Shown piece after piece: positions 1-53,881 of a DNA stretch of 53,881 bases. Location of the stretch: positions 1 through 53,881 of IMG/VR virus record IMGVR_UViG_3300000502_000002. One strand, given 5' to 3'. The DNA comes from a virus (taxonomy: Duplodnaviria; Caudoviricetes). Below the pieces are notes generated by a model that was not told the origin of the DNA, did not search any database, and was given only the letters and a program-made list of their open reading frames with translations. The translations under genes and the position numbers were made by a program. Every line of letters starts with the position of its first letter. Within the stretch, counting starts at the first letter, position 1.

Positions 1-22
1 CCTCGGCCTACGGATTAGAAGT
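1..22 (-). repeat. att core copy: fragment of tRNA-Arg(UCU) from anticodon loop to T-stem
   Basis: Reverse complement is ACTTCTAATCCGTAGGCCGAGG: anticodon loop CT-TCT-AA, 3' anticodon stem TCCGT, variable loop and T-stem start. The tRNA match stops just beyond the anticodon loop. Confidence 0.85.
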
Positions 23-84
23 TAGCAGCCGTATTTTTTTGCGCCTTACAACTATCTGTTTTGACTAAGCTTTTTTGTCTATCA

Positions 85-129
85 AATACCATAAAACCTA
101 GATGGTATCGCCTTGGTATCAATGGTATT
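85..129. promoter_or_regulatory. Putative integrase arm-type sites (left arm)
   Basis: TGGTATC at 103-109 and 114-120, TGGTATT at 123-129, inverted AATACCA at 85-91. The same heptamer is tandem at the right end (53602, 53613). Confidence 0.7.
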
Positions 130-243
130 TCCGAGCTAGGGGCTGGAAGATGACACAATAATTTCAATCAATCAAGTATTTTTTTAATACTATTTTCCAG
201 CACGGAAAAAGTACTCATTATGATATCACTTACACTGTTTTAG

Positions 244-564
244 TCAAACCGCCTTCGGCTTGTAACCGGTTGTCTTTTTCAGCAATTCAGCCTTTTCAAC
301 AAGCGCGCGGATTTCGGTCTCAATTGCCTCGGTGCTATGATTATCATCCAGCTCTTCGACCAAGTGATCAGCCGCCCAAAAAAGAAAGCCGGGCCACCGC
401 CAGGTAAAAGGGAATTTTTTAATCCTCCGGCGCGCCTTCTCCCACCCCATCCTTGCACTCAAGGTCATGCGATAGTTGCCACCGGCAAGAATGGTGTTCA
501 GCGAAGCACTCAGCCATAGCCGGATATTGATTAAGTAGTCTTTCAGCTTCTTTGCAAAAATCAC
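244..564 (-). CDS. Conserved phage hypothetical protein (lysis-cassette neighbour)
   Basis: 106-aa ORF overlapping the holin stop. N.IL.GG...TLSAR.G and NH..AIE pattern resembles a common small phage protein. Confidence 0.65.
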   Translation of the reverse strand: MIFAKKLKDYLINIRLWLSASLNTILAGGNYRMTLSARMGWEKARRRIKKFPFTWRWPGFLFWAADHLVEELDDNHSTEAIETEIRALVEKAELLKKTTGYKPKAV

Positions 565-1076
565 GATTTCAACCCTCCTTTAATATTTTCGGTGCTGGTT
601 CCATTTTTCTTATCCCAGCTTCTCATTAACCCAATCCCGAGCATCGATCCAAGAAGACCAAAAATATCGGCCATCCCAAAGTCAGGGAACGCAGGAAGAA
701 CGATATTGGCTACCTCCGTTATCACATGGGCGGAGCTTGCCACGACCTTGAGAATTAATACGCACTGCCATGTCCATACCACGGTAAGGACAATTGCTTT
801 GGGGATGAATGCCAGGGCTAGGATAGTAGTACAGACCCACCCAATAGCAGGCCTCCACCCGGCGACAAAGAGACTTTTGCTTTGGGCCTCGGCCTTGTTA
901 ACTTCAAGTTGACCAAGGATAACCTGCACATGGAGTTGAAGCTTTTCAAGATCGCCATGCTGCCGCAGCTCTTCAAGCTTGCGGATCTCTTCTGCGCGTT
1001 TGTTGGCATCTGGCCAGATTCTTTCAATGACCGACTGCCCAAGATTGAAAGCCGCCGTTAGTGGATCAACGCTCAT
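561..1076 (-). CDS. Holin of the 3-TM (GTA-type) family
   Basis: GWRPAIGWVC motif, hydrophobic segments, C-terminal GLMRSWDKK; adjacent to the endolysin; SD AGGAGAG. Confidence 0.85.
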   Translation of the reverse strand: MSVDPLTAAFNLGQSVIERIWPDANKRAEEIRKLEELRQHGDLEKLQLHVQVILGQLEVNKAEAQSKSLFVAGWRPAIGWVCTTILALAFIPKAIVLTVVWTWQCVLILKVVASSAHVITEVANIVLPAFPDFGMADIFGLLGSMLGIGLMRSWDKKNGTSTENIKGGLKS

Positions 1077-1108
1077 GGGTTAACTCTCTCCTGCTGTTTT
1101 GTTCCGGG

Positions 1109-1687
1109 TTAACTTCTAGCGAGCCAACCAGAAAGGAACTCTTTTTGAGTTGGATCTTTTTGTGCAATCCTGCGGTAAAGGGCCTCGGCAAAACTCTCAG
1201 CCCTGTCGCGTAAAACCTTCGGGTCTTTGGCCGTATTGATTGCATTGATCGATATTGGGCCAATCAATCCATCAGGCTTTACGCCAGCAGCTCGCTGAAT
1301 CCAGCGTGCGGGTTTCCGGTAATTACCGAAATGGACATGTTTTTCAAAAAGCCAATTTGATACAACCTGCGGAGCAATTGAATTGTATTCAGGTCGCCAA
1401 AAATTCGCCTCGTAGAAATCCATCACCATTTCCCTGAGCTTGGTGTCAGCCAAAAGAATCCGATCAAGAAGCTTGCGCCACATATCGGCCTGCCTCTTGT
1501 TGCCCTGTGGTTGAGGCCCGATCTTTGCCTTAACGGCGTCAATAATTTTCCAGCCATGCCATTGAGGCCAGTAGTTTCGAGCTATCCCAGAATACGACTC
1601 TCCGCCATGGTCATGCTTATTGAATACCCATCCGCCCTCAATGACCATTAGTGAGGGAATGGCATTAATAAAACTAGCCACCGGCAC
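1109..1687 (-). CDS. Endolysin, glycoside hydrolase family 108 with peptidoglycan-binding C-terminus
   Basis: EGG...D.GG..GI N-terminal motif (IEGGWVFNKHDHGGESYSGI), DG.IGP motif, C-terminal F..GWL.R. Confidence 0.9.
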   Translation of the reverse strand: MPVASFINAIPSLMVIEGGWVFNKHDHGGESYSGIARNYWPQWHGWKIIDAVKAKIGPQPQGNKRQADMWRKLLDRILLADTKLREMVMDFYEANFWRPEYNSIAPQVVSNWLFEKHVHFGNYRKPARWIQRAAGVKPDGLIGPISINAINTAKDPKVLRDRAESFAEALYRRIAQKDPTQKEFLSGWLARS

Positions 1688-1943
1688 CTCCTTTCCTCCA
1701 AGTTTCTAATCCAATTTTCACGATATATCCAAAGCCTCCTAAAACAGCGAGGACAACGGCCGTCCCAACAATTGCGACGGTTTTATTCCATGCGCCAATA
1801 AACCTCTTCACAAGAAAAAAGTCAGACTCTGTCAGGTTGCATTTCCGAGCAACCGGGCAAATAGTATGAGCATCGTCAAGAAAGTGCTCTTGAATAGCCT
1901 CCTTGACGATGCTCTTTAACTCTTCCTTTGTATCTGCTCCCAC
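1674..1943 (-). CDS. Small membrane protein of the lysis cassette
   Basis: 89 aa with one C-terminal TM segment; overlaps the endolysin start. Confidence 0.65.
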   Translation of the reverse strand: MGADTKEELKSIVKEAIQEHFLDDAHTICPVARKCNLTESDFFLVKRFIGAWNKTVAIVGTAVVLAVLGGFGYIVKIGLETWRKGGAGG

Positions 1944-2031
1944 TGGAATCTCCGAAGTTTAAGTTAGTCTAAACCATACACCAACTTTCATTTGTACCAG
2001 AAGGGCAATTTAATTGTTTTTTCGATCAAAC

Positions 2032-5000
2032 TTAAATATCGTTTTCCTGAGTAAAGCGCGCTGTTTTCTTATCCGGCCGGGAATGCAATGCCTGTTTCAG
2101 AGACCTTATTGGCGAAACCAACGACCTTGCCTGGCTGCTCATCAATTGTGCGTTAAACTCAAGCACAAGCTGGTGGGCCTCCTGCCTCCCTTTGGCGCTG
2201 CCATTCTCGAAAAGCCTTCTGATTTTTGCGTACACCTGAGACTTACGTTCTTGCCAGTAATTCTTCAGTTCATAGCCAACGAACTGAAGGTTTGACTGCT
2301 TCGATTGCTCAAGTGGCTGGAACCCTAAAGACCGCTTGAAAGCGTCGGTTCCATCATATTTCACTTGGCTGCCGTCCTTGCCATAGATCGGCTTTCCGCC
2401 CTTCGTTGTCGCCCCTTCACTCGCCAATCGGTATGCTCGCATCGGCCCAGCCATGAATTCTGGAGCGGCAGACTCAAGCGCTCGGTAATAATCCCCATTG
2501 CTGAAGCTGTCAACCGCATTAAAGCCTTTTTGAATCAGTGCCCCGACCGGACCGGTAGCGCTTTCGGTAACGCTATCCCCAGAAATAAAGTTGCTAAGAA
2601 TCGGAACCCTGACCGCCAGTGAATTGCTAATATTCAATCCGACTGTTGAAGGTAGACCATAGAAGATGAAATCGACTGCGGCGTCACCAGGGTCTCCGTA
2701 TTCGCTTGCGTGCTTGTGCATCCAACTTTCGAATTCCAGCCTGTAGTCTTTGCCCGTTATTTTCCGAACCAGCTTGTCAATATCGTCGGCCCCAGGAACT
2801 GCACCGATACCGCCAAGAACAGCGATTGCAGCAATGGCTCGACCAAGGGCAATGACCTGATCGCGCTCGCCACTTGTGGCCCTGTTATACATCCAGTTCA
2901 GAGAGTTGAATGCAAATGACTGAAGGGTGTATACGGTCCTCCCGGCCCAATTCCTTGCCCACTTTGGAAGATTGGCTTTGCCCGGAATAAAATGGACCGT
3001 ATAGACGAACTCAGAAGCTTTATCGAACGCATCCTGGTGGAATGGGTGTTCGGCTGTCGGTTTAAACCCTTGTGGCTGAAACGACCGATACGCTGCCAGA
3101 AATGCAGCCTCCCTATTGATGCGCTCAATAGCCTGGAACGGAGCCATCGTGAATTTGAGTGCTCGCTGTAAATTTTTATCCATAAAGGTGCCGGGGTTTC
3201 GGTCTTCAGCAATCATATCGCCAATTACAGTTTCGTGGACAAGGCCTTGCCGTAAGGCAGTCCAAAGCGCTGCCCGTTCTGACTTTGTTATCTTTTCGGT
3301 TAACCTCCCCTCCCGGCTAGCTGCATAATCAGACAATAGATCAGCGTGGGCTTTGGTCATTACTCGACCGGCACTCTTCGTATACCGGCTAAGCTCAGCT
3401 TGTCCGAAAGTCATGTTCTGGGTTGCGTTAACAACAGCCGAACTCATTTTAAGCCCAAGGAACCATAGAGTAGCAACACCCCTTGCTCTTGCGCTGATAC
3501 GATCTGCGTAACCGGAGTTTGCAAGAGAGTCCTTAACGTAGCTGAATGCCCACTCTTTTGCCTCTGGCTTTGTCTGATTAAGGTTGTGCATTTGCCGAAT
3601 TGCGTAACGCGACTTCGTAACGTAGCCACTTGCGCCCCGGATATATTGGTCAAGCGTCCCATAAACGTCGGAAGTATTATATCCTTCGATAAGATTTGCC
3701 TTCCTCCGGATTTGATGCCGGCCTGCTCCACGAGAAAGTATAGCGTCCGCAGTTTCACGCATCAGCGCGTTGCTGATTTCCTCGAACAACTCAGCGTTAA
3801 TCCCGACCTTCCCGTTAGCGCCATTGATTGCCTTTTGAATGAGCTGCTGAGTCGCAATATCACCGGTAATTGAGCCATACATTTCCTCTGATAACTTATT
3901 GACAATGGTCGGCTCCGGGAACGAATAACTTGCCGCTTCTTTGAAGTTAACAGGCATAAATTCTTTTGGGTTCTCCATCAGTTTCTTGCGAAGCTCTCTT
4001 GCTGCTGCCTTTGAATTGACCATCTGCATAAAGACTTCGCGCCCATCCGAGCCATCCTCATTTTTTTCGTTGACGGATACGCGATAAACGCCATCTTCAC
4101 GGATACGTGGGAACCAGCCATTTATATTGCCTACCTGGCTCTTTAGATCGCGCAGAGCTTTCCTGGACTCAACAAGATTTCTAGCCGCTCTTTTAACGCG
4201 CCGCTCGATGATTTTGTTTTCCATAACCGTCTTCAATGCCTGCCGAAGATCCTCGTCAATATTCTTGTCTTTGACAGTCGTTTGCCAATCGTTTCTTGCG
4301 TCCTTGTCTGTCAGAATCTCGACAAGGGTGTTGAACCATGGCTTATTCTGGTATTCAGGGAATATTAACTTCAGCCCCTGCATATCCATATAAGCCTTAT
4401 AGACATCACTCTCGATTTCAGAAAAATCCATTGCCTCTCTCGAACTCAGCATTTTTCTCAGTCGGGACTTGATCTCAGGCTTATGGTTGTACCGCTCAAG
4501 AGCATTCTCCATTAACTCATTGATCAGCTTCCCACGCAGACCACCGATAAATCCCCTCAGTTCCTTGTAATGCTTAAATGCTGCTTCATCCACATTTCTG
4601 AGCCGCGCATACCTTCTTGCATCATCAATCGTATCGTAGACCACCCCGAAGGCGTCGCCCTCGACAATGAGCTTTTGAACCATTTTTCTTTGCACCGCCG
4701 TTAGGTTGCGGAAGTCTTTTCTTAAATCCTGAAGCGTTCTTTTTTTCCCGTCCCGGGTCTCATATTCCATGAATGACGCTTTGGTCTTTGCGTTATCTTC
4801 CTGGCGCCGTATTTGTTCTTTGACAAAAACCCTGAGCAGTGGATTTTTCTCAGCCTGAAACAGCGGTGTCGCAATTATGTTTCCAATCAAGGTCTTGAGC
4901 CGTTCGTGCATCCTATCTGCAGCAAAGTCATGGATCGCCTTCCCGGCTGCGTACCCATTCAGTTTTGAGTTAACCCGGCGGGTCGTCTCTCTCGTTACCT

Positions 5001-8000
5001 TCTCGGAACCGTTTTTCATTGACTCTCTGGTGGCGGCATCGCTTTCCGATTGCTTCTGTTCAAAGCTAACGCTTCCGCGCTCCTCCTTTAGTTTCCGCCT
5101 AACGAAATCAAATACCTTGATCATCATGTCGCGGAATACTTCATAGGAGCTGCCAAGAAGCTCTTCCATTTTTGCCGTAAAGCTGGCAAGGCTATCGTGG
5201 CCTCCCTTGAGAAGATGCAGACCAAGATCGACCAGCTTCGGGAAGGCTGCTGCAGTATTGCGTTTCAGCTTCACAATCTCCTGAACAAGGGCGTCTACAG
5301 GAATCCCGGAGTTAAGAGTGGTTGTCTTTTCGCCTGACTTGCTTTGGATCGATCCGCGCCCAGCGGCAAACTCCGAGGAGACGCCAAAGGACATTTGGTG
5401 TTCACTGCCGAAGATATCGAGAACGCGGCCAAGGTTTTCGGCGTTGACGTTGGCAACCGCACTTCCCTGAACCTTCCTGTAGTCCCTGGCAAAAAGTGCC
5501 TGCATTTCGTCCGTATAGTATTTTTCCCGAGACCTCTTATCCCCAGGCACCCGAACGGTAGCCTCTCCATTGTAGTGATCATAGGAGATAGAAACCCCAG
5601 GAATGTTGGCGTTAACGGTCGATACCCGCGAGCTTCCAATTTTGGTCTTGAGGTAAGAAAGCGCTGCATCAGCAGTGACAAACGTTGTCTTTCCAAGATT
5701 TTCGGAGGACTCGCCTTTTGGCACAAGGATTCCTTGCCGCGTGTCTCCGTCTTCTGTTGTGAAGTTGACTATTTGGCCTCGGGTTTGTTGGTATCCATAA
5801 AGCAGGTTTCCAGTAACGACACGGACTTTCTCGCGATCCTTTTTCGGTGTGGCCCGGTCCCATCCTTCTGATGAAAACCCGTAGTTTTTCAGTCTTGTCG
5901 CTCTGAGTTGCGTGTCTCTCGACATCGGCAGGGAAATGGTCTGCATTGAGTCAGCAACTGCAAATTCAAGCTCGAAGCGAGAAAGTGCAACCGGGTTCGT
6001 CCCGCGCTTGAACCTCATCCCGGTTAAGACGGCAAGGGGGTTGTACCCCTCTTCAATGTTGACCTCGTAAGTACCGCCAATAACCAGATCGTCGTATTGC
6101 GAGTTAACTCCTTTCAGCGCGTTTCTGATAACCGACGCCGGGTAGGTGATAAGTCTTGAAATGGTGCGTTCCAATTGTTCTGGTTCAAGGTCTGCCTTAT
6201 CCTCTCTTACCTTCGCTTCGTAATCGGCTTCCATTCGATCAAGCTGGCTTATCAGTCCGGCATTATACTGGTCTCTGGTTCTCCCATCGAGGGCCTTGCG
6301 CACCAGCTCTTTGACCTTTTCGGAGTTGTATGGCTTCCTCAGTACGTTAACCTCAAGCGTCTCAAGGTAAGCGCTTGCTGCGAATGGATTGCCCTCGTCA
6401 GCCCCCTGGTGGATAGTGACCGATTCAAGCGTTTTTGCCCGATAGTCAAGATTGCTTGACTTCAGATCGTTCTGCCCGGTCCGGTCAAGATAATCCATCA
6501 AGTCTGAATATTCCTGCTCAACCTCTTCATAAAACTCACGTTGGGCCCTAGACGGTAAGATGGCGATCTTCCCAGAAACCCTCTGGAATAGGCCCTCTGC
6601 GCTGGTGTCGATATCAAGTAATTCGGAAATGTCAGGGTGATTAGCCAGGAACTCCCGTGTTACCGCATCTCCATGGCGGTTCATCATATCGTCGGTTGAG
6701 CGAGTTGAGGAAACGACAGATTCATCGTTTGCGCTGGTGTTGGCATTAAGGCTTGCCATTTTTTTCTGGCGGATAACATTCGGCCGAATTTCTGCTGGGA
6801 GAGATGTCGACGGGAAAATGTATCCCGGCAAAAGAGTCTTCCCGTTATCGTCGGCTACGAGTTGCCCCTTCCTATTGGATCGGCCCATCCCCTGCATCAT
6901 GGTGTTGATGTTCGGGTCAGGCTGAACCATCAGCATTATTCTTCGGCGACGATCGGTCCCTGTCTTCGGCGAGTTATGAAGCGACAGCCCGGTCGATCCG
7001 GCAGAGTTAAAAATAAGGGCGTCTGTCCTTTTATTGTTGAAGTCGATGACAGACTTATTCTTCTCTCCTTTTCTGATTTTTCTCGGCTCAATGGCGATAA
7101 GGTTTTTCTTGCCGTTAGTAAAGTCGTAACGAACGGCATATTTCCTTCCGGTGATTTCACCGACGTTGCAACCCTCATCTCTCATCCGCGCCGCAATATA
7201 GTCAATCGGAGATAGCGGCAGGTCAAGGTCAAGCCTCTCGATCTGGGCCTTGATGCCATAATAAATATCTTGAGCCTCTGGAGTTAACTGCTCAACTGGG
7301 ATAATTGACCTTGTTGAGTTCCCGTAGGGGTCTGTCACTCTAATTCTGCGCGTCCCTTCAAGGGCCTTATCGAGAACAGTAGAAAAGTCGGCGCTGACTG
7401 CTTCACCAAGAGAATACCCGCTCGCATCAATAAAATGCTCAAGCGTTGATTCCATGGTGTTCGTCAAATTAATAATCGGCTTTTCGCCTCTCTTGAAAAT
7501 TTCGATTGCCCTGTCCGCGGTCATATCGGCTTTCAGGGCTAGAAGGAGCTGCGAAACGATATTGTGGACAATTGACGAAAAATTGGTGCTGGTAACACCG
7601 GCAGACGTTGATTCTTCACCGGTGACGGCCATGCCGTTTTCCTGTGCATCTTGGTTCATATTGTCGACCGATTTAGACTTCAGCTTGTCAAACTGGACGA
7701 TTCGGCGCAGGATGGCCGTAACCTGGTCGGCTCGTTGTTCATCTCTTGCGGCGTTGGTGGTATCAGTCTCATAGGCAATACTAATGCCATCCCAGCTCGA
7801 TTCTCGCCGGATCATCTGCCCGGACTCGGCAAGTAATGACGCTATGGCTTGTTGCAGTGGAACCCCGCCGCGAGCCATAGCATCGATAAGCCCTTGCCTG
7901 CTTAGACCAGACGAGCCGATAGCCGTTCTGAAATAAATCGGGATGTTGTCGGGTCGCTTGGCGAACGTGGCCGACAGGTACAGAACACCGGCCGCATCTT

Positions 8001-11000
8001 GAAGTGCCGCAGAAAACACCTTTCCTCGGTTGGAGTCTCCTGCCGCCTCATGCGCTTCGTCCATGACGACAATATTGTCTACTGATAGCTGTGTGAGGAT
8101 TTGGCTTTGCAGCTTCTTCATACCCTCTTGGACCTGAGAATATGACGTAAAAACAACACCATAACCATGATCTTTAAACCATTGCTTAACGTTCCCACTA
8201 TCAAGGATCTCTTGGTATAGGGAGCTATCGCCATGCCTTTTTATTAAAACTTCTCCGCTCCCGTCCACAATATCCGAGTCGGGGTTGCTGTGCATGATAA
8301 AGGGTTTCATGTCGCCATACCCGATATCGTTCAGGTCTCCCCACATGTCAGTAAACAGTTTTGGTAAAGCGGTGGTAAAAACAGGGACATGTTCATTCAG
8401 GTTTGCATACCGGATAATGGCCGCTGCCGAACGCCCCTTGCCGACCCCTGTTTGGTCGCCAATGATAATAGCTTCGCCTTTATCTATCGCATCTACGGCA
8501 AGGGCAACGGCGTCTATCTGTTCGGCGGAAAGAGCTTTCCATAAGTCGTTTACGCTCCCGTACTGAAGTTTTTCAGTGAGGTAGTCGTCGACCGTCTTCC
8601 CTGTTTCGTCCTCAAGGGATTCAAGCGCCCCTTTAACCTTCTTCTCCATGTTAACGGGAATAAGGTTTCCGCCAGGTTCGCGGTTTGATTGTGGAGAGTA
8701 TGGAGCTTGGAATTTATTCCTCTTTGGCATTGCAGCCTTATTCGGCTTGCCATTTCTACTGGGGACTTTCTCCGGAGAGCTTTCTGTTTTTACTTTTGCA
8801 GCGTCTCTGGTTGCTGATTCTGACACTGCGCCGTTGATATCTGTTGCGTCAACTGCCGCGTCATTATCCATTCCAGAGAACTGGTCTCCGTAATTTGAAC
8901 TGATCGCCTTATACCAGCCCTTCAGGTGCGGCTTAACTCCTTCACCAAAGGCTTCAACCATTGTCTTTGCAAAGTCTGAAAACTTGCGGATACCCTTTTC
9001 GATGTGGTATCCGGCAATTTGTATCCCGGCAGAAAGTAGTTCCGGGTCGAACCCGGAGTTAACCTGCGATAGTTTTTTGCGCAAGATAGCTGCAGCTTTG
9101 TCTGCGGCCTCTTGCGTGAAGATTTTATTCTGCTCGCCTCCGGTTAATCGAGACTTCCCAGACCCGACGGGTTTAGAGCCGACAGAAGAAATGACAGAAG
9201 ATCCACGTCTTCTATCGGCAGCTTCGCCATTTCGTTCACTGCGCGCTCCACTCCCTCCGGATCCGCCGTCTCCTGCGTCTGAACTACTGTCAGCACTTCC
9301 TCGGCTATTGCGGACGGAGACATTGCGCTCATGTTCCCGCTTAGATGCAATCTCGGCTCTCGCAGCTGTATCTCCCGCATCATCTGCGCTATCGTTTCGA
9401 GCCCCTCTTTCTTGGCCATCTCTTGATACTCCGTCATTATCCGAGACAGTTGGTTCTCTGTTTTCATGCTGATTGACATAGGTCTTCCCTCCTTCTGTCT
9501 TGAGAATATCATAAAGTCTATCGAAGGTGTCTGCGGTTTCGACCTGGCCGCTTCTTGCCGGGGCGAACTCTTTGTCAGGAATGGACTTGCGACCGTCGAC
9601 AGCAATAACCCTGATATCGAAAGAAGTCCCTTGGCGGCGATATAAATCGCCATTAACATCAACGTTATGGGCAACGTTATAGTGGCTGTATAGCCAGTTA
9701 AAAAACATCCGGTCAGGCTCAGACATGCGGCCTTTCCCGTTGAAGTTATGTCCGCCAATGATAAATGCTGCTTTCCCGTCGTTGGTCATTTGCTCAAGGG
9801 ATTTTGCGACAATCAAATGCTCTAACTTGCTGATCGGAAAACCATCAATTTTAACAGGCTTGATACTTCCGAAGGGGGGGTTTGCAATAATCCGCTCCGC
9901 CTTCGGCAGACCATAATCGGACAAATTAAGATCGGTTGCGTCGGTATTAAAAACGTTGCCTTCCGGAACGCCATTATCCTTGAAGAATGCTTTCAGGTTG
10001 TCGAGCCTCGCACCGCTGTCTAGCTCATTTACAATAACGGAATCGAGGTCTTCTGCTCCAGAAATTAGCGCACCATTCCCGGCAGTCGGCTCATAGATAA
10101 GCATCCCGCCATTTTCATCGATACCAAGCCAATGCTGCATTAACGCGGCTATCGGAGACGGAGTAGAATACTGCTGCTTGCTCATTGACTTGCCGGTCCG
10201 CATCAAGAGGTTTGGCTGTCTCTTATACAATCTCTTGATCTTCTCGAACTTTGCGTCGAATGAACCCGGACCTCGCATGACCTCTCGGGCCTTCTTGACA
10301 ACCGCCAGTTCCATGGCCTCTTCAACAGCCTTGTGGTCATAATCTCCGGAATCGTTAAGTTCAGAAACCTTTTTCCCCCACAGGTCGGCCAGAGCCTTCT
10401 TTACTTGAAATTTGTCAAGGCTTGCCACATCTCTGTCTAAACTCCCGATCATCTCGCCAAATCTCTTCGACAAGCCAACCGTATTCACCTTGCTGGGTGT
10501 TCCGTGGTCAACATCGGCCTCTACTACCGCTCCCTTTTCTGCGGTTGCGGTTGCCGCAGCCATGGGAATTGCGGCTGCACTTCTGACTGCGTTCTGGGTT
10601 GCACGCTCCGCAACATCTTCAGTGGTGGCAGCGTTTTCTGATTCGGCTGTCGTCACGTTAACTTCAGACCTTAGCGGCTTGCCTTGATCTCCTCTACCTA
10701 ACCAGTCCTTAAGCCCGTCAATTGAAGTCTCGGTAATGGCCCCAGCACGTTGTGGGCCTGATCCATCACTAAACCCGCCATCGTAGATTTTTTTGGCTTC
10801 GCCTAGCGAGTTTGCCCCAATAATTACTTTATGTTCGTCAAAAGCTCCGGTATCCGGATCGACCTGATCGACAATGAAGGCCTTTTCACTCTGGGGATGT
10901 TCACCAATGTAAACATCGACTTGATCGCCATCAGCCCCTTCAGTCCTCTTAAAATAGCCATAGTGGGCAGGCATCTCGACAGACCACGCTTCACCATTAG

Positions 11001-12570
11001 GATCGACGCCAGAACGTTTTCCGCCTTTCGGGTTCTCAATTGCAATATCGAGTCCGTGAATTTTAACGTGGCCCTTTTTGTAGTTTCCGGCTTCTTGCTG
11101 TGCTTGCGTTGGCTGCGGCAACTTATTTTTGCTGGAAGTCGCGGCTCTATTGGCCTCGCCGTCAATAACTTTCTTAGACATAGCAATGTCTTCGTCGGTC
11201 ATCTCAAGAGCCTTCTCCTGGGACTCTTTTTGCTGGATACCAGAGTTAATAAGTGAATTCATATCCTCCCTGGTAAAAGCGGTCCCTCCTGGAGTTACAT
11301 TGATTGCCGGAGCTGGCAAAGATTGATAGTTCCCGCGCATCTCTATCGGTTCAGAGCTACCACCAAGGTTAACGGTACTCCCATACTGCGGAGAGCCACC
11401 GACTCCTGAAGAGTTGTGCTGCTCGATCTGGAGCGCGCCACCGATACTGTAAACCGGCAAAACTGCCTCCCTGGGCGTCGGCTTATCGTTGACAACTTCA
11501 GCGTCATAAATGGGAACGTTCGGCTCGGGAAGGGCAAGGGGAGTCCGGCGATTCCCTTCGGCATCATTTGCGCCACCGGTCAGGTCGACATCGTTGACTT
11601 CACCACCCTTGCTAAACATTCCTGCGCCACCGCCGATAACAGCACCGCCAAGGCCGCCAATAACACCAGCGTTAAGCGCCTCTATCTGCCCTTCCTTGCT
11701 GAATGGATCTTTGTAGGCTCCGGCCAATTCAAAAAGAGTCTGGGCGTATTCCGTTCCCCCCTCAATTCCGCCTTGCTTTACAGCCTCTTTTATTCCCCGA
11801 GTCAGAAAATTACGGCCTTCTTCCGTCCTGAAAATTGGAATCTCCTGAAGGGTCTTGAAGATGGGAATCTTTGACATGATTCGCATCTCCGGGATAACGT
11901 CAAGCGCCGCCGCAGGGGCCGCATAGAGTGCGGCCCTTGCGGGGTTCTCAATACCTTGATCGTTCTGGTCAGCATAGATAGAGCCAAGCTCCATCCCGTA
12001 GGAACCGGCAGCCGCACCTGCGACAGCACCGCGAGTGATAGCCTTTTCCGCCATCTCTTTAGTTAACTGTTTCGCGAGCACTTTTGCTCCAACCCGGCTG
12101 GCCCCACCGGCCGCTATTGCTCCTGCACCGCCTGACGCAACAGTACCGGCCATCATCGGGACGAGCGATCCGATTCCATGAGCTGCATACTTTGTGAAAT
12201 CCGAAAAGCTGTCGATATCACTCAGGCTACCAACGTCTGCGGCATAAGACCTGGCTTTTTCTGCCCAATATCCAAGGGAGTCTTCACCTAATCTGGAAAT
12301 TGTTTTGGAGCCGGCAAGGTCGCCTGCGAACTTTGTTGCGCCACCAGTAATAACGCCAAGTTCAAGGACCCCCTCTGCAATACCGCGCCCAAATTCCTCA
12401 ATTGGGTTGTGATCTTCCGGCTCTTCAATAGGGTCTACTCCGGCTCTTGCCTGTCTAATATCTGCACTTGACAGCTTGTACGGTTCCGATGGCTCCTGCT
12501 CTCTCTGTTGATCAAGGCCTAGAACTGAGTATGCGTTCTGGATATCGTTAAACGAAATTTCGTCTTCCAT
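2032..12570 (-). CDS. Giant polyvalent (DarB-like) virion/ejection protein with pyrophosphatase-like, N6-adenine DNA methyltransferase and Strawberry-notch-type SF2 helicase domains
   Basis: 3512 aa. IENPKG...HYGY...GADGD.VDV...FDEHKV (about 11120-10700); EPTAGNG (about 10073-10093) and NPPF (9871-9882); GDQTGVGKGR (8431-8460), DEAH (8050-8061), SATFA, GSTGLSLH, QGMGRSNRKGQ. Confidence 0.88.
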   Translation of the reverse strand: MEDEISFNDIQNAYSVLGLDQQREQEPSEPYKLSSADIRQARAGVDPIEEPEDHNPIEEFGRGIAEGVLELGVITGGATKFAGDLAGSKTISRLGEDSLGYWAEKARSYAADVGSLSDIDSFSDFTKYAAHGIGSLVPMMAGTVASGGAGAIAAGGASRVGAKVLAKQLTKEMAEKAITRGAVAGAAAGSYGMELGSIYADQNDQGIENPARAALYAAPAAALDVIPEMRIMSKIPIFKTLQEIPIFRTEEGRNFLTRGIKEAVKQGGIEGGTEYAQTLFELAGAYKDPFSKEGQIEALNAGVIGGLGGAVIGGGAGMFSKGGEVNDVDLTGGANDAEGNRRTPLALPEPNVPIYDAEVVNDKPTPREAVLPVYSIGGALQIEQHNSSGVGGSPQYGSTVNLGGSSEPIEMRGNYQSLPAPAINVTPGGTAFTREDMNSLINSGIQQKESQEKALEMTDEDIAMSKKVIDGEANRAATSSKNKLPQPTQAQQEAGNYKKGHVKIHGLDIAIENPKGGKRSGVDPNGEAWSVEMPAHYGYFKRTEGADGDQVDVYIGEHPQSEKAFIVDQVDPDTGAFDEHKVIIGANSLGEAKKIYDGGFSDGSGPQRAGAITETSIDGLKDWLGRGDQGKPLRSEVNVTTAESENAATTEDVAERATQNAVRSAAAIPMAAATATAEKGAVVEADVDHGTPSKVNTVGLSKRFGEMIGSLDRDVASLDKFQVKKALADLWGKKVSELNDSGDYDHKAVEEAMELAVVKKAREVMRGPGSFDAKFEKIKRLYKRQPNLLMRTGKSMSKQQYSTPSPIAALMQHWLGIDENGGMLIYEPTAGNGALISGAEDLDSVIVNELDSGARLDNLKAFFKDNGVPEGNVFNTDATDLNLSDYGLPKAERIIANPPFGSIKPVKIDGFPISKLEHLIVAKSLEQMTNDGKAAFIIGGHNFNGKGRMSEPDRMFFNWLYSHYNVAHNVDVNGDLYRRQGTSFDIRVIAVDGRKSIPDKEFAPARSGQVETADTFDRLYDILKTEGGKTYVNQHENREPTVSDNDGVSRDGQERGARNDSADDAGDTAARAEIASKREHERNVSVRNSRGSADSSSDAGDGGSGGSGARSERNGEAADRRRGSSVISSVGSKPVGSGKSRLTGGEQNKIFTQEAADKAAAILRKKLSQVNSGFDPELLSAGIQIAGYHIEKGIRKFSDFAKTMVEAFGEGVKPHLKGWYKAISSNYGDQFSGMDNDAAVDATDINGAVSESATRDAAKVKTESSPEKVPSRNGKPNKAAMPKRNKFQAPYSPQSNREPGGNLIPVNMEKKVKGALESLEDETGKTVDDYLTEKLQYGSVNDLWKALSAEQIDAVALAVDAIDKGEAIIIGDQTGVGKGRSAAAIIRYANLNEHVPVFTTALPKLFTDMWGDLNDIGYGDMKPFIMHSNPDSDIVDGSGEVLIKRHGDSSLYQEILDSGNVKQWFKDHGYGVVFTSYSQVQEGMKKLQSQILTQLSVDNIVVMDEAHEAAGDSNRGKVFSAALQDAAGVLYLSATFAKRPDNIPIYFRTAIGSSGLSRQGLIDAMARGGVPLQQAIASLLAESGQMIRRESSWDGISIAYETDTTNAARDEQRADQVTAILRRIVQFDKLKSKSVDNMNQDAQENGMAVTGEESTSAGVTSTNFSSIVHNIVSQLLLALKADMTADRAIEIFKRGEKPIINLTNTMESTLEHFIDASGYSLGEAVSADFSTVLDKALEGTRRIRVTDPYGNSTRSIIPVEQLTPEAQDIYYGIKAQIERLDLDLPLSPIDYIAARMRDEGCNVGEITGRKYAVRYDFTNGKKNLIAIEPRKIRKGEKNKSVIDFNNKRTDALIFNSAGSTGLSLHNSPKTGTDRRRRIMLMVQPDPNINTMMQGMGRSNRKGQLVADDNGKTLLPGYIFPSTSLPAEIRPNVIRQKKMASLNANTSANDESVVSSTRSTDDMMNRHGDAVTREFLANHPDISELLDIDTSAEGLFQRVSGKIAILPSRAQREFYEEVEQEYSDLMDYLDRTGQNDLKSSNLDYRAKTLESVTIHQGADEGNPFAASAYLETLEVNVLRKPYNSEKVKELVRKALDGRTRDQYNAGLISQLDRMEADYEAKVREDKADLEPEQLERTISRLITYPASVIRNALKGVNSQYDDLVIGGTYEVNIEEGYNPLAVLTGMRFKRGTNPVALSRFELEFAVADSMQTISLPMSRDTQLRATRLKNYGFSSEGWDRATPKKDREKVRVVTGNLLYGYQQTRGQIVNFTTEDGDTRQGILVPKGESSENLGKTTFVTADAALSYLKTKIGSSRVSTVNANIPGVSISYDHYNGEATVRVPGDKRSREKYYTDEMQALFARDYRKVQGSAVANVNAENLGRVLDIFGSEHQMSFGVSSEFAAGRGSIQSKSGEKTTTLNSGIPVDALVQEIVKLKRNTAAAFPKLVDLGLHLLKGGHDSLASFTAKMEELLGSSYEVFRDMMIKVFDFVRRKLKEERGSVSFEQKQSESDAATRESMKNGSEKVTRETTRRVNSKLNGYAAGKAIHDFAADRMHERLKTLIGNIIATPLFQAEKNPLLRVFVKEQIRRQEDNAKTKASFMEYETRDGKKRTLQDLRKDFRNLTAVQRKMVQKLIVEGDAFGVVYDTIDDARRYARLRNVDEAAFKHYKELRGFIGGLRGKLINELMENALERYNHKPEIKSRLRKMLSSREAMDFSEIESDVYKAYMDMQGLKLIFPEYQNKPWFNTLVEILTDKDARNDWQTTVKDKNIDEDLRQALKTVMENKIIERRVKRAARNLVESRKALRDLKSQVGNINGWFPRIREDGVYRVSVNEKNEDGSDGREVFMQMVNSKAAARELRKKLMENPKEFMPVNFKEAASYSFPEPTIVNKLSEEMYGSITGDIATQQLIQKAINGANGKVGINAELFEEISNALMRETADAILSRGAGRHQIRRKANLIEGYNTSDVYGTLDQYIRGASGYVTKSRYAIRQMHNLNQTKPEAKEWAFSYVKDSLANSGYADRISARARGVATLWFLGLKMSSAVVNATQNMTFGQAELSRYTKSAGRVMTKAHADLLSDYAASREGRLTEKITKSERAALWTALRQGLVHETVIGDMIAEDRNPGTFMDKNLQRALKFTMAPFQAIERINREAAFLAAYRSFQPQGFKPTAEHPFHQDAFDKASEFVYTVHFIPGKANLPKWARNWAGRTVYTLQSFAFNSLNWMYNRATSGERDQVIALGRAIAAIAVLGGIGAVPGADDIDKLVRKITGKDYRLEFESWMHKHASEYGDPGDAAVDFIFYGLPSTVGLNISNSLAVRVPILSNFISGDSVTESATGPVGALIQKGFNAVDSFSNGDYYRALESAAPEFMAGPMRAYRLASEGATTKGGKPIYGKDGSQVKYDGTDAFKRSLGFQPLEQSKQSNLQFVGYELKNYWQERKSQVYAKIRRLFENGSAKGRQEAHQLVLEFNAQLMSSQARSLVSPIRSLKQALHSRPDKKTARFTQENDI

Positions 12571-12598
12571 ATCTACTATTCAATCCATCCGTTAAGAG

Positions 12599-14023
12599 TT
12601 AAAGAGGTGAAGAGATACCGGCATAGTCAGTTGCCATTTGCGAATAACGCTGCTCGGTGTTTTTGTTCGATGAAAGCGGAAGAGCAGGCTTGTCTTTGTC
12701 GTGGCCATTTGATGACGACTTTTTCACTGGTTTCCTTCTCGCATCGGCAACAGCTGCAAGGCTCTCGGCCTTTTCTTTGGGCAGGCGGCGAATAATCTCC
12801 CTTCTCATTGCGGGAGAAAGCTGTTGCAGTTTTATGGTTGCCTGTCCGTCTGGTAGGTTTCCGACTTCATTTGTAATGCTTACAAGCGCCTCTTCTCTTG
12901 CTTGGTTCTGCTCGGTAAGAAGTTGATGCCCGATCATTGCGTCTTCAATGTTGTACTCGCGCATGAACTTCTCAAGCTGTTGCATCCCATTCCGGTCATA
13001 ATCGAGGGCGCCGGTTGGATATCCGTAAGAATCCACCTGAGGGGAGCTGTAGTGAATCTTCGCAACCGTGTCCCAATTTTTAAATTTTGCCTGCCCAGAT
13101 CCTTTTCCATTCCCGTTAGGCATATAGCTATCGTGTTGGTTATTCTTCTTGAATTTCTCAACCGCGATAGCTTGATTCGTATTGTTGCGAGCCTTCAAGT
13201 TTTCAAGGTCGATTGCTTGCCTCCGCTTCTGGGCGGCAGCCATATTGGCAAGGTCTCGGTCGGCAATAGAAGTGTCGCCAAGCTGGATTAACTTTGCCTT
13301 CGCATCAGCGATAGCAGTTTGGAGACGTTTCGCGTTATCACTGTAGTCGTTCCCTTCACCGACTCCGTTTTTATCGAATGAATCAATGATGATCTCGCGC
13401 CGGAGTGAATCATCAAGGAGTTGGTCAATGCTGACCTTCTTGACTTCATTGTCTCCCTCGTCTTCAGTTCCACGGTTGGCTGTCATGGGGGCCTTCACCA
13501 CTTTCCCGTCCTTGCCCGTATATTCAAGCTCGAAAGCAAATTCCCCATTCGCCCCAGGAATAGGGTATGCCCCTACAATTCTCTTATTGGTTCCACCAGC
13601 CCCTTTGTTTATCTGCGAGGCGTGGATTGAGTTGAGATAATTCAGAAAAAACTTATCGTCCATTTTCCCGGCCTGCATTCTCTGGTGGGCCTGGGTAATG
13701 AGTGACTTATCTTGCCGCCTCTTTGCCGGGTTAATGTACTCGGCTGCGGGGAGGCCGATGTCGCCAGCAACACCGTCCTGCAGCTGCCTAAGCTGCTGTT
13801 CCATCTGGTAGATATTGGCCTTTGTGCTTCTAGCATCGGCTATTCGTTGCCGCTCGCTGAGCTGATAACTTCTATCATCACGGTAATTTTGGCGTTGCTC
13901 TCCCTGCCAGTCCACTTCGCGCTGATGGTCTTGTTCGGCGATATCGTCAAGGCGGTTCTGGCGCTCAATGTTATTAACCATGGAATAGGCCTGAAGGCCC
14001 GACAATATTGGGTTTCCTGTCAC
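12599..14023 (-). CDS. Putative internal virion (DNA ejection) protein
   Basis: 474 aa, helical and charged; directly upstream of the giant protein in the virion operon. Confidence 0.6.
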   Translation of the reverse strand: MTGNPILSGLQAYSMVNNIERQNRLDDIAEQDHQREVDWQGEQRQNYRDDRSYQLSERQRIADARSTKANIYQMEQQLRQLQDGVAGDIGLPAAEYINPAKRRQDKSLITQAHQRMQAGKMDDKFFLNYLNSIHASQINKGAGGTNKRIVGAYPIPGANGEFAFELEYTGKDGKVVKAPMTANRGTEDEGDNEVKKVSIDQLLDDSLRREIIIDSFDKNGVGEGNDYSDNAKRLQTAIADAKAKLIQLGDTSIADRDLANMAAAQKRRQAIDLENLKARNNTNQAIAVEKFKKNNQHDSYMPNGNGKGSGQAKFKNWDTVAKIHYSSPQVDSYGYPTGALDYDRNGMQQLEKFMREYNIEDAMIGHQLLTEQNQAREEALVSITNEVGNLPDGQATIKLQQLSPAMRREIIRRLPKEKAESLAAVADARRKPVKKSSSNGHDKDKPALPLSSNKNTEQRYSQMATDYAGISSPL

Positions 14024-14037
14024 GTTACCTCCCCCTA

Positions 14038-14295
14038 TTAAAAAACTTCGCTAAGAAGGAGCCCGGCACCCGCTCCAATTACTGCTCCCCATGGACCACC
14101 AACGCTCCCGTATTGTGCTCCGATCATCGCGCCCGTCATCGCACCTGAAGCTGTCATGCTTGCCTTCTGGTTGCTCTCTGCCTCTTCCATGGCTTTCTTT
14201 TCCCGCTCCTGTTGCAATTCAAGCTCTGCCGCCTTTGCGTACCCGACGTTAGCGCCAACCCGATATCCGTTGCCCATATTCAGCACACCAGCCAT
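14038..14295 (-). CDS. Glycine-zipper small virion/ejection protein
   Basis: C-terminal GAMTGAMIGAQYGSVGGPWGAVIGAGAGLLL; lies in the ejection-gene cluster. Confidence 0.65.
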   Translation of the reverse strand: MAGVLNMGNGYRVGANVGYAKAAELELQQEREKKAMEEAESNQKASMTASGAMTGAMIGAQYGSVGGPWGAVIGAGAGLLLSEVF

Positions 14296-14298
14296 GAT

Positions 14299-14901
14299 TT
14301 AACTTCCTAGCCCGAATTGATTAGTGAGGTTCGGATCGCTACCAAGCGCAATGGCCCTGTTTCGATCAACGTAGTTTGTTGCTATTCGATTTGCAGCCCC
14401 TACCAACGCCTTCGTCCTTTCTATATCTGCAAGCCTTGAGTTTGCATTTGTCGCCCGCTCAGAAACGTTAATGCCATACCCGGCCTGCCTGACTTGCTGC
14501 GCCTGGTCCGCCGCATCCATAAACGAGTTAACGTTGTCTGCTCCCTCTTGTTGGGCGATATCCAATACTCCTGGGTTGTTATAGGTCGCCTCATTCATTA
14601 CGTTATCTTCCATAGGCTGGACAGAGCGCTTGAAATCTTCCCACTGGTCCCTGGTTATTCTCGCCCAGATATCAGAGGCCTTCCCTGAAGTGCCGATTGC
14701 TTGCGTACTTGGAGCGATTCCAGCTGGGTCAAGAACCTTTCTGCCCCCCTTTGTTTGGTAAAGAGAGTAGTTTAGACCTCCGCCAAACCCGCCATCGTTT
14801 GTAGCGTCCGCTATAGCACCTATGTTGGTCGGGTCATCAACTATCGTGTCATATAGATGCTTCGTTGATTTGAATGGATTTAGATGACTTAGGAACCCCA
14901 T
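14299..14901 (-). CDS. Putative internal virion protein
   Basis: 200 aa, tightly packed in the operon, A/N/Q-rich helical C-half. Confidence 0.6.
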   Translation of the reverse strand: MGFLSHLNPFKSTKHLYDTIVDDPTNIGAIADATNDGGFGGGLNYSLYQTKGGRKVLDPAGIAPSTQAIGTSGKASDIWARITRDQWEDFKRSVQPMEDNVMNEATYNNPGVLDIAQQEGADNVNSFMDAADQAQQVRQAGYGINVSERATNANSRLADIERTKALVGAANRIATNYVDRNRAIALGSDPNLTNQFGLGS

Positions 14902-14916
14902 AAAGCTGCCTTAATG

Positions 14917-15450
14917 CTATTTGTTTTTGTAGAAAGCAAGCCCAGCACCAACCGCCGTACCCACCGAATCTCCATAGGCTCTCTTAGTTGTCTCATCGGC
15001 AAGAACGTCACTGTACTGGCTCTTGACCGCGTCAGAAGCAAGGCTTCCATAATTAAAAGTTGCGTCAGCAGATTCACCGTTACCGATATCTATAGCGGCC
15101 TTTTGGGCGGCCATTGACTGATCTCTAACCCCCTGCTCTGCGCTGGTTGTTGCTCTTGACCCAAGCGCTCCGACCTGCAACGCATTTTTATTTGAAACGG
15201 ATGATCCCGTTGACGGGTCTACACCAACAGGGATAGCTCCTTGGTTGGCCTTTGCAATCTCCGTCCGCACCTGACCGGCAACTCTGTCTTCCTGGTCCGT
15301 CGTTTCTCGCGTTACATCAGCGATAAATTTATTCCTAAAAGGGGTGTATACGGTCTTGAAGCGGTTATATTTCTCGGCAGCAACCCTTGCGTTCTCAACC
15401 TGCTGAGAGGTTTCTTTGACTCCTTCACCGCCGCTCTTTCCGCATCCCAT
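14917..15450 (-). CDS. Putative internal virion protein with N-terminus MGCGKSGG
   Basis: 177 aa, SD GGAGG, C-terminal Gly/Ala hydrophobic tail. Confidence 0.65.
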   Translation of the reverse strand: MGCGKSGGEGVKETSQQVENARVAAEKYNRFKTVYTPFRNKFIADVTRETTDQEDRVAGQVRTEIAKANQGAIPVGVDPSTGSSVSNKNALQVGALGSRATTSAEQGVRDQSMAAQKAAIDIGNGESADATFNYGSLASDAVKSQYSDVLADETTKRAYGDSVGTAVGAGLAFYKNK

Positions 15451-15466
15451 TGTTGGCCTCCAACAT

Positions 15467-15955
15467 TCACATTGACTCTCTTCTTAATTTTTCTATCACT
15501 AGACTCTTCTGGTAATGTCCTAGCCCTTCGTCGTGCACGAACGCCCTCACCCTAGAAGCAAATTCAATTGCATACTCCTCACCATAAATAATCCACGCAG
15601 TCATCATGAAAATGTCTGCGTAGGAAGACCTAATAACGAATGAGTATTCGTAGGCCTCCTGTGCCTCTTGTCTCTCTATCTCAGTCGCAAGTTTCCAGTT
15701 GCCTATCGCCACCATCATCAATGGATGCAACGATGAAATGTTTGACATATAAAACTTATTTGTCGGAAGACCGATAAGAATTGACTCGAAGGCTCTGCTT
15801 ATATCTTTGTTTTCAACCTTGACATCTCTGTCGCACAGATCGTCCCAGACTGCAGAGACATTGACAATTGTCGAAAGGAATTCGGCAGCGTCCTTATCTT
15901 TTTTTGCTATCTCATTGATAGGGTCATCGATCGTTTTAAACGGTTCACAGGACAT
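15467..15955 (-). CDS. Helical protein with DDxxD motif (possible isoprenoid-synthase-like fold)
   Basis: VWDDLCDRD motif in a predicted all-helical 162-aa ORF. The function is inferred only. Confidence 0.6.
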   Translation of the reverse strand: MSCEPFKTIDDPINEIAKKDKDAAEFLSTIVNVSAVWDDLCDRDVKVENKDISRAFESILIGLPTNKFYMSNISSLHPLMMVAIGNWKLATEIERQEAQEAYEYSFVIRSSYADIFMMTAWIIYGEEYAIEFASRVRAFVHDEGLGHYQKSLVIEKLRRESM

Positions 15956-16085
15956 TTATTTTGCCTTAACTTCACAATTGAATTGCTTTTAATGGCGCAA
16001 AAACCTTCCCATTATTTACCATATAGAGGGGTCTTTGCGCCACCCGAACCAAAGCTATATTTCTGTGGGCACTTACTGCCACACG

Positions 16086-16742
16086 TCACTCAACGTTAAC
16101 ATCAAACGAGATTGCAATTGACTTGACCTCTTCCGTTGTTTTAGCCCCCTTGATCTCCTTCTCAAGTTGGCTTTTGTGCTGCCAGTAGGATAATGCGTCT
16201 GCCCCTTGCTTCAGTCGAATCTCATTGGCATCTGCAATTGGCACGGGGCTAGTCCCGTCGTCAACTCCATGCCTAACGTTATAAAAATCCTTAACCTCTG
16301 CCATATATTCCATGCCACTACCAGTCGCAAACATATACCCGAAAGCCATTCTTGTTGCGGCAGTTTCTCCAGCATTCATCCTGATTGTGCCACTGTTTGT
16401 AGTCGGGCAATCAACGTAGATATCCTTCCCGGATACTGGATCGGCCCCGGACGAAACAATCTTGTAAATAGCCGAAAGCTGCGTGAGGGCCTTTTCCTTG
16501 AATTCATCGATAGAAGATGTTCTTTCAATAATACTCGTCTCGTCGTTGGAAACCTTCATCCCTTTAATTGCGGCTGGGCTTATCGTTGGCTCAACAACAA
16601 TAACCCCATGGGTCTCTGCACTCAGTCCCCGCCGTGCAAGCGCCCGATCACCCATCTCAAGGGTAACCTTTAGTGTTTCGGAGTCACGCTGACTCCACAG
16701 AATATTCCCAGATGCTCGTGCGTAAAGTGCTACAGTTGCCAT
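16086..16742 (-). CDS. Tail-fibre-associated protein (DUF4376-like C-terminus)
   Basis: Immediately downstream of the tail fibre; C-terminal K..L...I..A.T.EEV..I pattern. Confidence 0.65.
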   Translation of the reverse strand: MATVALYARASGNILWSQRDSETLKVTLEMGDRALARRGLSAETHGVIVVEPTISPAAIKGMKVSNDETSIIERTSSIDEFKEKALTQLSAIYKIVSSGADPVSGKDIYVDCPTTNSGTIRMNAGETAATRMAFGYMFATGSGMEYMAEVKDFYNVRHGVDDGTSPVPIADANEIRLKQGADALSYWQHKSQLEKEIKGAKTTEEVKSIAISFDVNVE

Positions 16743-16745
16743 GGA

Positions 16746-19700
16746 TTAAACCCCTATTGCGACGACATATAATTCGCCGTCCTGAATGGATGTCCTATCA
16801 CCAAGGTACTCGACATGCGATTTGTATTCGAGGTATGAGTAGAAACTCTCTTCCCGCTCCCCACTGTCGCTGCCCACCGTGTTGGTGCCGTGGACAAGAT
16901 CAAACGCTGTAATCCTGTACTGCCATCGCCCTGTGTGGGGGAATGCGGGGAGCTGATAAGTGCTTGTGTGGTACGATTTGTGCGTAACGACAGTCAGCGG
17001 GAGCCACTCAGTATCGCCATACTCCCGAAATTCTACCCTCAGTTTCCCACCACGTGCACTTGTGTTCACTCCATGCCCTTTAATGGTTACAGCTATGCTG
17101 GCGACGTTTAGATTAGTCGTTGTGTACGTATAAGAGCTAGAAGTGTCTAGGTGTCCACTGCGTCCTCTTAGATCTTTATCACTATCGTTGTAGCCCACAG
17201 ACCCACTCCCGCCGATTGTGAGTTCGGCCTTAGCAACAACTCCGGTGCGTAGGTCACCGTCTAGTGGCTCGTACCCATAATCCGTTGACTGGTCGTAATT
17301 GCTGTACGCTTTACCGTACGAAGGGTGGTTCTTCGGGGTTACAATGATGAACGGATCTTCTTTGAAAGGGACCCCAAAGTCATACTCTTCGCCTGAGTTC
17401 ACAACCCCGGCCTCTATTCGGTAAAATGGTGAATATTCAACCCCGCCGACATAAAAGGTCTGCCCCGTCGGCCCGATCTCGACCTTATCTCCGTTGGCAA
17501 GCTCCATGCTTAAAACTTTGCTTTCCATGTCAACGTTAAAGAGGCCGTCGGCCGACGAAAGTTTCCAGCCTATAATCTGCTGCGCGGTCTTAGCCAGTAC
17601 TGATGATAACCGGTCGGCAACAATCGTTCCGCCGACAAAGTTGGTTGCAGACAGGTTGACGATTTTTGCTGTGTCTAAATACAGCTTACCTTCGTCGAAA
17701 ATAAACGGAATGAGGTCTTGATCGGTCGAGTCCGGGTCTGCAATCCATAGGCGATCAAGAAAAAATCCCATCTCGGTTGATTTTGAGTCCCCGTAAAGAC
17801 CGTAGCCGGTGACGCGCCCGTTAGCGTCAATTTTAACTTCCCTGACAGCCTTAAGATCAGTGATTTCAGCCTTATCTTGCAGTGAAGTCTTAACACTCCC
17901 GACTGAGGTCTGAAGTGTGGTGATGCTATTTGCCAAAGCACCATAAGCAGTTGTTCTTGCGTTTTTCTCGACAGTGACAGCCGCGTCTATCTGATTGTTG
18001 ATCTTGTCGTAATCTGTAACGTCAGCACCGTCCTCAATCCCGTTGGTAGCAGCGACATCCTCGAAGAACTCAAGACCGTCTACCTGAGCAGTACCGTTTC
18101 CCCCGGGGTAATTGACGATGAACATCGGCCGTACATAAGCGGTACCTTCACGGAACTGAGTATTCTTATCTCCTGTCCCAGTTATCCTCCCCTCAAAGGT
18201 AAGCCACCCTTGGCTGGCTGATATCGCGCTTCCACTGCACGCAAAGTACCTGTGACTTCCAGCTCCCCCAGTGATGTTGTTGTAGTTTTTGTCCAGGGTT
18301 GCCACGCCAGCGTAAACCCGCGATCCACCTGTCGAGGAATCAGCCGTCTGCCTAACCCTGAACCGGGCAATGTAGGTCCTCGTCACGTCGACCGGGATCG
18401 GTGTTGTTGCAAAAAAAAGCCCAGGGTACCCCGTGACCTCTAGTGCCGAGCCTCCCCACGACCCCGCCTGCACAAGAGAGCCTGCGGTCGTTTGTGGAAC
18501 TGTTTTTCCCTCGCACGACTGCGACCAGTATTTGTTACCCTGCTCAAAATGCCCGTTATAGACTAGTGTCTCATTTGCAGTAACGTCAGCGCCGTCAGCA
18601 GGGAGGACAGCATATTCAGAGCCCGGACAGTTGTATGCTGATGCGGTTACTTTATTGCCTACCTGCTCCTCAAGCATGATCCCGTCGAAGTACGCGTAGG
18701 TCGTACCCGCTGAGTTGTAGCTGTCGTTATCAAGCCGCATCATGCACATCGTAGAACTGTCCGCAGTGAGGTCAATAACCCCCTCGACTCTGTGCCACTG
18801 CCCGTCAGGCGGGACAGAAGCCTGAACGCTATAGTACGACCCCTTTGCTGTTCTAACATACAGCGAGGCGTTAAAAGTTGTTTTAGGTGAGCCTGCTGTA
18901 GGAATCCTGACATAGGCGGAGTAGATCCACCGCTTATTCGGGGCCAGTGGGATGCTGTAATTGTTAGTGGCACCTCCGAGATACACGTAGCTGTCCGCGG
19001 CTACCGCAGCAACCCGCAGACTGTAGTCCCCAAAGTAGGAAACTCCCTTAAGCACCTCGACGGTAGCGCCATCCCGCTTAGCCCACGATGCGCAATCATA
19101 ATTCCCCCCATTCCAAAAACTGAACCTCGCTGGGATGATGTTAACGCCCCGGCCTGCAATCTGGTTGGCCGTGACATCAGCACCGATCTCGTAGTCCGCT
19201 TTGGGGATAATCTCAGTCTGGGAGCCCACGGGGCTAGCGACAAATGTGTTTGTCTGCTCCCCGGAGATCCAAGTGTAGGGTGTGCCATTTTTTACCAGCC
19301 ACGTCCCATCAAGGCAGACTTCATAGTAATTGCTAGCCAGCTGGGCGTAGACTGTTATCACCCAATTGTCACTCCGGGAGGGGTCTTGCCTCTTGAACAC
19401 CCGAATAAACGCACTCGGGTTATCGCCTTTATATGCGAAGTGCTCAGCCAGCGGAACTGTGCCGGGATTCCCGGTAACGAAACTTATGCGCGCCTGACAC
19501 GATGCTGTGTATCTGCCCCCACTTGACCCCCACCGGAAGGTCCCCTCAAACTGCATACTGTCGTATACACCGCTTAAGCCACCTTCGAAGATCTTGATCC
19601 ACCCTGAGGCACCAGCTGTGCTTGCGCGGCAAGGGATGTAAATAGGGCGGTTTGAGAAGGGGAGAGGGACACCGTTAAACGCCCCAGATGGCGGTAAGTA

Positions 19701-22700
19701 ATTCAGCAACACCTCATCGGACGGCTGCCCGGACACATTGCCTCCCCAGGTTGCCCCGTGGGTAGCGTTGAGGTCCCCTTTATACCCAAGTCCGGTAATG
19801 GTGACTTTGCCGCCTCCGGCCCCGTTTAACGACCCGTCACTTCCAATCGAGACAGTAGTATTGTCGAGTGAGGAGTCAAACAGGGCTAACTTGATGTTAT
19901 CGAACAGTACCGTCCCCTCGAATGTTTTACCGTCTACTCCGGTGTACGAGGCCATCAAGTAGATATTGATGCGATGAATCCGCTCACCCGGGTTTAACCT
20001 GGCGACGAATGGGAGTCTTTGCCATACCCCCGTAGTGTGATCAGAGACAACCACTGCTGTTCTCCGGAAGTACGTACTGGTGGTGTACAGATCGATCAGG
20101 ACACAAGGGCTGCCGGGGCCGACATAGTCTGTGATACAGACGTCGAAGGCCCCGCTGACAAACGTGTTCGCTGGGAGAGGCGAATCGGTCAGTAAGGTGT
20201 AATGGTACATCCCAGACTGCGTGTTCGCTGGAACCACAAACTTTGCAGCGTATTTCCCTACCCGGGTATTTGATGTCTCTTTGGAGAGGCAACCAGTACC
20301 CCACCGCGCCCATGATTTAGGGTATCCACCGGTCCAGTCACTGAATGTTGGGTTGAACCCCAACGCGACACTGTCGTCGTTTGAGTAGATCGAAGAATAA
20401 GGAATTCCACGCACGTTGGAATCCCAATCGGCCCCGACAGTAGCCCCGTCTTCGATGTTGCTTAGCTTGGTGCTGGCCGCAGGGTCAATGTCCCCGAGCC
20501 CACTGAAAGTCCCAGGACTCGCTTGGTCGAATGCGGCCTTGGCCAGGTTCCATGCCTGGGAGTAGGTGAGCGCCTGTCGGTAGTACCGGACTTCGGAGCA
20601 CTTGTACGGGCTGTGGTTAGCCGCCAGGTTGTCTGAGTTCCAGCCACCTTCCGAATTCCCCCCTAGTGTTACTCCTCTATCGGTCCCTGTTGACGCAGGG
20701 GCTCCGGATTTTGCTATGACTTCCTGGTGGGTACCGTCGGGGTGGAAAACTGCGTAGAACGAGCCCCCGTGGGTACTTTGGTAGTCAAAAGAGATGACCG
20801 CGACATGCCATTCGCCTTCATACAGGGCGCCCGGCAACTCGTAGTTATTGGTGCCTAACAGCCTGGACCCTCTAAGTGTCGCCTTCCCGTTAACATACTT
20901 AGAACCGACAACACACAAGCTGAAATAGTCTGAGTAGTCCTTGGAGATTATTCTGTCCAAATCCTTAAACGTAGCGGGGGCTTTAAACACGACAACCCAG
21001 GTTTGTTGCGGGTAGGCGGTCGGGTGGGTATCCACTCCTTTAGCGAGGAAAATTCCTTCTTGCTGCAGGTCGACAGCATTCCCGGTCAGCCCAGGAACCA
21101 CCGAGAAATTGGTGCCGTGGTCCAAGGTGTCGTACCCTAGCTTCCCAGTTTGTTCCTTAAACTGTGTTCCAGGAACATCGAATGACCACCGGCCGACAAG
21201 ATTTTCTGTGCCGACAAGATCGCCCAGCGAAACACCATCAGGGAGTCCTGCGAGTTTGCTGTCAGCATTCGTCAGCTTGCCATCAGCGTTGCTATCGAAC
21301 TCCGCCAGGTTGGTTGGCTGCCCGGCGATATTAGCGCCCCAGGTTGCCCCCTTGGTAGCGTTAAGGTCCCCTTTATACCCAAGTCCGGTAATGGTGACTT
21401 TGCCGCCTCCGGCCCCGTTTAACGACCCGTCACTTCCAATCGAGACAGTAGTATTGTCCACGGACGAGTCGAAAAAGGCGAACCGCATGTTGTCGAACAG
21501 CACGGTACCTTCGAACGCACCACCGAACGACCCGCTATTGTACGATGCAATGACGTAGAATCTGATTCCGTAGATCTGCTCGTCATATGACGTTCTTGCT
21601 GTAAAGGGAACTCGCTGCCACACCCCAGTGCCTGTGCTTGGCGCGGTAACGTACGTTCTGCGGTACGGAGGGGTGCCCCCATTTCCTGTACCGGTTAATA
21701 GATCAATGATCAACCCTGGGGTGCCTGGTCCAACAAATGATTCAATGCAGATGTCGATAGCACCGCTTAAAAACGTCCCAGCGGGTAATGGGTTCTCGGT
21801 GCCCCCCGAGTTGAACAGGAGCTTAGTCTGTTGAATCCCTGCGTTCTCCCCGGCACCGACTGTGAATTTTACCGAGGAACTCCCAATGCGGACATTGGAA
21901 GTTTCTTTTACGGGGTAGTTGTTGCCCCAAATAGCCCAGCGGTCTGGTAGCGCCCCGGACCATGCGCTGAACGTCGGGTTGAACCCTAATGCGACACTAT
22001 CGTCATTAGAGTAAATGGATTCGTAGGGGATTCCGGAGACGTTGGAATCCCAATCGGCCCCAACAGTAGCCCCAGGCTCCGACCACCTCTCGGTGTAGTC
22101 GTTTGCCGACACCAATGTCTGAGCAGAAACCGTGTTGATTTGGGCCGCCGATGATTCGTCTCCAGCGACCCTTGCCCGTCGTTCCTCTTCGACGGCAGCA
22201 GCAGCGGCATCAGAAACAACTGCGGCTATCTGCGTTAACGTGTTAGCTGCGGCCGTTGCGCTACCGTCAGCAGCGGTAGCTGATTCGCTAGCCTGCGTCG
22301 CAAAAGTCTGCGCCTCACTTTTGCTAGTGCTTGCCTGAGTGGCGCTCGATCGTGCGGTCCTCGCAGATTGGCCAGCTTCATCGGCTTTAGTGGCCGCAGT
22401 GGATGCGCTTGTTGTTGCCGCAGAAGCACTTTTGGCTGCATCGTCGCGTGCCGACTCTGCGGCAACTCTTGCGGATGCTGCCGCGCTCGCGGAATTGGAC
22501 GATTCCGTGGCACTTGTTTCGGCACTCTTTGCACTTCCTGCGCTCGCTGCTGCCGATTGCCCTGATGCGTTTTTGCTGGCCGCTGCTGCCGTTGCTGCCG
22601 TTGCTGCCGTTGCTGCGCTGCCCTTAGCATTAGTTTCGCTTGTCGCGGCATTAGTTTCACTTGTTGACGCTTTACCTGCACTGTCTGAGGCCTGAGACGC

Positions 22701-23570
22701 TGATTTGGCAGAATTTACAGAACTGTCGTAAGCGGCAGACGTGCTTTTGGCCGCATTTGTCGCACTCGCGGCCGCACTATTCCTCGAAGCCTCTGCGCTT
22801 CCTGCTGCGGACTCTGCTGCGAGTTTGTCGGCGCTAACCTGTGAGACTGCATTCTCTACTTCTGCAAGTGCAGCAGCCGCGTCTGCTGCACTTTGAGCCG
22901 CGCTTGCGGTATCACCATAGACCGTCTCCAGATCACTAACGTTCTGACTCAGAGACTGCACTGTCTCGTTTGTTTTGGGAATCGTCGCAATGGTATCCCT
23001 GAGGCTCTTGTATAGCATCCCCTCTTTTATCTGCCCGGATAGGATTTCAAGGTAATATTGAGGGTCAACCGAAAGCGACAATGGATTGTTTGTGCATGCC
23101 GAAGGAGGCCCCGACTTTTTATTGACCCCGATAGGGATAGCCCAATAGTAATACTGCGTAGGGACCGTTGATTCTGGTGGGTAATCAACCCACATACCAC
23201 CCTGTCCGGCCTGGCTCCCAACGTAGACGGCGCTGGCATAATCAGGAGTTGTGGATCGATAAAATTCAGTCCTCGCTAATATGAGGTTTATTTGAGGCGT
23301 CCACGTGAAGATAATGCCATGCATCCCCCCGACTCCAGAGAGGTCTGTAATAGCGTCAGGAGTTGCAGTACTAACATAGTCAGATATTGGCGAATCGCCA
23401 CCGTTAAAAATGTCTCCGCTGGAGATCTTGTCTCCATATTCACCCAATTCAATTTGACTAACATATCTCGATCCCGCAGAGTTAGCCCAAAGCTGAATTG
23501 CCTTCAAAGCATTTCTAACTTGCGAGTCGACCTTGTTGTTGATTGTCCCGATATTAAGTCTGTCTGCCAT
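16746..23570 (-). CDS. Modular tail fibre / receptor-binding protein
   Basis: 2274 aa: FnIII-like N-terminus, long Ala/Ser/Thr coiled segment, repeated carbohydrate-binding-like modules, LamG/ConA-like domain (LVGRWSFD...EVRYYRQALT) and a DUF1983-like region (K.DANGRVTGYGL). Confidence 0.85.
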   Translation of the reverse strand: MADRLNIGTINNKVDSQVRNALKAIQLWANSAGSRYVSQIELGEYGDKISSGDIFNGGDSPISDYVSTATPDAITDLSGVGGMHGIIFTWTPQINLILARTEFYRSTTPDYASAVYVGSQAGQGGMWVDYPPESTVPTQYYYWAIPIGVNKKSGPPSACTNNPLSLSVDPQYYLEILSGQIKEGMLYKSLRDTIATIPKTNETVQSLSQNVSDLETVYGDTASAAQSAADAAAALAEVENAVSQVSADKLAAESAAGSAEASRNSAAASATNAAKSTSAAYDSSVNSAKSASQASDSAGKASTSETNAATSETNAKGSAATAATAATAAAASKNASGQSAAASAGSAKSAETSATESSNSASAAASARVAAESARDDAAKSASAATTSASTAATKADEAGQSARTARSSATQASTSKSEAQTFATQASESATAADGSATAAANTLTQIAAVVSDAAAAAVEEERRARVAGDESSAAQINTVSAQTLVSANDYTERWSEPGATVGADWDSNVSGIPYESIYSNDDSVALGFNPTFSAWSGALPDRWAIWGNNYPVKETSNVRIGSSSVKFTVGAGENAGIQQTKLLFNSGGTENPLPAGTFLSGAIDICIESFVGPGTPGLIIDLLTGTGNGGTPPYRRTYVTAPSTGTGVWQRVPFTARTSYDEQIYGIRFYVIASYNSGSFGGAFEGTVLFDNMRFAFFDSSVDNTTVSIGSDGSLNGAGGGKVTITGLGYKGDLNATKGATWGANIAGQPTNLAEFDSNADGKLTNADSKLAGLPDGVSLGDLVGTENLVGRWSFDVPGTQFKEQTGKLGYDTLDHGTNFSVVPGLTGNAVDLQQEGIFLAKGVDTHPTAYPQQTWVVVFKAPATFKDLDRIISKDYSDYFSLCVVGSKYVNGKATLRGSRLLGTNNYELPGALYEGEWHVAVISFDYQSTHGGSFYAVFHPDGTHQEVIAKSGAPASTGTDRGVTLGGNSEGGWNSDNLAANHSPYKCSEVRYYRQALTYSQAWNLAKAAFDQASPGTFSGLGDIDPAASTKLSNIEDGATVGADWDSNVRGIPYSSIYSNDDSVALGFNPTFSDWTGGYPKSWARWGTGCLSKETSNTRVGKYAAKFVVPANTQSGMYHYTLLTDSPLPANTFVSGAFDVCITDYVGPGSPCVLIDLYTTSTYFRRTAVVVSDHTTGVWQRLPFVARLNPGERIHRINIYLMASYTGVDGKTFEGTVLFDNIKLALFDSSLDNTTVSIGSDGSLNGAGGGKVTITGLGYKGDLNATHGATWGGNVSGQPSDEVLLNYLPPSGAFNGVPLPFSNRPIYIPCRASTAGASGWIKIFEGGLSGVYDSMQFEGTFRWGSSGGRYTASCQARISFVTGNPGTVPLAEHFAYKGDNPSAFIRVFKRQDPSRSDNWVITVYAQLASNYYEVCLDGTWLVKNGTPYTWISGEQTNTFVASPVGSQTEIIPKADYEIGADVTANQIAGRGVNIIPARFSFWNGGNYDCASWAKRDGATVEVLKGVSYFGDYSLRVAAVAADSYVYLGGATNNYSIPLAPNKRWIYSAYVRIPTAGSPKTTFNASLYVRTAKGSYYSVQASVPPDGQWHRVEGVIDLTADSSTMCMMRLDNDSYNSAGTTYAYFDGIMLEEQVGNKVTASAYNCPGSEYAVLPADGADVTANETLVYNGHFEQGNKYWSQSCEGKTVPQTTAGSLVQAGSWGGSALEVTGYPGLFFATTPIPVDVTRTYIARFRVRQTADSSTGGSRVYAGVATLDKNYNNITGGAGSHRYFACSGSAISASQGWLTFEGRITGTGDKNTQFREGTAYVRPMFIVNYPGGNGTAQVDGLEFFEDVAATNGIEDGADVTDYDKINNQIDAAVTVEKNARTTAYGALANSITTLQTSVGSVKTSLQDKAEITDLKAVREVKIDANGRVTGYGLYGDSKSTEMGFFLDRLWIADPDSTDQDLIPFIFDEGKLYLDTAKIVNLSATNFVGGTIVADRLSSVLAKTAQQIIGWKLSSADGLFNVDMESKVLSMELANGDKVEIGPTGQTFYVGGVEYSPFYRIEAGVVNSGEEYDFGVPFKEDPFIIVTPKNHPSYGKAYSNYDQSTDYGYEPLDGDLRTGVVAKAELTIGGSGSVGYNDSDKDLRGRSGHLDTSSSYTYTTTNLNVASIAVTIKGHGVNTSARGGKLRVEFREYGDTEWLPLTVVTHKSYHTSTYQLPAFPHTGRWQYRITAFDLVHGTNTVGSDSGEREESFYSYLEYKSHVEYLGDRTSIQDGELYVVAIGV
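19771..19865. repeat. 95-bp exact direct repeat, copy 1 (copy 2 at 21364-21458)
   Basis: Identical sequence aggtcccctttatacc...gacagtagtattgtc, offset 1593 bp (531 codons). Confidence 0.95.
21364..21458. repeat. 95-bp exact direct repeat, copy 2
   Basis: Identical to 19771-19865. Confidence 0.95.
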
Positions 23571-23580
23571 AGCACTTACC

Positions 23581-25206
23581 TTAGTTGCTGTTCAAATCGT
23601 CTACGGTTCTTCCGATAGCGACTGAACTTATTTTTTCAGATGACTCAACCTCGATCGCAACTCTCTCATAGAGAATTCCACCGGGGAGCCTGAACGGTCT
23701 ACTGCTAGACACGGCAACCCTATCAACGATCACCGTGCCATCGTCAGCATATAGCGAAAAGGTCACTGGATAGGCCGAGGCGATAATTTGCGCAGCCCCA
23801 AAGTTCTCTGGCTGACCAAGCGTTATCAGGCATGAGCGCCAGAGTCCAGACAACCCAACCTGAGAGCCATTCCATACGACAACCTTATCTCCAGAAACGA
23901 GGTACAGCGCACCCTCGCCGTCATCATAGGCCCCCGCTTTGGCGCCAACGCCGTTAAGCAACGATAAACGCTTATTTTTCGGGTCATAAACGAACCCGCC
24001 GTCTTCGCTAAAGGCCACATATAAGGAGCCATACCGGAACGCTCTTATCGTTTCAGGCTTCAGCGCTTTCCATGATTTGTTATCAATAACCCCTTCAGTG
24101 ATAGGCTCAAGCATTTCAACGCCGACCGCCCAAAGACCGTTTGCCGACGGATAGACAACGGCATACCCAAGATCAACGGTGCCACGCGCAGAAACGCAAG
24201 CCTCGCCTTTCTCAAGCCGTTCAATCGACATTTCCCCTGGAGTGTCCCCGGAAACAACTACGGGGAAACCATTTTTTGTTGTGACCAGAATAGAGCCTCC
24301 GAAAAGGCCGCATGAGACAACCTCTTCGCCAACCGGGATGCGGTAAGATTCAGGCCAGGCATGCGGCCTCCACGGAACGCTAAAATAAAGATCAGTTCCA
24401 GAATGCCCAAAGAGAAAGCCTGCGGGATGTTTCTTGAGTCCGGAAAGCCCTACTGGCGGCGGGTCCCACCCAGCGCTTTGCATGGTGATAATCGCAAGGT
24501 TTCTTGTCAGCTTCGTGTCTTCATATGTTTCCGTGTCTATCGGAAGGATAGTAACCAAGAGCGGCTCAGAGCTTCCTTCGGAGTCACCAGCAAATCGGTA
24601 GATTAGAATCTCATCAATGTCATACTTCCCCGATATACTTCCGGGGAGCCCAGACAGGGCGACCCCTTGTCCTGGCTGCACTGTGACAATTTCAGAAGAA
24701 GGGCATGGCGGCCCTTCTTCCCCATACTTGCTTCGGTACGTGACAAGGTAGGCCCACCTTTCAGCCATTGTCGGGTCTTCGTCCGTCGCCTCTCCGATAA
24801 CTTCCAGGGTGGGCGTTACTGTTGGGGCTGGGACACCAAGAACCCGATAGTCTGAAGGGTAAACGCCGGGAGTCGAGACAATGATATCGTTCCCTGCCAT
24901 ACGTGGCTCTGCTTCTCCGGTCCAGTAGACTCGCTCCCATTTATCATCAGCCAGCGGAGAACTAACTACGTCAACGTCTTCTAGCCAGTGGAGCCAATAT
25001 CTGCCAGAGAGGCCGAAATATCGAGCAAGCGTTAACTTTGGCCCAGCCTTCCCGAGAGTACCAGGGGCCTGCTTAAGACCGCGCCACGGTCTAAAATCTC
25101 CGGCAGAAAGATCAAGGTTGACAGCTTTATCTGCTGCCGGTGGGGTGAGTAGATGGGGTGCTATTGCCGGGTATATCCCGCCAAACTTATCAGCTTTGAG
25201 CAGCAT
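23581..25206 (-). CDS. Tail structural protein (nozzle/tail-tubular-like)
   Basis: 541 aa, beta-rich; YLVTYRSKYGEEGPP and FS.P..PHAWP motifs typical of short-tail proteins; sits between adaptor and fibre genes. Confidence 0.7.
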   Translation of the reverse strand: MLLKADKFGGIYPAIAPHLLTPPAADKAVNLDLSAGDFRPWRGLKQAPGTLGKAGPKLTLARYFGLSGRYWLHWLEDVDVVSSPLADDKWERVYWTGEAEPRMAGNDIIVSTPGVYPSDYRVLGVPAPTVTPTLEVIGEATDEDPTMAERWAYLVTYRSKYGEEGPPCPSSEIVTVQPGQGVALSGLPGSISGKYDIDEILIYRFAGDSEGSSEPLLVTILPIDTETYEDTKLTRNLAIITMQSAGWDPPPVGLSGLKKHPAGFLFGHSGTDLYFSVPWRPHAWPESYRIPVGEEVVSCGLFGGSILVTTKNGFPVVVSGDTPGEMSIERLEKGEACVSARGTVDLGYAVVYPSANGLWAVGVEMLEPITEGVIDNKSWKALKPETIRAFRYGSLYVAFSEDGGFVYDPKNKRLSLLNGVGAKAGAYDDGEGALYLVSGDKVVVWNGSQVGLSGLWRSCLITLGQPENFGAAQIIASAYPVTFSLYADDGTVIVDRVAVSSSRPFRLPGGILYERVAIEVESSEKISSVAIGRTVDDLNSN

Positions 25207-25212
25207 ATTTAG

Positions 25213-25929
25213 TTACCTCCCAGCCTCGGCCTTTGCAGCCCGGCGCTCGCGAGAACGCTGCTTGTAGAATTCAACATCATCCCCCATACCTTCCTCGACC
25301 TGGCCGGTTAAGCCAAGCGCCTGTCTGAATGCTGCTAGATGCGAAGCGGCCCGGCCGGTAGCGTTCGCCCCAGCTCCATCTTTGCTAAATGCTCGATAAA
25401 GAATGTAGTCAACCATTGCGTTAGCCAGCTCATCGCCGATATCTATTTTTGCGCTATCCGGAATTTTTCCATTGGCAAGGACAACTTCAGCGGGAAACAT
25501 TGATACCACCGTGTCGATTTGCCCCGGCCTGTCCCATGGCTGCGGAGGATATACATAAAAGACGCGCTGATTGCGCTGATCAAGCATATAGAACTTTACG
25601 TTAACGTGGCTTTCGGCCCCGGCCCATCCAGGGTAAAGGATGTCAAGAATATCTCGGCCAATCGGAAGAACTGCCGGCCCATAAGATCCATCAGCCCCAC
25701 GATTGCACCGTGCCTGAAGTAGCATATAGGCCCCGGCTGGGAGTTCCTGTCGGGGTCCAGGTGATAGCTTGATAAGATAATCTACAGGGTTCACATCAGG
25801 TTTTAAGGTAACGGCATCTCTCTGGCCAGCGTTGTACCAGCGGACAAGCTCAGCGACAGGCCAGCGCAAGCCGTTCTCATCAAGCAGGATCGTTGCTGCG
25901 TTCTCAATAATCTCCTTTACTGAAACCAT
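25213..25929 (-). CDS. Head-tail adaptor protein (DUF6682-like)
   Basis: L.D....RW...EL..W.N.GQ, FYVYPP and DYILYRAFSKD motifs. Confidence 0.75.
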   Translation of the reverse strand: MVSVKEIIENAATILLDENGLRWPVAELVRWYNAGQRDAVTLKPDVNPVDYLIKLSPGPRQELPAGAYMLLQARCNRGADGSYGPAVLPIGRDILDILYPGWAGAESHVNVKFYMLDQRNQRVFYVYPPQPWDRPGQIDTVVSMFPAEVVLANGKIPDSAKIDIGDELANAMVDYILYRAFSKDGAGANATGRAASHLAAFRQALGLTGQVEEGMGDDVEFYKQRSRERRAAKAEAGR

Positions 25930-25941
25930 TATGTGCGCTCC

Positions 25942-26577
25942 TTAAACGACTCCTGGAAAGAACCAACCGACATTTTTTTTTGCCCGACGCGGGACAACGG
26001 CATCAACCTGGACACCAACCATTCTCTTGAATGCTTGGTCAACAACCGCAGCCATCCCTGCGCGAGCAATCGCAAGAGTTGCATCGGGCAAAATACTGGT
26101 ATCGAACATCCCGTAAAATGGGAGTTCGCAAGACATTTGGGTAATGCCCGCTGGCCTTGCATAGCATTCACCCTTTACAATCACAGCATTCGTATTGATT
26201 GGAAATAGAGACATGGTAAGACCGCGAAGAACATAGCGAAGCGGAACGCCTGGCGTTTTTAAGGAATAGCGTTCCCCCATCGGGAGAGGCGTTAAGTGCC
26301 TTATAAAATTTCCATTTTCCTCAAAGATGGCCGGAAATTCCTCATCATCCATCCCCAGGAACGTCCCACCGCCGCTCAGTGCATCCCCGTAATTGAACGC
26401 TCCCAAACCAGCGCTTACAGAAACTGAATAGTCAGTCTTCAGCAGGTCGCTTCTCGAAGACCACAGGTGGTCACAGATGACGCCGATAGCTCCATTGAGC
26501 GCGCTCAAAAAGGAGACGTTCGGCCTTGCCGCCGCCAGCCTTGGCAGTAGCGATTCAAACAGAGCTTCGGCTGTCAA
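25942..26577 (-). CDS. Putative adaptor/virion protein
   Basis: 211 aa, SD GAGGTG before a TTG start, in the head-tail gene block. Confidence 0.6.
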   Translation of the reverse strand: MTAEALFESLLPRLAAARPNVSFLSALNGAIGVICDHLWSSRSDLLKTDYSVSVSAGLGAFNYGDALSGGGTFLGMDDEEFPAIFEENGNFIRHLTPLPMGERYSLKTPGVPLRYVLRGLTMSLFPINTNAVIVKGECYARPAGITQMSCELPFYGMFDTSILPDATLAIARAGMAAVVDQAFKRMVGVQVDAVVPRRAKKNVGWFFPGVV

Positions 26578-26597
26578 TTTTTCACCTCTTGAGTTTG

Positions 26598-27062
26598 TTA
26601 GGTTAGAGCGTTAACGGCCTCTTCAATTTCAGTCGCAGACACATCATTGAAGCCGGTGATCTCTTCAATAGTGTCAACTCTCGGCATCGAAGGGCGCCCA
26701 AAGGCAGCAGGGGCATAATCTTCCTTCGCAACTGACATAACAGCAGACATAATAGCGTCAGCGCGCGAGACCTTGGTTGCGTCACCCGAAGATGCAACAT
26801 CGTCAGAAACTTGGGGCCTGACTTCCAGCGGAACCGAGGATAACGGCATCTTTCCGCCGACCACATCCATTCCAGGACTTCGAGCCAGATATTGCGTATA
26901 GGGGAAAACTCGATTATCGCTTCGCCGGACGAGATGGAGGTCTTCGTTTCCTTTGGCGTCCTTTTCATAAGGGCGCTTTGCCAGCTTCTGCTTGCTGCAC
27001 CCAGCGAGCCGTGCCTGAGAGGCTGCGACACGCGCTTTAGCTTCTTGAGATATTTCAGCCAT
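26598..27062 (-). CDS. Hypothetical virion-associated protein
   Basis: 154 aa, SD AAGGAG, follows the capsid gene. Confidence 0.6.
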   Translation of the reverse strand: MAEISQEAKARVAASQARLAGCSKQKLAKRPYEKDAKGNEDLHLVRRSDNRVFPYTQYLARSPGMDVVGGKMPLSSVPLEVRPQVSDDVASSGDATKVSRADAIMSAVMSVAKEDYAPAAFGRPSMPRVDTIEEITGFNDVSATEIEEAVNALT

Positions 27063-27134
27063 AATGGTGGCTCCTTATTGGTTAAAGGGCAGTGGACCAC
27101 CCTTTGTAAATATTCGGGTCGTCGAAGGAGATAG

Positions 27135-27166
27135 AGATTGCCCAGGACCTAAGTCCGGGGCAATCT
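27135..27166 (-). terminator. Stem-loop downstream of the capsid gene (weak terminator or mRNA stabiliser)
   Basis: AGATTGCCC-AGGAC-ctaa-GTCC-G-GGGCAATCT; no long U tract. Confidence 0.45.
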
Positions 27167-27179
27167 TCCTGGTTAATTG

Positions 27180-28151
27180 TTAGCCGCCAAAGCTGGGGCG
27201 GCCCCAGATAAATCCGAGGGCAGCATCCTTGACAACTTCGAACCCGAAAACATGGAGGCCTTCGAGCAAGGTCGCAAAACTATCCGGGTCGTCGATGGTC
27301 CGGTTTTTGATCAACTGCGACGCAAAGGTCAGGGCCGATTTTTGACCGAAGATAATCGGGTAGTTGGTATACCCCCCCTGCGTAACGCCGAGAATGTTGT
27401 TGCTCCCGTACATGGTGAAGTTTGAAATCATCCCCATTTTGCCGTTTCGCAAATTCTGGTTGCTTTGGTCCCCAGTGAACAGGGCTGATCGCAAATCGGA
27501 AGTATTTATCAACGCCTTGAACCATTCCGGAATAACCATAAACCGGTCACCGAGCGGAACGTCGGACTCGGTCAGTACCGAGTCCGCATAAACGATATAG
27601 TCCAAAGCGTTTGCTTTGGTGATCGTGATAGCCCCAGTTCCGTCTGTGACCGTATGATCTCCAAGGTTGAAGAACCCTGAAACCTTACCCGCATTAGAAC
27701 CGATATTGTTTGCGGAAGCAGAACCCCACATTTCATTCAGGATGGTACGATCAATCTGAATGCCAAGCTGCTCAGAGCCATCGGCTGCCCATTCGTCCAT
27801 GGCGTCGACATCGTTTTGAATTTTATCGATATCGTCGATGGCCACGCTGTATGCCTTGGCCCGGTCAATCAGAAGTTCGACAGCAGGAGACTCAGGAGCC
27901 TTTTGCCGCTTTTCGCGAAGATTCATACCCTTCTCGTAGTCGAACACGTTAACGTCCGGGCGAGTACGGACGATAACCTTGTCGCCAGACTTGGTAATCT
28001 CGCCCTCATAATCGCGGTTAGCGATCTCGCCAAAGACGGTTTTTAGATAAAATTTGATCAGCAGGCTCTTGGCATAAAGTATCGGAGTGTACTTTGAAAT
28101 ACCGCCTGATCCGCCAGCGGGATACCCCGCTACGCTTGGAACACCAGCCAT
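27180..28151 (-). CDS. Major capsid protein (HK97 fold, P22-coat-like)
   Basis: 323 aa; N.DYEGEI...GD.V, L.ID...Y...IDD.D..Q and GLHVFG..V motifs; follows the scaffold gene. Confidence 0.85.
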   Translation of the reverse strand: MAGVPSVAGYPAGGSGGISKYTPILYAKSLLIKFYLKTVFGEIANRDYEGEITKSGDKVIVRTRPDVNVFDYEKGMNLREKRQKAPESPAVELLIDRAKAYSVAIDDIDKIQNDVDAMDEWAADGSEQLGIQIDRTILNEMWGSASANNIGSNAGKVSGFFNLGDHTVTDGTGAITITKANALDYIVYADSVLTESDVPLGDRFMVIPEWFKALINTSDLRSALFTGDQSNQNLRNGKMGMISNFTMYGSNNILGVTQGGYTNYPIIFGQKSALTFASQLIKNRTIDDPDSFATLLEGLHVFGFEVVKDAALGFIWGRPSFGG

Positions 28152-28189
28152 GATATTTTTCCTTTCCTCTTATCGAATTGGCAGGTGAT

Positions 28190-29215
28190 CTATCCGATAA
28201 TCCTTCCTTCGCTGTCGGCTATGCGAATCTCGGCTTCGGTCTCCCGAATTGTTTTCAGGTCCAGCTTCCCAAGTTCAGCCTTATGGTAAAACTCGGTCAC
28301 CTCAGCCATCGTCCAGACCTTGCCTTGGCTATTCTCAGCGATAGACTGATAGCCGGTCCCCCTAGCCTCTGGCTGTATCAGGGATTCAGGCATAGCTTTC
28401 TTTTCGTTTTTGCCGCTAGCGTCGGGGCGATTACCGTTGCCACCTTTGCCTTGTTTATTTTTTGCAATTGAATTGGTTTTATAGATATTAAAAATGGCCG
28501 CAGTCCTTCCTGCGTTACCAGCATTGAAGGCTTCCATTAGCAGTTCGCGATACGATCTCGCTGAAATAGGGTCGAACTCTTCGAGCCATTCGGCAAAGTC
28601 TGGACTGACGTTTATTTCAGGCCATTCAGGGCAAAGTTCGCTCATTTTGGTAGCGAATTTTGCTTTCGAATTTTCTGCCCTGAACTCATCTACATCTCTC
28701 TTGAGTGGGCCAAGCTGGGCCGACAGCTCAGTGCTAAACATCTCACTAACAGCTTCGGCGAATTCATCACCGTAGCGATCTTTGAGTAGATTCAGCTTGT
28801 CACCGACAGATTCACCCTCATCACTACTGGTAGCGCTGGAACTTTTAAGCTGCGTATTTTCCTGCTCAAGCGCACTGATCCTGGTGCGCAAGTCCGCTGT
28901 GGACTCTTCCAGCCTGCGGTTAAACAAGCCCCGCAAGGACAAGTATCGTTGTTTCCAGACTGCCGGGTCTTCATCGTCTTCAGCCTTCCGCTTGTCATGG
29001 CTGTCGCCTCCCGGCTGATCGCCGTTTTTCTTCGCCGCATCGCCGTCGGGTGCCTCCATATTGACTTTGCCGCCGCCGCCCTCTGTTCCGGTATCAGAGC
29101 CGTCGGGTATGGCCTCAGTATCAGAGCCAGTCTCCGCTTTCATCTGCGTACGAATCTCTTCGAGTTCTTGTTTTGCCCGTTTTACCGGGTCAAGATAACT
29201 ACCGTTAGCCATCAA
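28190..29215 (-). CDS. Capsid scaffolding protein
   Basis: Acidic disordered N-terminus, coiled coil WKQRY.SL.G, PEW..IN..P.F..WL, C-terminal A.SEGRI; between portal and capsid. Confidence 0.75.
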   Translation of the reverse strand: MMANGSYLDPVKRAKQELEEIRTQMKAETGSDTEAIPDGSDTGTEGGGGKVNMEAPDGDAAKKNGDQPGGDSHDKRKAEDDEDPAVWKQRYLSLRGLFNRRLEESTADLRTRISALEQENTQLKSSSATSSDEGESVGDKLNLLKDRYGDEFAEAVSEMFSTELSAQLGPLKRDVDEFRAENSKAKFATKMSELCPEWPEINVSPDFAEWLEEFDPISARSYRELLMEAFNAGNAGRTAAIFNIYKTNSIAKNKQGKGGNGNRPDASGKNEKKAMPESLIQPEARGTGYQSIAENSQGKVWTMAEVTEFYHKAELGKLDLKTIRETEAEIRIADSEGRIIG

Positions 29216-29368
29216 TGTTTCTCCCTCGCCGGATTCTCACGTTCAACAGGGGGCCATTTCGGTTAATGGCGTGTCCCGCGCGTTCCGGCTTTACTTTTAT
29301 CGGGGGCCTTTCCTGCGTATCCTTCCGCCACTACGGCGCAAGGGGCATGGTATTTGGCGTGTCCCGCG

Positions 29369-29638
29369 TTAAAAAGCCTTTTGCATACCGCCTCGTTTGG
29401 CGTTAACTTGTTCGTATAGCTTTCGTGAAAGGTCGGTTGCGTTCTCAATGACCTTAATCAGCTCCCGGACCTCTCTGGCATGCCCTTGAATAATGCGATA
29501 CTCTGCCTCACTACCGGCATCAACAAGCATGTCTTTGTATCTCGATAACCGAGCAACAAGGTCGTTATAGACCGCCCCTCCCTCCAACGACTCGTACTCA
29601 TTGAGGGTCTTGTGGTCAAGCTTTGTCGTATCGATCAC
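29369..29638 (-). CDS. Small head protein (Bbp19-like position)
   Basis: 89 aa overlapping the portal stop; R.IQG.A pattern. Confidence 0.65.
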   Translation of the reverse strand: MIDTTKLDHKTLNEYESLEGGAVYNDLVARLSRYKDMLVDAGSEAEYRIIQGHAREVRELIKVIENATDLSRKLYEQVNAKRGGMQKAF

Positions 29639-31785
29639 GCCGCCGCCCCAGGTTGGTTCTGAAACATATTCGCTCCTGTTCCACCTGCCGGATTCCCGGC
29701 GTTATCTAGTTCTTGCGGTATTTCTTCTGGAGCAACACCGGCCCCAAGAATCGATGCAGGGTTTTGCCCAGAAGCAAGCAATTGCTGCTCTTTTTTGATA
29801 AGTTGGGCCTCAAGGTTTTTCAGAGCTTCGTCGTCCGGGACAATTTCAATATCATCTACCTCTGCTAACCTGAGCGCTTCCCGCAGCAGTGCTGCTCGGC
29901 CCTTGAGCCCAACGATTTGCATATCAGTCGGATTATTGGTTGACCTCAGCAATTCATTGGTTCTCAGCATCCGCTGTTCTTTTGCCATAAGGCTTGACGA
30001 TCCTTTTGCCCTGATTCTCAAATCACCCTTAATGGAATCATCATCGTCATACATCATGTTGTAGTCATAAGCCCTTGTGACCGCGCCGGAAATCATATTG
30101 TCGATATGGGAAATAACCTCCTTGACTCCGCGAGCAGCGCTTGTCATCAACATAGACAGGCCGCTTGAAGTATCTCCTGCGCCGCCAATATTAGTGTTCC
30201 CATGACTCCATCGCGGAACACCGGTCTGGTCGTCAGCCATTAGGGAAAACGAGTTGAAGACTTTCAGTAATGGGTCGACAATAATCCTTGGCTGATAAAA
30301 ACGAAGCGCTGGAGCCTCAGACATTTGGTCGTTTTCAGCTTCCCAGATGCGCCAGGGCCAAAACTCTTCTGAATCCCTAACGCGGCTCTTGTTGACCTCG
30401 ACCTGCGGGCCGGAGGCCAAACCAGCGTTGTTGACAATCGCCCTTGCCAGAGCGTTGCAGACATCCTGGATGTCACTCATAAGCTCCGGGATACCATGCC
30501 CCCAGATTGCCCCAGGAACGCGCTCAAACGAATCAACACTGTAGGGCTTACGCCCGAGTTGGTCAGGGTTAAGCACTGCCTTTATCGTGTAATCCCCGAC
30601 CAGCCAGGCATTAATCTCGTATTCCATCTCAGGGTCAATGTCGCCTCCAGACATGCCCCACTCAATCAAATACCTTCCAGGAACAGACCCCCAATATTCA
30701 ATCGCCTCAATATCTCCGCTAGACGAGCTGAGCAAAAAATCTTGGCTACGATGCTCAATTTGTGCGCGCTGGCTATCGATCGGCAAATGCTCCCTTGGGC
30801 TGCCATTGGCATAGGCATTCAGGGCGCCACGGATATGCTCATCGTTGTACCCAGGAACGCCAAGCATCGCGACAAGATCGTTTCGCTTCAGCCGATGCCT
30901 CTCGCAGATATCGCCATCGTTAACATTGCGGATGCCGGGGGCAGGATAAAAATCAAGGGGGCTGACTCGATAGAATTCAGGCGTTAACGCATAGCTGGCC
31001 TTGACGCGCCATTTGCCTGTCGAGTTGTCCATGACCCATTTCATGCGCTTTTTTCGGCGCACGACAGGGCCCTTCAGGATTGCAGACGGCATAGTAACCA
31101 GATCGGAGACAATGCCAGCGAAAGCGCTTGACCACCCGCCCTCGGTCATCTGGTCCTCAATCTTGGTTGACATCCTCTCTGCCCGCTTCTCGGCCTCCCT
31201 CTGGACCTTTTTCAGAGCATCATCTTTTGACTTTGCAAGGAACTGCCTAACTTCCTCGCGAATATCATCAAGATTGACGACCTGGCCAAGAGCCTGGACC
31301 TGAGAAGCAACCTCACGCACAAGAAACTGAGCGTCTTGTTTAATTGACATTTCAACGGCTGGCGGAAGATCTGCTATCGGGGTCGGCTTAACAGTCCACG
31401 GCCGATCACTCACGGGGCGCATCACGTCCATAATCCAGGCTTCACAGGCGCGGCACTTCGTCGCTGTCAACATCACATAGACATCGCTACCGCCCATCTT
31501 CCTGATCGCCGCTAACTTATCGCTCTCATAAACTCCATAGCGCTGCCGCAGGCTCTTGAGCATCTGATTCTCAATAGGAATCTTTGCCTGTTTGGCGCGC
31601 TGCCAGCATCTTTTTATGTGGGAAGAAAGGTGTGAGACGATCATGAGATGACGGCCTTCAGCTTTTCTTGCAGCCTCTTCCCGCTCTTTCTGCTCTGATA
31701 GCAGGGCGTCGTTATTCCTGATCTTCACAAGACCAACAGAACTCACGCCATTGCCGTGTTGTGTGATCGGTATCACACCAGCCAT
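29635..31785 (-). CDS. Portal protein
   Basis: About 716 aa from ATG 31785 (MAGVIP); RVSP.DFYP, WG.GIPELM.D.Q..CN..AR and T.SG.SMLM motifs of podovirus portals. Confidence 0.88.
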   Translation of the reverse strand: MAGVIPITQHGNGVSSVGLVKIRNNDALLSEQKEREEAARKAEGRHLMIVSHLSSHIKRCWQRAKQAKIPIENQMLKSLRQRYGVYESDKLAAIRKMGGSDVYVMLTATKCRACEAWIMDVMRPVSDRPWTVKPTPIADLPPAVEMSIKQDAQFLVREVASQVQALGQVVNLDDIREEVRQFLAKSKDDALKKVQREAEKRAERMSTKIEDQMTEGGWSSAFAGIVSDLVTMPSAILKGPVVRRKKRMKWVMDNSTGKWRVKASYALTPEFYRVSPLDFYPAPGIRNVNDGDICERHRLKRNDLVAMLGVPGYNDEHIRGALNAYANGSPREHLPIDSQRAQIEHRSQDFLLSSSSGDIEAIEYWGSVPGRYLIEWGMSGGDIDPEMEYEINAWLVGDYTIKAVLNPDQLGRKPYSVDSFERVPGAIWGHGIPELMSDIQDVCNALARAIVNNAGLASGPQVEVNKSRVRDSEEFWPWRIWEAENDQMSEAPALRFYQPRIIVDPLLKVFNSFSLMADDQTGVPRWSHGNTNIGGAGDTSSGLSMLMTSAARGVKEVISHIDNMISGAVTRAYDYNMMYDDDDSIKGDLRIRAKGSSSLMAKEQRMLRTNELLRSTNNPTDMQIVGLKGRAALLREALRLAEVDDIEIVPDDEALKNLEAQLIKKEQQLLASGQNPASILGAGVAPEEIPQELDNAGNPAGGTGANMFQNQPGAAA

Positions 31786-31807
31786 CTCAACCCCATTCCA
31801 CGCAAAC

Positions 31808-31898
31808 AAAAAAACCCCGACCCAGTAACGAGAAGGAAGCTCCAATCAAAAGGAGCAAGCGAAAGCTTCCTAACTTCTTGCGTTACCTGGTCGGGGTT
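31808..31898 (-). terminator. Long hairpin with U tract just upstream of the portal gene
   Basis: Minus strand AACCCCGACC...GGTCGGGGTT followed by TTTTT, with inner pairings GTAACG/CGTTAC and AGGAAGCT/AGCTTCCT. Confidence 0.65.
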
Positions 31899-31996
31899 AC
31901 ATTGCCCCCCTGGTCTATGCCAGGAGAGATATAACGTACCGAAACCCTTGGTACTATCTCAACCTTTTCCAACTCAAATCGGAAAGGATTATTTTT

Positions 31997-32155
31997 TTAC
32001 AGTTTCATTTTCACGACCTCGACCGTCAACAACCGACCCTCGGCACAATTCAGCTTCAATTCACATGTGGACTTAGGCATGATACCAAGAGTTTCAAGGC
32101 AGGAAGCGATTTGCTGCTTATCCTTGGCCGTTAACGGCTTTGTGCGCGATGTCAT
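31997..32155 (-). CDS. Small 52-aa protein missing from the ORF track
   Basis: MTSRTKPLTAKDKQQIASCLETLGIMPKSTCELKLNCAEGRLLTVEVVKMKL; SD AGAGGG; fills the terL-portal gap. Confidence 0.65.
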   Translation of the reverse strand: MTSRTKPLTAKDKQQIASCLETLGIMPKSTCELKLNCAEGRLLTVEVVKMKL

Positions 32156-32244
32156 GTATTGTGCCCTCTAACTATCTTATATTCTTTACTGTTGCACACA
32201 TTCGAGCATAGCTAGCTCGAAATGGTCAAGGTCACAAAAACGAA

Positions 32245-34140
32245 TTATGTCCAGCCTCGACGATCAATTTTTGATCGCGTTCCACTGCCTTTCCCGTTTT
32301 GCCTATTCAAACTAGAAAAGAATCCATCAGACGCAGCCTTTACTGTGGCCGGAACCGGTATAACTTGGCGCAAATACTTAGCGATGGCAATCGAAATAAC
32401 CCGGTCATCGTGCATCCCTGTGTCAGCTTCCATTTTGCCGTTATCTTGAATCTTGAACGACATCATTTCTTCCAATGTCCCAGCGCACCTAACACCATGA
32501 ACGCCTTCCCTAACCTCCCTAACGAGGTTGTCAATAATCAGCGGCCTAGTTGCTGAGCTTGTTTGCCAGCCATAGCGCTTGCGCGGCTTCCCAGGAGGCT
32601 CAGGGACCATCTCAGCATAGATATTCTGGTAGCCAGAATTGACAATAACCGTTAACGTCGTCAGCCCATGGTTATTTCGCTCTACTCCAAGCCATGCCAT
32701 GTTGTAGCGGCGTCCAAGCATCATCAAAATAACACCGTACTGGTCTGGGTCAACCTTTCCATGCCAGTGGGCAACCTGCTGCCCGGTTAGATGGTCGACC
32801 ACATCAGCACTTGAATAGTCACCCTTAACGAGGCCCTCGGCAACATCGGCACCGATAACGTATGCCCTGCTTGGACGCGGCTCTTCCCAAACCTGCAAGC
32901 GCCCCTCGTTTTTTTCTTTGGTGATCCACTGACCAACACCGGTAAGAGCTTCATAACGTGCGACTGGCACCGGAGCAGCCTCTTTCAGCCGGAGCAGCTT
33001 AATGTTGTCGAAAACAGGCCGGCCGGAGCCAATAAAGGCGTCTTCAGGGTTTGCCGGATACTCCTGGTTGAAAGTATCCAAGCTGCCGTTACATTCGTTG
33101 TCGATTGTGAGCCTACGCCAATAGAGCTGGGCGAGCGTGAGCCCTTTATCTTCAAACAGCGCAACCTCATTCCCGTACTGATCTCCATCGCGGTTCCCGA
33201 GTTGATCTAGGAATTTCTCAGCGTCAGGCGGTCTAACTTGGTACTTTTCAAAGACAAACCAAGGCAGAAAGATCGAGGTGTAAAAGCTTGTTTCTGGGGC
33301 AGAGCTATTGACCTGCTCCAGAACTATTGCAGCCTTCTCCATATCCTTGGCCGTTAACCGCAACCTGCCCATGCGCTTTCTTTTAGTGATCGCAGGGTCG
33401 AGGCCAGTCACCCAGAATCGAAACCGCGCACCCCAGAAGCGAAGATAAAATTCTCCACCAATCCCCTTTGCGGTCGATTCAAAAACAACCTCGCTGTCCG
33501 GGTCGGACCTCGGAACGCATTGCAAGATAGACGTTAGGAGGGACGAGGTATTCTCCGCAGGCCATTTGGACACCTCAGACAAGTGGCAATAATGTATCAG
33601 CTGGCCAGAGCCAAAGTCTTCTTTACCGGCAGTCGCAACCCGAAAACCGCTATTTAGACCACGCCCCTTTTTATTATTAAACTCAAGGAGTTTCGTATTG
33701 TTATAGAGCGTTTCAGGGCGCATCCACTCAGGAGTGAAGCTATAAAACCGCTTGACCATCTTAAACAGAGCGTCAGTCGCCTCCGGTTCATGCGTAACCT
33801 GCGTTGCGTACCGGTTATGGTTCCAGCTTGTTTTATGGTAATAGCGCCCAGAGAAATAAGTCGAGAAGCCCATACGGCGAGCCTTCAGCGCAATTAGCCG
33901 GATCGGCCTAACCTTTTTGATCTCGGTAACAATGCGGTGCAGAACGCGCTGGGGGCCATTCAGTTCAAACTTGACAATCTCGCTCTCCATGGTCTGAACC
34001 CGGAGAATTCTTTTTCCAAAAAACAGAAAATCGTCACGGTAGGAGCTGAGAACCTTATTTATTTTCTCCGCTGACGGAGGTTGGACTTGTTCGCCATCAT
34101 CATCACTCTGGCCATTCGCCGTCGTCTTCGTCTTCGTCAT
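32245..34140 (-). CDS. terL: Terminase large subunit
   Basis: LKARRMGFST (Walker A), HLSE (Walker B), ESTAKG, nuclease domain IGADVAEG...DYS, ERNNHG and HDD motifs. Confidence 0.95.
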   Translation of the reverse strand: MTKTKTTANGQSDDDGEQVQPPSAEKINKVLSSYRDDFLFFGKRILRVQTMESEIVKFELNGPQRVLHRIVTEIKKVRPIRLIALKARRMGFSTYFSGRYYHKTSWNHNRYATQVTHEPEATDALFKMVKRFYSFTPEWMRPETLYNNTKLLEFNNKKGRGLNSGFRVATAGKEDFGSGQLIHYCHLSEVSKWPAENTSSLLTSILQCVPRSDPDSEVVFESTAKGIGGEFYLRFWGARFRFWVTGLDPAITKRKRMGRLRLTAKDMEKAAIVLEQVNSSAPETSFYTSIFLPWFVFEKYQVRPPDAEKFLDQLGNRDGDQYGNEVALFEDKGLTLAQLYWRRLTIDNECNGSLDTFNQEYPANPEDAFIGSGRPVFDNIKLLRLKEAAPVPVARYEALTGVGQWITKEKNEGRLQVWEEPRPSRAYVIGADVAEGLVKGDYSSADVVDHLTGQQVAHWHGKVDPDQYGVILMMLGRRYNMAWLGVERNNHGLTTLTVIVNSGYQNIYAEMVPEPPGKPRKRYGWQTSSATRPLIIDNLVREVREGVHGVRCAGTLEEMMSFKIQDNGKMEADTGMHDDRVISIAIAKYLRQVIPVPATVKAASDGFFSSLNRQNGKGSGTRSKIDRRGWT

Positions 34141-34777
34141 TTTCTAGCCCGTTAACGCCATCGACAATCTCGTAGTAATCTTCCTTCGGAATGTCGATTG
34201 GGAGATCCTTTGTTCCGCCTTCAATCGTCAGCTCAAGCAATCGCTGCTCGAAAGTAATTTCCTCAATCTCAACCTTCTTCGGAGCGCGTGAACCAGTGAT
34301 ATCGAGGGCGGTCTCAAGATATTTGTGCCGAACATCATGATCAGGCACCATTTCGATATCCTGCCCTTTTTTCACTGGCCGCTCGGCCTTAAGGCCAGAG
34401 GCGATTATTTTTGCGAGTTCTTTCTCGGTGATTTGCTCATCAGCAAGAGCCTGAATAAGTGCGCTATTTCTATCCTTATGCTTGTCTATCACCTGTCGAG
34501 CCACCCGCGCTGCCGAACCTTGCGTCGTCACGTTGTAGCCTGCCTCAACGGCTGAATCGGCCAAGGTCATGTTTTTCAGAAACCGGTTTTTTAACAGTGC
34601 TATTTCCCGCTGTGTCGCCTCACCTGAAATCGATTCAGAGAGTGCCGTCCCTTTTTTTCTGCCACCGACGTTAACGCCCTTTTGTCCGCTCTTCGGGAGA
34701 GCGAGCCGTTTCTGTGACTTCGGAGCCGTACCGTTTCGAGCCCTTTTCGCGCCATCTTGATTTTTTCTATTCGCCAT
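34103..34777 (-). CDS. terS: Terminase small subunit
   Basis: SA..AGY helix-turn-helix pattern; overlaps the terL start. Confidence 0.7.
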   Translation of the reverse strand: MANRKNQDGAKRARNGTAPKSQKRLALPKSGQKGVNVGGRKKGTALSESISGEATQREIALLKNRFLKNMTLADSAVEAGYNVTTQGSAARVARQVIDKHKDRNSALIQALADEQITEKELAKIIASGLKAERPVKKGQDIEMVPDHDVRHKYLETALDITGSRAPKKVEIEEITFEQRLLELTIEGGTKDLPIDIPKEDYYEIVDGVNGLENDEDEDDGEWPE

Positions 34778-35192
34778 TGCTTACAATCCTTAACTTCGTG
34801 CTATCGCCAGAAACGGACACTTCGAAGTCGCCCATATCTCCGATTAGGATGCTGCCCTCATACCCCCAAACCTTTGACGCTCGGCCGTCCCATATATGCG
34901 AGTCTTCACTGAAAAGTGCGTCAAAAAGCGCCTTTTCGAGATTGTCTTTGTCCGGCCTGCTCTTATGGGGAGAGAAGAAATTTTCAGCCTTTCTCTTACC
35001 TGACCAAGACTGCGGCATAGGAAGAACGAAAACGATATGGCAGCAAGAATCTTCAAGCGTGACACGGTGCCGTCTCACTTCGTCCTTGAATTCTCGATAC
35101 CTAACAACGCAAGGCCGCTTCTTCCATTTGTCGGATGCAGTCATGCGAGGCTTCCCCATTGGAGTAATCGGGTAAACCTTCACCATCGGCAT
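34767..35192 (-). CDS. rusA: RusA family Holliday junction resolvase
   Basis: PMGKPRMT, F.LPMP.SWS and RPDKDNL.KA..DAL...D motifs. Confidence 0.9.
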   Translation of the reverse strand: MPMVKVYPITPMGKPRMTASDKWKKRPCVVRYREFKDEVRRHRVTLEDSCCHIVFVLPMPQSWSGKRKAENFFSPHKSRPDKDNLEKALFDALFSEDSHIWDGRASKVWGYEGSILIGDMGDFEVSVSGDSTKLRIVSNGE

Positions 35193-35638
35193 TCCTTCGG
35201 CGGGAAAGTTAACCTCTTTTCCATATCCAAAATAATTGGGATGATGGCTTCGTCTCCAGCCTCCTTGGCCCGCTCAAGACAAACCTCAACCGGAGTATCG
35301 ACAACGTAGAAGGATGTCTCCCACTCCTCATCAGAGCGAAGCCCGTTCCGACGATCCTCAGTTATGTTTGTCGCGTCAAAAACTACAAGATTTGAGCCTG
35401 CCATAAACAGAGCCCTCACCATTGTTTTGGCTGTGGCCCAAACATACGGCTCTGCCGATGCAATAAACTTATGACCGTGGATCGCCACCCTGATTGAGTC
35501 AGGGTTGACAACCGGAGCGCCATGGAACATGGTCATAGCGGCCATCGATTTCCCGGAATACGGAAGGCCAACCATGGCAATAAGGGTTTTTCTCTTTGGT
35601 GTTAACTTGTCAAATTTAATAACTTCGCCACTATTCAT
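35180..35638 (-). CDS. P-loop kinase (polynucleotide-kinase/AAA_33-like)
   Basis: GLPYSGKS Walker A, D.IR, VFDATN...R and C.ER motifs. Confidence 0.8.
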   Translation of the reverse strand: MNSGEVIKFDKLTPKRKTLIAMVGLPYSGKSMAAMTMFHGAPVVNPDSIRVAIHGHKFIASAEPYVWATAKTMVRALFMAGSNLVVFDATNITEDRRNGLRSDEEWETSFYVVDTPVEVCLERAKEAGDEAIIPIILDMEKRLTFPPKECRW

Positions 35639-35859
35639 TAGGAACGCCCTTTACCTCTATGCGGTTTTTTCCGCGTTATATGCCAGTCCCCGCAAAATGG
35701 ACACTTGTACGCATACATCCGCTTTGACCAAGAACGCCCCTTCCTCTTCTCGAACTTTCTAGCGTGGAGATATGCGTCTTTTCTTGATCGATAGGAAACC
35801 TTGCCATCCCCATGACAGTAGAGCGGTGGCGTAGAACAGTCATGCAGAACAAGCTCCAT
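35638..35859 (-). CDS. Small zinc-finger protein
   Basis: C..GK..Y...A and YKCPFCGDWHIT motifs. Confidence 0.7.
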   Translation of the reverse strand: MELVLHDCSTPPLYCHGDGKVSYRSRKDAYLHARKFEKRKGRSWSKRMYAYKCPFCGDWHITRKKPHRGKGRS

Positions 35860-35863
35860 AGCA

Positions 35864-36070
35864 CTATTCTCCGTACTCTCCTTCGAGAAGCTTTCTCTTG
35901 AACTGCTCGACAGTCCATAGAGCTTGCCGCTCAGTCACGTTATGGCTTGACCGGACATCGAGCATCCCATCCTTGGCAAACCCGATAACAATCAGTTCTT
36001 CGTACACGCCCTTCGCGGACTCAAGAACATCGTCAGGCTCAACCCTTCCAATCTCGATCAAATCACCCAT
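35864..36070 (-). CDS. Hypothetical protein
   Basis: 68 aa packed in the operon; D.VLE.AKG and IIG patterns of small phage proteins. Confidence 0.6.
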   Translation of the reverse strand: MGDLIEIGRVEPDDVLESAKGVYEELIVIGFAKDGMLDVRSSHNVTERQALWTVEQFKRKLLEGEYGE

Positions 36071-36354
36071 TTCACATTCCCTTCAGCAAAACAGCAGAGA
36101 GTATCGATCAGATCCTTCTCGACACACCCACCGGCCTTAGATGAAATATCAATGAGCTTCATGAACCCTACGATATCCGACATGTCAGTAACGACAAGCC
36201 GCACACTAATCCTTTCAGGAAGTCCGTCATTATCACCCTCAAGGGTTATCCCGCTTCGCTCGCCGCATAGTGGGCAGGCCCAAGTTCTAATCTCCCGAAA
36301 GCCGTCAGTCTCAACGTCTGGAGCAAGGTTGGCTGAACATCGAAAACATTTCAT
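36058..36354 (-). CDS. Zinc-ribbon protein
   Basis: CFRC...CPLCG; start overlaps the upstream stop (ATGA). Confidence 0.6.
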   Translation of the reverse strand: MKCFRCSANLAPDVETDGFREIRTWACPLCGERSGITLEGDNDGLPERISVRLVVTDMSDIVGFMKLIDISSKAGGCVEKDLIDTLCCFAEGNVKWVI

Positions 36355-37049
36355 TTGTCTCTCTCCGGGTAGATGACGAACTCAGAGCACTCAGCACCGG
36401 TCATCATGCAGCAACACATAACCTGGTCGGGGCAATCACAACACGGAGGCAAGGCTAAATCCTGAGCTTGGAACTCCACTGAATCATTAAGATTTTTGGC
36501 AATAAAATCTCTATAAAGGGTGGCGTTTTTAAGATATGTCCTGATCCGCCCGGCATCGCACCGGCCTGACGAAAGTAAAGATTTCCAGAGGTATTGCGAA
36601 ATATCGACCATCCGCTTTCTTGATACCGTCCGCCTCCATGCAGTAGAACCGGGTGCGTCTAAGTCGTATTTCGGGAATGCGTCAAATGGGTAGTCTCGTT
36701 GCCCAGGATAAAGACAATCGTCTTCTGACAACCCCTTAAACGTCCCGCGCTTGATCAAAAGGTTTTCGATATGCGACCCCTTTCCGCCGCTCCACTCCGG
36801 CATAAAAACGACCTTCGTTGCCTTCCGCAAGAGTTTCATTTCCATGCGCATATATTCGGCCCAGCAGAGCCGCCTTTGTTCCGTCATCTCTGATGGGCTT
36901 AAGACTTCGCAGCCGTATTTAGTCCGGAGCAGTGTTGCCGCGACAAGGAACAGGGGGCGATTAAAGAACGGCCGGCCGGAGGCCAACCCAGAAAGAAAAA
37001 CAGTATCTGACTCTGAAATTTTGCTGGACTTCATGATTTGACCACCCAC
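36351..37049 (-). CDS. DUF4406-like (nucleoside deoxyribosyltransferase-like) protein with Cys-rich tail
   Basis: VFLSG..SG.P.FN.P.F, W..YM and W..KG..IE motifs. Confidence 0.7.
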   Translation of the reverse strand: MGGQIMKSSKISESDTVFLSGLASGRPFFNRPLFLVAATLLRTKYGCEVLSPSEMTEQRRLCWAEYMRMEMKLLRKATKVVFMPEWSGGKGSHIENLLIKRGTFKGLSEDDCLYPGQRDYPFDAFPKYDLDAPGSTAWRRTVSRKRMVDISQYLWKSLLSSGRCDAGRIRTYLKNATLYRDFIAKNLNDSVEFQAQDLALPPCCDCPDQVMCCCMMTGAECSEFVIYPERDK

Positions 37050-37050
37050 C

Positions 37051-37632
37051 TCAATAGCCCGAAAACACTTTGAACGTTTCCTCTACGAATCTTCTTCTGG
37101 CGGATTCGCTGGACATCAGAAACGAACACACCCCAGAGCCAATAGAAAAATCAGTCGAGGAATCTTGTGGATCACCACTCTCGCAGTGGCCTGCAGGAGC
37201 TTGATTCTTGGCACGACTTTCCGCCATCGCGACATCGGAAAGTGATTTGATTGAAAAAACTAGCCTGCGCAGGTAGCGCACTGCTTCAGACAACATCGCG
37301 GCGTTAGAAACTGGCTCCTCAAGCTTCGGGCCAACACACGAAACGCGACCAGTTCTGTAGCAGGCATAAGAACGAAGGAATCTAGTTGAATCGCTTTCTA
37401 CAAGCTCATCGTCAGGTAGAATCTCCGCATCGCCAACGGACACCTCAGCAAGCCCCCTAACGCTTCTGCCCATATCTTCGATAGTGCCCTTCATCAAGTC
37501 GCAAAGCTCAATGATCTCCGCAGAAAGCATGTCGTCTTCAGTTGGGATGCGCCCACCGCAAAGATCTTGCTCAGATAACTCTTCCATTCCCATATCGAAC
37601 CACCTCAAGGTACTTTTAATTTCGCTCTTCAT
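37051..37632 (-). CDS. Hypothetical protein, first gene of the leftward operon
   Basis: 193-aa ORF abutting the next gene; a palindrome occupies the usual SD position. Confidence 0.6.
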   Translation of the reverse strand: MKSEIKSTLRWFDMGMEELSEQDLCGGRIPTEDDMLSAEIIELCDLMKGTIEDMGRSVRGLAEVSVGDAEILPDDELVESDSTRFLRSYACYRTGRVSCVGPKLEEPVSNAAMLSEAVRYLRRLVFSIKSLSDVAMAESRAKNQAPAGHCESGDPQDSSTDFSIGSGVCSFLMSSESARRRFVEETFKVFSGY

Positions 37633-37836
37633 TCCAATTCAATTGGATCATATTCACATTTTATTTGCAACAGGAAAAACACTTTATGAAAATCGGGGAG
37701 CTATTAAGAGGGGGAGAAAAACCTTATAGAGCGGGGGTCCCCACTGTCGGAGGGGTATGGGTGTACCGTGGGGGGGGGCTGCAACGCCAGAGCCATAAAG
37801 AGCCCTACGTTAGCCAGTTCCTACCAAAGAAATACA

Positions 37837-37933
37837 GGCCTACGGATTCTGTAACCGTTGCCGCTTCCTCGGAAACGCCCTATTTATGAGGCTTTCAGCA
37901 GAAAAACCGGCAAATGGTATCAAAAATGGTATC
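37837..37933. other. Internal att-like site (core match plus tandem arm-type repeats)
   Basis: GGCCTACGGATT at 37837-37848 is identical to 5-16; TGGTATC at 37915 and 37927. Confidence 0.6.
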
Positions 37934-38344
37934 GCATCTACAAAGAAATCAGTCGGGCCACTGTGACAAGGCCAACCGAGACCGCCTCAACTCAGGTCGC
38001 TAACGCCAAATCATCTTATTGGAATTTCTCACACGAAGTTTTGACGATTCCGTCGAACGGAGAGCGGTTCCCATGGTCGTCTCTTTCACCTTCTTCAGAC
38101 CCCCCTCTTGAGACCCACCAGCAATAACCTGTCCTTCAACCATATCAGTCAAATACTCTTAAAAAAGTCTGGTACTCATACCAATTCATTTGGTTCTTAT
38201 AAGGTATAAGAGTTTAACTTGGGTTTATCTCTTATAAGAGAATAACTATTATCTCTTTCACCTTATAAGTGGCTGAAAATAATCATAAATATCCAGTTTC
38301 AAGAGATAAAATCAAATCAATCGTAAAATAATATCACTTTTTGT

Positions 38345-38391
38345 TTGACAATGTTTAACAATTGAAATATCTTTTTTTCACAATTCAATTG
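38345..38391 (+). promoter_or_regulatory. Sigma70 promoter of the rightward accessory operon with overlapping palindromic operator
   Basis: TTGACA (38345-38350), 17-bp spacer, TATCTT (38368-38373), then CAATTCAATTG at 38381-38391. Confidence 0.75.
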
Positions 38392-38667
38392 TTTTTTTAA
38401 AAGTCTAAAAGTCAAATCTTTGATAACCGAATAATCTCAAACCCCCGCTTAATCCGGCCCGTAACCGCAGTTAGTCGCTCGGAACGATGTTGGTCAAAGG
38501 CGGCACAGAGATACCAACTGTAAAGGAATCCTTACCAGTTCAAATTATAGAGTTAACTTAATGCGTTAACTCGCTGAAGGGCCAGCCTGATAGGAACATT
38601 ATCGGGTTGGTTGCTTGAGCGTTTTAGCCGATACAATCAAGCTATGAAGAGGGGAAGGAGTGAGGTA

Positions 38668-39912
38668 ATGACACAAGCCCAACTTATCGATATGAAAATG
38701 GACAATCTGCGGCCTATGTACCGGGAAAAGACCGGGCACCGGGGCGTTCCAGTCCTCAAGTTAACCAAAGAGCAGCTTATCGCCGGAATCATGTCTGGGA
38801 TAAAGCAGGAAGTCGGAGAGTCCGCCGTTTCTCACGCCAAAGAATCCAATTCAATTGGAATGTCGGAACAACTGAGTAAACCCGCCGACAAGGAAGCCAT
38901 GCCCACTCAGCAAGAAAATGTTCAGGCGCAGGTTCAAGACCAGGTTGCAGAAGCAATTGCTAAGGCGCTGGCCCCTATCATGTCTGCCTTTGGTGGACAA
39001 AAGGAAGTCGACGAGGAAGCAGTTAACGCACTGATAGACAAGAGGACCGAAACGCTAATGCAGGCGGTTGAATCAACCTTCGGTGATCTGTCCAAGGCTT
39101 TAATGGAGCGGTTCGACAAGAGAATTGCCGCCCTAACACTCCCCCGAAAAGTTGAGATAACAACAGCCAGCACTGGCAAAGTTAAGAACGTTGGCATTCA
39201 GCATGAAATGTTTGAAACCTTGGTATTGACCTGCAACGCCAGAGACAACGACGGAAAACACCTCAATATCTGGCTCAAGGGTCCAGCTGGCACAGGCAAG
39301 ACAACGGCAGCCCGGAAGATAGCAGAAGCGTATGACCGGCCTTTTCACTTCAACGGTCCAGTTGACAGTGAATACAAGCTATTTGGCTACATATCGCCAA
39401 AGACGGGCGAGCTGGTCAGAACTCCATTCAGGGAAGCGTGGGAACATGGCGGAATCTACCTATTTGACGAGTGTGACGGTAGTAACCCAAAAGCGCTACT
39501 CGCGTTCAACGCTGCGTTAGCCAATGGGGTTGCACCGTTCCCTGATGGATCCATCCAGAAACACGACAACTGCGTCATTATCGCCGGGGCAAACAGTTCT
39601 GGCCTTGGCGGTTCATCGACTTACAACGCAAGGCAAAAGATGGACGGAGCATTTATGGACCGGTTTGTTGAGATCGAATGGGAAGTTGACGAAAAGCTCG
39701 AAAGCGCCCTTTGCGAAAACAAAGAGTGGTTCAGTCGCGTTAAGGCCGTCCGGGCAAAAGTTAAAGAGCGCGGCGTCAAAAATATCACGATAAGCCCACG
39801 CGCAACATTCTACGGAGAGGCATTGCTAAGAGCTGGCCTAAAACAAAAACAGGTCGAGAAAATGACTCTCAAAAAGGGCATGACAGATGAGCAATGGAAG
39901 GAGGTTGCGTAA
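38668..39912 (+). CDS. MoxR/CbbQ/NirQ-like AAA+ ATPase with N-terminal extension
   Basis: GPAGTGKT Walker A, YLFDE Walker B, AGAN sensor, D.AF.DRF arginine finger, ISPRA; start chosen by SD GAAGGAG/GAGG. Confidence 0.88.
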   Translation: MTQAQLIDMKMDNLRPMYREKTGHRGVPVLKLTKEQLIAGIMSGIKQEVGESAVSHAKESNSIGMSEQLSKPADKEAMPTQQENVQAQVQDQVAEAIAKALAPIMSAFGGQKEVDEEAVNALIDKRTETLMQAVESTFGDLSKALMERFDKRIAALTLPRKVEITTASTGKVKNVGIQHEMFETLVLTCNARDNDGKHLNIWLKGPAGTGKTTAARKIAEAYDRPFHFNGPVDSEYKLFGYISPKTGELVRTPFREAWEHGGIYLFDECDGSNPKALLAFNAALANGVAPFPDGSIQKHDNCVIIAGANSSGLGGSSTYNARQKMDGAFMDRFVEIEWEVDEKLESALCENKEWFSRVKAVRAKVKERGVKNITISPRATFYGEALLRAGLKQKQVEKMTLKKGMTDEQWKEVA

Positions 39913-40703
39913 TGCCAGTGCGGTATTGGGAAAGCATGACTCAATTTCTCAACGATCTCCCCCCGGTTGATAAGCGCAAAGAGTCAACGAAGGCCTCAGT
40001 CTGGACCGGGAACGAAAGCTACCAACATTCCAAGGATTGCGTTTTTAAGGGATGGCCGGAGGCTGTCCCTAATGCAGAAAAGCTCATGGAGAGAATAGAA
40101 ACAGCGGTCACAGATACCGAATCAGACATATGGGAAATTGACGCCGCAGGCCCCCTGCCAAACATGCCATCGTGGATTGTCGACGATGGCGACCCGGAAT
40201 GTATGCTCCTGCCTAACACAGATTACAGTAGCACAGAGCCAGTAAGGGTCTTCGCCTCATGTGTCGTTTCTAGCGGGATATCCGCAGCAGACCTAGAACG
40301 CAGGGGCGCAGGAATTCTCGCTTTGGTACTCAAGTTATCCAAGATAAGGACGGTTGACCTCTACGTTATGATGGACGGCGGCAGTCCCGATAACGACCGC
40401 TGCGCAATCCCCATCGTCAAGATAGAGAGCAGGCCTATAGACATGGCAAGCGCGAGTTATGCCCTTTCTTCTGCTGGTTTTTCGCGGCACCTTTTATTTG
40501 AGGCCGGATATTCGTTTCTCGGCTTTAACGGTAGTTGGGCGTGGAATGAAAATCCGCGAAGCGAAAGCTACCAGACCAAACTGGCTGCAACAATCGGAGC
40601 CACCGAAGAGGACATTGTCATCCCAGGCGGACACTTATCGGACCCCCTGATTAAAGATCCGGTCAAATGGGTAAATATGCAACTGGAGCGCTACAAATCG
40701 TAG
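39912..40703 (+). CDS. AAA+ partner, VWA-like protein (DUF7192-like)
   Basis: Translationally coupled (TAATG) to the ATPase; G.PECM and S.GIS...L..RG..I.AL patterns. Confidence 0.65.
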   Translation: MPVRYWESMTQFLNDLPPVDKRKESTKASVWTGNESYQHSKDCVFKGWPEAVPNAEKLMERIETAVTDTESDIWEIDAAGPLPNMPSWIVDDGDPECMLLPNTDYSSTEPVRVFASCVVSSGISAADLERRGAGILALVLKLSKIRTVDLYVMMDGGSPDNDRCAIPIVKIESRPIDMASASYALSSAGFSRHLLFEAGYSFLGFNGSWAWNENPRSESYQTKLAATIGATEEDIVIPGGHLSDPLIKDPVKWVNMQLERYKS

Positions 40704-40847
40704 ACAACGATCATTAACCACCATAAAAACCAATTCAATTGGACAATTACCGCAATCAAACTATCTACAACATTGACCGCAGCAATCATGACGAACGGTC
40801 TGGCTCTGTATGAATTTGCTGCGCTACCAACCAAAGGAGATCATCGA

Positions 40848-41420
40848 ATGAGACTTAGCAAACAAATCAAAGAGGAAATTCTCGGAACTGCCGTTAACAG
40901 CATCATGAAGGACCGAATCGATAAAAGAGACAAAGCCTGGACAAATTTTGCCGACGAAATCTACCGCCACGCTGTTGGCCCGAACAAGCTGCCTATGGCT
41001 GCACTTCCTGACGGGTTCCTGCCAAAAGCGAAAACGGTTGCGTTCTACGTCGAAACTGGAGACGGCTTGAGCAGCAAAAGGGCCGAATTGCGAATGAGCG
41101 AAGAGCGCCGCATCCCCTGTTCGCTACTTGTGGCATATGGCTATACCGGCGCTTCTCAATTCACGGTCTGCGCTGGGACAACCCTGCAAAAGAAGTACGA
41201 GCTGCTGAAAAAGGAATCCGAGCAAATCGGAAAAGACAGCCGCGCCATCTATGTGAAGATAAAAGGCGTTCTTGAAGCCTGCACTACCGACAAAGCCCTG
41301 ATCGAAGCTTGGCCAGAGGCAACCCGCTACATGCCACCAGAAATCAAGCAGCACAAAGCCCTGCCAGCTATCGCAGCGGACGGTCTGAACGAACTTATCG
41401 CGAAAGTCAAAGCCGCCTGA
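40848..41420 (+). CDS. Nmad5-like (nucleotide modification-associated domain 5) protein
   Basis: MRLSKQIKEEI start and T.K.L.EAWPEA..Y.P C-terminal signature; SD AAGGAG. Confidence 0.75.
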   Translation: MRLSKQIKEEILGTAVNSIMKDRIDKRDKAWTNFADEIYRHAVGPNKLPMAALPDGFLPKAKTVAFYVETGDGLSSKRAELRMSEERRIPCSLLVAYGYTGASQFTVCAGTTLQKKYELLKKESEQIGKDSRAIYVKIKGVLEACTTDKALIEAWPEATRYMPPEIKQHKALPAIAADGLNELIAKVKAA

Positions 41421-41479
41421 CAGCTAAACTCCATACCGGCCTATTTGGCCTAACCACTACCAAACAAGGAGCGAAAAAA

Positions 41480-42301
41480 ATGAGTCACTTTGCAGTAACA
41501 GTAATCGGCGAAAACATCGAAGAACAACTTGCGCCCTACCATGAATTTGAATGCACTGGCAACGACGATCAATACGTGCAGGATATCGACGTTACTGAGG
41601 AAACAAAGGAAAATGGCCTTGACTATTATGGGCTGGAGGAAGTGTCCGAGGGACAAGAGCCAGACCTGAGTGCCACGCATAAATATGGGTACGCAATCGT
41701 TGACAAGGAAGGCAACGTCAAAAGGGCCATCCGAAGGACCAACCCTAACAAAAAATGGGACTGGTGGACTGTCGGTGGGCGCTGGAACGGCCATCTAAAA
41801 CTCAAAGATGGCGACAGAGTTGACGTAGCCCTGAAAGAAGATATCGACTTTGACGGTATGGCAGCAGAAGCCGAACAGGAGGCCTCAACCGAATACGACA
41901 TGCTCGAAGCCGCGACAAATGGCATTGAACCACCTGTCAAGTGGGAAGAGTTCAGGGAACGTTTTAAGAGTACCGATGAAGCTCGCAAAGAATGGAACGC
42001 TCACCCATGGATCAAAGCGTTCAAAGGCGCACAAGTTGGCCATATGTTTTTTGGCTGTCCAGTAAAACACTTCAGGGTCGGAAATGGTGGACGCCAAGCT
42101 TATGTCGACCACGCAAAAAAATCAGCCCTTGCCACGTTTGCTGCCATTAAAGACGGGAAATGGTATGAGCGCGGTTCAATGGGTTGGTGGGGAATGGTTA
42201 GCGGCCAAAAAGACCCTGACAAATGGTCAGAAGAGTTCGCCCACCTTCTTATGGAGCTTCCCGAAAACACCATGATTACCGTCGTCGACTGCCACATCTA
42301 A
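41480..42301 (+). CDS. Conserved phage hypothetical protein
   Basis: MSHF.V.V, NPN.KWDWW.VGGRW, G.W.E.G.MGWWG and VDCHI motifs; SD AAGGAG. Confidence 0.8.
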   Translation: MSHFAVTVIGENIEEQLAPYHEFECTGNDDQYVQDIDVTEETKENGLDYYGLEEVSEGQEPDLSATHKYGYAIVDKEGNVKRAIRRTNPNKKWDWWTVGGRWNGHLKLKDGDRVDVALKEDIDFDGMAAEAEQEASTEYDMLEAATNGIEPPVKWEEFRERFKSTDEARKEWNAHPWIKAFKGAQVGHMFFGCPVKHFRVGNGGRQAYVDHAKKSALATFAAIKDGKWYERGSMGWWGMVSGQKDPDKWSEEFAHLLMELPENTMITVVDCHI

Positions 42302-42325
42302 TAACAGCTCGATCATCTGAACATA

Positions 42326-42359
42326 GCGCCCGAAGTTAACACATCTTCGGGCGTTTTAT
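42326..42359 (+). terminator. Intrinsic terminator-like hairpin within the accessory operon
   Basis: GCGCCCGAAG-9 nt-CTTCGGGCGT then TTTAT. Confidence 0.55.
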
Positions 42360-42397
42360 CAGGCAATCAAGCCGACTACCAAACAAGGAGAACTACA

Positions 42398-42571
42398 GTG
42401 AAAAAGCAAATTGTTAGTGCCGCAAAAAACGCCATCCTGCTTTTTGTTTGCGGAGCGCTAGTCATGGCCGGGATGAAGACCGTTGAAACGTTGTGGAGAA
42501 GGCCCGTAGACAAGTTTGTCGTCGAGCATCGATACATCATTAACCCGACCACCGGAAGAGAGGCAAAGTGA
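42398..42571 (+). CDS. Small membrane protein (57 aa, not in ORF track)
   Basis: GTG start after AAGGAG; MKKQIVSAAKNAILLFVCGALVMAGM...; GTGA overlap with the next gene. Confidence 0.6.
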   Translation: MKKQIVSAAKNAILLFVCGALVMAGMKTVETLWRRPVDKFVVEHRYIINPTTGREAK

Positions 42572-42897
42572 GCAAGCACACAAGAGGACCATGGCGAGTT
42601 GAGCGCAAAACTGCAGACCAAGGATACGAGGTATGGGGGCCAATGGGTGAAACTGGCAGCATGTTAGTCGCATCAACTGGGCATGCTCTGTTTGACCTCG
42701 AAAACGCCAAGCTAATAGCAAAGGCGCCAGACCTTCTGGAATGCACAAAGATGGCGTCAACGCTGGTCATTTCCATACTACCGCAGATCGGTAGCCTAGC
42801 CATTGATATCGGCCTGCTCAACGACTTCCTAATTGACTCCCAAAGGATTATCAAAAAGCTAGAAGGAGAAGACAATGAACAGGCAGCCAAGAATTAG
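42568..42897 (+). CDS. Conserved phage protein (HT.GPW / NA.LIA.APDLL family)
   Basis: MSKHTRGPW and NAKLIAKAPDLLE motifs. Confidence 0.8.
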   Translation: MSKHTRGPWRVERKTADQGYEVWGPMGETGSMLVASTGHALFDLENAKLIAKAPDLLECTKMASTLVISILPQIGSLAIDIGLLNDFLIDSQRIIKKLEGEDNEQAAKN

Positions 42898-43126
42898 CAT
42901 ACTGACGGCCACCGGTATCAAGGTCGGCCACACTCTTGAGAGGATGGCTGTCAAGAATGGGCTTAGCCCTGACGAGGCCGTAGACTATGCCATTGAATCC
43001 CTGCGATTCCTGTTTACAGGGCAGTGCAACGTTAAAGTCGACCCAAATGGGACACCTTTGGTTGTCAATGGTTCGCTTGCCTGGAAAACCAAACCAATTG
43101 GAAAGAAAGGACAATCTCTTTGCTGA
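42875..43126 (+). CDS. Hypothetical protein
   Basis: 83 aa, SD AGGAGA. Confidence 0.55.
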   Translation: MNRQPRISILTATGIKVGHTLERMAVKNGLSPDEAVDYAIESLRFLFTGQCNVKVDPNGTPLVVNGSLAWKTKPIGKKGQSLC

Positions 43127-43251
43127 AATACAAGGACATAATCTTGCTTTTAATTATGGCGGCGGGGATGCTTTGCGTCTCCGCAATCGAAAAGCCTGAA
43201 GACTACCAGCCCTACGTGGGAACTACTGTTGTGACTGCGAACGGCGACTAA
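43120..43251 (+). CDS. Small membrane/secreted peptide (43 aa, not in ORF track)
   Basis: TTG after AAAGGA; MLKYKDIILLLIMAAGMLCVSAIEKP... Confidence 0.4.
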   Translation: MLKYKDIILLLIMAAGMLCVSAIEKPEDYQPYVGTTVVTANGD

Positions 43252-43313
43252 ACCTTATTCCCGGTGGGCCGCGCATACCACAATAAAAATCACGCGGAGA
43301 AAGAAATAATAAC

Positions 43314-43523
43314 ATGACCCCGCGCATCATCATCACGATTGAAGACGGAGAAATAAAGCACGTTAACGCAGATACTCAAGTCCAGGTTGTCGTTTGCGAC
43401 CTTGACACTCTTGGGTGCCCAGCCAACACAGTCTCAAGCATTGGCGGTCTCCGCGCAATCATATCGGCGAAACCGGCAACCCCATGGACCAATAAAGCCG
43501 AAGATATCTACTCAGCGCTTTAA
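43314..43523 (+). CDS. Hypothetical protein
   Basis: 69 aa; IIITIEDG.I..V.AD..V.V.V.D.D pattern of small phage proteins. Confidence 0.6.
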   Translation: MTPRIIITIEDGEIKHVNADTQVQVVVCDLDTLGCPANTVSSIGGLRAIISAKPATPWTNKAEDIYSAL

Positions 43524-43545
43524 CCTAACCAACAGGAGAAAAATC

Positions 43546-44112
43546 ATGGCTCAAAAAGAAACCTCAAAACCTTCCGCACCAGGCCTCAAGATCACGAATA
43601 GCGAACTGCTTGAAATTGGAAATGAATTCAAAGCCGTAAAAAAAACACTGCGCATTATCTCCGGCATGATGAGCGACATTGAGTGCCGTGGGGACATGAT
43701 CAAACTGGTCGGCACAATTGTCTCAGTTGTCGATGGGCAGATCACAAATGAGGAAATGCTTTGCGACTACTGCAAAAAACTCAATGTTAAAAAATGCTTC
43801 CCTTACTCGACGGGTTGCGGCAACAACAGCATAGTTCTGGAGCAAGCCAAGCTCGCCGTTACAACCGAGCTTGGCCAAAAGATTGTTGACCACATTGAGC
43901 AGAAAACAAACAAAAAGCTGTTATCGGCCGGAAAGTCCATTTTGCCCAGGGCTTCCTATGAGCGTGTCGCAGGCTACTCTATTTTCGACCTGACATTCGG
44001 GATGCTAATGTCAGGGGAGTTGTCGTTGACTCTCATTGATCAACTCCAAAAGCTGGTACTCATTAGCAGCCTTACCGGTCCCCAGGACGAACTGAAGATA
44101 GTCGAACGCTAA
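43546..44112 (+). CDS. Hypothetical protein
   Basis: Start ATG 43546 after AGGAG; contains CDYC...C...C. Confidence 0.6.
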   Translation: MAQKETSKPSAPGLKITNSELLEIGNEFKAVKKTLRIISGMMSDIECRGDMIKLVGTIVSVVDGQITNEEMLCDYCKKLNVKKCFPYSTGCGNNSIVLEQAKLAVTTELGQKIVDHIEQKTNKKLLSAGKSILPRASYERVAGYSIFDLTFGMLMSGELSLTLIDQLQKLVLISSLTGPQDELKIVER

Positions 44113-44143
44113 TAAACAAAACCACAGAGAAAGGGGGCCGCAC

Positions 44144-44308
44144 ATGGCTATTAAGAAGGACAAAAAAACTGTATCGAAGGGAGTGCGGCTCCCTCAATGG
44201 CTTGCCGACGACCTAATCGAGGAGGCCGACCGAAGGGGGGATGATTTTTCGAGCTTAACAAGGAAAATTTTGACCGAATTTATGAGGCCTGGGAGCGTCA
44301 AACTGTGA
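44144..44308 (+). CDS. Ribbon-helix-helix DNA-binding protein (54 aa, not in ORF track)
   Basis: VSKGVRLPQWLADDLIEEADRRGDDFSSLTRKIL fits the RHH beta-alpha-alpha pattern; SD AAGGGGG; GTGA overlap with the next ORF. Confidence 0.7.
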   Translation: MAIKKDKKTVSKGVRLPQWLADDLIEEADRRGDDFSSLTRKILTEFMRPGSVKL

Positions 44309-44565
44309 GGAATGATCGGATTGAAAAGGACATCGACCTAAACAAGTTTCCGCACGATTTTAATTGCGCAATGATCGAGCCACGGATCATTGCGCAATTA
44401 AAGGATGCCGGAATCCCTATTGACGGGGTACTCGCATACCGTGGCGTTAAGCGTGGGAGGTTAACAGCTTACGATAGCAAAACGCGCCCAGGAATTCGCC
44501 ATTTCATATGGGTATATCGGGGCCACAGCATTAGTGACAAGGAAGGAATAAGAAACAATGGATAA
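44305..44565 (+). CDS. Hypothetical protein
   Basis: 86 aa, coupled to the upstream RHH gene. Confidence 0.55.
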   Translation: MRNDRIEKDIDLNKFPHDFNCAMIEPRIIAQLKDAGIPIDGVLAYRGVKRGRLTAYDSKTRPGIRHFIWVYRGHSISDKEGIRNNG

Positions 44566-44731
44566 TTCGATATGCTTCATATCGTTAGTATTTCTCTTGG
44601 TAAAAATAGACTATTTCGGTAGCACATTAACTCCACGATCAGATGCAGAAATGATCTGCAATGGTCTGCTTTTCGTTATTCTTGCGCTGGGCGTTTGCTC
44701 TTCAAAAATTAAAAAAGGGGAAAAGCGATGA
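44558..44731 (+). CDS. Small 2-TM membrane protein (57 aa, not in ORF track)
   Basis: MDNSICFISLVFLLVK...ICNGLLFVILALGVC; overlaps neighbouring genes. Confidence 0.45.
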   Translation: MDNSICFISLVFLLVKIDYFGSTLTPRSDAEMICNGLLFVILALGVCSSKIKKGEKR

Positions 44732-44795
44732 CAAAAGAACAAAGAGAAGTCATAGAAAGCTATCGTTACTCCAGCACAGAGGAAGAGGTTTCAGA

Positions 44796-45026
44796 ATGAG
44801 CGAAGGGATATATATAGAAATCGGAAAGGCGATCCAAAACCATATTCAGTCTTCAGGGCAGAAAGCCAAGCAAATCTATCTTGGCCGCAACCAAATAAAA
44901 GAACTCAACCATCGGGCAAATGCGCATGGCGAAACAGGGAAAAGAGCCAAAAGAAACCAGCGGACAAAGGTCGCCGGGCTTCTGGTGTTCGCCGTTGACG
45001 ACGATGACCATATCGCCTGTCTTTGA
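44796..45026 (+). CDS. Hypothetical protein
   Basis: Start MSEGIY after GAGG; IYLG and GL.VF.VD.D.HI patterns. Confidence 0.55.
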   Translation: MSEGIYIEIGKAIQNHIQSSGQKAKQIYLGRNQIKELNHRANAHGETGKRAKRNQRTKVAGLLVFAVDDDDHIACL

Positions 45027-45034
45027 CAGACAAC

Positions 45035-45063
45035 AAAAAGCCGGGGCATTACGTAGCCCCGGC
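45035..45063 (-). terminator. Intrinsic terminator between convergent operons
   Basis: GCCGGGGC-8 nt-GCCCCGGC with a T5 tract on the minus strand. Confidence 0.7.
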
Positions 45064-45069
45064 CAAATC

Positions 45070-45426
45070 CTACCAATTAATCCCACCGCAACAGGCGCCC
45101 TTACTGAGGGCGTCCTTAAACGCTTGGTAAGTCCTCCTGCTCCTAACCTCTCCATTGTCACACCGGTCAACAAACCACTGCATTAACTTCCTGAGCCTGA
45201 TATTGTCTTTTGCTAGTGCGTCGCGCTCCTGCTTGAGGAGCCGATATGGCTCTGTTTCTGTCAAGCAAGTACACGGATATTTGCCATCGACGCGGTTAAG
45301 CAGCCAGCCGCTATCTTGGCAATCGTGGCACTGGTACGCGCGCTCAACCTCCGACTCGGCTCTTAGTGCCTGAATCGTTTGTAATCTTTGATCGGCAACA
45401 TGCCTCAGCCGCATTTCACCAGTCAT
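45070..45426 (-). CDS. Hypothetical protein with Zn-binding motif
   Basis: CHDCQDSGW...PCTC followed by a coiled coil. Confidence 0.55.
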   Translation of the reverse strand: MTGEMRLRHVADQRLQTIQALRAESEVERAYQCHDCQDSGWLLNRVDGKYPCTCLTETEPYRLLKQERDALAKDNIRLRKLMQWFVDRCDNGEVRSRRTYQAFKDALSKGACCGGINW

Positions 45427-45656
45427 GACATATCCCCCCTCCCGGACCTTCCGACTCTAACTTCTGCATAAGCACCGGCGCTAAGCTTTTGCAGCTCAGC
45501 ATAAGCATCGTCAGTCATTGACAGAAAGGCAACTTCGTTGTCACCTATACCAATGACGCACTCAACCCACCGACCAGCCCGTCTGGTAACAGCAGGGGGC
45601 TCAGTCACTCTATGCCCCTTCATCAATTGTCCCAAATAAAACAAATTCACGTCCAC
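45423..45656 (-). CDS. Hypothetical protein
   Basis: 77 aa, SD AAGGAG, ATGA overlap. Confidence 0.55.
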   Translation of the reverse strand: MDVNLFYLGQLMKGHRVTEPPAVTRRAGRWVECVIGIGDNEVAFLSMTDDAYAELQKLSAGAYAEVRVGRSGRGDMS

Positions 45657-45657
45657 A

Positions 45658-45822
45658 CTAACTCTCCTTTCGTTTTAACTCGCCGCAAGCCGGTGTTGAC
45701 GGGTAAACTTTACATCCCGTTTCTCCGCAACTACCGACTTCATAGTAATCAAACCTCGACGCCACAAACCTTGGGCAGCTCCCACAAAAAAGCATTCCCC
45801 TCTTCTGGCTTTTCTCGCTCAT
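45658..45822 (-). CDS. Small Cys-rich protein (54 aa, not in ORF track)
   Basis: MSEKSQKRGMLFCGSCPRF...GSCGETGC...PAC; SD AGGAAGGA. Confidence 0.5.
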   Translation of the reverse strand: MSEKSQKRGMLFCGSCPRFVASRFDYYEVGSCGETGCKVYPSTPACGELKRKES

Positions 45823-45955
45823 AGTAAAATTCCTTCCTTTCCCTCAGATTCCTTATCAAATCGGCAGCCAGGTAACGACCCCAACAACCATGCTTTCGTT
45901 CAACACAGATAAATTTAGACCCATCCTAGCAATTGTTTTGCATATACGGTCCCAT

Positions 45956-47290
45956 TCAATTGTAATTCTTGGCCAGCGGAAAGAATGTTCCAATCTCTCC
46001 GCGCCACATCAAATTGACCGTTCCTATCGGGCCATTACGCTGCTTGCCAAAAATGATTTCGGCATCACCGTAATGCTCGGCTCCGCAATCTTTCCCGGCG
46101 GCCTTACATTTTGGACAATAGACGGCCTCGCGGTAAACGAACGCGATAACATCAGCATCCTGTTCTATCTGCCCGGATTCCCGCAGGTCAGACATGATCG
46201 GTCGCTTGTTTTCTCTCGACTCAAGCGACCGGCTAAGCTGGGACAACGCGATAACAGGCACCATTAACTCTTTCGCGAGAGCCTTCAGACCTCGACTGAT
46301 CGCGCTAATTTCCTGCAACCGACTCTCAGCCTTGGTAGTCATCAGCTGGAGATAGTCCACGATGATAAGGCCAAGGCGATCATGCATGTGCAACCTACGG
46401 GCTTTGGCCCTCAGCTCAGACAAGGATATCGCGGGCGTATCATCGGTAAAAATCTTACGACCTGCCAAGTCTCCGAACGCCGTTGTAAGTCTAGGCCAGT
46501 CCATATCGGAGAACGTCCCGCTCCGAAGGCGAGACAGCGGAACCCTAGAAACCGTTGCCGTAAACCTGTCGTAAAGCTGGCTGCGGCTCATTTCAAGCTC
46601 AAAAATCACCGTCTTGACCTTCGCCGCTAACGCTAGATTTAAAGCTAACGCGGTTTTCCCCATCGACGGCCGGCCAGCAATAATAATCAGGTCTCCAGGC
46701 TGCCAGCCGGTCGTCATGGCATCCATGTCAGGAAACCCTGTTGTCAGGCCCGTAAGTTCACCACGATGGTTGTACCGGTGTTCATATTCCCTCGACAACG
46801 ATCTGACGGCAGTTGTCGAATCAACAACGCTGCTTGTGTTATGTCGAGCAGCGTCACTCAATTGCAGAACTAAGCTCTCCGTCTGATCGAGAGCGTCTTC
46901 CCCGCAAAGCTCATGCCCAATACTGACAATCTCAGCACCTAGCGCGATAACCAGACGCTTGAGCGATGCGTCTCTTACCAACTTGACGTAGTAGTCAACG
47001 TTAGCAGCACTCACAACAAATTCAGAAAGCTCAGCAAGATAAGACACACCGCCAACAATCTCACGGTTTTCATTAAGGGTGGAGCTGACAGAAATAAGGT
47101 CAATTGGTTCATGGCTGTCAAACAAAGATAGCATTGCCTCGTAAATCATACGGTGAGCCGTTTTGTAGAAGTCTTCCGGCTTCAGTCCAGCCTCGATAAT
47201 AGCTCCAATGGATTCTGCTCCCCCCAAAAAGACAGCTCCCAGAACAGACATTTCCGCTTCAATATTCTGCGGCTTGGCTCGGTCTTTCAT
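45956..47290 (-). CDS. dnaB: Replicative DNA helicase DnaB (phage-encoded)
   Basis: PQNIEAE.SVLG, AGRPSMGKT, IVDYLQL, LSQLSR, SDLRESGQIEQDAD and KQRNGP motifs. Confidence 0.97.
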   Translation of the reverse strand: MKDRAKPQNIEAEMSVLGAVFLGGAESIGAIIEAGLKPEDFYKTAHRMIYEAMLSLFDSHEPIDLISVSSTLNENREIVGGVSYLAELSEFVVSAANVDYYVKLVRDASLKRLVIALGAEIVSIGHELCGEDALDQTESLVLQLSDAARHNTSSVVDSTTAVRSLSREYEHRYNHRGELTGLTTGFPDMDAMTTGWQPGDLIIIAGRPSMGKTALALNLALAAKVKTVIFELEMSRSQLYDRFTATVSRVPLSRLRSGTFSDMDWPRLTTAFGDLAGRKIFTDDTPAISLSELRAKARRLHMHDRLGLIIVDYLQLMTTKAESRLQEISAISRGLKALAKELMVPVIALSQLSRSLESRENKRPIMSDLRESGQIEQDADVIAFVYREAVYCPKCKAAGKDCGAEHYGDAEIIFGKQRNGPIGTVNLMWRGEIGTFFPLAKNYN

Positions 47291-48177
47291 TCCAGCCCCG
47301 CCTCCCTCATTGTTGCCTCAAACTGCGCCCTCTTTCGTGCCCGGCGCTCAATCTCTTCCTGAGATAATTGCTCTTCAACCTGCTCCGAAGCCGTCTTTGC
47401 TGTGTTGTTCAGATAACCTTCGAACTTGCTGGCTCGGAATAGCGTTGCCGGTCTGAGGTATTTCATCATTTCCCCATCATTGCCCCATTCCCTGACCTGG
47501 TTGTCAATCGCAAGCTTGCAATCATCTACCGAAAATCCTTCTCTGAATCTTGCCGTTATGATGTCAACGTTAGCTTTTGATTTCGTCGAGTATGTCTTTC
47601 CTGTTTTCTGATTCAGGTATTCAATGACCTGGTACACAGAGTCGGACTTCAGGCCGACAGGAGCCGAAGGCTCTTTTTCTTTTTCTTGTTTTTCTTTTAT
47701 ATCCATTCCATTCCCTTCCTTTCCCTTCCTGTCATCCCCAATGTTTCCCGGATGTTTCCCCAATGTTTCCCCAATGTTTCCATTGTTATCAATGGCATCG
47801 ATAACCAACGTCATTTTAGATACTTGTGGGTTTTTTGCTTTATCGACAGCTTCTTTTCCGGTGATCCTCTGGTGTTCGGTAAACGTTGGGATGTAGCCAT
47901 AGAGCTTTCCATCATATTCCATCCGAGTTATCAGCCCATTTTCAGCAAGTAGTAATAGGGTCTTCTCAAGTGTTTCCCCAATGTTTCCCCGCCATACAAA
48001 GGGAAGAATATCTAACGCGAGCTGCCTTGGCCTCCACTCGAATACCCCCTGCTTGTCGCAGTGCCCCCACAATCCACAGAAGACAAGCATCGGCCTCATT
48101 TCAAGATGCTTCTCTTCAAGGTCTTGCAGCTTTTCATGCCTGAAAAAATCAGGCTTGATGGTCCTTATTCGTGCCAT
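47287..48177 (-). CDS. Phage replication initiator with conserved phage C-terminal (Phg_2220_C-like) domain
   Basis: MARIRTIKPDFF N-terminus; I.YLN.KTG and YLRP.TLF..SKFEGYLN C-terminus; internal iterons. Confidence 0.88.
   Translation of the reverse strand: MARIRTIKPDFFRHEKLQDLEEKHLEMRPMLVFCGLWGHCDKQGVFEWRPRQLALDILPFVWRGNIGETLEKTLLLLAENGLITRMEYDGKLYGYIPTFTEHQRITGKEAVDKAKNPQVSKMTLVIDAIDNNGNIGETLGKHPGNIGDDRKGKEGNGMDIKEKQEKEKEPSAPVGLKSDSVYQVIEYLNQKTGKTYSTKSKANVDIITARFREGFSVDDCKLAIDNQVREWGNDGEMMKYLRPATLFRASKFEGYLNNTAKTASEQVEEQLSQEEIERRARKRAQFEATMREAGLE
47736..47779. repeat. Replication-origin iterons (4 x 11 bp, consensus CCCCAATGTTT)
   Basis: Tandem units at 47736, 47747 (variant), 47758 and 47769; more copies at 47971-47990; adjacent T/pyrimidine-rich tract. 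Confidence 0.75.
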
Positions 48178-48201
48178 AGCGTTAACCTCGCTGCTTAATG
48201 G

Positions 48202-48387
48202 TCAGTCTTTTGGGGTACCTGCCACTATCGTTTTTTTTATGACGCGCTTGGCCCGTTGCTGAGCAGCAAACATCATAAATCTAGTTAAGGATCTTCCGTC
48301 TTCCTTAGCCGCTTTTGCGAGGTATCGCTTTTCATCATCCGTCATATAAACCGGGAATGTTTTCGTTTTACCTGTCTCTTTCGCCAT
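48202..48387 (-). CDS. RHH/DUF1778-like DNA-binding protein
   Basis: TFPVYMTDDEKRYLAKAAKEDGRSLTRFM; start ATG 48387 after GGAG. Confidence 0.75.
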   Translation of the reverse strand: MAKETGKTKTFPVYMTDDEKRYLAKAAKEDGRSLTRFMMFAAQQRAKRVIKKTIVAGTPKD

Positions 48388-48466
48388 AACTCCGCTCTCC
48401 TGTATTTGATCAACCCGCCGCACAAGATGGTATGCGGCGGGATTATGGCTAAACCATGCCTACCGT

Positions 48467-48895
48467 CTAATAAGGAAATTCTTCTTCGGGGTTGAACGTA
48501 GGTTCTTCGTATCCCTGCCTTGGCTCATCTTCCCATGGATCCTTGCCGCTTTCTTGCTCTCGGGGATCAGTGTCGCTTGCATCCCAGACAATCCACCGAA
48601 TTTTCATGCGCTCATGTCCGGTGCCCTTATCTTTCCAGTATTCCGGCCTTGGAGTCGCGTTGGTGATATAGATGGCCTGCCCCTTAATGAACTGCATACC
48701 TAGAATTTGCTCAGCAGTGGCCCCAAATGCAACGCAGTCGAACCAAACCACCTTATTGCGACTATCTCCCTTCTTATGGGTATTGAAGGCGACTGAGAAC
48801 TCACAAACGGTTTTCCCGGCGCGTGTCTTTTTAGCTGCGCTTTCAGGTGCGCGGCCCAAGTGTCCAGATATTGCTAACTTCACATAATTCGGCAT
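48467..48895 (-). CDS. ssb: Single-stranded DNA-binding protein
   Basis: G.LGR.PE, FSVA.N, WF.C.AFG..AE and KG motifs, acidic tail EEEFPY. Confidence 0.88.
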   Translation of the reverse strand: MPNYVKLAISGHLGRAPESAAKKTRAGKTVCEFSVAFNTHKKGDSRNKVVWFDCVAFGATAEQILGMQFIKGQAIYITNATPRPEYWKDKGTGHERMKIRWIVWDASDTDPREQESGKDPWEDEPRQGYEEPTFNPEEEFPY

Positions 48896-48906
48896 GAACT
48901 AACCTT

Positions 48907-49815
48907 TCACTTCTTGTCGGCTGGGAACTCGTCGTCATCCCCAGGCTCTTGCTGTTTATGACTGTCACCACCAGGCTCTTCTTCGAAGTCGGTGCTATCA
49001 ACCTCTATGGCGCGAGACGTGATTTCGCTAATGTCTTGCGCGGCCTCTGGATCAAATACGCTAACTTTGCCGTCAGCATCGATGGAGCCGGACTTTTCAA
49101 CCGAGGCTGGGAGCCAGACATAACTCATGCGCACGATGGTCTTCATGACCATCGCTTCAAAGTCGGTTCTCCAGGGGCCTTGATCTTTTGCTTTTGAGCG
49201 TTCACGCCGCTTGAGAATTTCGTACATCGGGTAATAAAAAAAGTCATCACCTCCAGCCTTGTAGCGCACAATGAGATACCCACCGATTAACCTACCCGGC
49301 TCTGTAAACGATTCATCTTTTCTGATATGCCAGGGAATGTGCGTTAACTCGTCTTTTTCGGACGTAAATTTCAGATCCATGATGTCGTTCTCGTAGACAA
49401 GGCGCACTTTTGGAATACCAATGGTAGCGCCGGAGCGCTTAACCAGCTCAAGCTCGCCACGATAGCCAATAATAAACTGGCACTCATAACAATTACGGTT
49501 CCGATTTTTATACGGAACTAGATATGCCCGGCCCTCAAGGCCAATCTCAAGGCCAAGGGCTGCCGAACGCATCATGGCGCCATAAACGGTTGTGCGATCA
49601 CATTGAGCGAGCAGTGGGTTATTCCGCATTTCTGTCAGGACCAATCGACAAAGACGGTCTGCGGTCAGGTTAGTCGCCTCCGGGAGCGCCATGGCAAGTT
49701 GCGGCTTGAGCGATTCGAGCGCCATTGCGAATGTTTTGGCCGGGGCCTTATTTGCTGCCTCGGACTTCTTGAGTAATTTTCCACCTACATCATTATTTGG
49801 CTTTCCTGTAGCCAT
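48907..49815 (-). CDS. recT: RecT family single-strand annealing recombinase
   Basis: A.LGLE...G.AYLVPY, QFIIGYRG..EL..RSG and GPW.TDFEAM..KT motifs; start MATGKP after AAGGA. Confidence 0.92.
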   Translation of the reverse strand: MATGKPNNDVGGKLLKKSEAANKAPAKTFAMALESLKPQLAMALPEATNLTADRLCRLVLTEMRNNPLLAQCDRTTVYGAMMRSAALGLEIGLEGRAYLVPYKNRNRNCYECQFIIGYRGELELVKRSGATIGIPKVRLVYENDIMDLKFTSEKDELTHIPWHIRKDESFTEPGRLIGGYLIVRYKAGGDDFFYYPMYEILKRRERSKAKDQGPWRTDFEAMVMKTIVRMSYVWLPASVEKSGSIDADGKVSVFDPEAAQDISEITSRAIEVDSTDFEEEPGGDSHKQQEPGDDDEFPADKK

Positions 49816-49937
49816 CTCAATTCCTTTCAAATTTTGCACTTTCTCCAATTGGATTGGAGATATGGTTAAAAAAAACTTCTCCTTTGCGGAAACAACTAAA
49901 TTTCCGGGAGTGCGGCTTTTGACTCCAACGACCCTGG

Positions 49938-50942
49938 CTATTTCAGTTCTTTCTCTTTGAGTATTTTCACACTGAACCGACGGCTTAATGTCTCCTTCAG
50001 GTAACGGCGGTAGATTTTCGGTGCGCGTTCTTTCATTACCTCGGTGTCCAGTCTTTCGGTTGTGCTATTCTTCCATTTCAATTGGATTTCCCCACAAACG
50101 GCAACCTGTGCGTTTTCCATGATCCCTTTCATTTTGTTCTCGGCCTCACGCTTCCGCCCCTCAGCTTCTTTAATGTCGGCTCCGGCAACCTCTCTTTGGC
50201 TGACTAGCGACATAATCTCTTCCTTGCGATCAATGGGAATCTCGACGATCTTTCCATTATCTTCCGGGTAGAGCATCTTCAGGAGGTTGGTACTAATCTC
50301 GGATCCGTCAAGATCAGGCGGAGTGCGGTTGACAACCATTTCCCAAAAATCAAGTTCGGCACATTTTATTGCGTCGATAATATCCTCGTCGCGGTCGATC
50401 CTGAACGGTCCCACGTATTTCTGACCACCGACAAGGCAAGCGATATACCAGAACGGCAACCCCGTCACCATCATGTAGTGATGGCACTGAATTTGGTATG
50501 CCTCAGGAACTGAGCCTTCGGCCCAAAGATTTGACATAAATTGATTTGCTGTTTTGCACTCCAGCCCACCGAGGCCGAGCCTCTTGTCAAAAACCAATCG
50601 ATCTACATTGGCAAGCAAAAAGGGATGTTCGGGATGGGCCAACAGATAGGGGTAGGTCAAAACTTTTGTAATCGCTGCCTCCCGTCTTTTCGCTTCGACC
50701 GCAACAATATCTTCAAGCTGGTGGCCCCAATATGCCGCCTCGTTCTGGTCATCGTTCTCTTCCGCAGGAGTAATCTTGTCGAAGTAGAGCGACAGTTTAT
50801 TATTCCAGCTCGAAAAGCCTAATATGGCGGGGGCGTCACTGCCCCCGATACCATTCTTACGCATCCCTAGCCATTCAGTGCGCGTTAACGTGCCTGTATT
50901 GCAAACATGAGGGACTTTAATCAGCCTTTCCATTTCACTCAT
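49938..50942 (-). CDS. YqaJ-like viral recombinase exonuclease
   Basis: WL..RK.GIGGSD, WG..LE, ANVDR, LECKT and Y..Q..HYM.VTG motifs. Confidence 0.92.
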   Translation of the reverse strand: MSEMERLIKVPHVCNTGTLTRTEWLGMRKNGIGGSDAPAILGFSSWNNKLSLYFDKITPAEENDDQNEAAYWGHQLEDIVAVEAKRREAAITKVLTYPYLLAHPEHPFLLANVDRLVFDKRLGLGGLECKTANQFMSNLWAEGSVPEAYQIQCHHYMMVTGLPFWYIACLVGGQKYVGPFRIDRDEDIIDAIKCAELDFWEMVVNRTPPDLDGSEISTNLLKMLYPEDNGKIVEIPIDRKEEIMSLVSQREVAGADIKEAEGRKREAENKMKGIMENAQVAVCGEIQLKWKNSTTERLDTEVMKERAPKIYRRYLKETLSRRFSVKILKEKELK

Positions 50943-50944
50943 AT

Positions 50945-51280
50945 CTATTCAATATCCTTTCCGACTCTTATTGCGATCCGTTTTCTGAGCGCTTCGATCC
51001 TTTTCCCAGCTTCGACAACGATGTCCGAAAGCCTAACAAACTCAATTAAGAGGTCTTCGTAACCGTAATCATTTAAGTATGCATAGTCATCTTTGACATT
51101 CATTATCGGTGCATCGCCTGCCTCCTCATCCACCTCCTTGCAGTTACAGGCGCATTCATTATTATGGGTGCATACTTCATTGGCTCCAGCGTTGCTCATA
51201 CTTTGTCCTCCTGGGCATATCGCCCATCTAGCAATTAAAGGGTTGATCAAAAAGCAGATAGGATTGTATTTTTTATCCAA
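50945..51280 (-). CDS. Hypothetical Cys-containing protein
   Basis: 111 aa abutting the YqaJ gene; TTG start lies inside the palindrome at 51278. Confidence 0.5.
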   Translation of the reverse strand: MDKKYNPICFLINPLIARWAICPGGQSMSNAGANEVCTHNNECACNCKEVDEEAGDAPIMNVKDDYAYLNDYGYEDLLIEFVRLSDIVVEAGKRIEALRKRIAIRVGKDIE

Positions 51281-51683
51281 TTCAATTGCAATATAATTCT
51301 ACTATGATTCTATTTTTCTAAAGACATGTTTCATGTTTTCGACATTTCATATTGGCTGGCACAACGCTCATATGCTATCTATTATGCAGAAAAAAAAGCC
51401 AAATCATTCCAATTGATTAGGGAAATTTATAATCACTCATAATAGGAAAAACCTATTCCCGATCAAATTTATAGCAATTGCATCAACTCATTGTTTTTTA
51501 ATACGATACAGGAGTGAGAAATCTCCAAAACAAAGATTAGGTAAAATTAAATTTGCTATTTTTTTGCTATTGAAGTAATACTATTTACACAATTCAATTT
51601 TATTTTAGTTTTTTTTTGATGGAAAAGAGGTTTGTTTTTTTTAACAGAACAGGTCGTGACATAACACAGTGAGGAGCGGGGAA

Positions 51684-52229
51684 ATGGATAAGGGAGCCAT
51701 GACGGAGAATCAAAACGAATTGGGGGAAAAAGTAGAAACAAAAAAAAGGCGATATAGAAAAGGTAAATTTCTACAGAGGGAGGAACGTCAAGAGTTAGCA
51801 TTGAAGTTGGATCGCCGGCGCGAGGAGGTAGGGTGGGACAATATAAACCAGTTTGCAGGGTCAGGCGTTGTCCCGCTGAGTGGCGAAGCGGTTAGGAAAG
51901 TTCTGCGGGGCGAGGCAACTACCGTAGAGGTATATACCTTAGTTATGATCTGCAAGTTTTTAAACTATCAACCGGCAGAGATCAAAGAGTTCTTGCAAAA
52001 GTACACCGACGACAAACACCTATGGCCAATGCTTGGAGATCGCGCATACAACATGTTTGAAGAGGCCCTACATGAGTCTGTTAATGCGATCATCGAGTCA
52101 GACCCAAGCGCCCAGGAACAGATAGCTACAATGCTCGCGATAATGGCAAAGGGTGCAGGGGTGGACATATCCAAATACATGCCTATACTCAAAGGCCTGA
52201 AAGCCGGTAAGCCGCAAAAACAAGGATAG
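51684..52229 (+). CDS. XRE/Cro-C1 HTH transcriptional regulator, probable immunity repressor
   Basis: L...R...G......FA......S...V.KV.RG.......TL..IC..L HTH pattern; divergent from the lytic replication operon and upstream of int. Start could be 51684 or 51699. Confidence 0.7.
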   Translation: MDKGAMTENQNELGEKVETKKRRYRKGKFLQREERQELALKLDRRREEVGWDNINQFAGSGVVPLSGEAVRKVLRGEATTVEVYTLVMICKFLNYQPAEIKEFLQKYTDDKHLWPMLGDRAYNMFEEALHESVNAIIESDPSAQEQIATMLAIMAKGAGVDISKYMPILKGLKAGKPQKQG

Positions 52230-52253
52230 CAGCGCACCGGGGGGAGAACAAAG

Positions 52254-53462
52254 ATGGCAGTCGTTAAACGAATCCACTGCAAGTCCTGCGGAGCTGACAC
52301 ATTCGCCGAGAACCCGCCAAAATCCGGCACGGTCCCATGCCGGAAATGCGGACTAGAAGCTACAGTGTCGGACAAATGGTACGTCAGAATGAGATTGCCG
52401 GTATCCGATGGAAAATCTAAGCTCTACTCAAAAGCCGTATCGAAAAAGATAAAAGAAGCAAAGGCGCATGAAGCAGACCTAACCGCAAGAAAATTCAAGG
52501 AAGAATACTTTGACGCAAAGAAAAAAATTCCTTTCAGTGATGCCGCCCACCAATTCCTAGAAGATTGCCGCCAGCGGGTAGCTGAAAAAAACTTAGGGGC
52601 GCGCTCGTATGAAACCTACAAAGGGATCATAGAAACAGTCCTGAACCCTTATTTTGGGAATACTGACGTTAGCGAGATTACTCCAAAAGCCTGCGAACGC
52701 TTCAAACAGGACCGAATGAAGGACACGAGACGTTACTATTCTCCTACCGATGGAGTCATCGAAAGCGATAAAACAGTTAGCTTTGCTACAGTAAACCGCG
52801 GCCTGGCAACTTTAAGCTGCATTATGAGCTATCTTAAAAAAGAAGAAGTCATTGATAGCAACCCGGTAAGCTTGGTTGCCAGGCTTAAAGAAGACAACAA
52901 GAGGGATAAGTTTCTAACGCCTGAAGAAGTTGACTTATTGCTTGATACCTGCAAAGAGAGGTCGAGTCATCTATTTATGGCTACGCTTCTTGCTCTTGAT
53001 GCTGGACTAAGAAAGTCCGCCTGCTTCAATCTCAGGTGGAAAAATATAGACTTGAAAAACAACCAGCTGTCAGCATTAACGAAGGGAAATAAGATTGTTT
53101 TCGTTCCGCTGACAGAGCGGCTAAGGAAAGAGCTGATAGCTCACAGAATGAAACAGGCCGCTAAATCCATAAATGGGTATGTCATACCGTCACCAAAAAA
53201 CCCGGAAAAGCCGATGCGGGTAGACGCGAACTTTGGCTTTGAGACTGTTTGCCGTGACCTTGGCTTTGAGGACTTTGTATTTCATGACTTGCGCCACACC
53301 TTTGTGTCAATCTTCATCGCACGCAACAATGGAGATATCTACACATGCTCAAAGATTGTCGGACACTCAACGACATACATGACAGAAAGATACGGCCATC
53401 TACTAAATGAGGCGGCACAGAGGGCTATGCAGAGATTCGGCGGTGGGGAATCGCAAAACTAA
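52254..53462 (+). CDS. int: Tyrosine integrase with N-terminal CxxC..CxxC motif
   Basis: Catalytic set GLRKS (R), TKGNK (K), HDLRH, GH and RY; adjacent to att. Confidence 0.95.
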   Translation: MAVVKRIHCKSCGADTFAENPPKSGTVPCRKCGLEATVSDKWYVRMRLPVSDGKSKLYSKAVSKKIKEAKAHEADLTARKFKEEYFDAKKKIPFSDAAHQFLEDCRQRVAEKNLGARSYETYKGIIETVLNPYFGNTDVSEITPKACERFKQDRMKDTRRYYSPTDGVIESDKTVSFATVNRGLATLSCIMSYLKKEEVIDSNPVSLVARLKEDNKRDKFLTPEEVDLLLDTCKERSSHLFMATLLALDAGLRKSACFNLRWKNIDLKNNQLSALTKGNKIVFVPLTERLRKELIAHRMKQAAKSINGYVIPSPKNPEKPMRVDANFGFETVCRDLGFEDFVFHDLRHTFVSIFIARNNGDIYTCSKIVGHSTTYMTERYGHLLNEAAQRAMQRFGGGESQN

Positions 53463-53489
53463 CAACTAAAAACACAGAACACAGTTTCG

Positions 53490-53518
53490 GCCGCATCTTA
53501 AATGATGCGGCTTTTTTT
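53490..53518 (+). terminator. Intrinsic terminator of int
   Basis: GCCGCATC-6 nt-GATGCGGC followed by T7. Confidence 0.8.
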
Positions 53519-53548
53519 ATTCTTATAGCGATTCACAAGGGTCAAAAA

Positions 53549-53621
53549 GATACCAACCGAATTGTGAAAAACATCGATTTTTTCACAATCAAATTGGGTA
53601 ATGGTATCACCATGGTATCAC
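53549..53621. promoter_or_regulatory. Putative integrase arm-type sites (right arm)
   Basis: ATGGTATCAC direct repeat at 53601 and 53612; inverted GATACCA at 53549-53555. Confidence 0.7.
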
Positions 53622-53782
53622 AAGAAAAATCCTTACAATTCAAGAACAACCAAGCCAGACAGCCTAACTATTTGTTATACTGACTTTTTTTAAACAATTT
53701 AATTGTATAATAATTACAACCACTTACACAATTCAATTGTGCCTATTGTCACTTTTTGATTGTGTTGTGTCTCACGGCCACC

Positions 53783-53821
53783 AAAAAACAAAAGCCAGTA
53801 AGTATCTAAACTTACTGGCTT
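53783..53821 (-). terminator. Phage-supplied terminator downstream of the tRNA
   Basis: 12-bp stem AAGCCAGTAAGT/ACTTACTGGCTT with a T-rich tail on the minus strand. Confidence 0.75.
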
Positions 53822-53859
53822 AGCGGGGGAGTTAATCGAATCAACTTTCCCAATTTAAT

Positions 53860-53881
53860 TGGCGCGCCAGGAAGGATTCGA
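53860..53881 (-). tRNA. 3' end of tRNA (Arg, UCU by the matching left-end fragment); partial, att core
   Basis: Reverse complement TCGAATCCTTCCTGGCGCGCCA is T-loop, T-stem, acceptor stem and CCA. Confidence 0.85.

Follow-up and report, generated by a model that had tools for sequence, protein, structure and literature searches.

The window, the whole IMG/VR entry of a temperate, podovirus-like phage (53,881 nucleotides), contains an 11-base palindrome, CAATTNAATTG, in 12 perfect copies dispersed over the 54-kb record. Which protein reads this palindrome, and what would it do at so many places?

Number and placement of the palindrome

The 12 perfect and 9 one-mismatch copies listed in the original prediction were all found at their positions. 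Perfect copies were far less frequent in 100 dinucleotide-preserving shuffles of the window (mean 0.11, maximum 2). At up to one mismatch, 21 matches were counted, compared with 2.85 expected and a maximum of 8 in the shuffles. Because 2.85 matches are expected, about 3 of the 9 one-mismatch copies could be chance matches. As a rough background, 61 bacterial genomes (1.2-6.8 Mb) contained 0-21 copies each, resembling a reversed-pattern control.

According to our gene model, 9 of the 12 perfect copies lie outside coding DNA, in agreement with the predicted placement. Non-coding DNA (GC 41%) accounts for 4,066 bases, or 7.5%, of the 53,881 (binomial P = 1.4e-8). AT-richness does not explain the count, since shuffling the non-coding DNA alone 2,000 times with dinucleotides preserved yielded 0.015 perfect copies on average and never more than 1, against the 9 observed; Markov models of order 1-4 expect 0.02-0.10 copies. 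The remaining three copies all encode N-S-I, again as predicted.

The sites fall into groups at promoter-like sequences that head transcription units, at gene boundaries in long operons (2006, 15975, 40731, 45952 and 49846), and in the att arm, with three more inside genes. They are given below without strand.

Perfect sites
1375..1385: in the endolysin gene (1109-1687, minus strand), reading N-S-I
2006..2016: intergenic, between the stop (2032) of the gene of a 3512-aa virion protein and the start (1943) of the lysis block's first gene
15975..15985: intergenic, with the ATG at 15955 (minus strand) following 19 nt downstream
28465..28475: in a scaffold-like gene (28190-29215), reading N-S-I, with the major head protein start (28151) about 310 nt downstream
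37635..37645: 15-bp palindrome including flanks, heading the 37-kb leftward structural and lysis operon
38381..38391: 13-bp form ACAATTNAATTGT, beginning 8 nt past the -10 of a promoter-like match
38847..38857: in the AAA_5 ATPase gene (38668-39912, plus strand), reading N-S-I
40731..40741: intergenic, after the stop of the DUF7192 gene (40703) and before the start of the Nmad5 gene (40773)
51278..51288: before the early recombination and replication operon, where a leftward promoter-like match has its -35 and spacer
53695..53705: 13-bp form in the att arm, beside the -10 of a leftward promoter-like match (53736-53707)
53729..53739: 13-bp form in the att arm, containing the -35 of the same match, 34 bp from site 53695
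53851..53861: overlapping the terminal CA of a tRNA 3' end

One-mismatch sites
38182..38192: in a 1-kb non-coding control region
45952..45962: on the stop codon of a DnaB-like gene, at a gene boundary of the early operon
49846..49856: between the RecE-like and RecT-like genes
51590..51600: 84 nt ahead of the candidate repressor gene's ATG
53586..53596: in the att arm, 4 nt from ATGGTATC direct repeats

Repeats of CTTATAAG were also seen at 38196-38269.

Promoter-like sequences, start codons and the tRNA end

The best promoter-like match of the region, TTGACA-17-TATCTT (38345-38373, plus strand, 10/12), is the one at site 38381. Before the early operon, the -35 and spacer of a leftward match (TTGCAA-17-TACAAT, 51291-51263) lie under site 51278, and in the att arm site 53729 covers the -35 and site 53695 the start region of another. 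Individual promoter calls are weak, since promoter-like matches in 36000-53881 were no more common than in shuffles (17 found, 19.9 expected), and the promoter type of the host may differ. The promoter scan gave no match near the internal sites 2006, 15975 and 28465.

Two start codons next to sites had to be reconsidered. Site 51278 had been placed over a TTG start at 51280, but an ATG at 51202 is preceded by a GGAGGA ribosome-binding site. The TTG is thus probably not a start codon, which makes the site intergenic. Similarly, the ATG at 37632 may be superseded by an ATG at 37596. The predicted contact of site 53851 with a tRNA end proved correct: on the minus strand, the sequence reads T-loop, T-stem, acceptor strand, G73 and CCA.

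53860..53881, minus strand: last 22 bases of a tRNA gene, from T-loop to CCA, marking the prophage junction

ARAGORN did not call this tRNA on the window because only its final 22 bases are present.

Candidate repressor

The original prediction named an XRE protein of the phage as a possible binder. From gene context and structure models, this protein, P0002, appears to be the best candidate.

51684..52229, plus strand: P0002, candidate binder, 181 aa, with a Cro/cI-type HTH and a C-terminal helical domain
52254..53462, plus strand: tyrosine integrase, directly downstream of P0002

The P0002 gene is located between the integrase gene and the divergent early operon, which is where repressor genes classically sit, and the 481-nt gap upstream of it contains sites 51278 and 51590. 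P0002 belongs to an uncharacterised family of proteins of about 150 aa, for which public data contain 64 representatives and Pfam has no entry. Its best Pfam match, HTH_26, scores 21.0 bits, below the curated cut-off of 22, and at E<=0.01 HTH_26 was matched by 2 and HTH_3 by 1 of 59 family members. The nearest solved folds of the structure model (pLDDT 88.2) in a Foldseek search were C.AhdI, P22 c2, SinR, lambda cI, 434 and Stl, all of the Cro/cI type. These matches have probabilities of 0.8-1.0, yet E values of at least 0.14, and none reached E<=0.001. The top row, C.AhdI, aligned with a TM score on the target of 0.76 and an rmsd of 2.2 over 69 columns.

P0002 was modelled as a homodimer with an ipSAE of 0.54, compared to 0.00 for the best control. 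In our calibration, 20 of 30 solved homo-pairs and 1 of 23 single chains reached this mark. Three runs had at least 69% of contacts in common, with a partner pLDDT of at least 77. The modelled interface is formed by residues 112-171 of the C-terminal helical domain. A Cro-like partner was not evident in the window, and the first early gene (85 aa) had no family match.

Related phages

The phage record G010 (66.5 kb) has in common with the window a portal (51% identity), terminase, head protein, RecE, RecT and integrase. It also encodes, in the same position, a member of the P0002 family with 37% identity to P0002. The original prediction had proposed counting the motif in related prophages. 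No copy of CAATTNAATTG was found in G010, but this phage contains another 11-bp palindrome, CAAC-N3-GTTG, in matching places. The other relative, G001, lacks the P0002 family, CAATTNAATTG and CAAC-N3-GTTG altogether.

CAAC-N3-GTTG occurs 6 times in G010, a modest excess over the shuffle mean of 1.5, and 1 of 300 shuffles reached 6 copies; two of the six are a single duplicated att-like repeat. One copy lies 8 nt past TTGACA-17-TAAACA, beside the repressor gene, in the same layout as window site 38381. Another is found within a 17-nt promoter spacer, and a third in the gap between terminase and portal. Comparing the window phage with G010, the sole related phage record retrieved that has a P0002-family member and thus the one case of such co-variation, the inner bases of the CAA-N5-TTG palindrome seem to differ along with the repressor variant.

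We therefore favour P0002 as the candidate binder, because of its integrase neighbour, the flanking sites, the modelled dimer, and the G010 homologue with a palindrome of its own. CAATTNAATTG is probably the operator of this phage-encoded repressor.

The same palindrome in other phages

Neighbouring ORFs were scanned at 28 viral loci with pairs of CAATTNAATTG. In 5 of these, XRE-type genes adjoin a switch region that contains the pair. One further locus does not differ from one of the five in this region, and together they represent 4 lineages. In two of the 4 lineages, CAATTNAATTG is located exactly in the 17-nt spacer of TTGACA..TATAAT. MarR-like proteins were absent from the 48 ORFs scanned beside the pairs, and those with a DNA-binding family match (at 5 of the 28 loci) were of the XRE type.

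The IMG/VR loci concerned (L012, L016/L020, L023/L047 and L038), which belong to other uncultivated phages, have the palindrome of the window, often with the same TCC..GGA flanks. It lies in or beside promoters, and between genes for XRE-type repressors and Cro-like proteins or adjoining them. Their records contain only 2-4 copies, clustered at the switch except for one distant copy in G005, whereas the window has 12. In an alignment, their XRE proteins were 13-21% identical to P0002.

Alternative readings of the palindrome

Another small dimer encoded by the phage could read the palindrome as an early/late regulator rather than as a lysogenic repressor, although we consider this unlikely. Besides a Cro analogue that escaped recognition, an unlikely reader in the same degree, two gene products come into question.

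48202..48423, minus strand: ribbon-helix-helix protein (TacA1/NikA-like; TacA1 E 3.8e-7) of the early operon, alternative binder
44144..44308, plus strand: protein of 54 aa, CopG-like by a weak match (E 0.17), alternative binder

The first is a clear and the second a weak ribbon-helix-helix candidate, and one ribbon-helix-helix dimer is well matched to a palindrome that is as compact as 11 bp and leaves its central base free. In G010, moreover, the first gene after the promoter-proximal palindrome encodes a 50-aa protein that reads like a ribbon-helix-helix protein. However, neither of the window genes adjoins a site cluster, and in the other lineages with a CAATTNAATTG operator it is XRE-type regulators that flank the switch on both sides.

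A host protein, OhrR or another winged-helix repressor of the MarR family, might instead bind the sites, alone or with a phage protein, which we regard as quite improbable. Reduced OhrR would then occupy the phage promoters and organic hydroperoxide would oxidise it and lift the block, so that oxidative stress would be an input to phage gene expression, a scheme that is just as improbable. The reason to consider it is that CAATTNAATTG is the invariant core of published OhrR boxes. The original prediction did not mention this identity. In the available excerpts of the literature, the OhrR box is given as TACAATTNAATTGTA in B. subtilis and A. tumefaciens, ACAATTNAATTGT was footprinted in S. avermitilis, and targets that differed from the 13-mer at 2-3 positions were also bound by OhrR (PMC6034001), while an ohrA operator oligonucleotide consists of the OhrR box in two tandem copies (PMC2651793). 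The 11-bp core is identical in 12 of 12 window sites and the 13-bp consensus is present in 3 of 12 (38381, 53695 and 53729); a protein with the reported tolerance of mismatches would thus be able to reach every one of the 12.

The window phage differs from an OhrR system in having 12 dispersed copies and not one or two at a single promoter, no ohr/ohrR gene, and a candidate reader modelled with a Cro/cI-type rather than a MarR fold. Several observations argue against such a host protein as the binder. Six-frame searches of the phage gave no match to the MarR families PF01047 and PF12802, nor to the Ohr/OsmC family PF02566, at E values up to 10. The OhrR-box flanks are not conserved, as the 24 half-sites have 9 A, 10 C, 5 G and no T next to the core. 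The scan of ORFs beside CAATTNAATTG pairs, with its XRE-type and no MarR-like proteins, points the same way, and so do the relatives, which lack CAATTNAATTG while the different palindrome of G010 pairs with a different repressor variant. Phage-specific immunity fits the G010 pattern better than a host regulator, although the hosts of the relatives may differ. Among the papers listed on OhrR and prophages, titles and opening parts of abstracts contained no OhrR-controlled prophage. It is highly improbable that the phage has adopted the OhrR box of its host at all its control points, that a host OhrR, alone or with P0002, silences the prophage and that oxidative stress of the lipid-peroxide type, not DNA damage, induces it. 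If true, the copy at the tRNA end and the att-arm pair would put excision under an OhrR redox switch.

There is also little likelihood that the palindrome is a structural or processing signal and not an operator. It might then serve as a promoter element specific to the phage, be bound by a nucleoid-associated or DNA-bending protein, or be the target of a DNA-modification-like module, none of which we think at all probable. In favour are the T-rich flanks, AATT tracts that would narrow the minor groove, a cluster of four copies in the att arm, the usual place of action of bending proteins, and the presence of Nmad5, DUF7192 and AAA_5 genes. Start codon distances from 2-40 nt up to about 310 nt, on the other hand, are unlike a promoter element, and the palindrome has no orientation. 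A PHROG scan of the 53 proteins found neither a sigma factor nor a phage RNA polymerase. Ten invariant bases are more than nucleoid proteins normally require, and CAATTNAATTG is an XRE-flanked switch operator in other phages.

Proposed repression by P0002

Returning to P0002 as the probable repressor, we propose that two subunits, joined through their C-terminal helical domains into a homodimer, would place their HTH units on the outer CAA/TTG triplets, one per palindrome half. In the lysogen, the dimer would occupy two operon promoters, that of the early leftward operon through site 51278 and that of the rightward operon through site 38381. It would also sit at site 37635, which heads the 37-kb structural and lysis operon, and probably, through site 51590, on the promoter region of its own gene. 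The five gene-boundary and three intragenic copies may stop leak-through transcription, either by blocking internal promoters, of which none has been recognised so far, or by acting as roadblocks. The four att-arm copies would silence the promoter-like sequence there and may influence excision. The idea that CAATTNAATTG is the operator of one dimeric regulator has indirect support from its place on promoter-like sequences, and for the predicted binding and repression by P0002 such support comes from the co-variation in one relative, G010. Intra-operon roadblocks and a tie between immunity and excision, both part of the original prediction, are possible readings of the site positions only.

Dispersed control by a repressor is of a known kind; the protein family and the site are new here. 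Salmonella phage epsilon15 (NC_004775), like the window phage, is a temperate podovirus with an HTH repressor gene. In its record, 7 predicted binding sites are annotated as protein_bind 'repressor'; they are dispersed and measure 16-17 bp, compared with the 11-bp core in the window. Three lie beside the repressor gene and the others before terminase, structural, tail-fibre and resolvase genes. Both phages have a switch cluster and copies that head distant gene blocks. The window differs in having more copies (12 perfect), three of them intragenic, and four in the att arm. The epsilon15 repressor gp38 is annotated as PF01381, whereas P0002 stays under every Pfam cut-off, and short of a direct comparison no relation in sequence between the regulators of the two phages came to light.

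The proposed likeness to the stoperators of mycobacteriophage L5 holds in part. The many dispersed sites and the positions in operon gaps agree with it, and by location alone the five gene-boundary and the three intragenic sites would fit a role in terminating elongation. The symmetric site and the P0002 dimer, as modelled, do not agree. Orientation bias is a hallmark of stoperators, and it is impossible for CAATTNAATTG because the site is palindromic. As far as the available excerpts describe them, Cluster A repressors (L5 gp71, TipsytheTRex) have many binding sites throughout the genome, and many stoperators lie in short operon gaps, where they stop elongating RNA polymerase (PMC9283540; PMC6550527). 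In the same excerpts, stoperators are asymmetric and read by a monomeric two-domain repressor (PMC9283540).

The analysis provides a testable regulatory map for an uncultivated temperate phage, which links a single 11-bp site and one candidate repressor to about 17 control points. The P0002 family gains a likely function and a DNA target, both predicted. The window phage and G010 would form a small natural system for the change of immunity specificity, and the identity of the site with the core of the OhrR box means that host regulators may cross-talk with phage operators.

Frequency and placement of the palindrome

The original prediction had listed 12 perfect and 9 one-mismatch copies of the 11-bp palindrome CAATTNAATTG, and every coordinate was confirmed (sites are named here by their start). 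By dinucleotide shuffling, perfect copies would number 0.11 by chance (maximum 2), and copies with no more than one mismatch 2.85 (maximum 8). Once ribosome-binding sites had been used to correct the gene starts, non-coding DNA made up 4,066 bases (7.5%) and held 9 of the 12 perfect copies (binomial P = 1.4e-8). High AT content alone, which had been considered as a trivial explanation, fails to account for the copies, as shuffling of the non-coding DNA by itself (41% GC) gave 0.015 copies, with a maximum of 1 in 2,000 shuffles. The predicted reading of the coding copies as N-S-I held for all three, and five of the nine one-mismatch copies (38182, 45952, 49846, 51590 and 53586) are intergenic or at gene boundaries. 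Across 61 bacterial genomes of 1.2-6.8 Mb, the motif occurs 0-21 times per genome, resembling the reversed-pattern control, compared with 12 times in the 0.054 Mb of the window.

Genome organization

The window is one entire IMG/VR virus record (53,881 bases), which is classed as linear with an estimated completeness of 92%. Four gene blocks were delineated from the ORF listing together with PHROG and Pfam scans.

Gene blocks and associated features of the window
37632 down to 244, minus strand: leftward 37-kb block; genes for a DUF4406 protein, kinase, RusA, large terminase, portal, scaffold-like protein, major head protein, internal virion proteins, tail protein (2274 aa), virion protein (3512 aa) and lysis
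38668-45026, plus strand: rightward block with AAA_5, DUF7192 and Nmad5 genes
45064-45039: strong terminator-like hairpin at the end of the early block
51202 down to 45070, minus strand: leftward early block; RecE-like, RecT-like, SSB, ribbon-helix-helix, replication initiator and DnaB-like genes
51684-52229, plus strand: 181-aa HTH protein P0002, first of the right-end pair
52254-53462, plus strand: tyrosine integrase, second of the right-end pair

Read on the minus strand, the final 22 bases of the window correspond to a tRNA gene's 3' end. ARAGORN made no call there because the tRNA gene is cut off, and an Rfam scan of the window gave no match. The tRNA end at the window edge therefore identifies the phage as temperate, with integration at a tRNA. 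The portal is only 25-33% identical to those of HMO-2011-type and Rhizobium podoviruses, and 23.9 kb of the window had no match among sequenced phages in a DNA search. The integrase had no match in viral contigs and a single distant one (29% identity) in genome contigs, from a Selenomonas MAG.

Several further features of the genome were recorded. In the 3512-aa virion protein (2032-12570), residues 445-1366 are lysozyme-like/DarB-like according to PHROG, which matched nothing in the remainder. The replication initiator gene holds four TTCCCCAATGTTTCC-like iterons of about 15 bp (47734-47988), probably the replication origin. A DNA-modification-like gene set at 35180-37049 and 38668-42301 comprises an AAA_33 kinase, DUF4406 (nucleoside deoxyribosyltransferase-like), an AAA_5 ATPase, DUF7192, Nmad5 and phrog_10079, and the phage DNA may accordingly contain a modified base. 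The hexamer palindrome GTTAAC occurs 46 times in the whole window, whereas 9.08 would be expected and none of 100 shuffles exceeded 20. Most copies fall in coding sequence, and they are frequently extended to GTTAACG(C/T); relative G001 has 81 copies in 54.9 kb (L009-L011). This excess is that of a restriction-type palindrome, common to related phages with DNA-modification-like genes.

Anatomy of the site and overlap with promoter-like sequences

Conservation ends sharply at the 11-bp core. Among the 24 half-sites, the base flanking the core is A in 9, C in 10, G in 5 and T in none. Two types of flank can be distinguished, one TCCAATTNAATTGGA-like (37635, 38847, 40731 and 53851) and the other ACAATTNAATTGT in T-rich surroundings (38381, 53695 and 53729).

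Several sites lie on or close to sigma-70-like promoter matches. Site 38381 starts 8 nt downstream of TTGACA-17-TATCTT. At site 51278, the palindrome overlies the -35 and spacer of TTGCAA-17-TACAAT, which is directed toward the early operon. In the att arm, the -35 of TTGAAT-18-TATTAT is covered by site 53729 and its start region by site 53695. The individual promoter calls are weak, since promoter-like matches are no commoner than in shuffles. No adjoining promoter-like match was found at the internal sites 2006, 15975 and 28465. The next start codon may be only a few nt from a site or as far away as about 310 nt, a spread that speaks against a promoter element and in favor of an operator or roadblock.

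Other roles for the palindrome were discarded. A hairpin promoter of the N4 type, used by a virion RNA polymerase, does not fit, as the 4-bp AT stem is too weak and the 3512-aa protein matched only DarB-like/lysozyme-like PHROGs. The 1-bp spacer is unable to serve as the overlap region of an integrase core site. An orientation rule for the central base was also dropped: the sense strand carries C at 6 sites, but at 3 of these the N-S-I frame leaves no other choice, and the opposite orientation is seen at 37635 and 51278.

Around site 38381, about 1 kb without a convincing gene (37597-38667) separates two divergent large blocks. It contains a nine-G run and several operator-like repeats, and has no Rfam match. 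Three CTTATAAG palindromes at 38196-38269, spaced 35 and 31 bp and flanked by sites 38182 and 38381, may be bound by a second regulator; 0.5 would be expected in this 1-kb control region, and 1 of 100 shuffles reached three.

Candidate proteins reading the site

The best candidate for the protein reading CAATTNAATTG is the phage's own HTH protein P0002. Its gene occupies the usual repressor position of temperate phages, and the 481-nt gap upstream contains one perfect and one one-mismatch site. While P0002 appeared as an orphan in a word-indexed search, a full phmmer scan revealed a family with 64 representatives at E <= 0.001 and 15 at <= 1e-10, mostly of about 150 aa. Pfam lacks this family: HTH_26 touches 2 of 59 members and HTH_3 touches 1 of 59.

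A single-sequence fold of P0002 was unusable (pLDDT 50.6), but an AlphaFold model built with the family alignment reached a pLDDT of 88.2. The nearest solved folds are Cro/cI-type domains (C.AhdI, P22 c2, SinR, lambda cI, 434 and Stl), none of them at E <= 0.001. Modeling supports a putative P0002 dimer, with a predicted interface formed by the C-terminal helices 112-171. The homodimer model passed its controls, with an ipSAE of 0.54 compared with 0.00, at least 69% of contacts in common between runs and a partner pLDDT of at least 77; in calibration, 20 of 30 solved homo-pairs reached the mark, as did 1 of 23 single chains.

P0002 had no match in viral contigs, and neither P0002 nor its relative P0008 matched sequenced phages by tblastn. 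For the family members P0008, P0067 and P0004, searches of viral or metagenome contigs yielded nothing except P0067 in viral contigs. A family profile found 0 matches in 401 genomes of the phylum of the Selenomonas MAG, which says little. A MarR-like role for the 193-aa protein adjoining site 37635 was rejected; its acidic, Cys-rich sequence has no family match.

A literature search for the motif showed that CAATTNAATTG is the core of the OhrR box. This box is given as TACAATTNAATTGTA for both B. subtilis and A. tumefaciens and, by footprint, as ACAATTNAATTGT in S. avermitilis (PMC6034001); the ohrA operator oligonucleotide has two tandem box copies (PMC2651793). The sites might thus be read by a host OhrR, and the tolerance of OhrR for 2-3 mismatches (PMC6034001) would agree with this. 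However, the OhrR-box flanks are not kept at the window sites and neither a MarR-family nor an OsmC-family protein is encoded by the phage, and for these reasons we rank the host protein low. Among the listed papers naming both OhrR and prophage, titles and abstract beginnings describe no OhrR-controlled prophage circuit.

The same site in other phages

Scanning IMG/VR for two CAATTNAATTG copies 15-45 bp apart returned 41 stretches, most of them AT-rich tandem repeats unrelated to this phage. Leaving out pairs within a long ORF or repeat and loci duplicating another, we scanned 48 neighboring ORFs from 28 of the 41 loci. In five of the 28 (L012, L016, L020, L023 and L038), the pair belongs to a switch region that has XRE-type genes next to it. 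Over this region, L047 does not differ from L023, and the XRE-flanked pair is found in four lineages. None of the 48 ORFs was MarR-like. At L016 and L038, the palindrome fills the TTGACA/TATAAT spacer. The XRE-flanked pairs therefore identify CAATTNAATTG as a recurrent XRE operator. The records concerned have only 2-4 copies each, located at the switch except for one distant copy in the phage record G005; what is special in the phage studied here is the spread of the site over the whole genome.

Three unrelated IMG/VR contigs (L031, L040 and L049) contain tandem arrays of 3 to 5 CAATTNAATTG copies with a 15-bp period, which is also the period of the two tandem ohrA operator boxes. No recognizable regulator was present alongside among the scanned ORFs.

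The palindrome was absent from all four records searched that are related by terminase (about 60% identity), and one of these, G001 (54.9 kb), lacks the P0002 family as well. A family member is present in one related record examined, G010 (66.5 kb), which has portal, terminase, head protein, RecE, RecT and integrase in common with the window. The member adjoins the integrase and faces the early operon. The whole 66.5-kb record is devoid of CAATTNAATTG, but contains CAAC-N3-GTTG six times, compared with a shuffle mean of 1.5; six was reached by 1 of 300 shuffles. One copy, with T-rich flanks, is found next to the repressor gene, 8 nt downstream of TTGACA-17-TAAACA, a layout equal to that of window site 38381. 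Another, at the margin of a large non-coding region, falls within the 17-nt TTGACA..TATGTT spacer, a third is in the terminase/portal gap, and two are in a 77-bp direct repeat near the record ends (L055 1-77, L058 5876-5952).

The G010 and window palindromes have the outer CAA...TTG in common and differ in the inner bases, as the sequences would be expected to do if repressor variants had diverged in specificity. We regard this co-variation as supportive without being decisive, because it involves one relative and a modest excess.

The 77-bp repeat carries the palindrome of G010 in the form CCAACTTGGTTGG. A tRNA-like 3' fragment lies about 100 bp before its right-hand copy, where ARAGORN called no tRNA.

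The att arm

Direct repeats of ATGGTATC (8 copies, 1.09 expected; 102-127, 37914-37933 and 53601-53619) near both prophage ends resemble integrase arm-type sites and also occur once mid-genome. The 12-mer GGCCTACGGATT is found at the left end (6-17) and before the internal ATGGTATC copy (37840-37851), pointing to a second copy of one att arm inside the genome.

A model for repression and its relation to known systems

In the lysogen, we infer that P0002 dimers would occupy operators in the control regions of the early-left, rightward and structural operons, and probably also the region upstream of their own gene. Extra copies within the 37-kb and 6-kb operons would stop leak-through transcription. 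Judged by sequence, these internal copies may be either L5-stoperator-like roadblocks or cover for unrecognized promoters. The att-arm copies would silence the promoter-like sequence facing the integrase gene and may also influence excision; G010 likewise has a copy of its own palindrome in an att-like repeat.

The predicted repressor-binding sites annotated for epsilon15 show a matching layout: of the 7 in its record, three lie at the switch and four head distant blocks. The proposed likeness to L5-type stoperators stands insofar as the window sites are dispersed and partly intra-operonic, but does not extend to two features that define that type, the asymmetric site and the monomeric repressor (PMC9283540). 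The system is of a known type, with a new site, a new candidate repressor family and an unusual copy density.

Follow-up and report, generated by a model that had tools for sequence, protein, structure and literature searches.

The 3512-residue protein encoded by the giant open reading frame (ORF) of the phage record IMGVR_UViG_3300000502_000002 is, judged by its domain composition, an ordinary member of the already known class of phage polyvalent proteins; it is probably a late product that is packaged in the capsid and enters the host with the DNA on ejection, carrying enzymes with a proposed anti-defence role on a chassis. The window, i.e. the whole stretch of DNA analysed, comprises 53,881 nucleotides. 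At least two effector domains in one polypeptide, as is characteristic for the class, were found in the form of an InPase, an N6-adenine methyltransferase (MTase) and a Strawberry-notch (Sno) ATPase, and the protein is phage-encoded beside the packaging and virion genes, as the final gene of the late operon. Polyvalent proteins with InPase, an MTase-helicase dyad and Sno variants were described by Iyer, Burroughs, Anand, de Souza and Aravind in 2017; the accessible part of that work (PMC5512222) presents giant polypeptides that each combine many effector domains and have their genes among those of the virion. These domains include InPase (PF18823), an EcoKI/TaqI-like adenine MTase that has the TP motif and is fused to an SF2 ATPase and, in some cases, ATPases resembling Strawberry notch, all as seen here. 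The main text of PMC5512222 contains neither the term 'PLxRFG' nor 'transmembrane', and may not treat the end modules as a chassis. Most of the 100 large homologues (1956–6088 aa) have Sno, and 16 of them have both Sno and InPase. The combination of these two domains, which the preliminary description had considered notable, was thus already present in those homologues, in gp3 of Bacteroides phage BS-TP4 and in PMC5512222, and by itself it teaches little. The giant represents one more divergent example of the class from 2017; nothing found exceeds 39% identity to it, and the viral and genome contig collections searched yielded no close relative.

The giant ORF is real and intact, forming a single uninterrupted frame whose ATG lies 28 nt past the stop codon of the 474-aa ORF upstream (Table 1). 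In the co-oriented late operon it is preceded by genes for the terminase, the portal, the capsid, a homologue of gp61 of Burkholderia phage JC1 and a 2274-aa fibre, and the lysis genes follow directly downstream. The gp61 homologue, a 'head closure protein' found in the late modules of both phages, shares 31% identity (E 8e-59) with the virion-associated JC1 protein. The phage is temperate, having an integrase at 52254–53462, and its replication module is situated on the opposite side of the genome from the giant ORF. The 474-aa ORF gave no match in Pfam, PHROG or NCBIfam and is without similarity to JC1 gp68. Two elements of the preliminary description found no confirmation in this region. 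The 'ejection-gene cluster' consists of six ORFs upstream of the giant that carry no functional assignment, and for the 'polyprotein' neither a peptidase domain nor any other sign of processing was found; a cleaved polyprotein was rejected because the peptidase is absent.

Table 1. Features of the giant ORF and its neighbours, with positions in the window and residues of the giant protein.
Feature	Position	Strand	Residues	Remarks
Lysis cassette, downstream	561..1943	minus		89-aa TM protein, GH108 endolysin with PG_binding_3, holin
Giant ORF	2032..12570	minus		3512 aa + stop, ATG start
Conserved C-terminal module	2041..4938	minus	~2545-3510	
NF032893 'tail-700' PLxRFG domain (NCBIfam)	2137-4047	minus	2842-3478	within the C-terminal module
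TM-like helix, strongly hydrophobic	2779..2862	minus	3237-3264	Kyte-Doolittle 19-residue mean 2.04
Poorly conserved linker	4939..5400	minus	~2391-2544	BLAST coverage down to 0.6-3 of 100 homologues
Strawberry-notch-type SF2 ATPase with conserved C-terminal extension	5401..8538	minus	1345-1989	extension to ~2390
Conserved ~100-residue helical domain without family name	8836..9138	minus	~1145-1245	
Low-complexity Ser/Gly/Arg/Asp-rich linker	9151..9513	minus	~1020-1140	from translation; low homologue BLAST coverage
Gamma-type N6-adenine DNA methyltransferase core	9628..10215	minus	~786-981	
InPase (family I pyrophosphatase-like, polyvalent-protein clade)	10699..11106	minus	489-624	PF18823
Conserved N-terminal module	11596..12453	minus	~40-325	helical, Gly/Ala-rich
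474-aa ORF, upstream of giant	12599..14023	minus		place matches virion-associated 510-aa protein of JC1

The best homologues of the giant, all from uncultured sources, share 36–39% identity over about 31% of the query. Megablast of the giant gene against 50,697 phage records returned zero matches. Pattern searches, for which the ATPase region was used on viral contigs and the C-terminal module on genome contigs, yielded pattern matches, none of which was confirmed as a relative; one homologue alignment was too divergent for pattern design. With the whole giant, the only match by sequence in the PDB was the C-terminus of the Pa193 portal (9b41, where this part is unmodelled), and it is the InPase that matches there, Pa193 gp19 being a portal with an InPase fusion. 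Fusions of InPase to portals are also mentioned in the accessible part of PMC5512222.

The three domains named in the preliminary description (pyrophosphatase-like, adenine MTase and Strawberry-notch) were borne out by profiles and conserved motifs, and the catalytic-looking motifs proved to be intact in all of them when residue conservation was assessed in alignments of 67–72 homologous segments. InPase matched PF18823 over model positions 1–134 of 135 (E 6.6e-51, 172.1 bits, cut-off 26.8). All its residues conserved in at least 90% of 67 homologous segments occur in the query, namely Glu512, Arg519, Tyr537, Asp547, Asp549, Asp552, Asp578, Glu579 and Lys581, among which Asp547, Asp549, Asp552, Asp578 and Glu579 are putative metal-binding acids. 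The conserved acidic residues presumably correspond to residues of the E. coli PPase. The clade is marked, according to Iyer et al. (PMC5512222, in its accessible part), by the absence of the β-hairpin between strands 1 and 2. No experimental work on the function of InPase in phages was found in the literature, where, as far as the sources were accessible, PMC5512222 alone pairs the two.

The MTase displays its motifs in the order of the gamma class, i.e. TP (803–804), motif I (ExxxGxG, 827–833) and NPPF (897–900), and the residues conserved in at least 90% of the homologous segments (T803-P804, E827-P828-x-A-G-x-G833 and N897-P-P-F900) are present. The score against Pfam N6_Mtase was 15.1 bits, under the gathering score of 20.4, the domain having diverged beyond the reach of this model. 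A weak, co-linear match (E 0.067) to the type I HsdM 3lkd spanned all three of these motif sites. No target-recognition domain for the MTase was identified. Residues 450–1366 as a whole matched phrog_10089, 'DarB-like antirestriction', with an E-value of 2.2e-83. The helical domain that follows the MTase shares 40–54% identity with many other giants and 35% (E 2e-18) with residues 1258–1397 of JC1 gp69; it had no match in Pfam, and a search of the ESM Atlas with residues 1135–1260 gave nothing usable.

The Sno ATPase was recognized by both of its Pfam models, the N-lobe (PF13872, residues 1345–1602) with 60.1 bits (cut-off 27) and the C-lobe (PF13871, residues 1802–1989) with 46.8 bits (cut-off 30.5). 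Walker A, DExH, motif III and the arginines of motif VI are all intact, the residues with at least 90% conservation that the query retains being Q1351, G1375..K1378, D1504-E-x-H1507, S-A-T 1533–1535, Q1893, G1896, R1897 and R1900. Residues 1300–2300 were covered by 55–59 of the 100 homologues in BLAST, and residues 1990–2390 are conserved across homologues. No solved relative of the ATPase region was found in the PDB by sequence, and the linker behind it had no PHROG match.

Of the roughly 1300 C-terminal residues that had been left unassigned in the preliminary description, about 400 form the conserved extension of the Sno ATPase and about 965 belong to a module of the NF032893 type. The PLxRFG domain NF032893 itself was detected with 164.3 bits (E 4.1e-48, cut-off 100), and homology of the module frequently extends back to about residue 2545. 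The module is present in 2,977 protein clusters (50% identity clusters, E ≤ 1e-3) and thus ranks among the larger phage protein families without an assigned fold or function. It forms the C-terminal end in all 149 matches examined, the high-scoring segment ending at most 98 residues from the protein end in each of them and at most 60 residues from it in 134. These proteins join it to many different cargos, and anything further in common with the query was seen in only 56 of the 149. The AF2 model of the module is all-alpha (pLDDT 73, pTM 0.62). As no solved structural relative was found with Foldseek or VIA, the putative role of the module was deduced solely from its position.

The N-terminal module terminates in a Gly-zipper-like hydrophobic helix (residues 296–320), and its residues 40–313 share 49% identity with residues 28–300 at the N-terminus of another giant (BLAST; a MAFFT alignment was made). 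It was found in 11 of the 149 carriers of the C-terminal module, always starting at residue 25–52, and it matched phrog_6958, 'virion structural protein', with an E-value of 7.4e-10. Its AF2 model (pLDDT 56, pTM 0.36) is unreliable and too poor for a structure search, and the N-terminal part retrieved only unnamed viral clusters from the ESM Atlas. Hydrophobic Gly/Ala-rich stretches near both ends, which had been noted before, were indeed seen at residues 136–154, 296–320 and 3237–3264; the last one is the sole strongly hydrophobic TM-like helix of the giant. Since the C-terminal module is widespread and the N-terminal module is conserved at the N-termini of relatives, the design of the giant, as read from these alignments, is that of a constant chassis of two end modules with swappable enzyme cargo.

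Among known systems, gp3 of Bacteroides phage BS-TP4 (5391 aa), encoded next to the portal gene, shares all of the cargo. Identity amounts to 39% for InPase, 34% for the MTase, 29% for the unnamed helical domain and 29% over about 1010 residues for the Sno ATPase. The BS-TP4 protein differs in that its helical domain precedes the MTase, whereas in the query it comes after it, and in that the HMM of neither end module matches. A further group comprises the PLxRFG or 'DarB-like antirestriction' giants of cultured podophages, i.e. Serratia phage Parlo, Klebsiella phages SopranoGao, LASTA, SJM3 and ZX1, Pseudomonas phage Itty13 and Vibrio phage douglas 12A4. These phages have genomes of about 57–63 kb, and their proteins resemble the query in giant size and in the C-terminal module, which alone was compared (23–28% identity over 30–66% of the last 670 residues).

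In DarB of phage P1 (2255 aa), a protein of the virion head, an adenine MTase likewise stands ahead of an SF2 helicase on a single polypeptide. DarB acts in cis against type I restriction, has an N-terminal capsid-targeting signal and is believed to enter the cell (PMC9024508). Homology to DarB itself was not supported by pairwise comparison (best BLASTP E 0.15), and only motif-level co-linear matches were seen, the likeness being one of architecture. Furthermore, the ATPase of DarB belongs to another clade, InPase is missing, the PLxRFG-module HMM scored 3.4 bits, i.e. was not detected, and P1, a myovirus, also encodes the accessory Dar proteins DarA, DdrA, DdrB, Hdf and Ulx. Similar in gene arrangement are the DarB-like proteins of about 4500 aa of JC1 (gp69) and Bcep22 (gp75, via PMC9144972), each encoded, according to the accessible part of that source, by a giant late gene directly before the lysis cassette, with small virion-associated proteins encoded ahead of it. 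The 4515-aa gp69 was identified in CsCl-purified JC1 virions by mass spectrometry with 51 unique peptides (PMC9144972). It differs from the query in that just a segment of about 90 residues in the helical domain is clearly common, and the C-terminal-module HMM gave 1.0 bit. The virion RNA polymerase gp50 of coliphage N4 (about 3500 aa) is also a giant ejected protein, with the enzyme in the middle and ends that reportedly function in injection and encapsidation (PMC5512222 and PMC13434306, in their accessible parts); by description, both the enzyme and the end regions are different.

The giant is probably packaged in the virion, as suggested by the position of its gene and by the mass spectrometry on JC1 gp69 of similar design. 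We infer its packaging, its ejection and every one of its enzymatic activities as follows. The protein would be made late, packed in the capsid of a temperate phage of the short-tailed type and sent into the host along with the DNA. Its chassis, formed at the N-terminus by the Gly-rich helical module and at the C-terminus by the PLxRFG/tail-700 module with its one TM-like helix, would probably serve packaging and passage or membrane insertion. Of the exchangeable cargo in the middle, the N6-adenine MTase coupled to the Strawberry-notch ATPase of SWI2/SNF2 type might move along the DNA as it comes in and protect it from restriction by methylating or shielding it, in the way proposed for P1 DarB, while InPase, apparently active according to its motifs, might remove PPi or a nucleotide-like signal. 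DarB-type methylation of DNA during entry is still treated as a hypothesis in the literature, as far as this was accessible. The function given in the preliminary description (a co-injected protein resembling DarB, whose InPase would act on PPi or on nucleotide signals) is plausible and coincides with the hypothesis published for the class (PMC5512222, in its accessible part). The useful point is the anatomy, with constant N-terminal and C-terminal modules carrying swappable cargo. If the C-terminal module were a device for packaging or membrane insertion, it would explain how podoviruses deliver enzymes of 400 kDa, and it could become a handle by which foreign proteins are loaded into capsids, as shown for DarB's N-terminal signal in P1.

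Alternatively, the giant may above all be an essential subunit of the DNA-delivery machinery (ejectosome), a counterpart of the T7 gp16-type internal virion protein D, whose C-terminal module inserts in the inner membrane and to which the enzymes are add-ons. The end modules would then be descended from, or equivalent to, such an inner-membrane ejection protein, with the grafted anti-defence enzymes meeting the DNA where the channel opens into the cytoplasm. We consider both the essential role and this origin of the chassis rather unlikely. The helix at residues 3237–3264 is the sole strongly hydrophobic one among the late-operon proteins examined, the six upstream ORFs remaining below the threshold, and it shows a marginal alignment to the beginning of the putative TMH II in T7 gp16. 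When the end-module HMMs were run against T7 gp14/15/16, P22 gp7/20/16, P1 DarB and JC1 gp67/68/69, only T7 gp16 exceeded its own shuffles; the C-terminal HMM gave 11.8 bits at gp16 residues 1099–1156, on the edge of TMH II (1119–1290), while none of 500 shuffled gp16 sequences exceeded 3.6 bits. However, shuffles of other proteins reached 10.5 bits with the same HMM, so that the score of gp16, barely above them, is marginal. Direct comparison with T7 gp16 by hhalign gave an E-value of 0.014 and a probability of 3%; the gp16 homologues among the matches listed were 94–99% identical to T7 gp16, too uniform for a diverse profile. P22 gp7, gp20 and gp16 as well as T7 gp14 and gp15 stayed at noise level, and among the PHROG families for ejection proteins of the T7 or P22 type none was matched by either module. 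The N-terminal module had a weak match (E 0.004) to phrog_6651, 'internal virion protein'. Fold matches in BFVD included 'internal virion protein D' of roseophages CRP-4 and CRP-5 (E 2e-6 and 6e-6) and the 'internal core protein' of Yersinia phage ISAO8 (E 2.6e-3); the TM values of the matches to ejection-type annotations were 0.24–0.40, and these annotations may stem from gene position alone. No T7 core or ejectosome chain was among the Foldseek or VIA matches listed, and the giant has no lytic transglycosylase domain of the SLT or lysozyme family, which is likewise missing from the P22-type gp16. A role in the ejectosome overlaps with that of a packaged and ejected polyvalent protein, the difference lying in what the giant is needed for. 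If true, this reading would bring together about 3,000 clusters of 'DarB-like' giants and the classical ejection proteins.

A late cytoplasmic enzyme that remains unpackaged and methylates progeny genomes before packaging, its ATPase and InPase aiding replication or transcription, was also considered, as orphan adenine MTases are common in phages. Expression with the late genes, judged by position, would suit such an enzyme, and the removal of PPi for the polymerases is one published idea on InPase (PMC5512222, in its accessible part). A soluble modification enzyme would, however, need neither 3,512 residues nor two conserved, non-enzymatic end modules fixed in position; the gene lies among the virion genes and not in the replication module across the genome, and giants of similar design occur in virions, as JC1 gp69 (PMC9144972) and P1 DarB (PMC9024508) demonstrate. 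On these grounds the unpackaged enzyme, which appears very improbable, was rejected. Least credible of all, and equally rejected, is a prophage-carried defence or R-M-like module that guards the lysogen, its MTase and helicase being paired in the manner of type I, type III or BREX systems. Pairs of this kind are known in R-M systems (PMC5512222, in its accessible part) and the phage is temperate, but the PADLOC defence-system models gave 0 families at E ≤ 1e-3 and profile searches found no nuclease domain in the giant. The gene points the same way as the other members of the late structural operon, in which it lies, and the family occurs also in the virion modules of lytic phages.

The giant open reading frame begins with ATG and runs uninterrupted for 3512 codons, and its G+C content (0.49–0.52) is in line with that of the remaining late region. 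Profile searches identified the pyrophosphatase-like InPase domain (PF18823, E 6.6e-51) and two profiles of the Strawberry notch (Sno) SF2 ATPase, PF13872 (residues 1345–1602) and PF13871 (residues 1802–1989), each above its curated cut-off. The methylase (MTase) region reached 15.1 bits with Pfam N6_Mtase, below the cut-off of 20.4, its sequence being too divergent for that model; it belongs to PHROG 10089 'DarB-like antirestriction' (E 2.2e-83) and is co-linear with a type I HsdM subunit (3lkd, E 0.067) along a stretch that takes in the TP motif, motif I and NPPF. In conservation alignments that took in all homologous segments gathered (InPase, n=67; MTase, n=72; each ATPase lobe, n=71), the catalytic positions of all three domains were at least 90% conserved, and every one is present in the giant: Glu512, Arg519, Tyr537, Asp547, Asp549, Asp552, Asp578, Glu579 and Lys581 of the InPase; Thr803-Pro804, motif I (ExxxGxG) and Asn897-PPF of the MTase; and the Q motif, Walker A, DExH, motif III and motif VI arginines of the ATPase. 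The three domains named in the preliminary description were thus all found with intact catalytic residues, and the hydrophobic Gly/Ala-rich stretches it had noticed near the protein ends were located at residues 136–154, 296–320 and 3237–3264. Since no peptidase family appeared in any of the domain scans (Pfam, PHROG and NCBIfam profiles), 'polyvalent protein' is the apt term rather than the 'polyprotein' used there.

Features of the giant protein and of the surrounding window
Feature	Residues of giant	Positions	Strand	Remark
Giant ORF	1–3512	2032–12570	−	
Conserved N-terminal module	~40–325			
InPase	489–624			
MTase	~786–981			
Low-complexity linker	~1020–1140			
Conserved helical domain	~1145–1245	8836–9138	−	~100 residues; no family name
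Sno ATPase and conserved extension	1345 to ~2390			
Variable linker	~2391–2544			
Conserved C-terminal module	~2545–3510			
89-aa ORF		1674–1943	−	between giant and endolysin
85-aa ORF		14038–14295	−	phrog_594
Tail-fibre-like protein		16746–23570	−	2274 aa
RusA-like resolvase and polynucleotide-kinase/ATPase-like ORF		34767–35638	−	
DUF4406/nucleoside 2-deoxyribosyltransferase-like protein		36351–37049	−	grouped with modification-type cluster
AAA_5 ATPase		38611–39912	+	modification-type cluster
DUF7192		39894–40703	+	modification-type cluster
Nmad5, 'nucleotide modification associated domain 5'		40773–41420	+	modification-type cluster

Among 5.8 billion proteins searched, 100 relatives of the giant were found (1956–6088 aa), one of them from a Paracoccus genome and named 'PLxRFG domain-containing protein' by NCBI. 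The Sno ATPase is common to about 59 of the 100, and PF13872 and PF18823 occur together in 16. The cultured Bacteroides phage BS-TP4 encodes gp3 (5391 aa; phage positions 1511–17686), located directly before the portal gene and annotated 'hypothetical protein', which shares the InPase, the MTase, the Sno ATPase and the unnamed helical domain with the giant (29–39% identity), but matches the HMM of neither end module. Polyvalent proteins were defined by Iyer et al. 2017 (PMC5512222), who describe the InPase clade and its occurrence as a portal-protein fusion, an EcoKI/TaqI-like adenine MTase with a TP motif that is nearly always fused to an SF2 ATPase (archetype P1 DarB), and 'a few instances' of a Strawberry-notch-like ATPase; DNA tracking and methylation during entry were proposed there as the function, with the InPase acting on PPi or on an infection-response nucleotide. 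The functional proposals of the preliminary description are those already put forward by these authors, and the union of Sno and InPase, earlier held to be notable, is ordinary in view of the 16 relatives, BS-TP4 gp3 and the published description. The giant is genuine and intact, a divergent protein of a class already known, and the mechanism proposed for it is that of the literature; the analysis adds the full domain map and its reading as chassis and cargo.

The segment boundaries were drawn from BLAST coverage by the 100 homologues and 149 further proteins. The core of the C-terminal module (residues 2842–3478) corresponds to NCBIfam NF032893 'tail-700', the PLxRFG domain (164 bits, cut-off 100). 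When the last 715 residues were searched exhaustively with HMMER, the clusters matched (50% identity level) numbered 2,977 at E ≤ 1e-3 and 354 at E ≤ 1e-30. The module is at the C-terminal end in all 149 matches listed, in carriers of 202–6710 aa, the HSP ending at most 98 residues from the terminus in every case and at most 60 in 134. Only 56 of these 149 share any further similarity with the giant; the module thus comes attached to a wide range of cargos. The N-terminal module is present in 11 of the 149 listed carriers, always starting at residues 25–52; among the 100 proteins retrieved via the ATPase no carrier was seen, only two weaker partial matches. Judged from this distribution, including BS-TP4 gp3 with cargo and without end modules, the design of the giant reads as a constant chassis with exchangeable cargo. 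Twelve records of cultured phages carry the C-terminal module in proteins annotated 'DarB-like antirestriction' or 'PLxRFG protein', among them Serratia phage Parlo, Klebsiella phages SopranoGao, LASTA, SJM3 and ZX1, Pseudomonas phage Itty13 and Vibrio phage douglas 12A4. The C-terminal residues previously left unassigned are mostly the conserved extension of the Sno ATPase and this module.

For the helical domain, Pfam, PHROG and Atlas gave no assignment; of all segments it is the one that recurs most widely in giants with no other relationship. It is 40–54% identical to many metagenomic giants, 35% to the DarB-like gp69 of Burkholderia phage JC1 (E 2e-18) and 29% to BS-TP4 gp3, where it precedes the MTase, whereas in our giant it lies behind it.

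The window, estimated to be 92% complete at 53,881 bp, is organised like the genome of a temperate tailed phage. One side carries genes for an integrase, a Cro/C1-type HTH protein, RecT/YqaJ recombination, SSB and DnaB helicase; on the opposite side the late operon (minus strand) runs from terminase through portal, PHROG major head protein, a homologue of a virion-associated protein, the fibre-like protein and six small or medium ORFs to the giant and the lysis cassette (GH108 endolysin with PG_binding_3, and holin). Identity of the major head protein to its counterparts in cultured phages does not exceed 36%, with Rhizobium phages of the RHph_TM3_14A group the nearest, and megablast with the giant gene against 50,697 phage records gave zero matches. 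The 89-aa ORF, with one strong TM helix (residues 53–81) and no match in the family search, probably belongs to the lysis cassette.

We infer that the giant is packaged in the virion and ejected into the host. Its gene ends the late operon just before lysis, similarly to JC1, in which, according to PMC9144972, the 4515-aa gp69 follows small virion-associated proteins ahead of the lysis genes and was identified by 51 unique peptides in virions purified on CsCl. One protein of the window is homologous to the virion-associated 'head closure protein' of JC1 (31% identity, E 8e-59), the N-terminal module matches a virion-protein PHROG, and the InPase–portal fusions described in PMC5512222 point the same way. 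Casjens and colleagues have already remarked that putative ejection proteins of certain podophages are very large, reaching 5007 aa, and would need to pass at least partly unfolded (PMC8402733). Against packaging count the lack of studied close relatives, the absence of significant similarity to P1 DarB (E 0.15), and the fact that JC1 gp69 has only the short helical domain in common with the giant and does not match the C-terminal HMM. A late enzyme that stays outside the virion would have no need for a pair of conserved modules that keep to their respective protein ends, and a defence or restriction-modification role is argued against by the lack of any PADLOC defence model match and of a nuclease domain in the giant. 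The 'ejection-gene cluster' suggested earlier is not established either: the six ORFs upstream have PHROGs of unknown function or none, and all six lack hydrophobic segments above threshold. In the 85-aa ORF, one of the six, the C-terminal half is Gly/Ala-rich and glycine-zipper-like, resembling residues 296–320 of the giant.

In the portal of phage Pa193, residues 529–765, including the InPase-like part, have no density (PMC11456595). Since this portal (gp19, PDB 9b41), modelled without that domain, is the only solved-structure entry with an InPase sequence match, the structure search yielded no experimentally determined InPase of the polyvalent type.

A relationship of the C-terminal module to T7 gp16 is a lead rather than a finding. 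In hhalign, the C-terminal alignment gave one local match of 51 columns (gp16 1099–1152, E 0.014, probability 3%), which sets the only strongly hydrophobic helix of the giant opposite the start of the putative transmembrane region TMH II of gp16 (1119–1290; PMC8954989). An HMM of 146 C-terminal modules scored gp16 at 11.8 bits at the same site, against at most 3.6 bits for 500 gp16 shuffles; in a wider control (ten proteins, 100 shuffles each), shuffles of P22 gp16 and gp20 went as high as 10.5 and 8.7 bits, respectively. Unshuffled, P22 gp7, gp20 and gp16, T7 gp14 and gp15, P1 DarB and JC1 gp67–69 all gave noise-level scores. The gp16 homologues among the matches listed are all 94–99% identical to T7 gp16, too uniform for a diverse profile. 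Because shuffled P22 proteins come near 11.8 bits and the gp16 sequences are so uniform, the link is kept at that level; an ejection role of the C-terminal module is putative.

Elsewhere in the window, the genes at 38611–42301 (+), together with the DUF4406 protein, are suggestive of a nucleotide or DNA modification cluster, and the phage may have a second DNA-modification route besides the methylase of the giant. The RusA-like and kinase-like ORFs lie directly upstream of the terminase region, within the late-strand block. The fibre-like protein, of unusual size for a phage of ~54 kb, has a CBM_4_9 carbohydrate-binding domain at its residues 1492–1607 and several tail-protein PHROG matches.

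Follow-up and report, generated by a model that had tools for sequence, protein, structure and literature searches.

Strand exchange by tyrosine recombinases is established to need identical overlaps in the two partner sites. The Cre/loxP system of phage P1 relies on a dedicated recombinase and on a site that has no arm sites and is located a few kb from the packaging genes and pac, and the cer and dif sites are served by the host Xer proteins (XerCD). The attL of lambda (B-O-C′ plus the P′ arm) carries inverted core half-sites, a 7-bp overlap and arm repeats (PMC1807965). In KplE1, the IntS integrase represses a promoter through the arm-type and core-type sites of attL; in this IntS/TorI system the sites belong to the real attL, where they overlap the -35 and -10 boxes of int (PMC2951348). 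In addition, HK022 Int has reportedly been used for cassette exchange with heterospecific sites (PMC7736782).

Here we describe a locus inside a phage genome that resembles the attL of lambda-type (heterobivalent) integrases in having inverted half-sites, a 7-bp overlap and direct arm repeats tens of bp away, with both motif classes identical to those of the element's real att. It is unlike attL in three respects: its position is within the phage genome and not where prophage and host DNA meet, the two half-sites are both copies of those of attB, and its overlap differs from that of the real att. It is also unlike the KplE1 sites, being a separate and dedicated copy with a private overlap, far from int and with no promoter overlap seen in a sigma-70 scan. 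As with loxP, cer and dif, each genome has a single site, for which only a copy of itself could be a recombination partner and which lies a few kb from packaging genes; unlike in those systems, half-sites and arms alike track the integration system of the phage itself, and recombination here would be no more than a possible activity. The arrangement further recalls heterospecific att or lox pairs, in which one recombinase has two sites with different overlaps and no cross-reaction, but here the pair would belong to a natural phage and stand at its two module boundaries, unlike the engineered pairs. We know of no natural phage described with a heterospecific pair at two module boundaries. A literature search that covered few subscription journals, and is thus weak evidence on this point, gave no description of an internal attB-mimicking site with arm repeats and a private overlap.

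The internal site and the real att of the provirus

The stretch of DNA analyzed, referred to as the window, spans 53,881 bp and constitutes an entire provirus record of IMG/VR. The features relevant to this study are given below in window coordinates.

1–31, plus strand: left-end att junction, of which the part as far as the anticodon loop (CCTCGGCCTACGGA-TTAGAAG) reads as host tRNA-Arg(UCU) and the rest as phage sequence (TTAGCAGCCG)
85–129, plus strand: P′-type arm of the real att, with TGGTATT inverted at 85, TGGTATC at 103 and 114, and TGGTATT at 123
37837–37846, plus strand: left (arm-distal) half-site ACGGA of the internal site with its GGCCT flank, 10 of 10 bases being the same as in the left-end att and in the host tRNA-Arg(UCU) gene
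37847–37853, plus strand: 7-bp spacer TTCTGTA, the private overlap, sharing 2 of 7 positions (the first two bases) with the overlap TTAGAAG of the real att
37854–37861, plus strand: right (arm-proximal) half-site ACCGT followed by TGC, corresponding to TCCGTTGC in the host attB and to TTAGCAGC on the phage attP-derived side of the left end
37862–37914, plus strand: remainder of the core-to-arm spacer, which is 56 nt overall (37859–37914), with blocks such as GGAAACG and GGCTTT in common with the related phage G005
37915–37933, plus strand: arm-type repeats TGGTATC at 37915–37921 and 37927–37933, spaced by 12 bp, in the same orientation as the att arm repeats
38328–38415, both strands: divergent promoter-like hexamers, two per strand, flanked by CAATTCAATTG palindromes (consensus scan only)
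52254–53462, plus strand: tyrosine integrase (Int) of 402 aa, matching Phage_integrase with an E-value of 1e-22
within 52254–53462, plus strand: N-terminal segment of this Int, with conserved cysteines
53549–53619, plus strand: P-type arm of the real att, with TGGTATC inverted at 53549 and tandem TGGTATC at 53602 and 53613 (11 bp spacing)
53858–53881, minus strand: 3′ end of a tRNA copy (acceptor stem and T arm) at the right end, cut by the end of the record, from a by-eye comparison with the host gene

The host target of the provirus was searched for in 401 genomes from the phylum of the metagenome-assembled genome (MAG) with the closest genomic Int. The left-end 21-mer spanning the CCTCGGCCTACGGA-TTAGAAG junction was present with no more than one mismatch in 16 of the 401 genomes and exactly in three, and all three exact loci were tRNA-Arg(tct) genes by ARAGORN. 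One host tRNA-Arg gene, on the strand shown, reads CCCTCGGCCTACGGA-TTAGAAG-TCCGTTGCTCTATCC in this region. Since the host gene reads through the 21-mer, the left end of the window is a junction with the crossover at the anticodon loop, and attB, as read from the host gene, is the perfect dyad ACGGA-TTAGAAG-TCCGT.

The internal module (37837–37933) consists of the 5-7-5 dyad ACGGA-TTCTGTA-ACCGT, a 56-nt interval and two TGGTATC repeats 12 bp apart. With four of five positions paired in ACGGA-N7-ACCGT, the internal core is a better dyad than the attP-derived core of the phage, which has TTAGC on its arm side. The flanks of the loop are those of attB, with GGCCTACGGATT to its left and CCGTTGC to its right, and only the 7-bp crossover loop itself differs; by a by-eye count, 17 of the 18 positions flanking this loop are identical to the host tRNA-Arg gene. 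This likeness to the host tRNA is confined to GGCCT, the anticodon stem and TGC, and ARAGORN predicted no tRNA at the internal site or elsewhere in the window. A known RNA family at the site was considered and rejected, the Rfam search of 37400–38800 in E-value mode having returned five matches far under the gathering scores, to eukaryotic or otherwise unrelated families.

Within the whole window, the 12-mer GGCCTACGGATT is found at 5–16 and 37837–37848 only, even when one mismatch is allowed (shuffle mean 0.29; 1 of 100 shuffles reached two copies), and exact AAATGGTATC at 37912 and 37924 only. TGGTATC is present 19 times against 3.84 expected, a number reached in none of 100 shuffles. Same-strand TGGTAT[CT] pairs 9–13 bp apart are restricted to 103/114/123, 37915/37927 and 53602/53613, giving four tandem pairs, where 300 block shuffles yielded 0.007 on average. 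The host-derived pattern GGCCTACGGA-N8-CCGTTGC has one match in the window, with 0 mismatches (shuffles gave a mean of 0.10 matches with up to three mismatches allowed), and ACGGA-N7-ACCGT has a single exact copy, which is intergenic. The generic shape, i.e., any 5-7-5 dyad with at most one mismatch followed after a gap of 50–64 by a tandem 6-7-mer, is common by chance, with dozens of matches per genome, and such a scan is informative only together with motif identity or position. The significance of the internal site therefore rests on its identity with the phage's own att motifs and not on its shape.

An earlier note on this DNA had compared the site with the left att only; the host tRNA adds to this comparison a mimicry of attB on both sides. 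What the note had observed was borne out, namely the identity of the first 12 bp with the left att, the GCCG in the same register (with which both 27-mers end), the dyad that mimics a tRNA anticodon arm around a 7-bp spacer, the tandem heptamers at 37915 and 37927, an arrangement otherwise confined to the two arms of att, and a spacing between core and arm of 78 bp here versus 98 bp at att.

The distance from the internal site to int is 16 kb. The gap that holds the site is 978 bp long, poor in ORFs and bounded on one side by the minus-strand late operon, the first gene of which starts at 37632, and on the other by a plus-strand operon that begins at 38611 and encodes an AAA ATPase, DUF7192 and Nmad5. 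The earlier description of this place as the early/late divergence point is only approximate; the replication/recombination genes, which encode an exonuclease/RecT pair and DnaB-type replication, are at 45–51 kb on the minus strand. A tandem prophage or second element at this position was rejected: the two ORFs directly left of the site (37051–37632 and 36351–37049) have no integrase domain, homologues of terL, portal and capsid genes are among those beyond them, and the site is present in relatives with circular genomes.

Covariation of the internal module with att in related phages

Single-protein scans with the AAA protein or with Int gave no IMG/VR relative, and the cultured-phage collection held no DNA match to 37000–39000. 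The Int matches in that collection were all below 60% identity (about 26–30% among the 15 matches listed), and the nearest Int in a set of 5.8 billion proteins was 42% identical. Since close relatives were not found, our claim rests on family-level relatives rather than on near-identical ones. Such relatives were reached in IMG/VR by profiles from Int and terL alignments, and six records were taken in full. These phages are syntenic with the window and identical to it at 51–63% in terL, about 50–56% in portal, 39–63% in capsid and 31–34% in Int.

The module was found upstream of terL in eight of the ten terL-related loci with at least about 5 kb available on that side; the copy in G009, counted among these eight, is degenerate, and the module was not found in L169 (2976 bases searched) or L182 (6020 bases searched). 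It was located 3.7–7.1 kb upstream of terL in every case, and its arm repeats were oriented away from the late operon. G003, which is more distantly related and was reached via its Int, also carries it. All eight intact sites, i.e., that of the window and those of G005, G006, G007, G008, L168, L180 and L183, have the 5-7-5 dyad with a spacer of exactly 7 bp and a core-to-arm gap of 56–60 nt. The sequences in the relatives are as follows.

G005 (circular assembly, with the 3′ part of tRNA-Cys(GCA) beside int and GGTACCA/GATACCA repeats in both arms): attP core AAGGT-TTTGCAG-TTCTT with arm motif TGGTAC; internal dyad AAGGT-TTGACCA-ACCAT, 57 nt, then a tandem pair (TGGTATC/TGGTACC) 12 bp apart, in the gap upstream of the late operon
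G007 (also a tRNA-Cys target, with the different arm motif TTGTCCCC, read as GGGGACA): att core AAGGA-TTTGCAG-TCCTT with arm motif GGGGACA; internal AAGGA-TGGATAA-ACCTT, 58 nt, then GGGGACG and GGGGACA 12 bp apart
G008 (circular): att GAGGT-TTTGCAG-ACCTC with GTGACTAA twice; internal AAGGT-TCTATAG-ACCTT with ATGACTAT and GTGACTAA
G009 (close to G008): att present; internal copy decayed to GAGAC-CTTATAG-ACCTT, with arms TGACTA and TGAGTA at a spacing of 15 bp and with degeneracy of the left half-site and of one arm repeat
G003: TGGTAGA in two copies in each att arm and also internally, at 46286, an identical 26-nt block being shared; internal core GCTGA-TTCACAG-TCAGG, unlike the core assigned to its att, ACCTT-TAGTCAT-GAGGT
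G006: internal AATGA-TTTAGCA-TCATT with TGGTATT twice
L168: internal AAGGT-TTCTGAA-ACCTC with GGTGGCAT and GGTGACAT
L180: internal TCGGA-TTTACAA-TCCTA with CATTTTGGTGCT twice
L183: internal CATGA-TAGAGAA-TTATG with AAGTGACCA twice

The att and internal sites were compared in the relatives with a known att (G003, G005, G007, G008 and G009), the Int proteins of which are 31–34% identical to that of the window; G006, L168, L180 and L183 were left out of this comparison, as their att regions fall outside the reachable sequence, the L183 record ending near the site. The results showed that each phage's own arm motif (TGGTAYC, GGGGACR, TGACTA or TGGTAGA) recurs at the internal site in G003, G005, G007 and G008, and in part in G009. 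In the first four of these, tandem pairs of the motif are confined to the att arms and the internal site, bar one extra pair in G008, and the corresponding shuffle means are 0.000–0.133. The left half-site is identical to that of the phage's own att at five of five positions in the window (ACGGA/ACGGA), G005 (AAGGT/AAGGT) and G007 (AAGGA/AAGGA) and at four of five in G008 (GAGGT at att, AAGGT at the internal site), while such a match is absent in G003 and the half-site is degenerate in G009. The right half-site shifts with the dyad kept, from ACCGT with tRNA-Arg to ACCTT or ACCAT with tRNA-Cys. This covariation of the half-sites with the phage's own tRNA target argues for the phage Int, rather than host Xer, as the protein concerned. 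The overlap is the exception, for it differs between the internal site and att in all five phages in which both are clear; in G003 the difference extends over the whole core.

In the Int proteins, the N-terminal domains of the window and G005, which have the same arm motif, are 42% identical, against 24–29% between the window and the other phages. G005 and G007, which have different arm motifs and the same tRNA, are 41% identical in the N-terminal domain and 51 and 58% in the remaining two. No such correspondence with the arm motif is seen for the HTH protein, the gene of which is upstream of int. These correlations, from few genomes, suggest that the covariation is as expected if the N-terminal domain reads the repeats and the core-binding domain reads the half-sites, and the 402-aa Int of the window is presumed to be the reader of the core and arm motifs at both att and the internal site.

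The surroundings of the module are less uniform. A MAFFT alignment is collinear from the core to the arms, with the motifs and their spacing kept while the intervening sequence has diverged and is only patchily conserved. The genes to the left of the site are not conserved among the window, G005 and G006, whereas the AAA operon to the right is, and the AAA gene starts 770–907 nt to the right of the core in these three phages and G007. A scan of viral contigs with the L180 arm repeat gave, among the at least 120 matches listed, an internal copy in the L180 record itself and otherwise unrelated matches. A Syntrophobacteraceae MAG holds an element that has a 41%-identical Int on a different backbone, and a strict pattern search found no second tandem arm pair on its contig. 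This element adjoins tRNA-Sec and is without a related terL.

The parallel change of four arm motifs at both places, att and the internal site, indicates that the latter is an integrase site, and the occurrence of the site in unintegrated circular genomes (G005 and G008) means that it is not an integration product. Together, the sequence data indicate that the internal site is very probably a selected, second attL-type binding site for the phage's own tyrosine integrase. The view of the earlier note that this is a real second integrase site and not chance is supported by the shuffles and by the relatives, in which, as the note had proposed to check, the arm motif and core half-sites of the internal copies covary with their own att, with the G003 core and G009 as exceptions.

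We also considered a non-functional fossil or a chance look-alike, such as an att junction that has decayed or a piece of tRNA dating from a past rearrangement or from a tandem prophage. The decay in G009 and the frequency of the generic shape by chance would fit such an origin, but the identity of the motifs with the phage's own att is far beyond chance, and neither the in-step change of the four arm motifs nor the retention of motifs and spacing across diverged intervening sequence is what it would predict. Given, in addition, that the site is not a tRNA by ARAGORN and Rfam and that the two ORFs directly left of it encode no integrase domain, we regard this explanation as very improbable.

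Possible outputs of the internal site

By the established identity rule, and judging from the overlaps, the internal site should be unable to complete strand exchange with attP, attL, attR or attB, and only a copy of itself could qualify as a partner. As the two sites are in direct orientation, exchange with att would cost the phage one third or two thirds of its genome, and the mismatch in the spacer would guard against such a deletion, of 16 kb or 38 kb.

In the mechanism that we propose, the N-terminal domain of Int would bind the two TGGTATC repeats, and its core-binding and catalytic domains would bind the ACGGA and ACCGT half-sites. The 56-nt stretch would fold back such that one Int oligomer bridges arm and core in a stable, intasome-like complex. 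This complex would sit in the leader of about 700 nt between the promoter-like region at 38328–38415 and the first late gene at 37632, and may make transcription of the late operon, and perhaps that of the divergent one too, depend on how much Int is present, for example as a roadblock or a loop anchor during the choice or maintenance of lysogeny.

Of the possible outputs we prefer, if tentatively and at somewhat less than an even chance, this architectural or regulatory Int complex in the long late-operon leader. It is favored by the precedent of KplE1, in which Int at arm and core sites can repress transcription. A scan with a crude sigma-70 consensus, which may not be that of the host, found the hexamers at 38328–38415 to be the only promoter-like ones in 37400–38800, with none between the internal site and 37632. 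If the minus-strand pair is used, the att-like site falls in the late-operon leader, and a leftward transcript from this region would run through the arm repeats, then the core and a G-rich block, on its way to 37632. Against a regulatory output, the arm repeats overlap no promoter-like hexamer, the nearest being about 395 bp away in this crude scan for an uncultured host.

A complete dyad around a spacer of exactly 7 bp, maintained across very deep divergence, would equally fit a catalysis-competent site, which Int would recombine with its own copies. Such recombination could serve multimer resolution, cyclization of terminally redundant DNA or exchange between co-infecting relatives. Together, att and the internal site split the genome into a late arc and an early/lysogeny arc, which could even make exchange of a whole arc possible, and the private overlap would insulate the internal site from the att sites. 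The core is complete in this respect, both half-sites being attB-like and the spacer exact in the window and seven intact relatives, with an overlap unlike that of att wherever both are clear. The site is also single-copy and intergenic, and its position is the junction of the two main gene modules, 3.7–7.1 kb from terL, where non-conserved genes on the left and the conserved AAA operon on the right would fit a recombination hotspot. However, a phage with its own exonuclease/RecT and DnaB-type replication does not obviously need Int for resolution or cyclization. An attL-type site of lambda recombines poorly with another attL, which also counts against this use. In addition, G009 tolerates decay of the site, and its degenerate copy shows the site to be dispensable in at least one lineage. 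On balance we consider self-recombination less likely than not, and somewhat less likely than the regulatory output.

The same differing overlap would make synapsis with att abortive, and the site could be a decoy for directionality control, i.e., a cis mimic of attB that captures the phage's own attP, attL or attR complexes. It would thereby tune integration, prevent re-integration after excision or restrain excision. That the core mimics attB rather than attP, and that binding by Int is backed by covariation, is consistent with a decoy, but a decoy attB would need no arm repeats of its own at a conserved 56–60 nt, and we judge this role improbable. To our knowledge there is no precedent for such an attB decoy, and our literature search gave none.

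Finally, the presence of core-type and arm-type sites with an overlap unlike that of att could point to a second attP with a different, non-tRNA integration target. The window has, however, one arm only at this site, with no TGGTATC within 5.7 kb to the left, and the internal 7-mers are unlike natural anticodon loops on inspection by general tRNA rules. The search for host targets that the earlier note had called for went against this use, as no exact 17-mer was found in five candidate host genomes carrying the matching tRNA-Arg. Matches to the 17-mer with two mismatches in three of these five genomes were at chance level, a reversed control pattern having matched once too. Four metagenome matches to GGCCTACGGA-N7-ACCGTTGCC were unrelated coding DNA with neither arm repeats nor similarity to the window. 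Among the second roles for Int that the note had listed, namely multimer resolution, a looping or transcription switch and an alternative integration specificity, the last is the least likely and hardly to be expected, given the single arm, internal 7-mers unlike anticodon loops and the lack of a target in the host and metagenome sequences searched.

Implications for the phage family

Heterobivalent integrases are generally regarded as working at attP, attB and their products, and here a conserved second site within the phage copies attB, carries a private overlap and appears to co-evolve in specificity with the integrase. If the preferred regulatory reading is right, the level of integrase would feed directly into control of the late operon. 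It is also possible, although less likely than not, that this lineage runs a two-site system in which attP is accompanied by a dedicated attL-type site with a private overlap, and Int recombines the copies of the latter with each other. Such a system would provide a built-in, lox-like means of resolution or cyclization and, together with att, a natural heterospecific pair that swaps genome arcs between relatives. Insulated natural sites served by one integrase would then bear on phage mosaicism and on the design of orthogonal att pairs. In addition, the paired natural core and arm motifs presumably read by each Int may aid in decoding the poorly known clade of integrases with a cysteine-rich N-terminal domain.

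Coding features flanking the att-like site

On the right-hand side of the putative second integrase site (the att-like site, 37837-37933), the plus strand carries an operon that looks like a DNA-modification module rather than a classical early operon; Nmad5 is nucleotide-modification-associated domain 5. To the left of the site, the minus-strand late region contains two giant ORFs, the larger of which has homologues in two family-level IMG/VR relatives, G005 and G006, with 34-35% identity.

Operon and giant ORFs of the window
38611-42301, plus strand: operon encoding a MoxR/AAA_5-type ATPase, a DUF7192 protein, an Nmad5 protein and a phrog_10079 protein
2032-12570, minus strand: giant ORF of 3512 aa, late region
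16746-23570, minus strand: giant ORF of 2274 aa, late region

Within residues 1-42 of the window's tyrosine integrase (52254-52380), the cysteines are arranged in a CxxC...CxxC-like pattern, and C29 and C32 are invariant across 14 homologues. This arrangement suggests that the N-terminus is a putative zinc-ribbon-like arm-binding domain, in which it would differ from the N-domain of lambda Int.

Side features of the relatives

Phage-encoded tRNA genes (Thr, Tyr, Ser) lie near terL in G005, G006 and a third relative, G007, whereas the window carries no phage-encoded tRNA genes.

Phage tRNA genes of the relatives
G005: 6508-6583 and 9309-9394
G006: 8945-9098
G007: 7714-7789

The record of a further relative, G009, opens with 77 bp (positions 1-77 of its stretch L209) that exactly repeat a P-arm segment near att at record positions 65876-65952 (stretch L212), a segment that contains the tandem pair of the arm repeat TGACTA. 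This terminal repeat probably reflects an assembly break at the repeat, but G009 may nonetheless carry the arm segment twice.

A recurrent palindrome and the surroundings of the att-like site

The window is strongly enriched in the palindrome-like motif CAATTSAATTG, with 32 strand-hits observed vs 1.73 expected at no more than one mismatch. Its matches are mostly intergenic; some fall between int and the tRNA, and others in the gap around the att-like site. It is possibly an operator for the HTH protein encoded at 51669-52229, or else a promoter element. In the relatives, another palindrome, AAGTTAACTT, occupies comparable places.

CAATTSAATTG matches in the window
1375, 2006, 15975, 28465, 37635, 38182, 38381, 38847, 40731, 51278, 51590, 53695, 53729, 53851 and others

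TATAAG/CTTATA repeats, both inverted (I1, I4, I6, I7) and direct (D6), are clustered at 38195-38270, where AT-rich sequence separates the att-like site from the promoter-like region. Directly left of the internal core lies a G-rich block (37690-37800; 45 G in 111 bases) that includes GGGGTATGGG. In G005, G006, G009 and another relative, G008, the internal core is likewise preceded by runs rich in G. In a leftward transcript, the block at this position would read as a C-rich leader.
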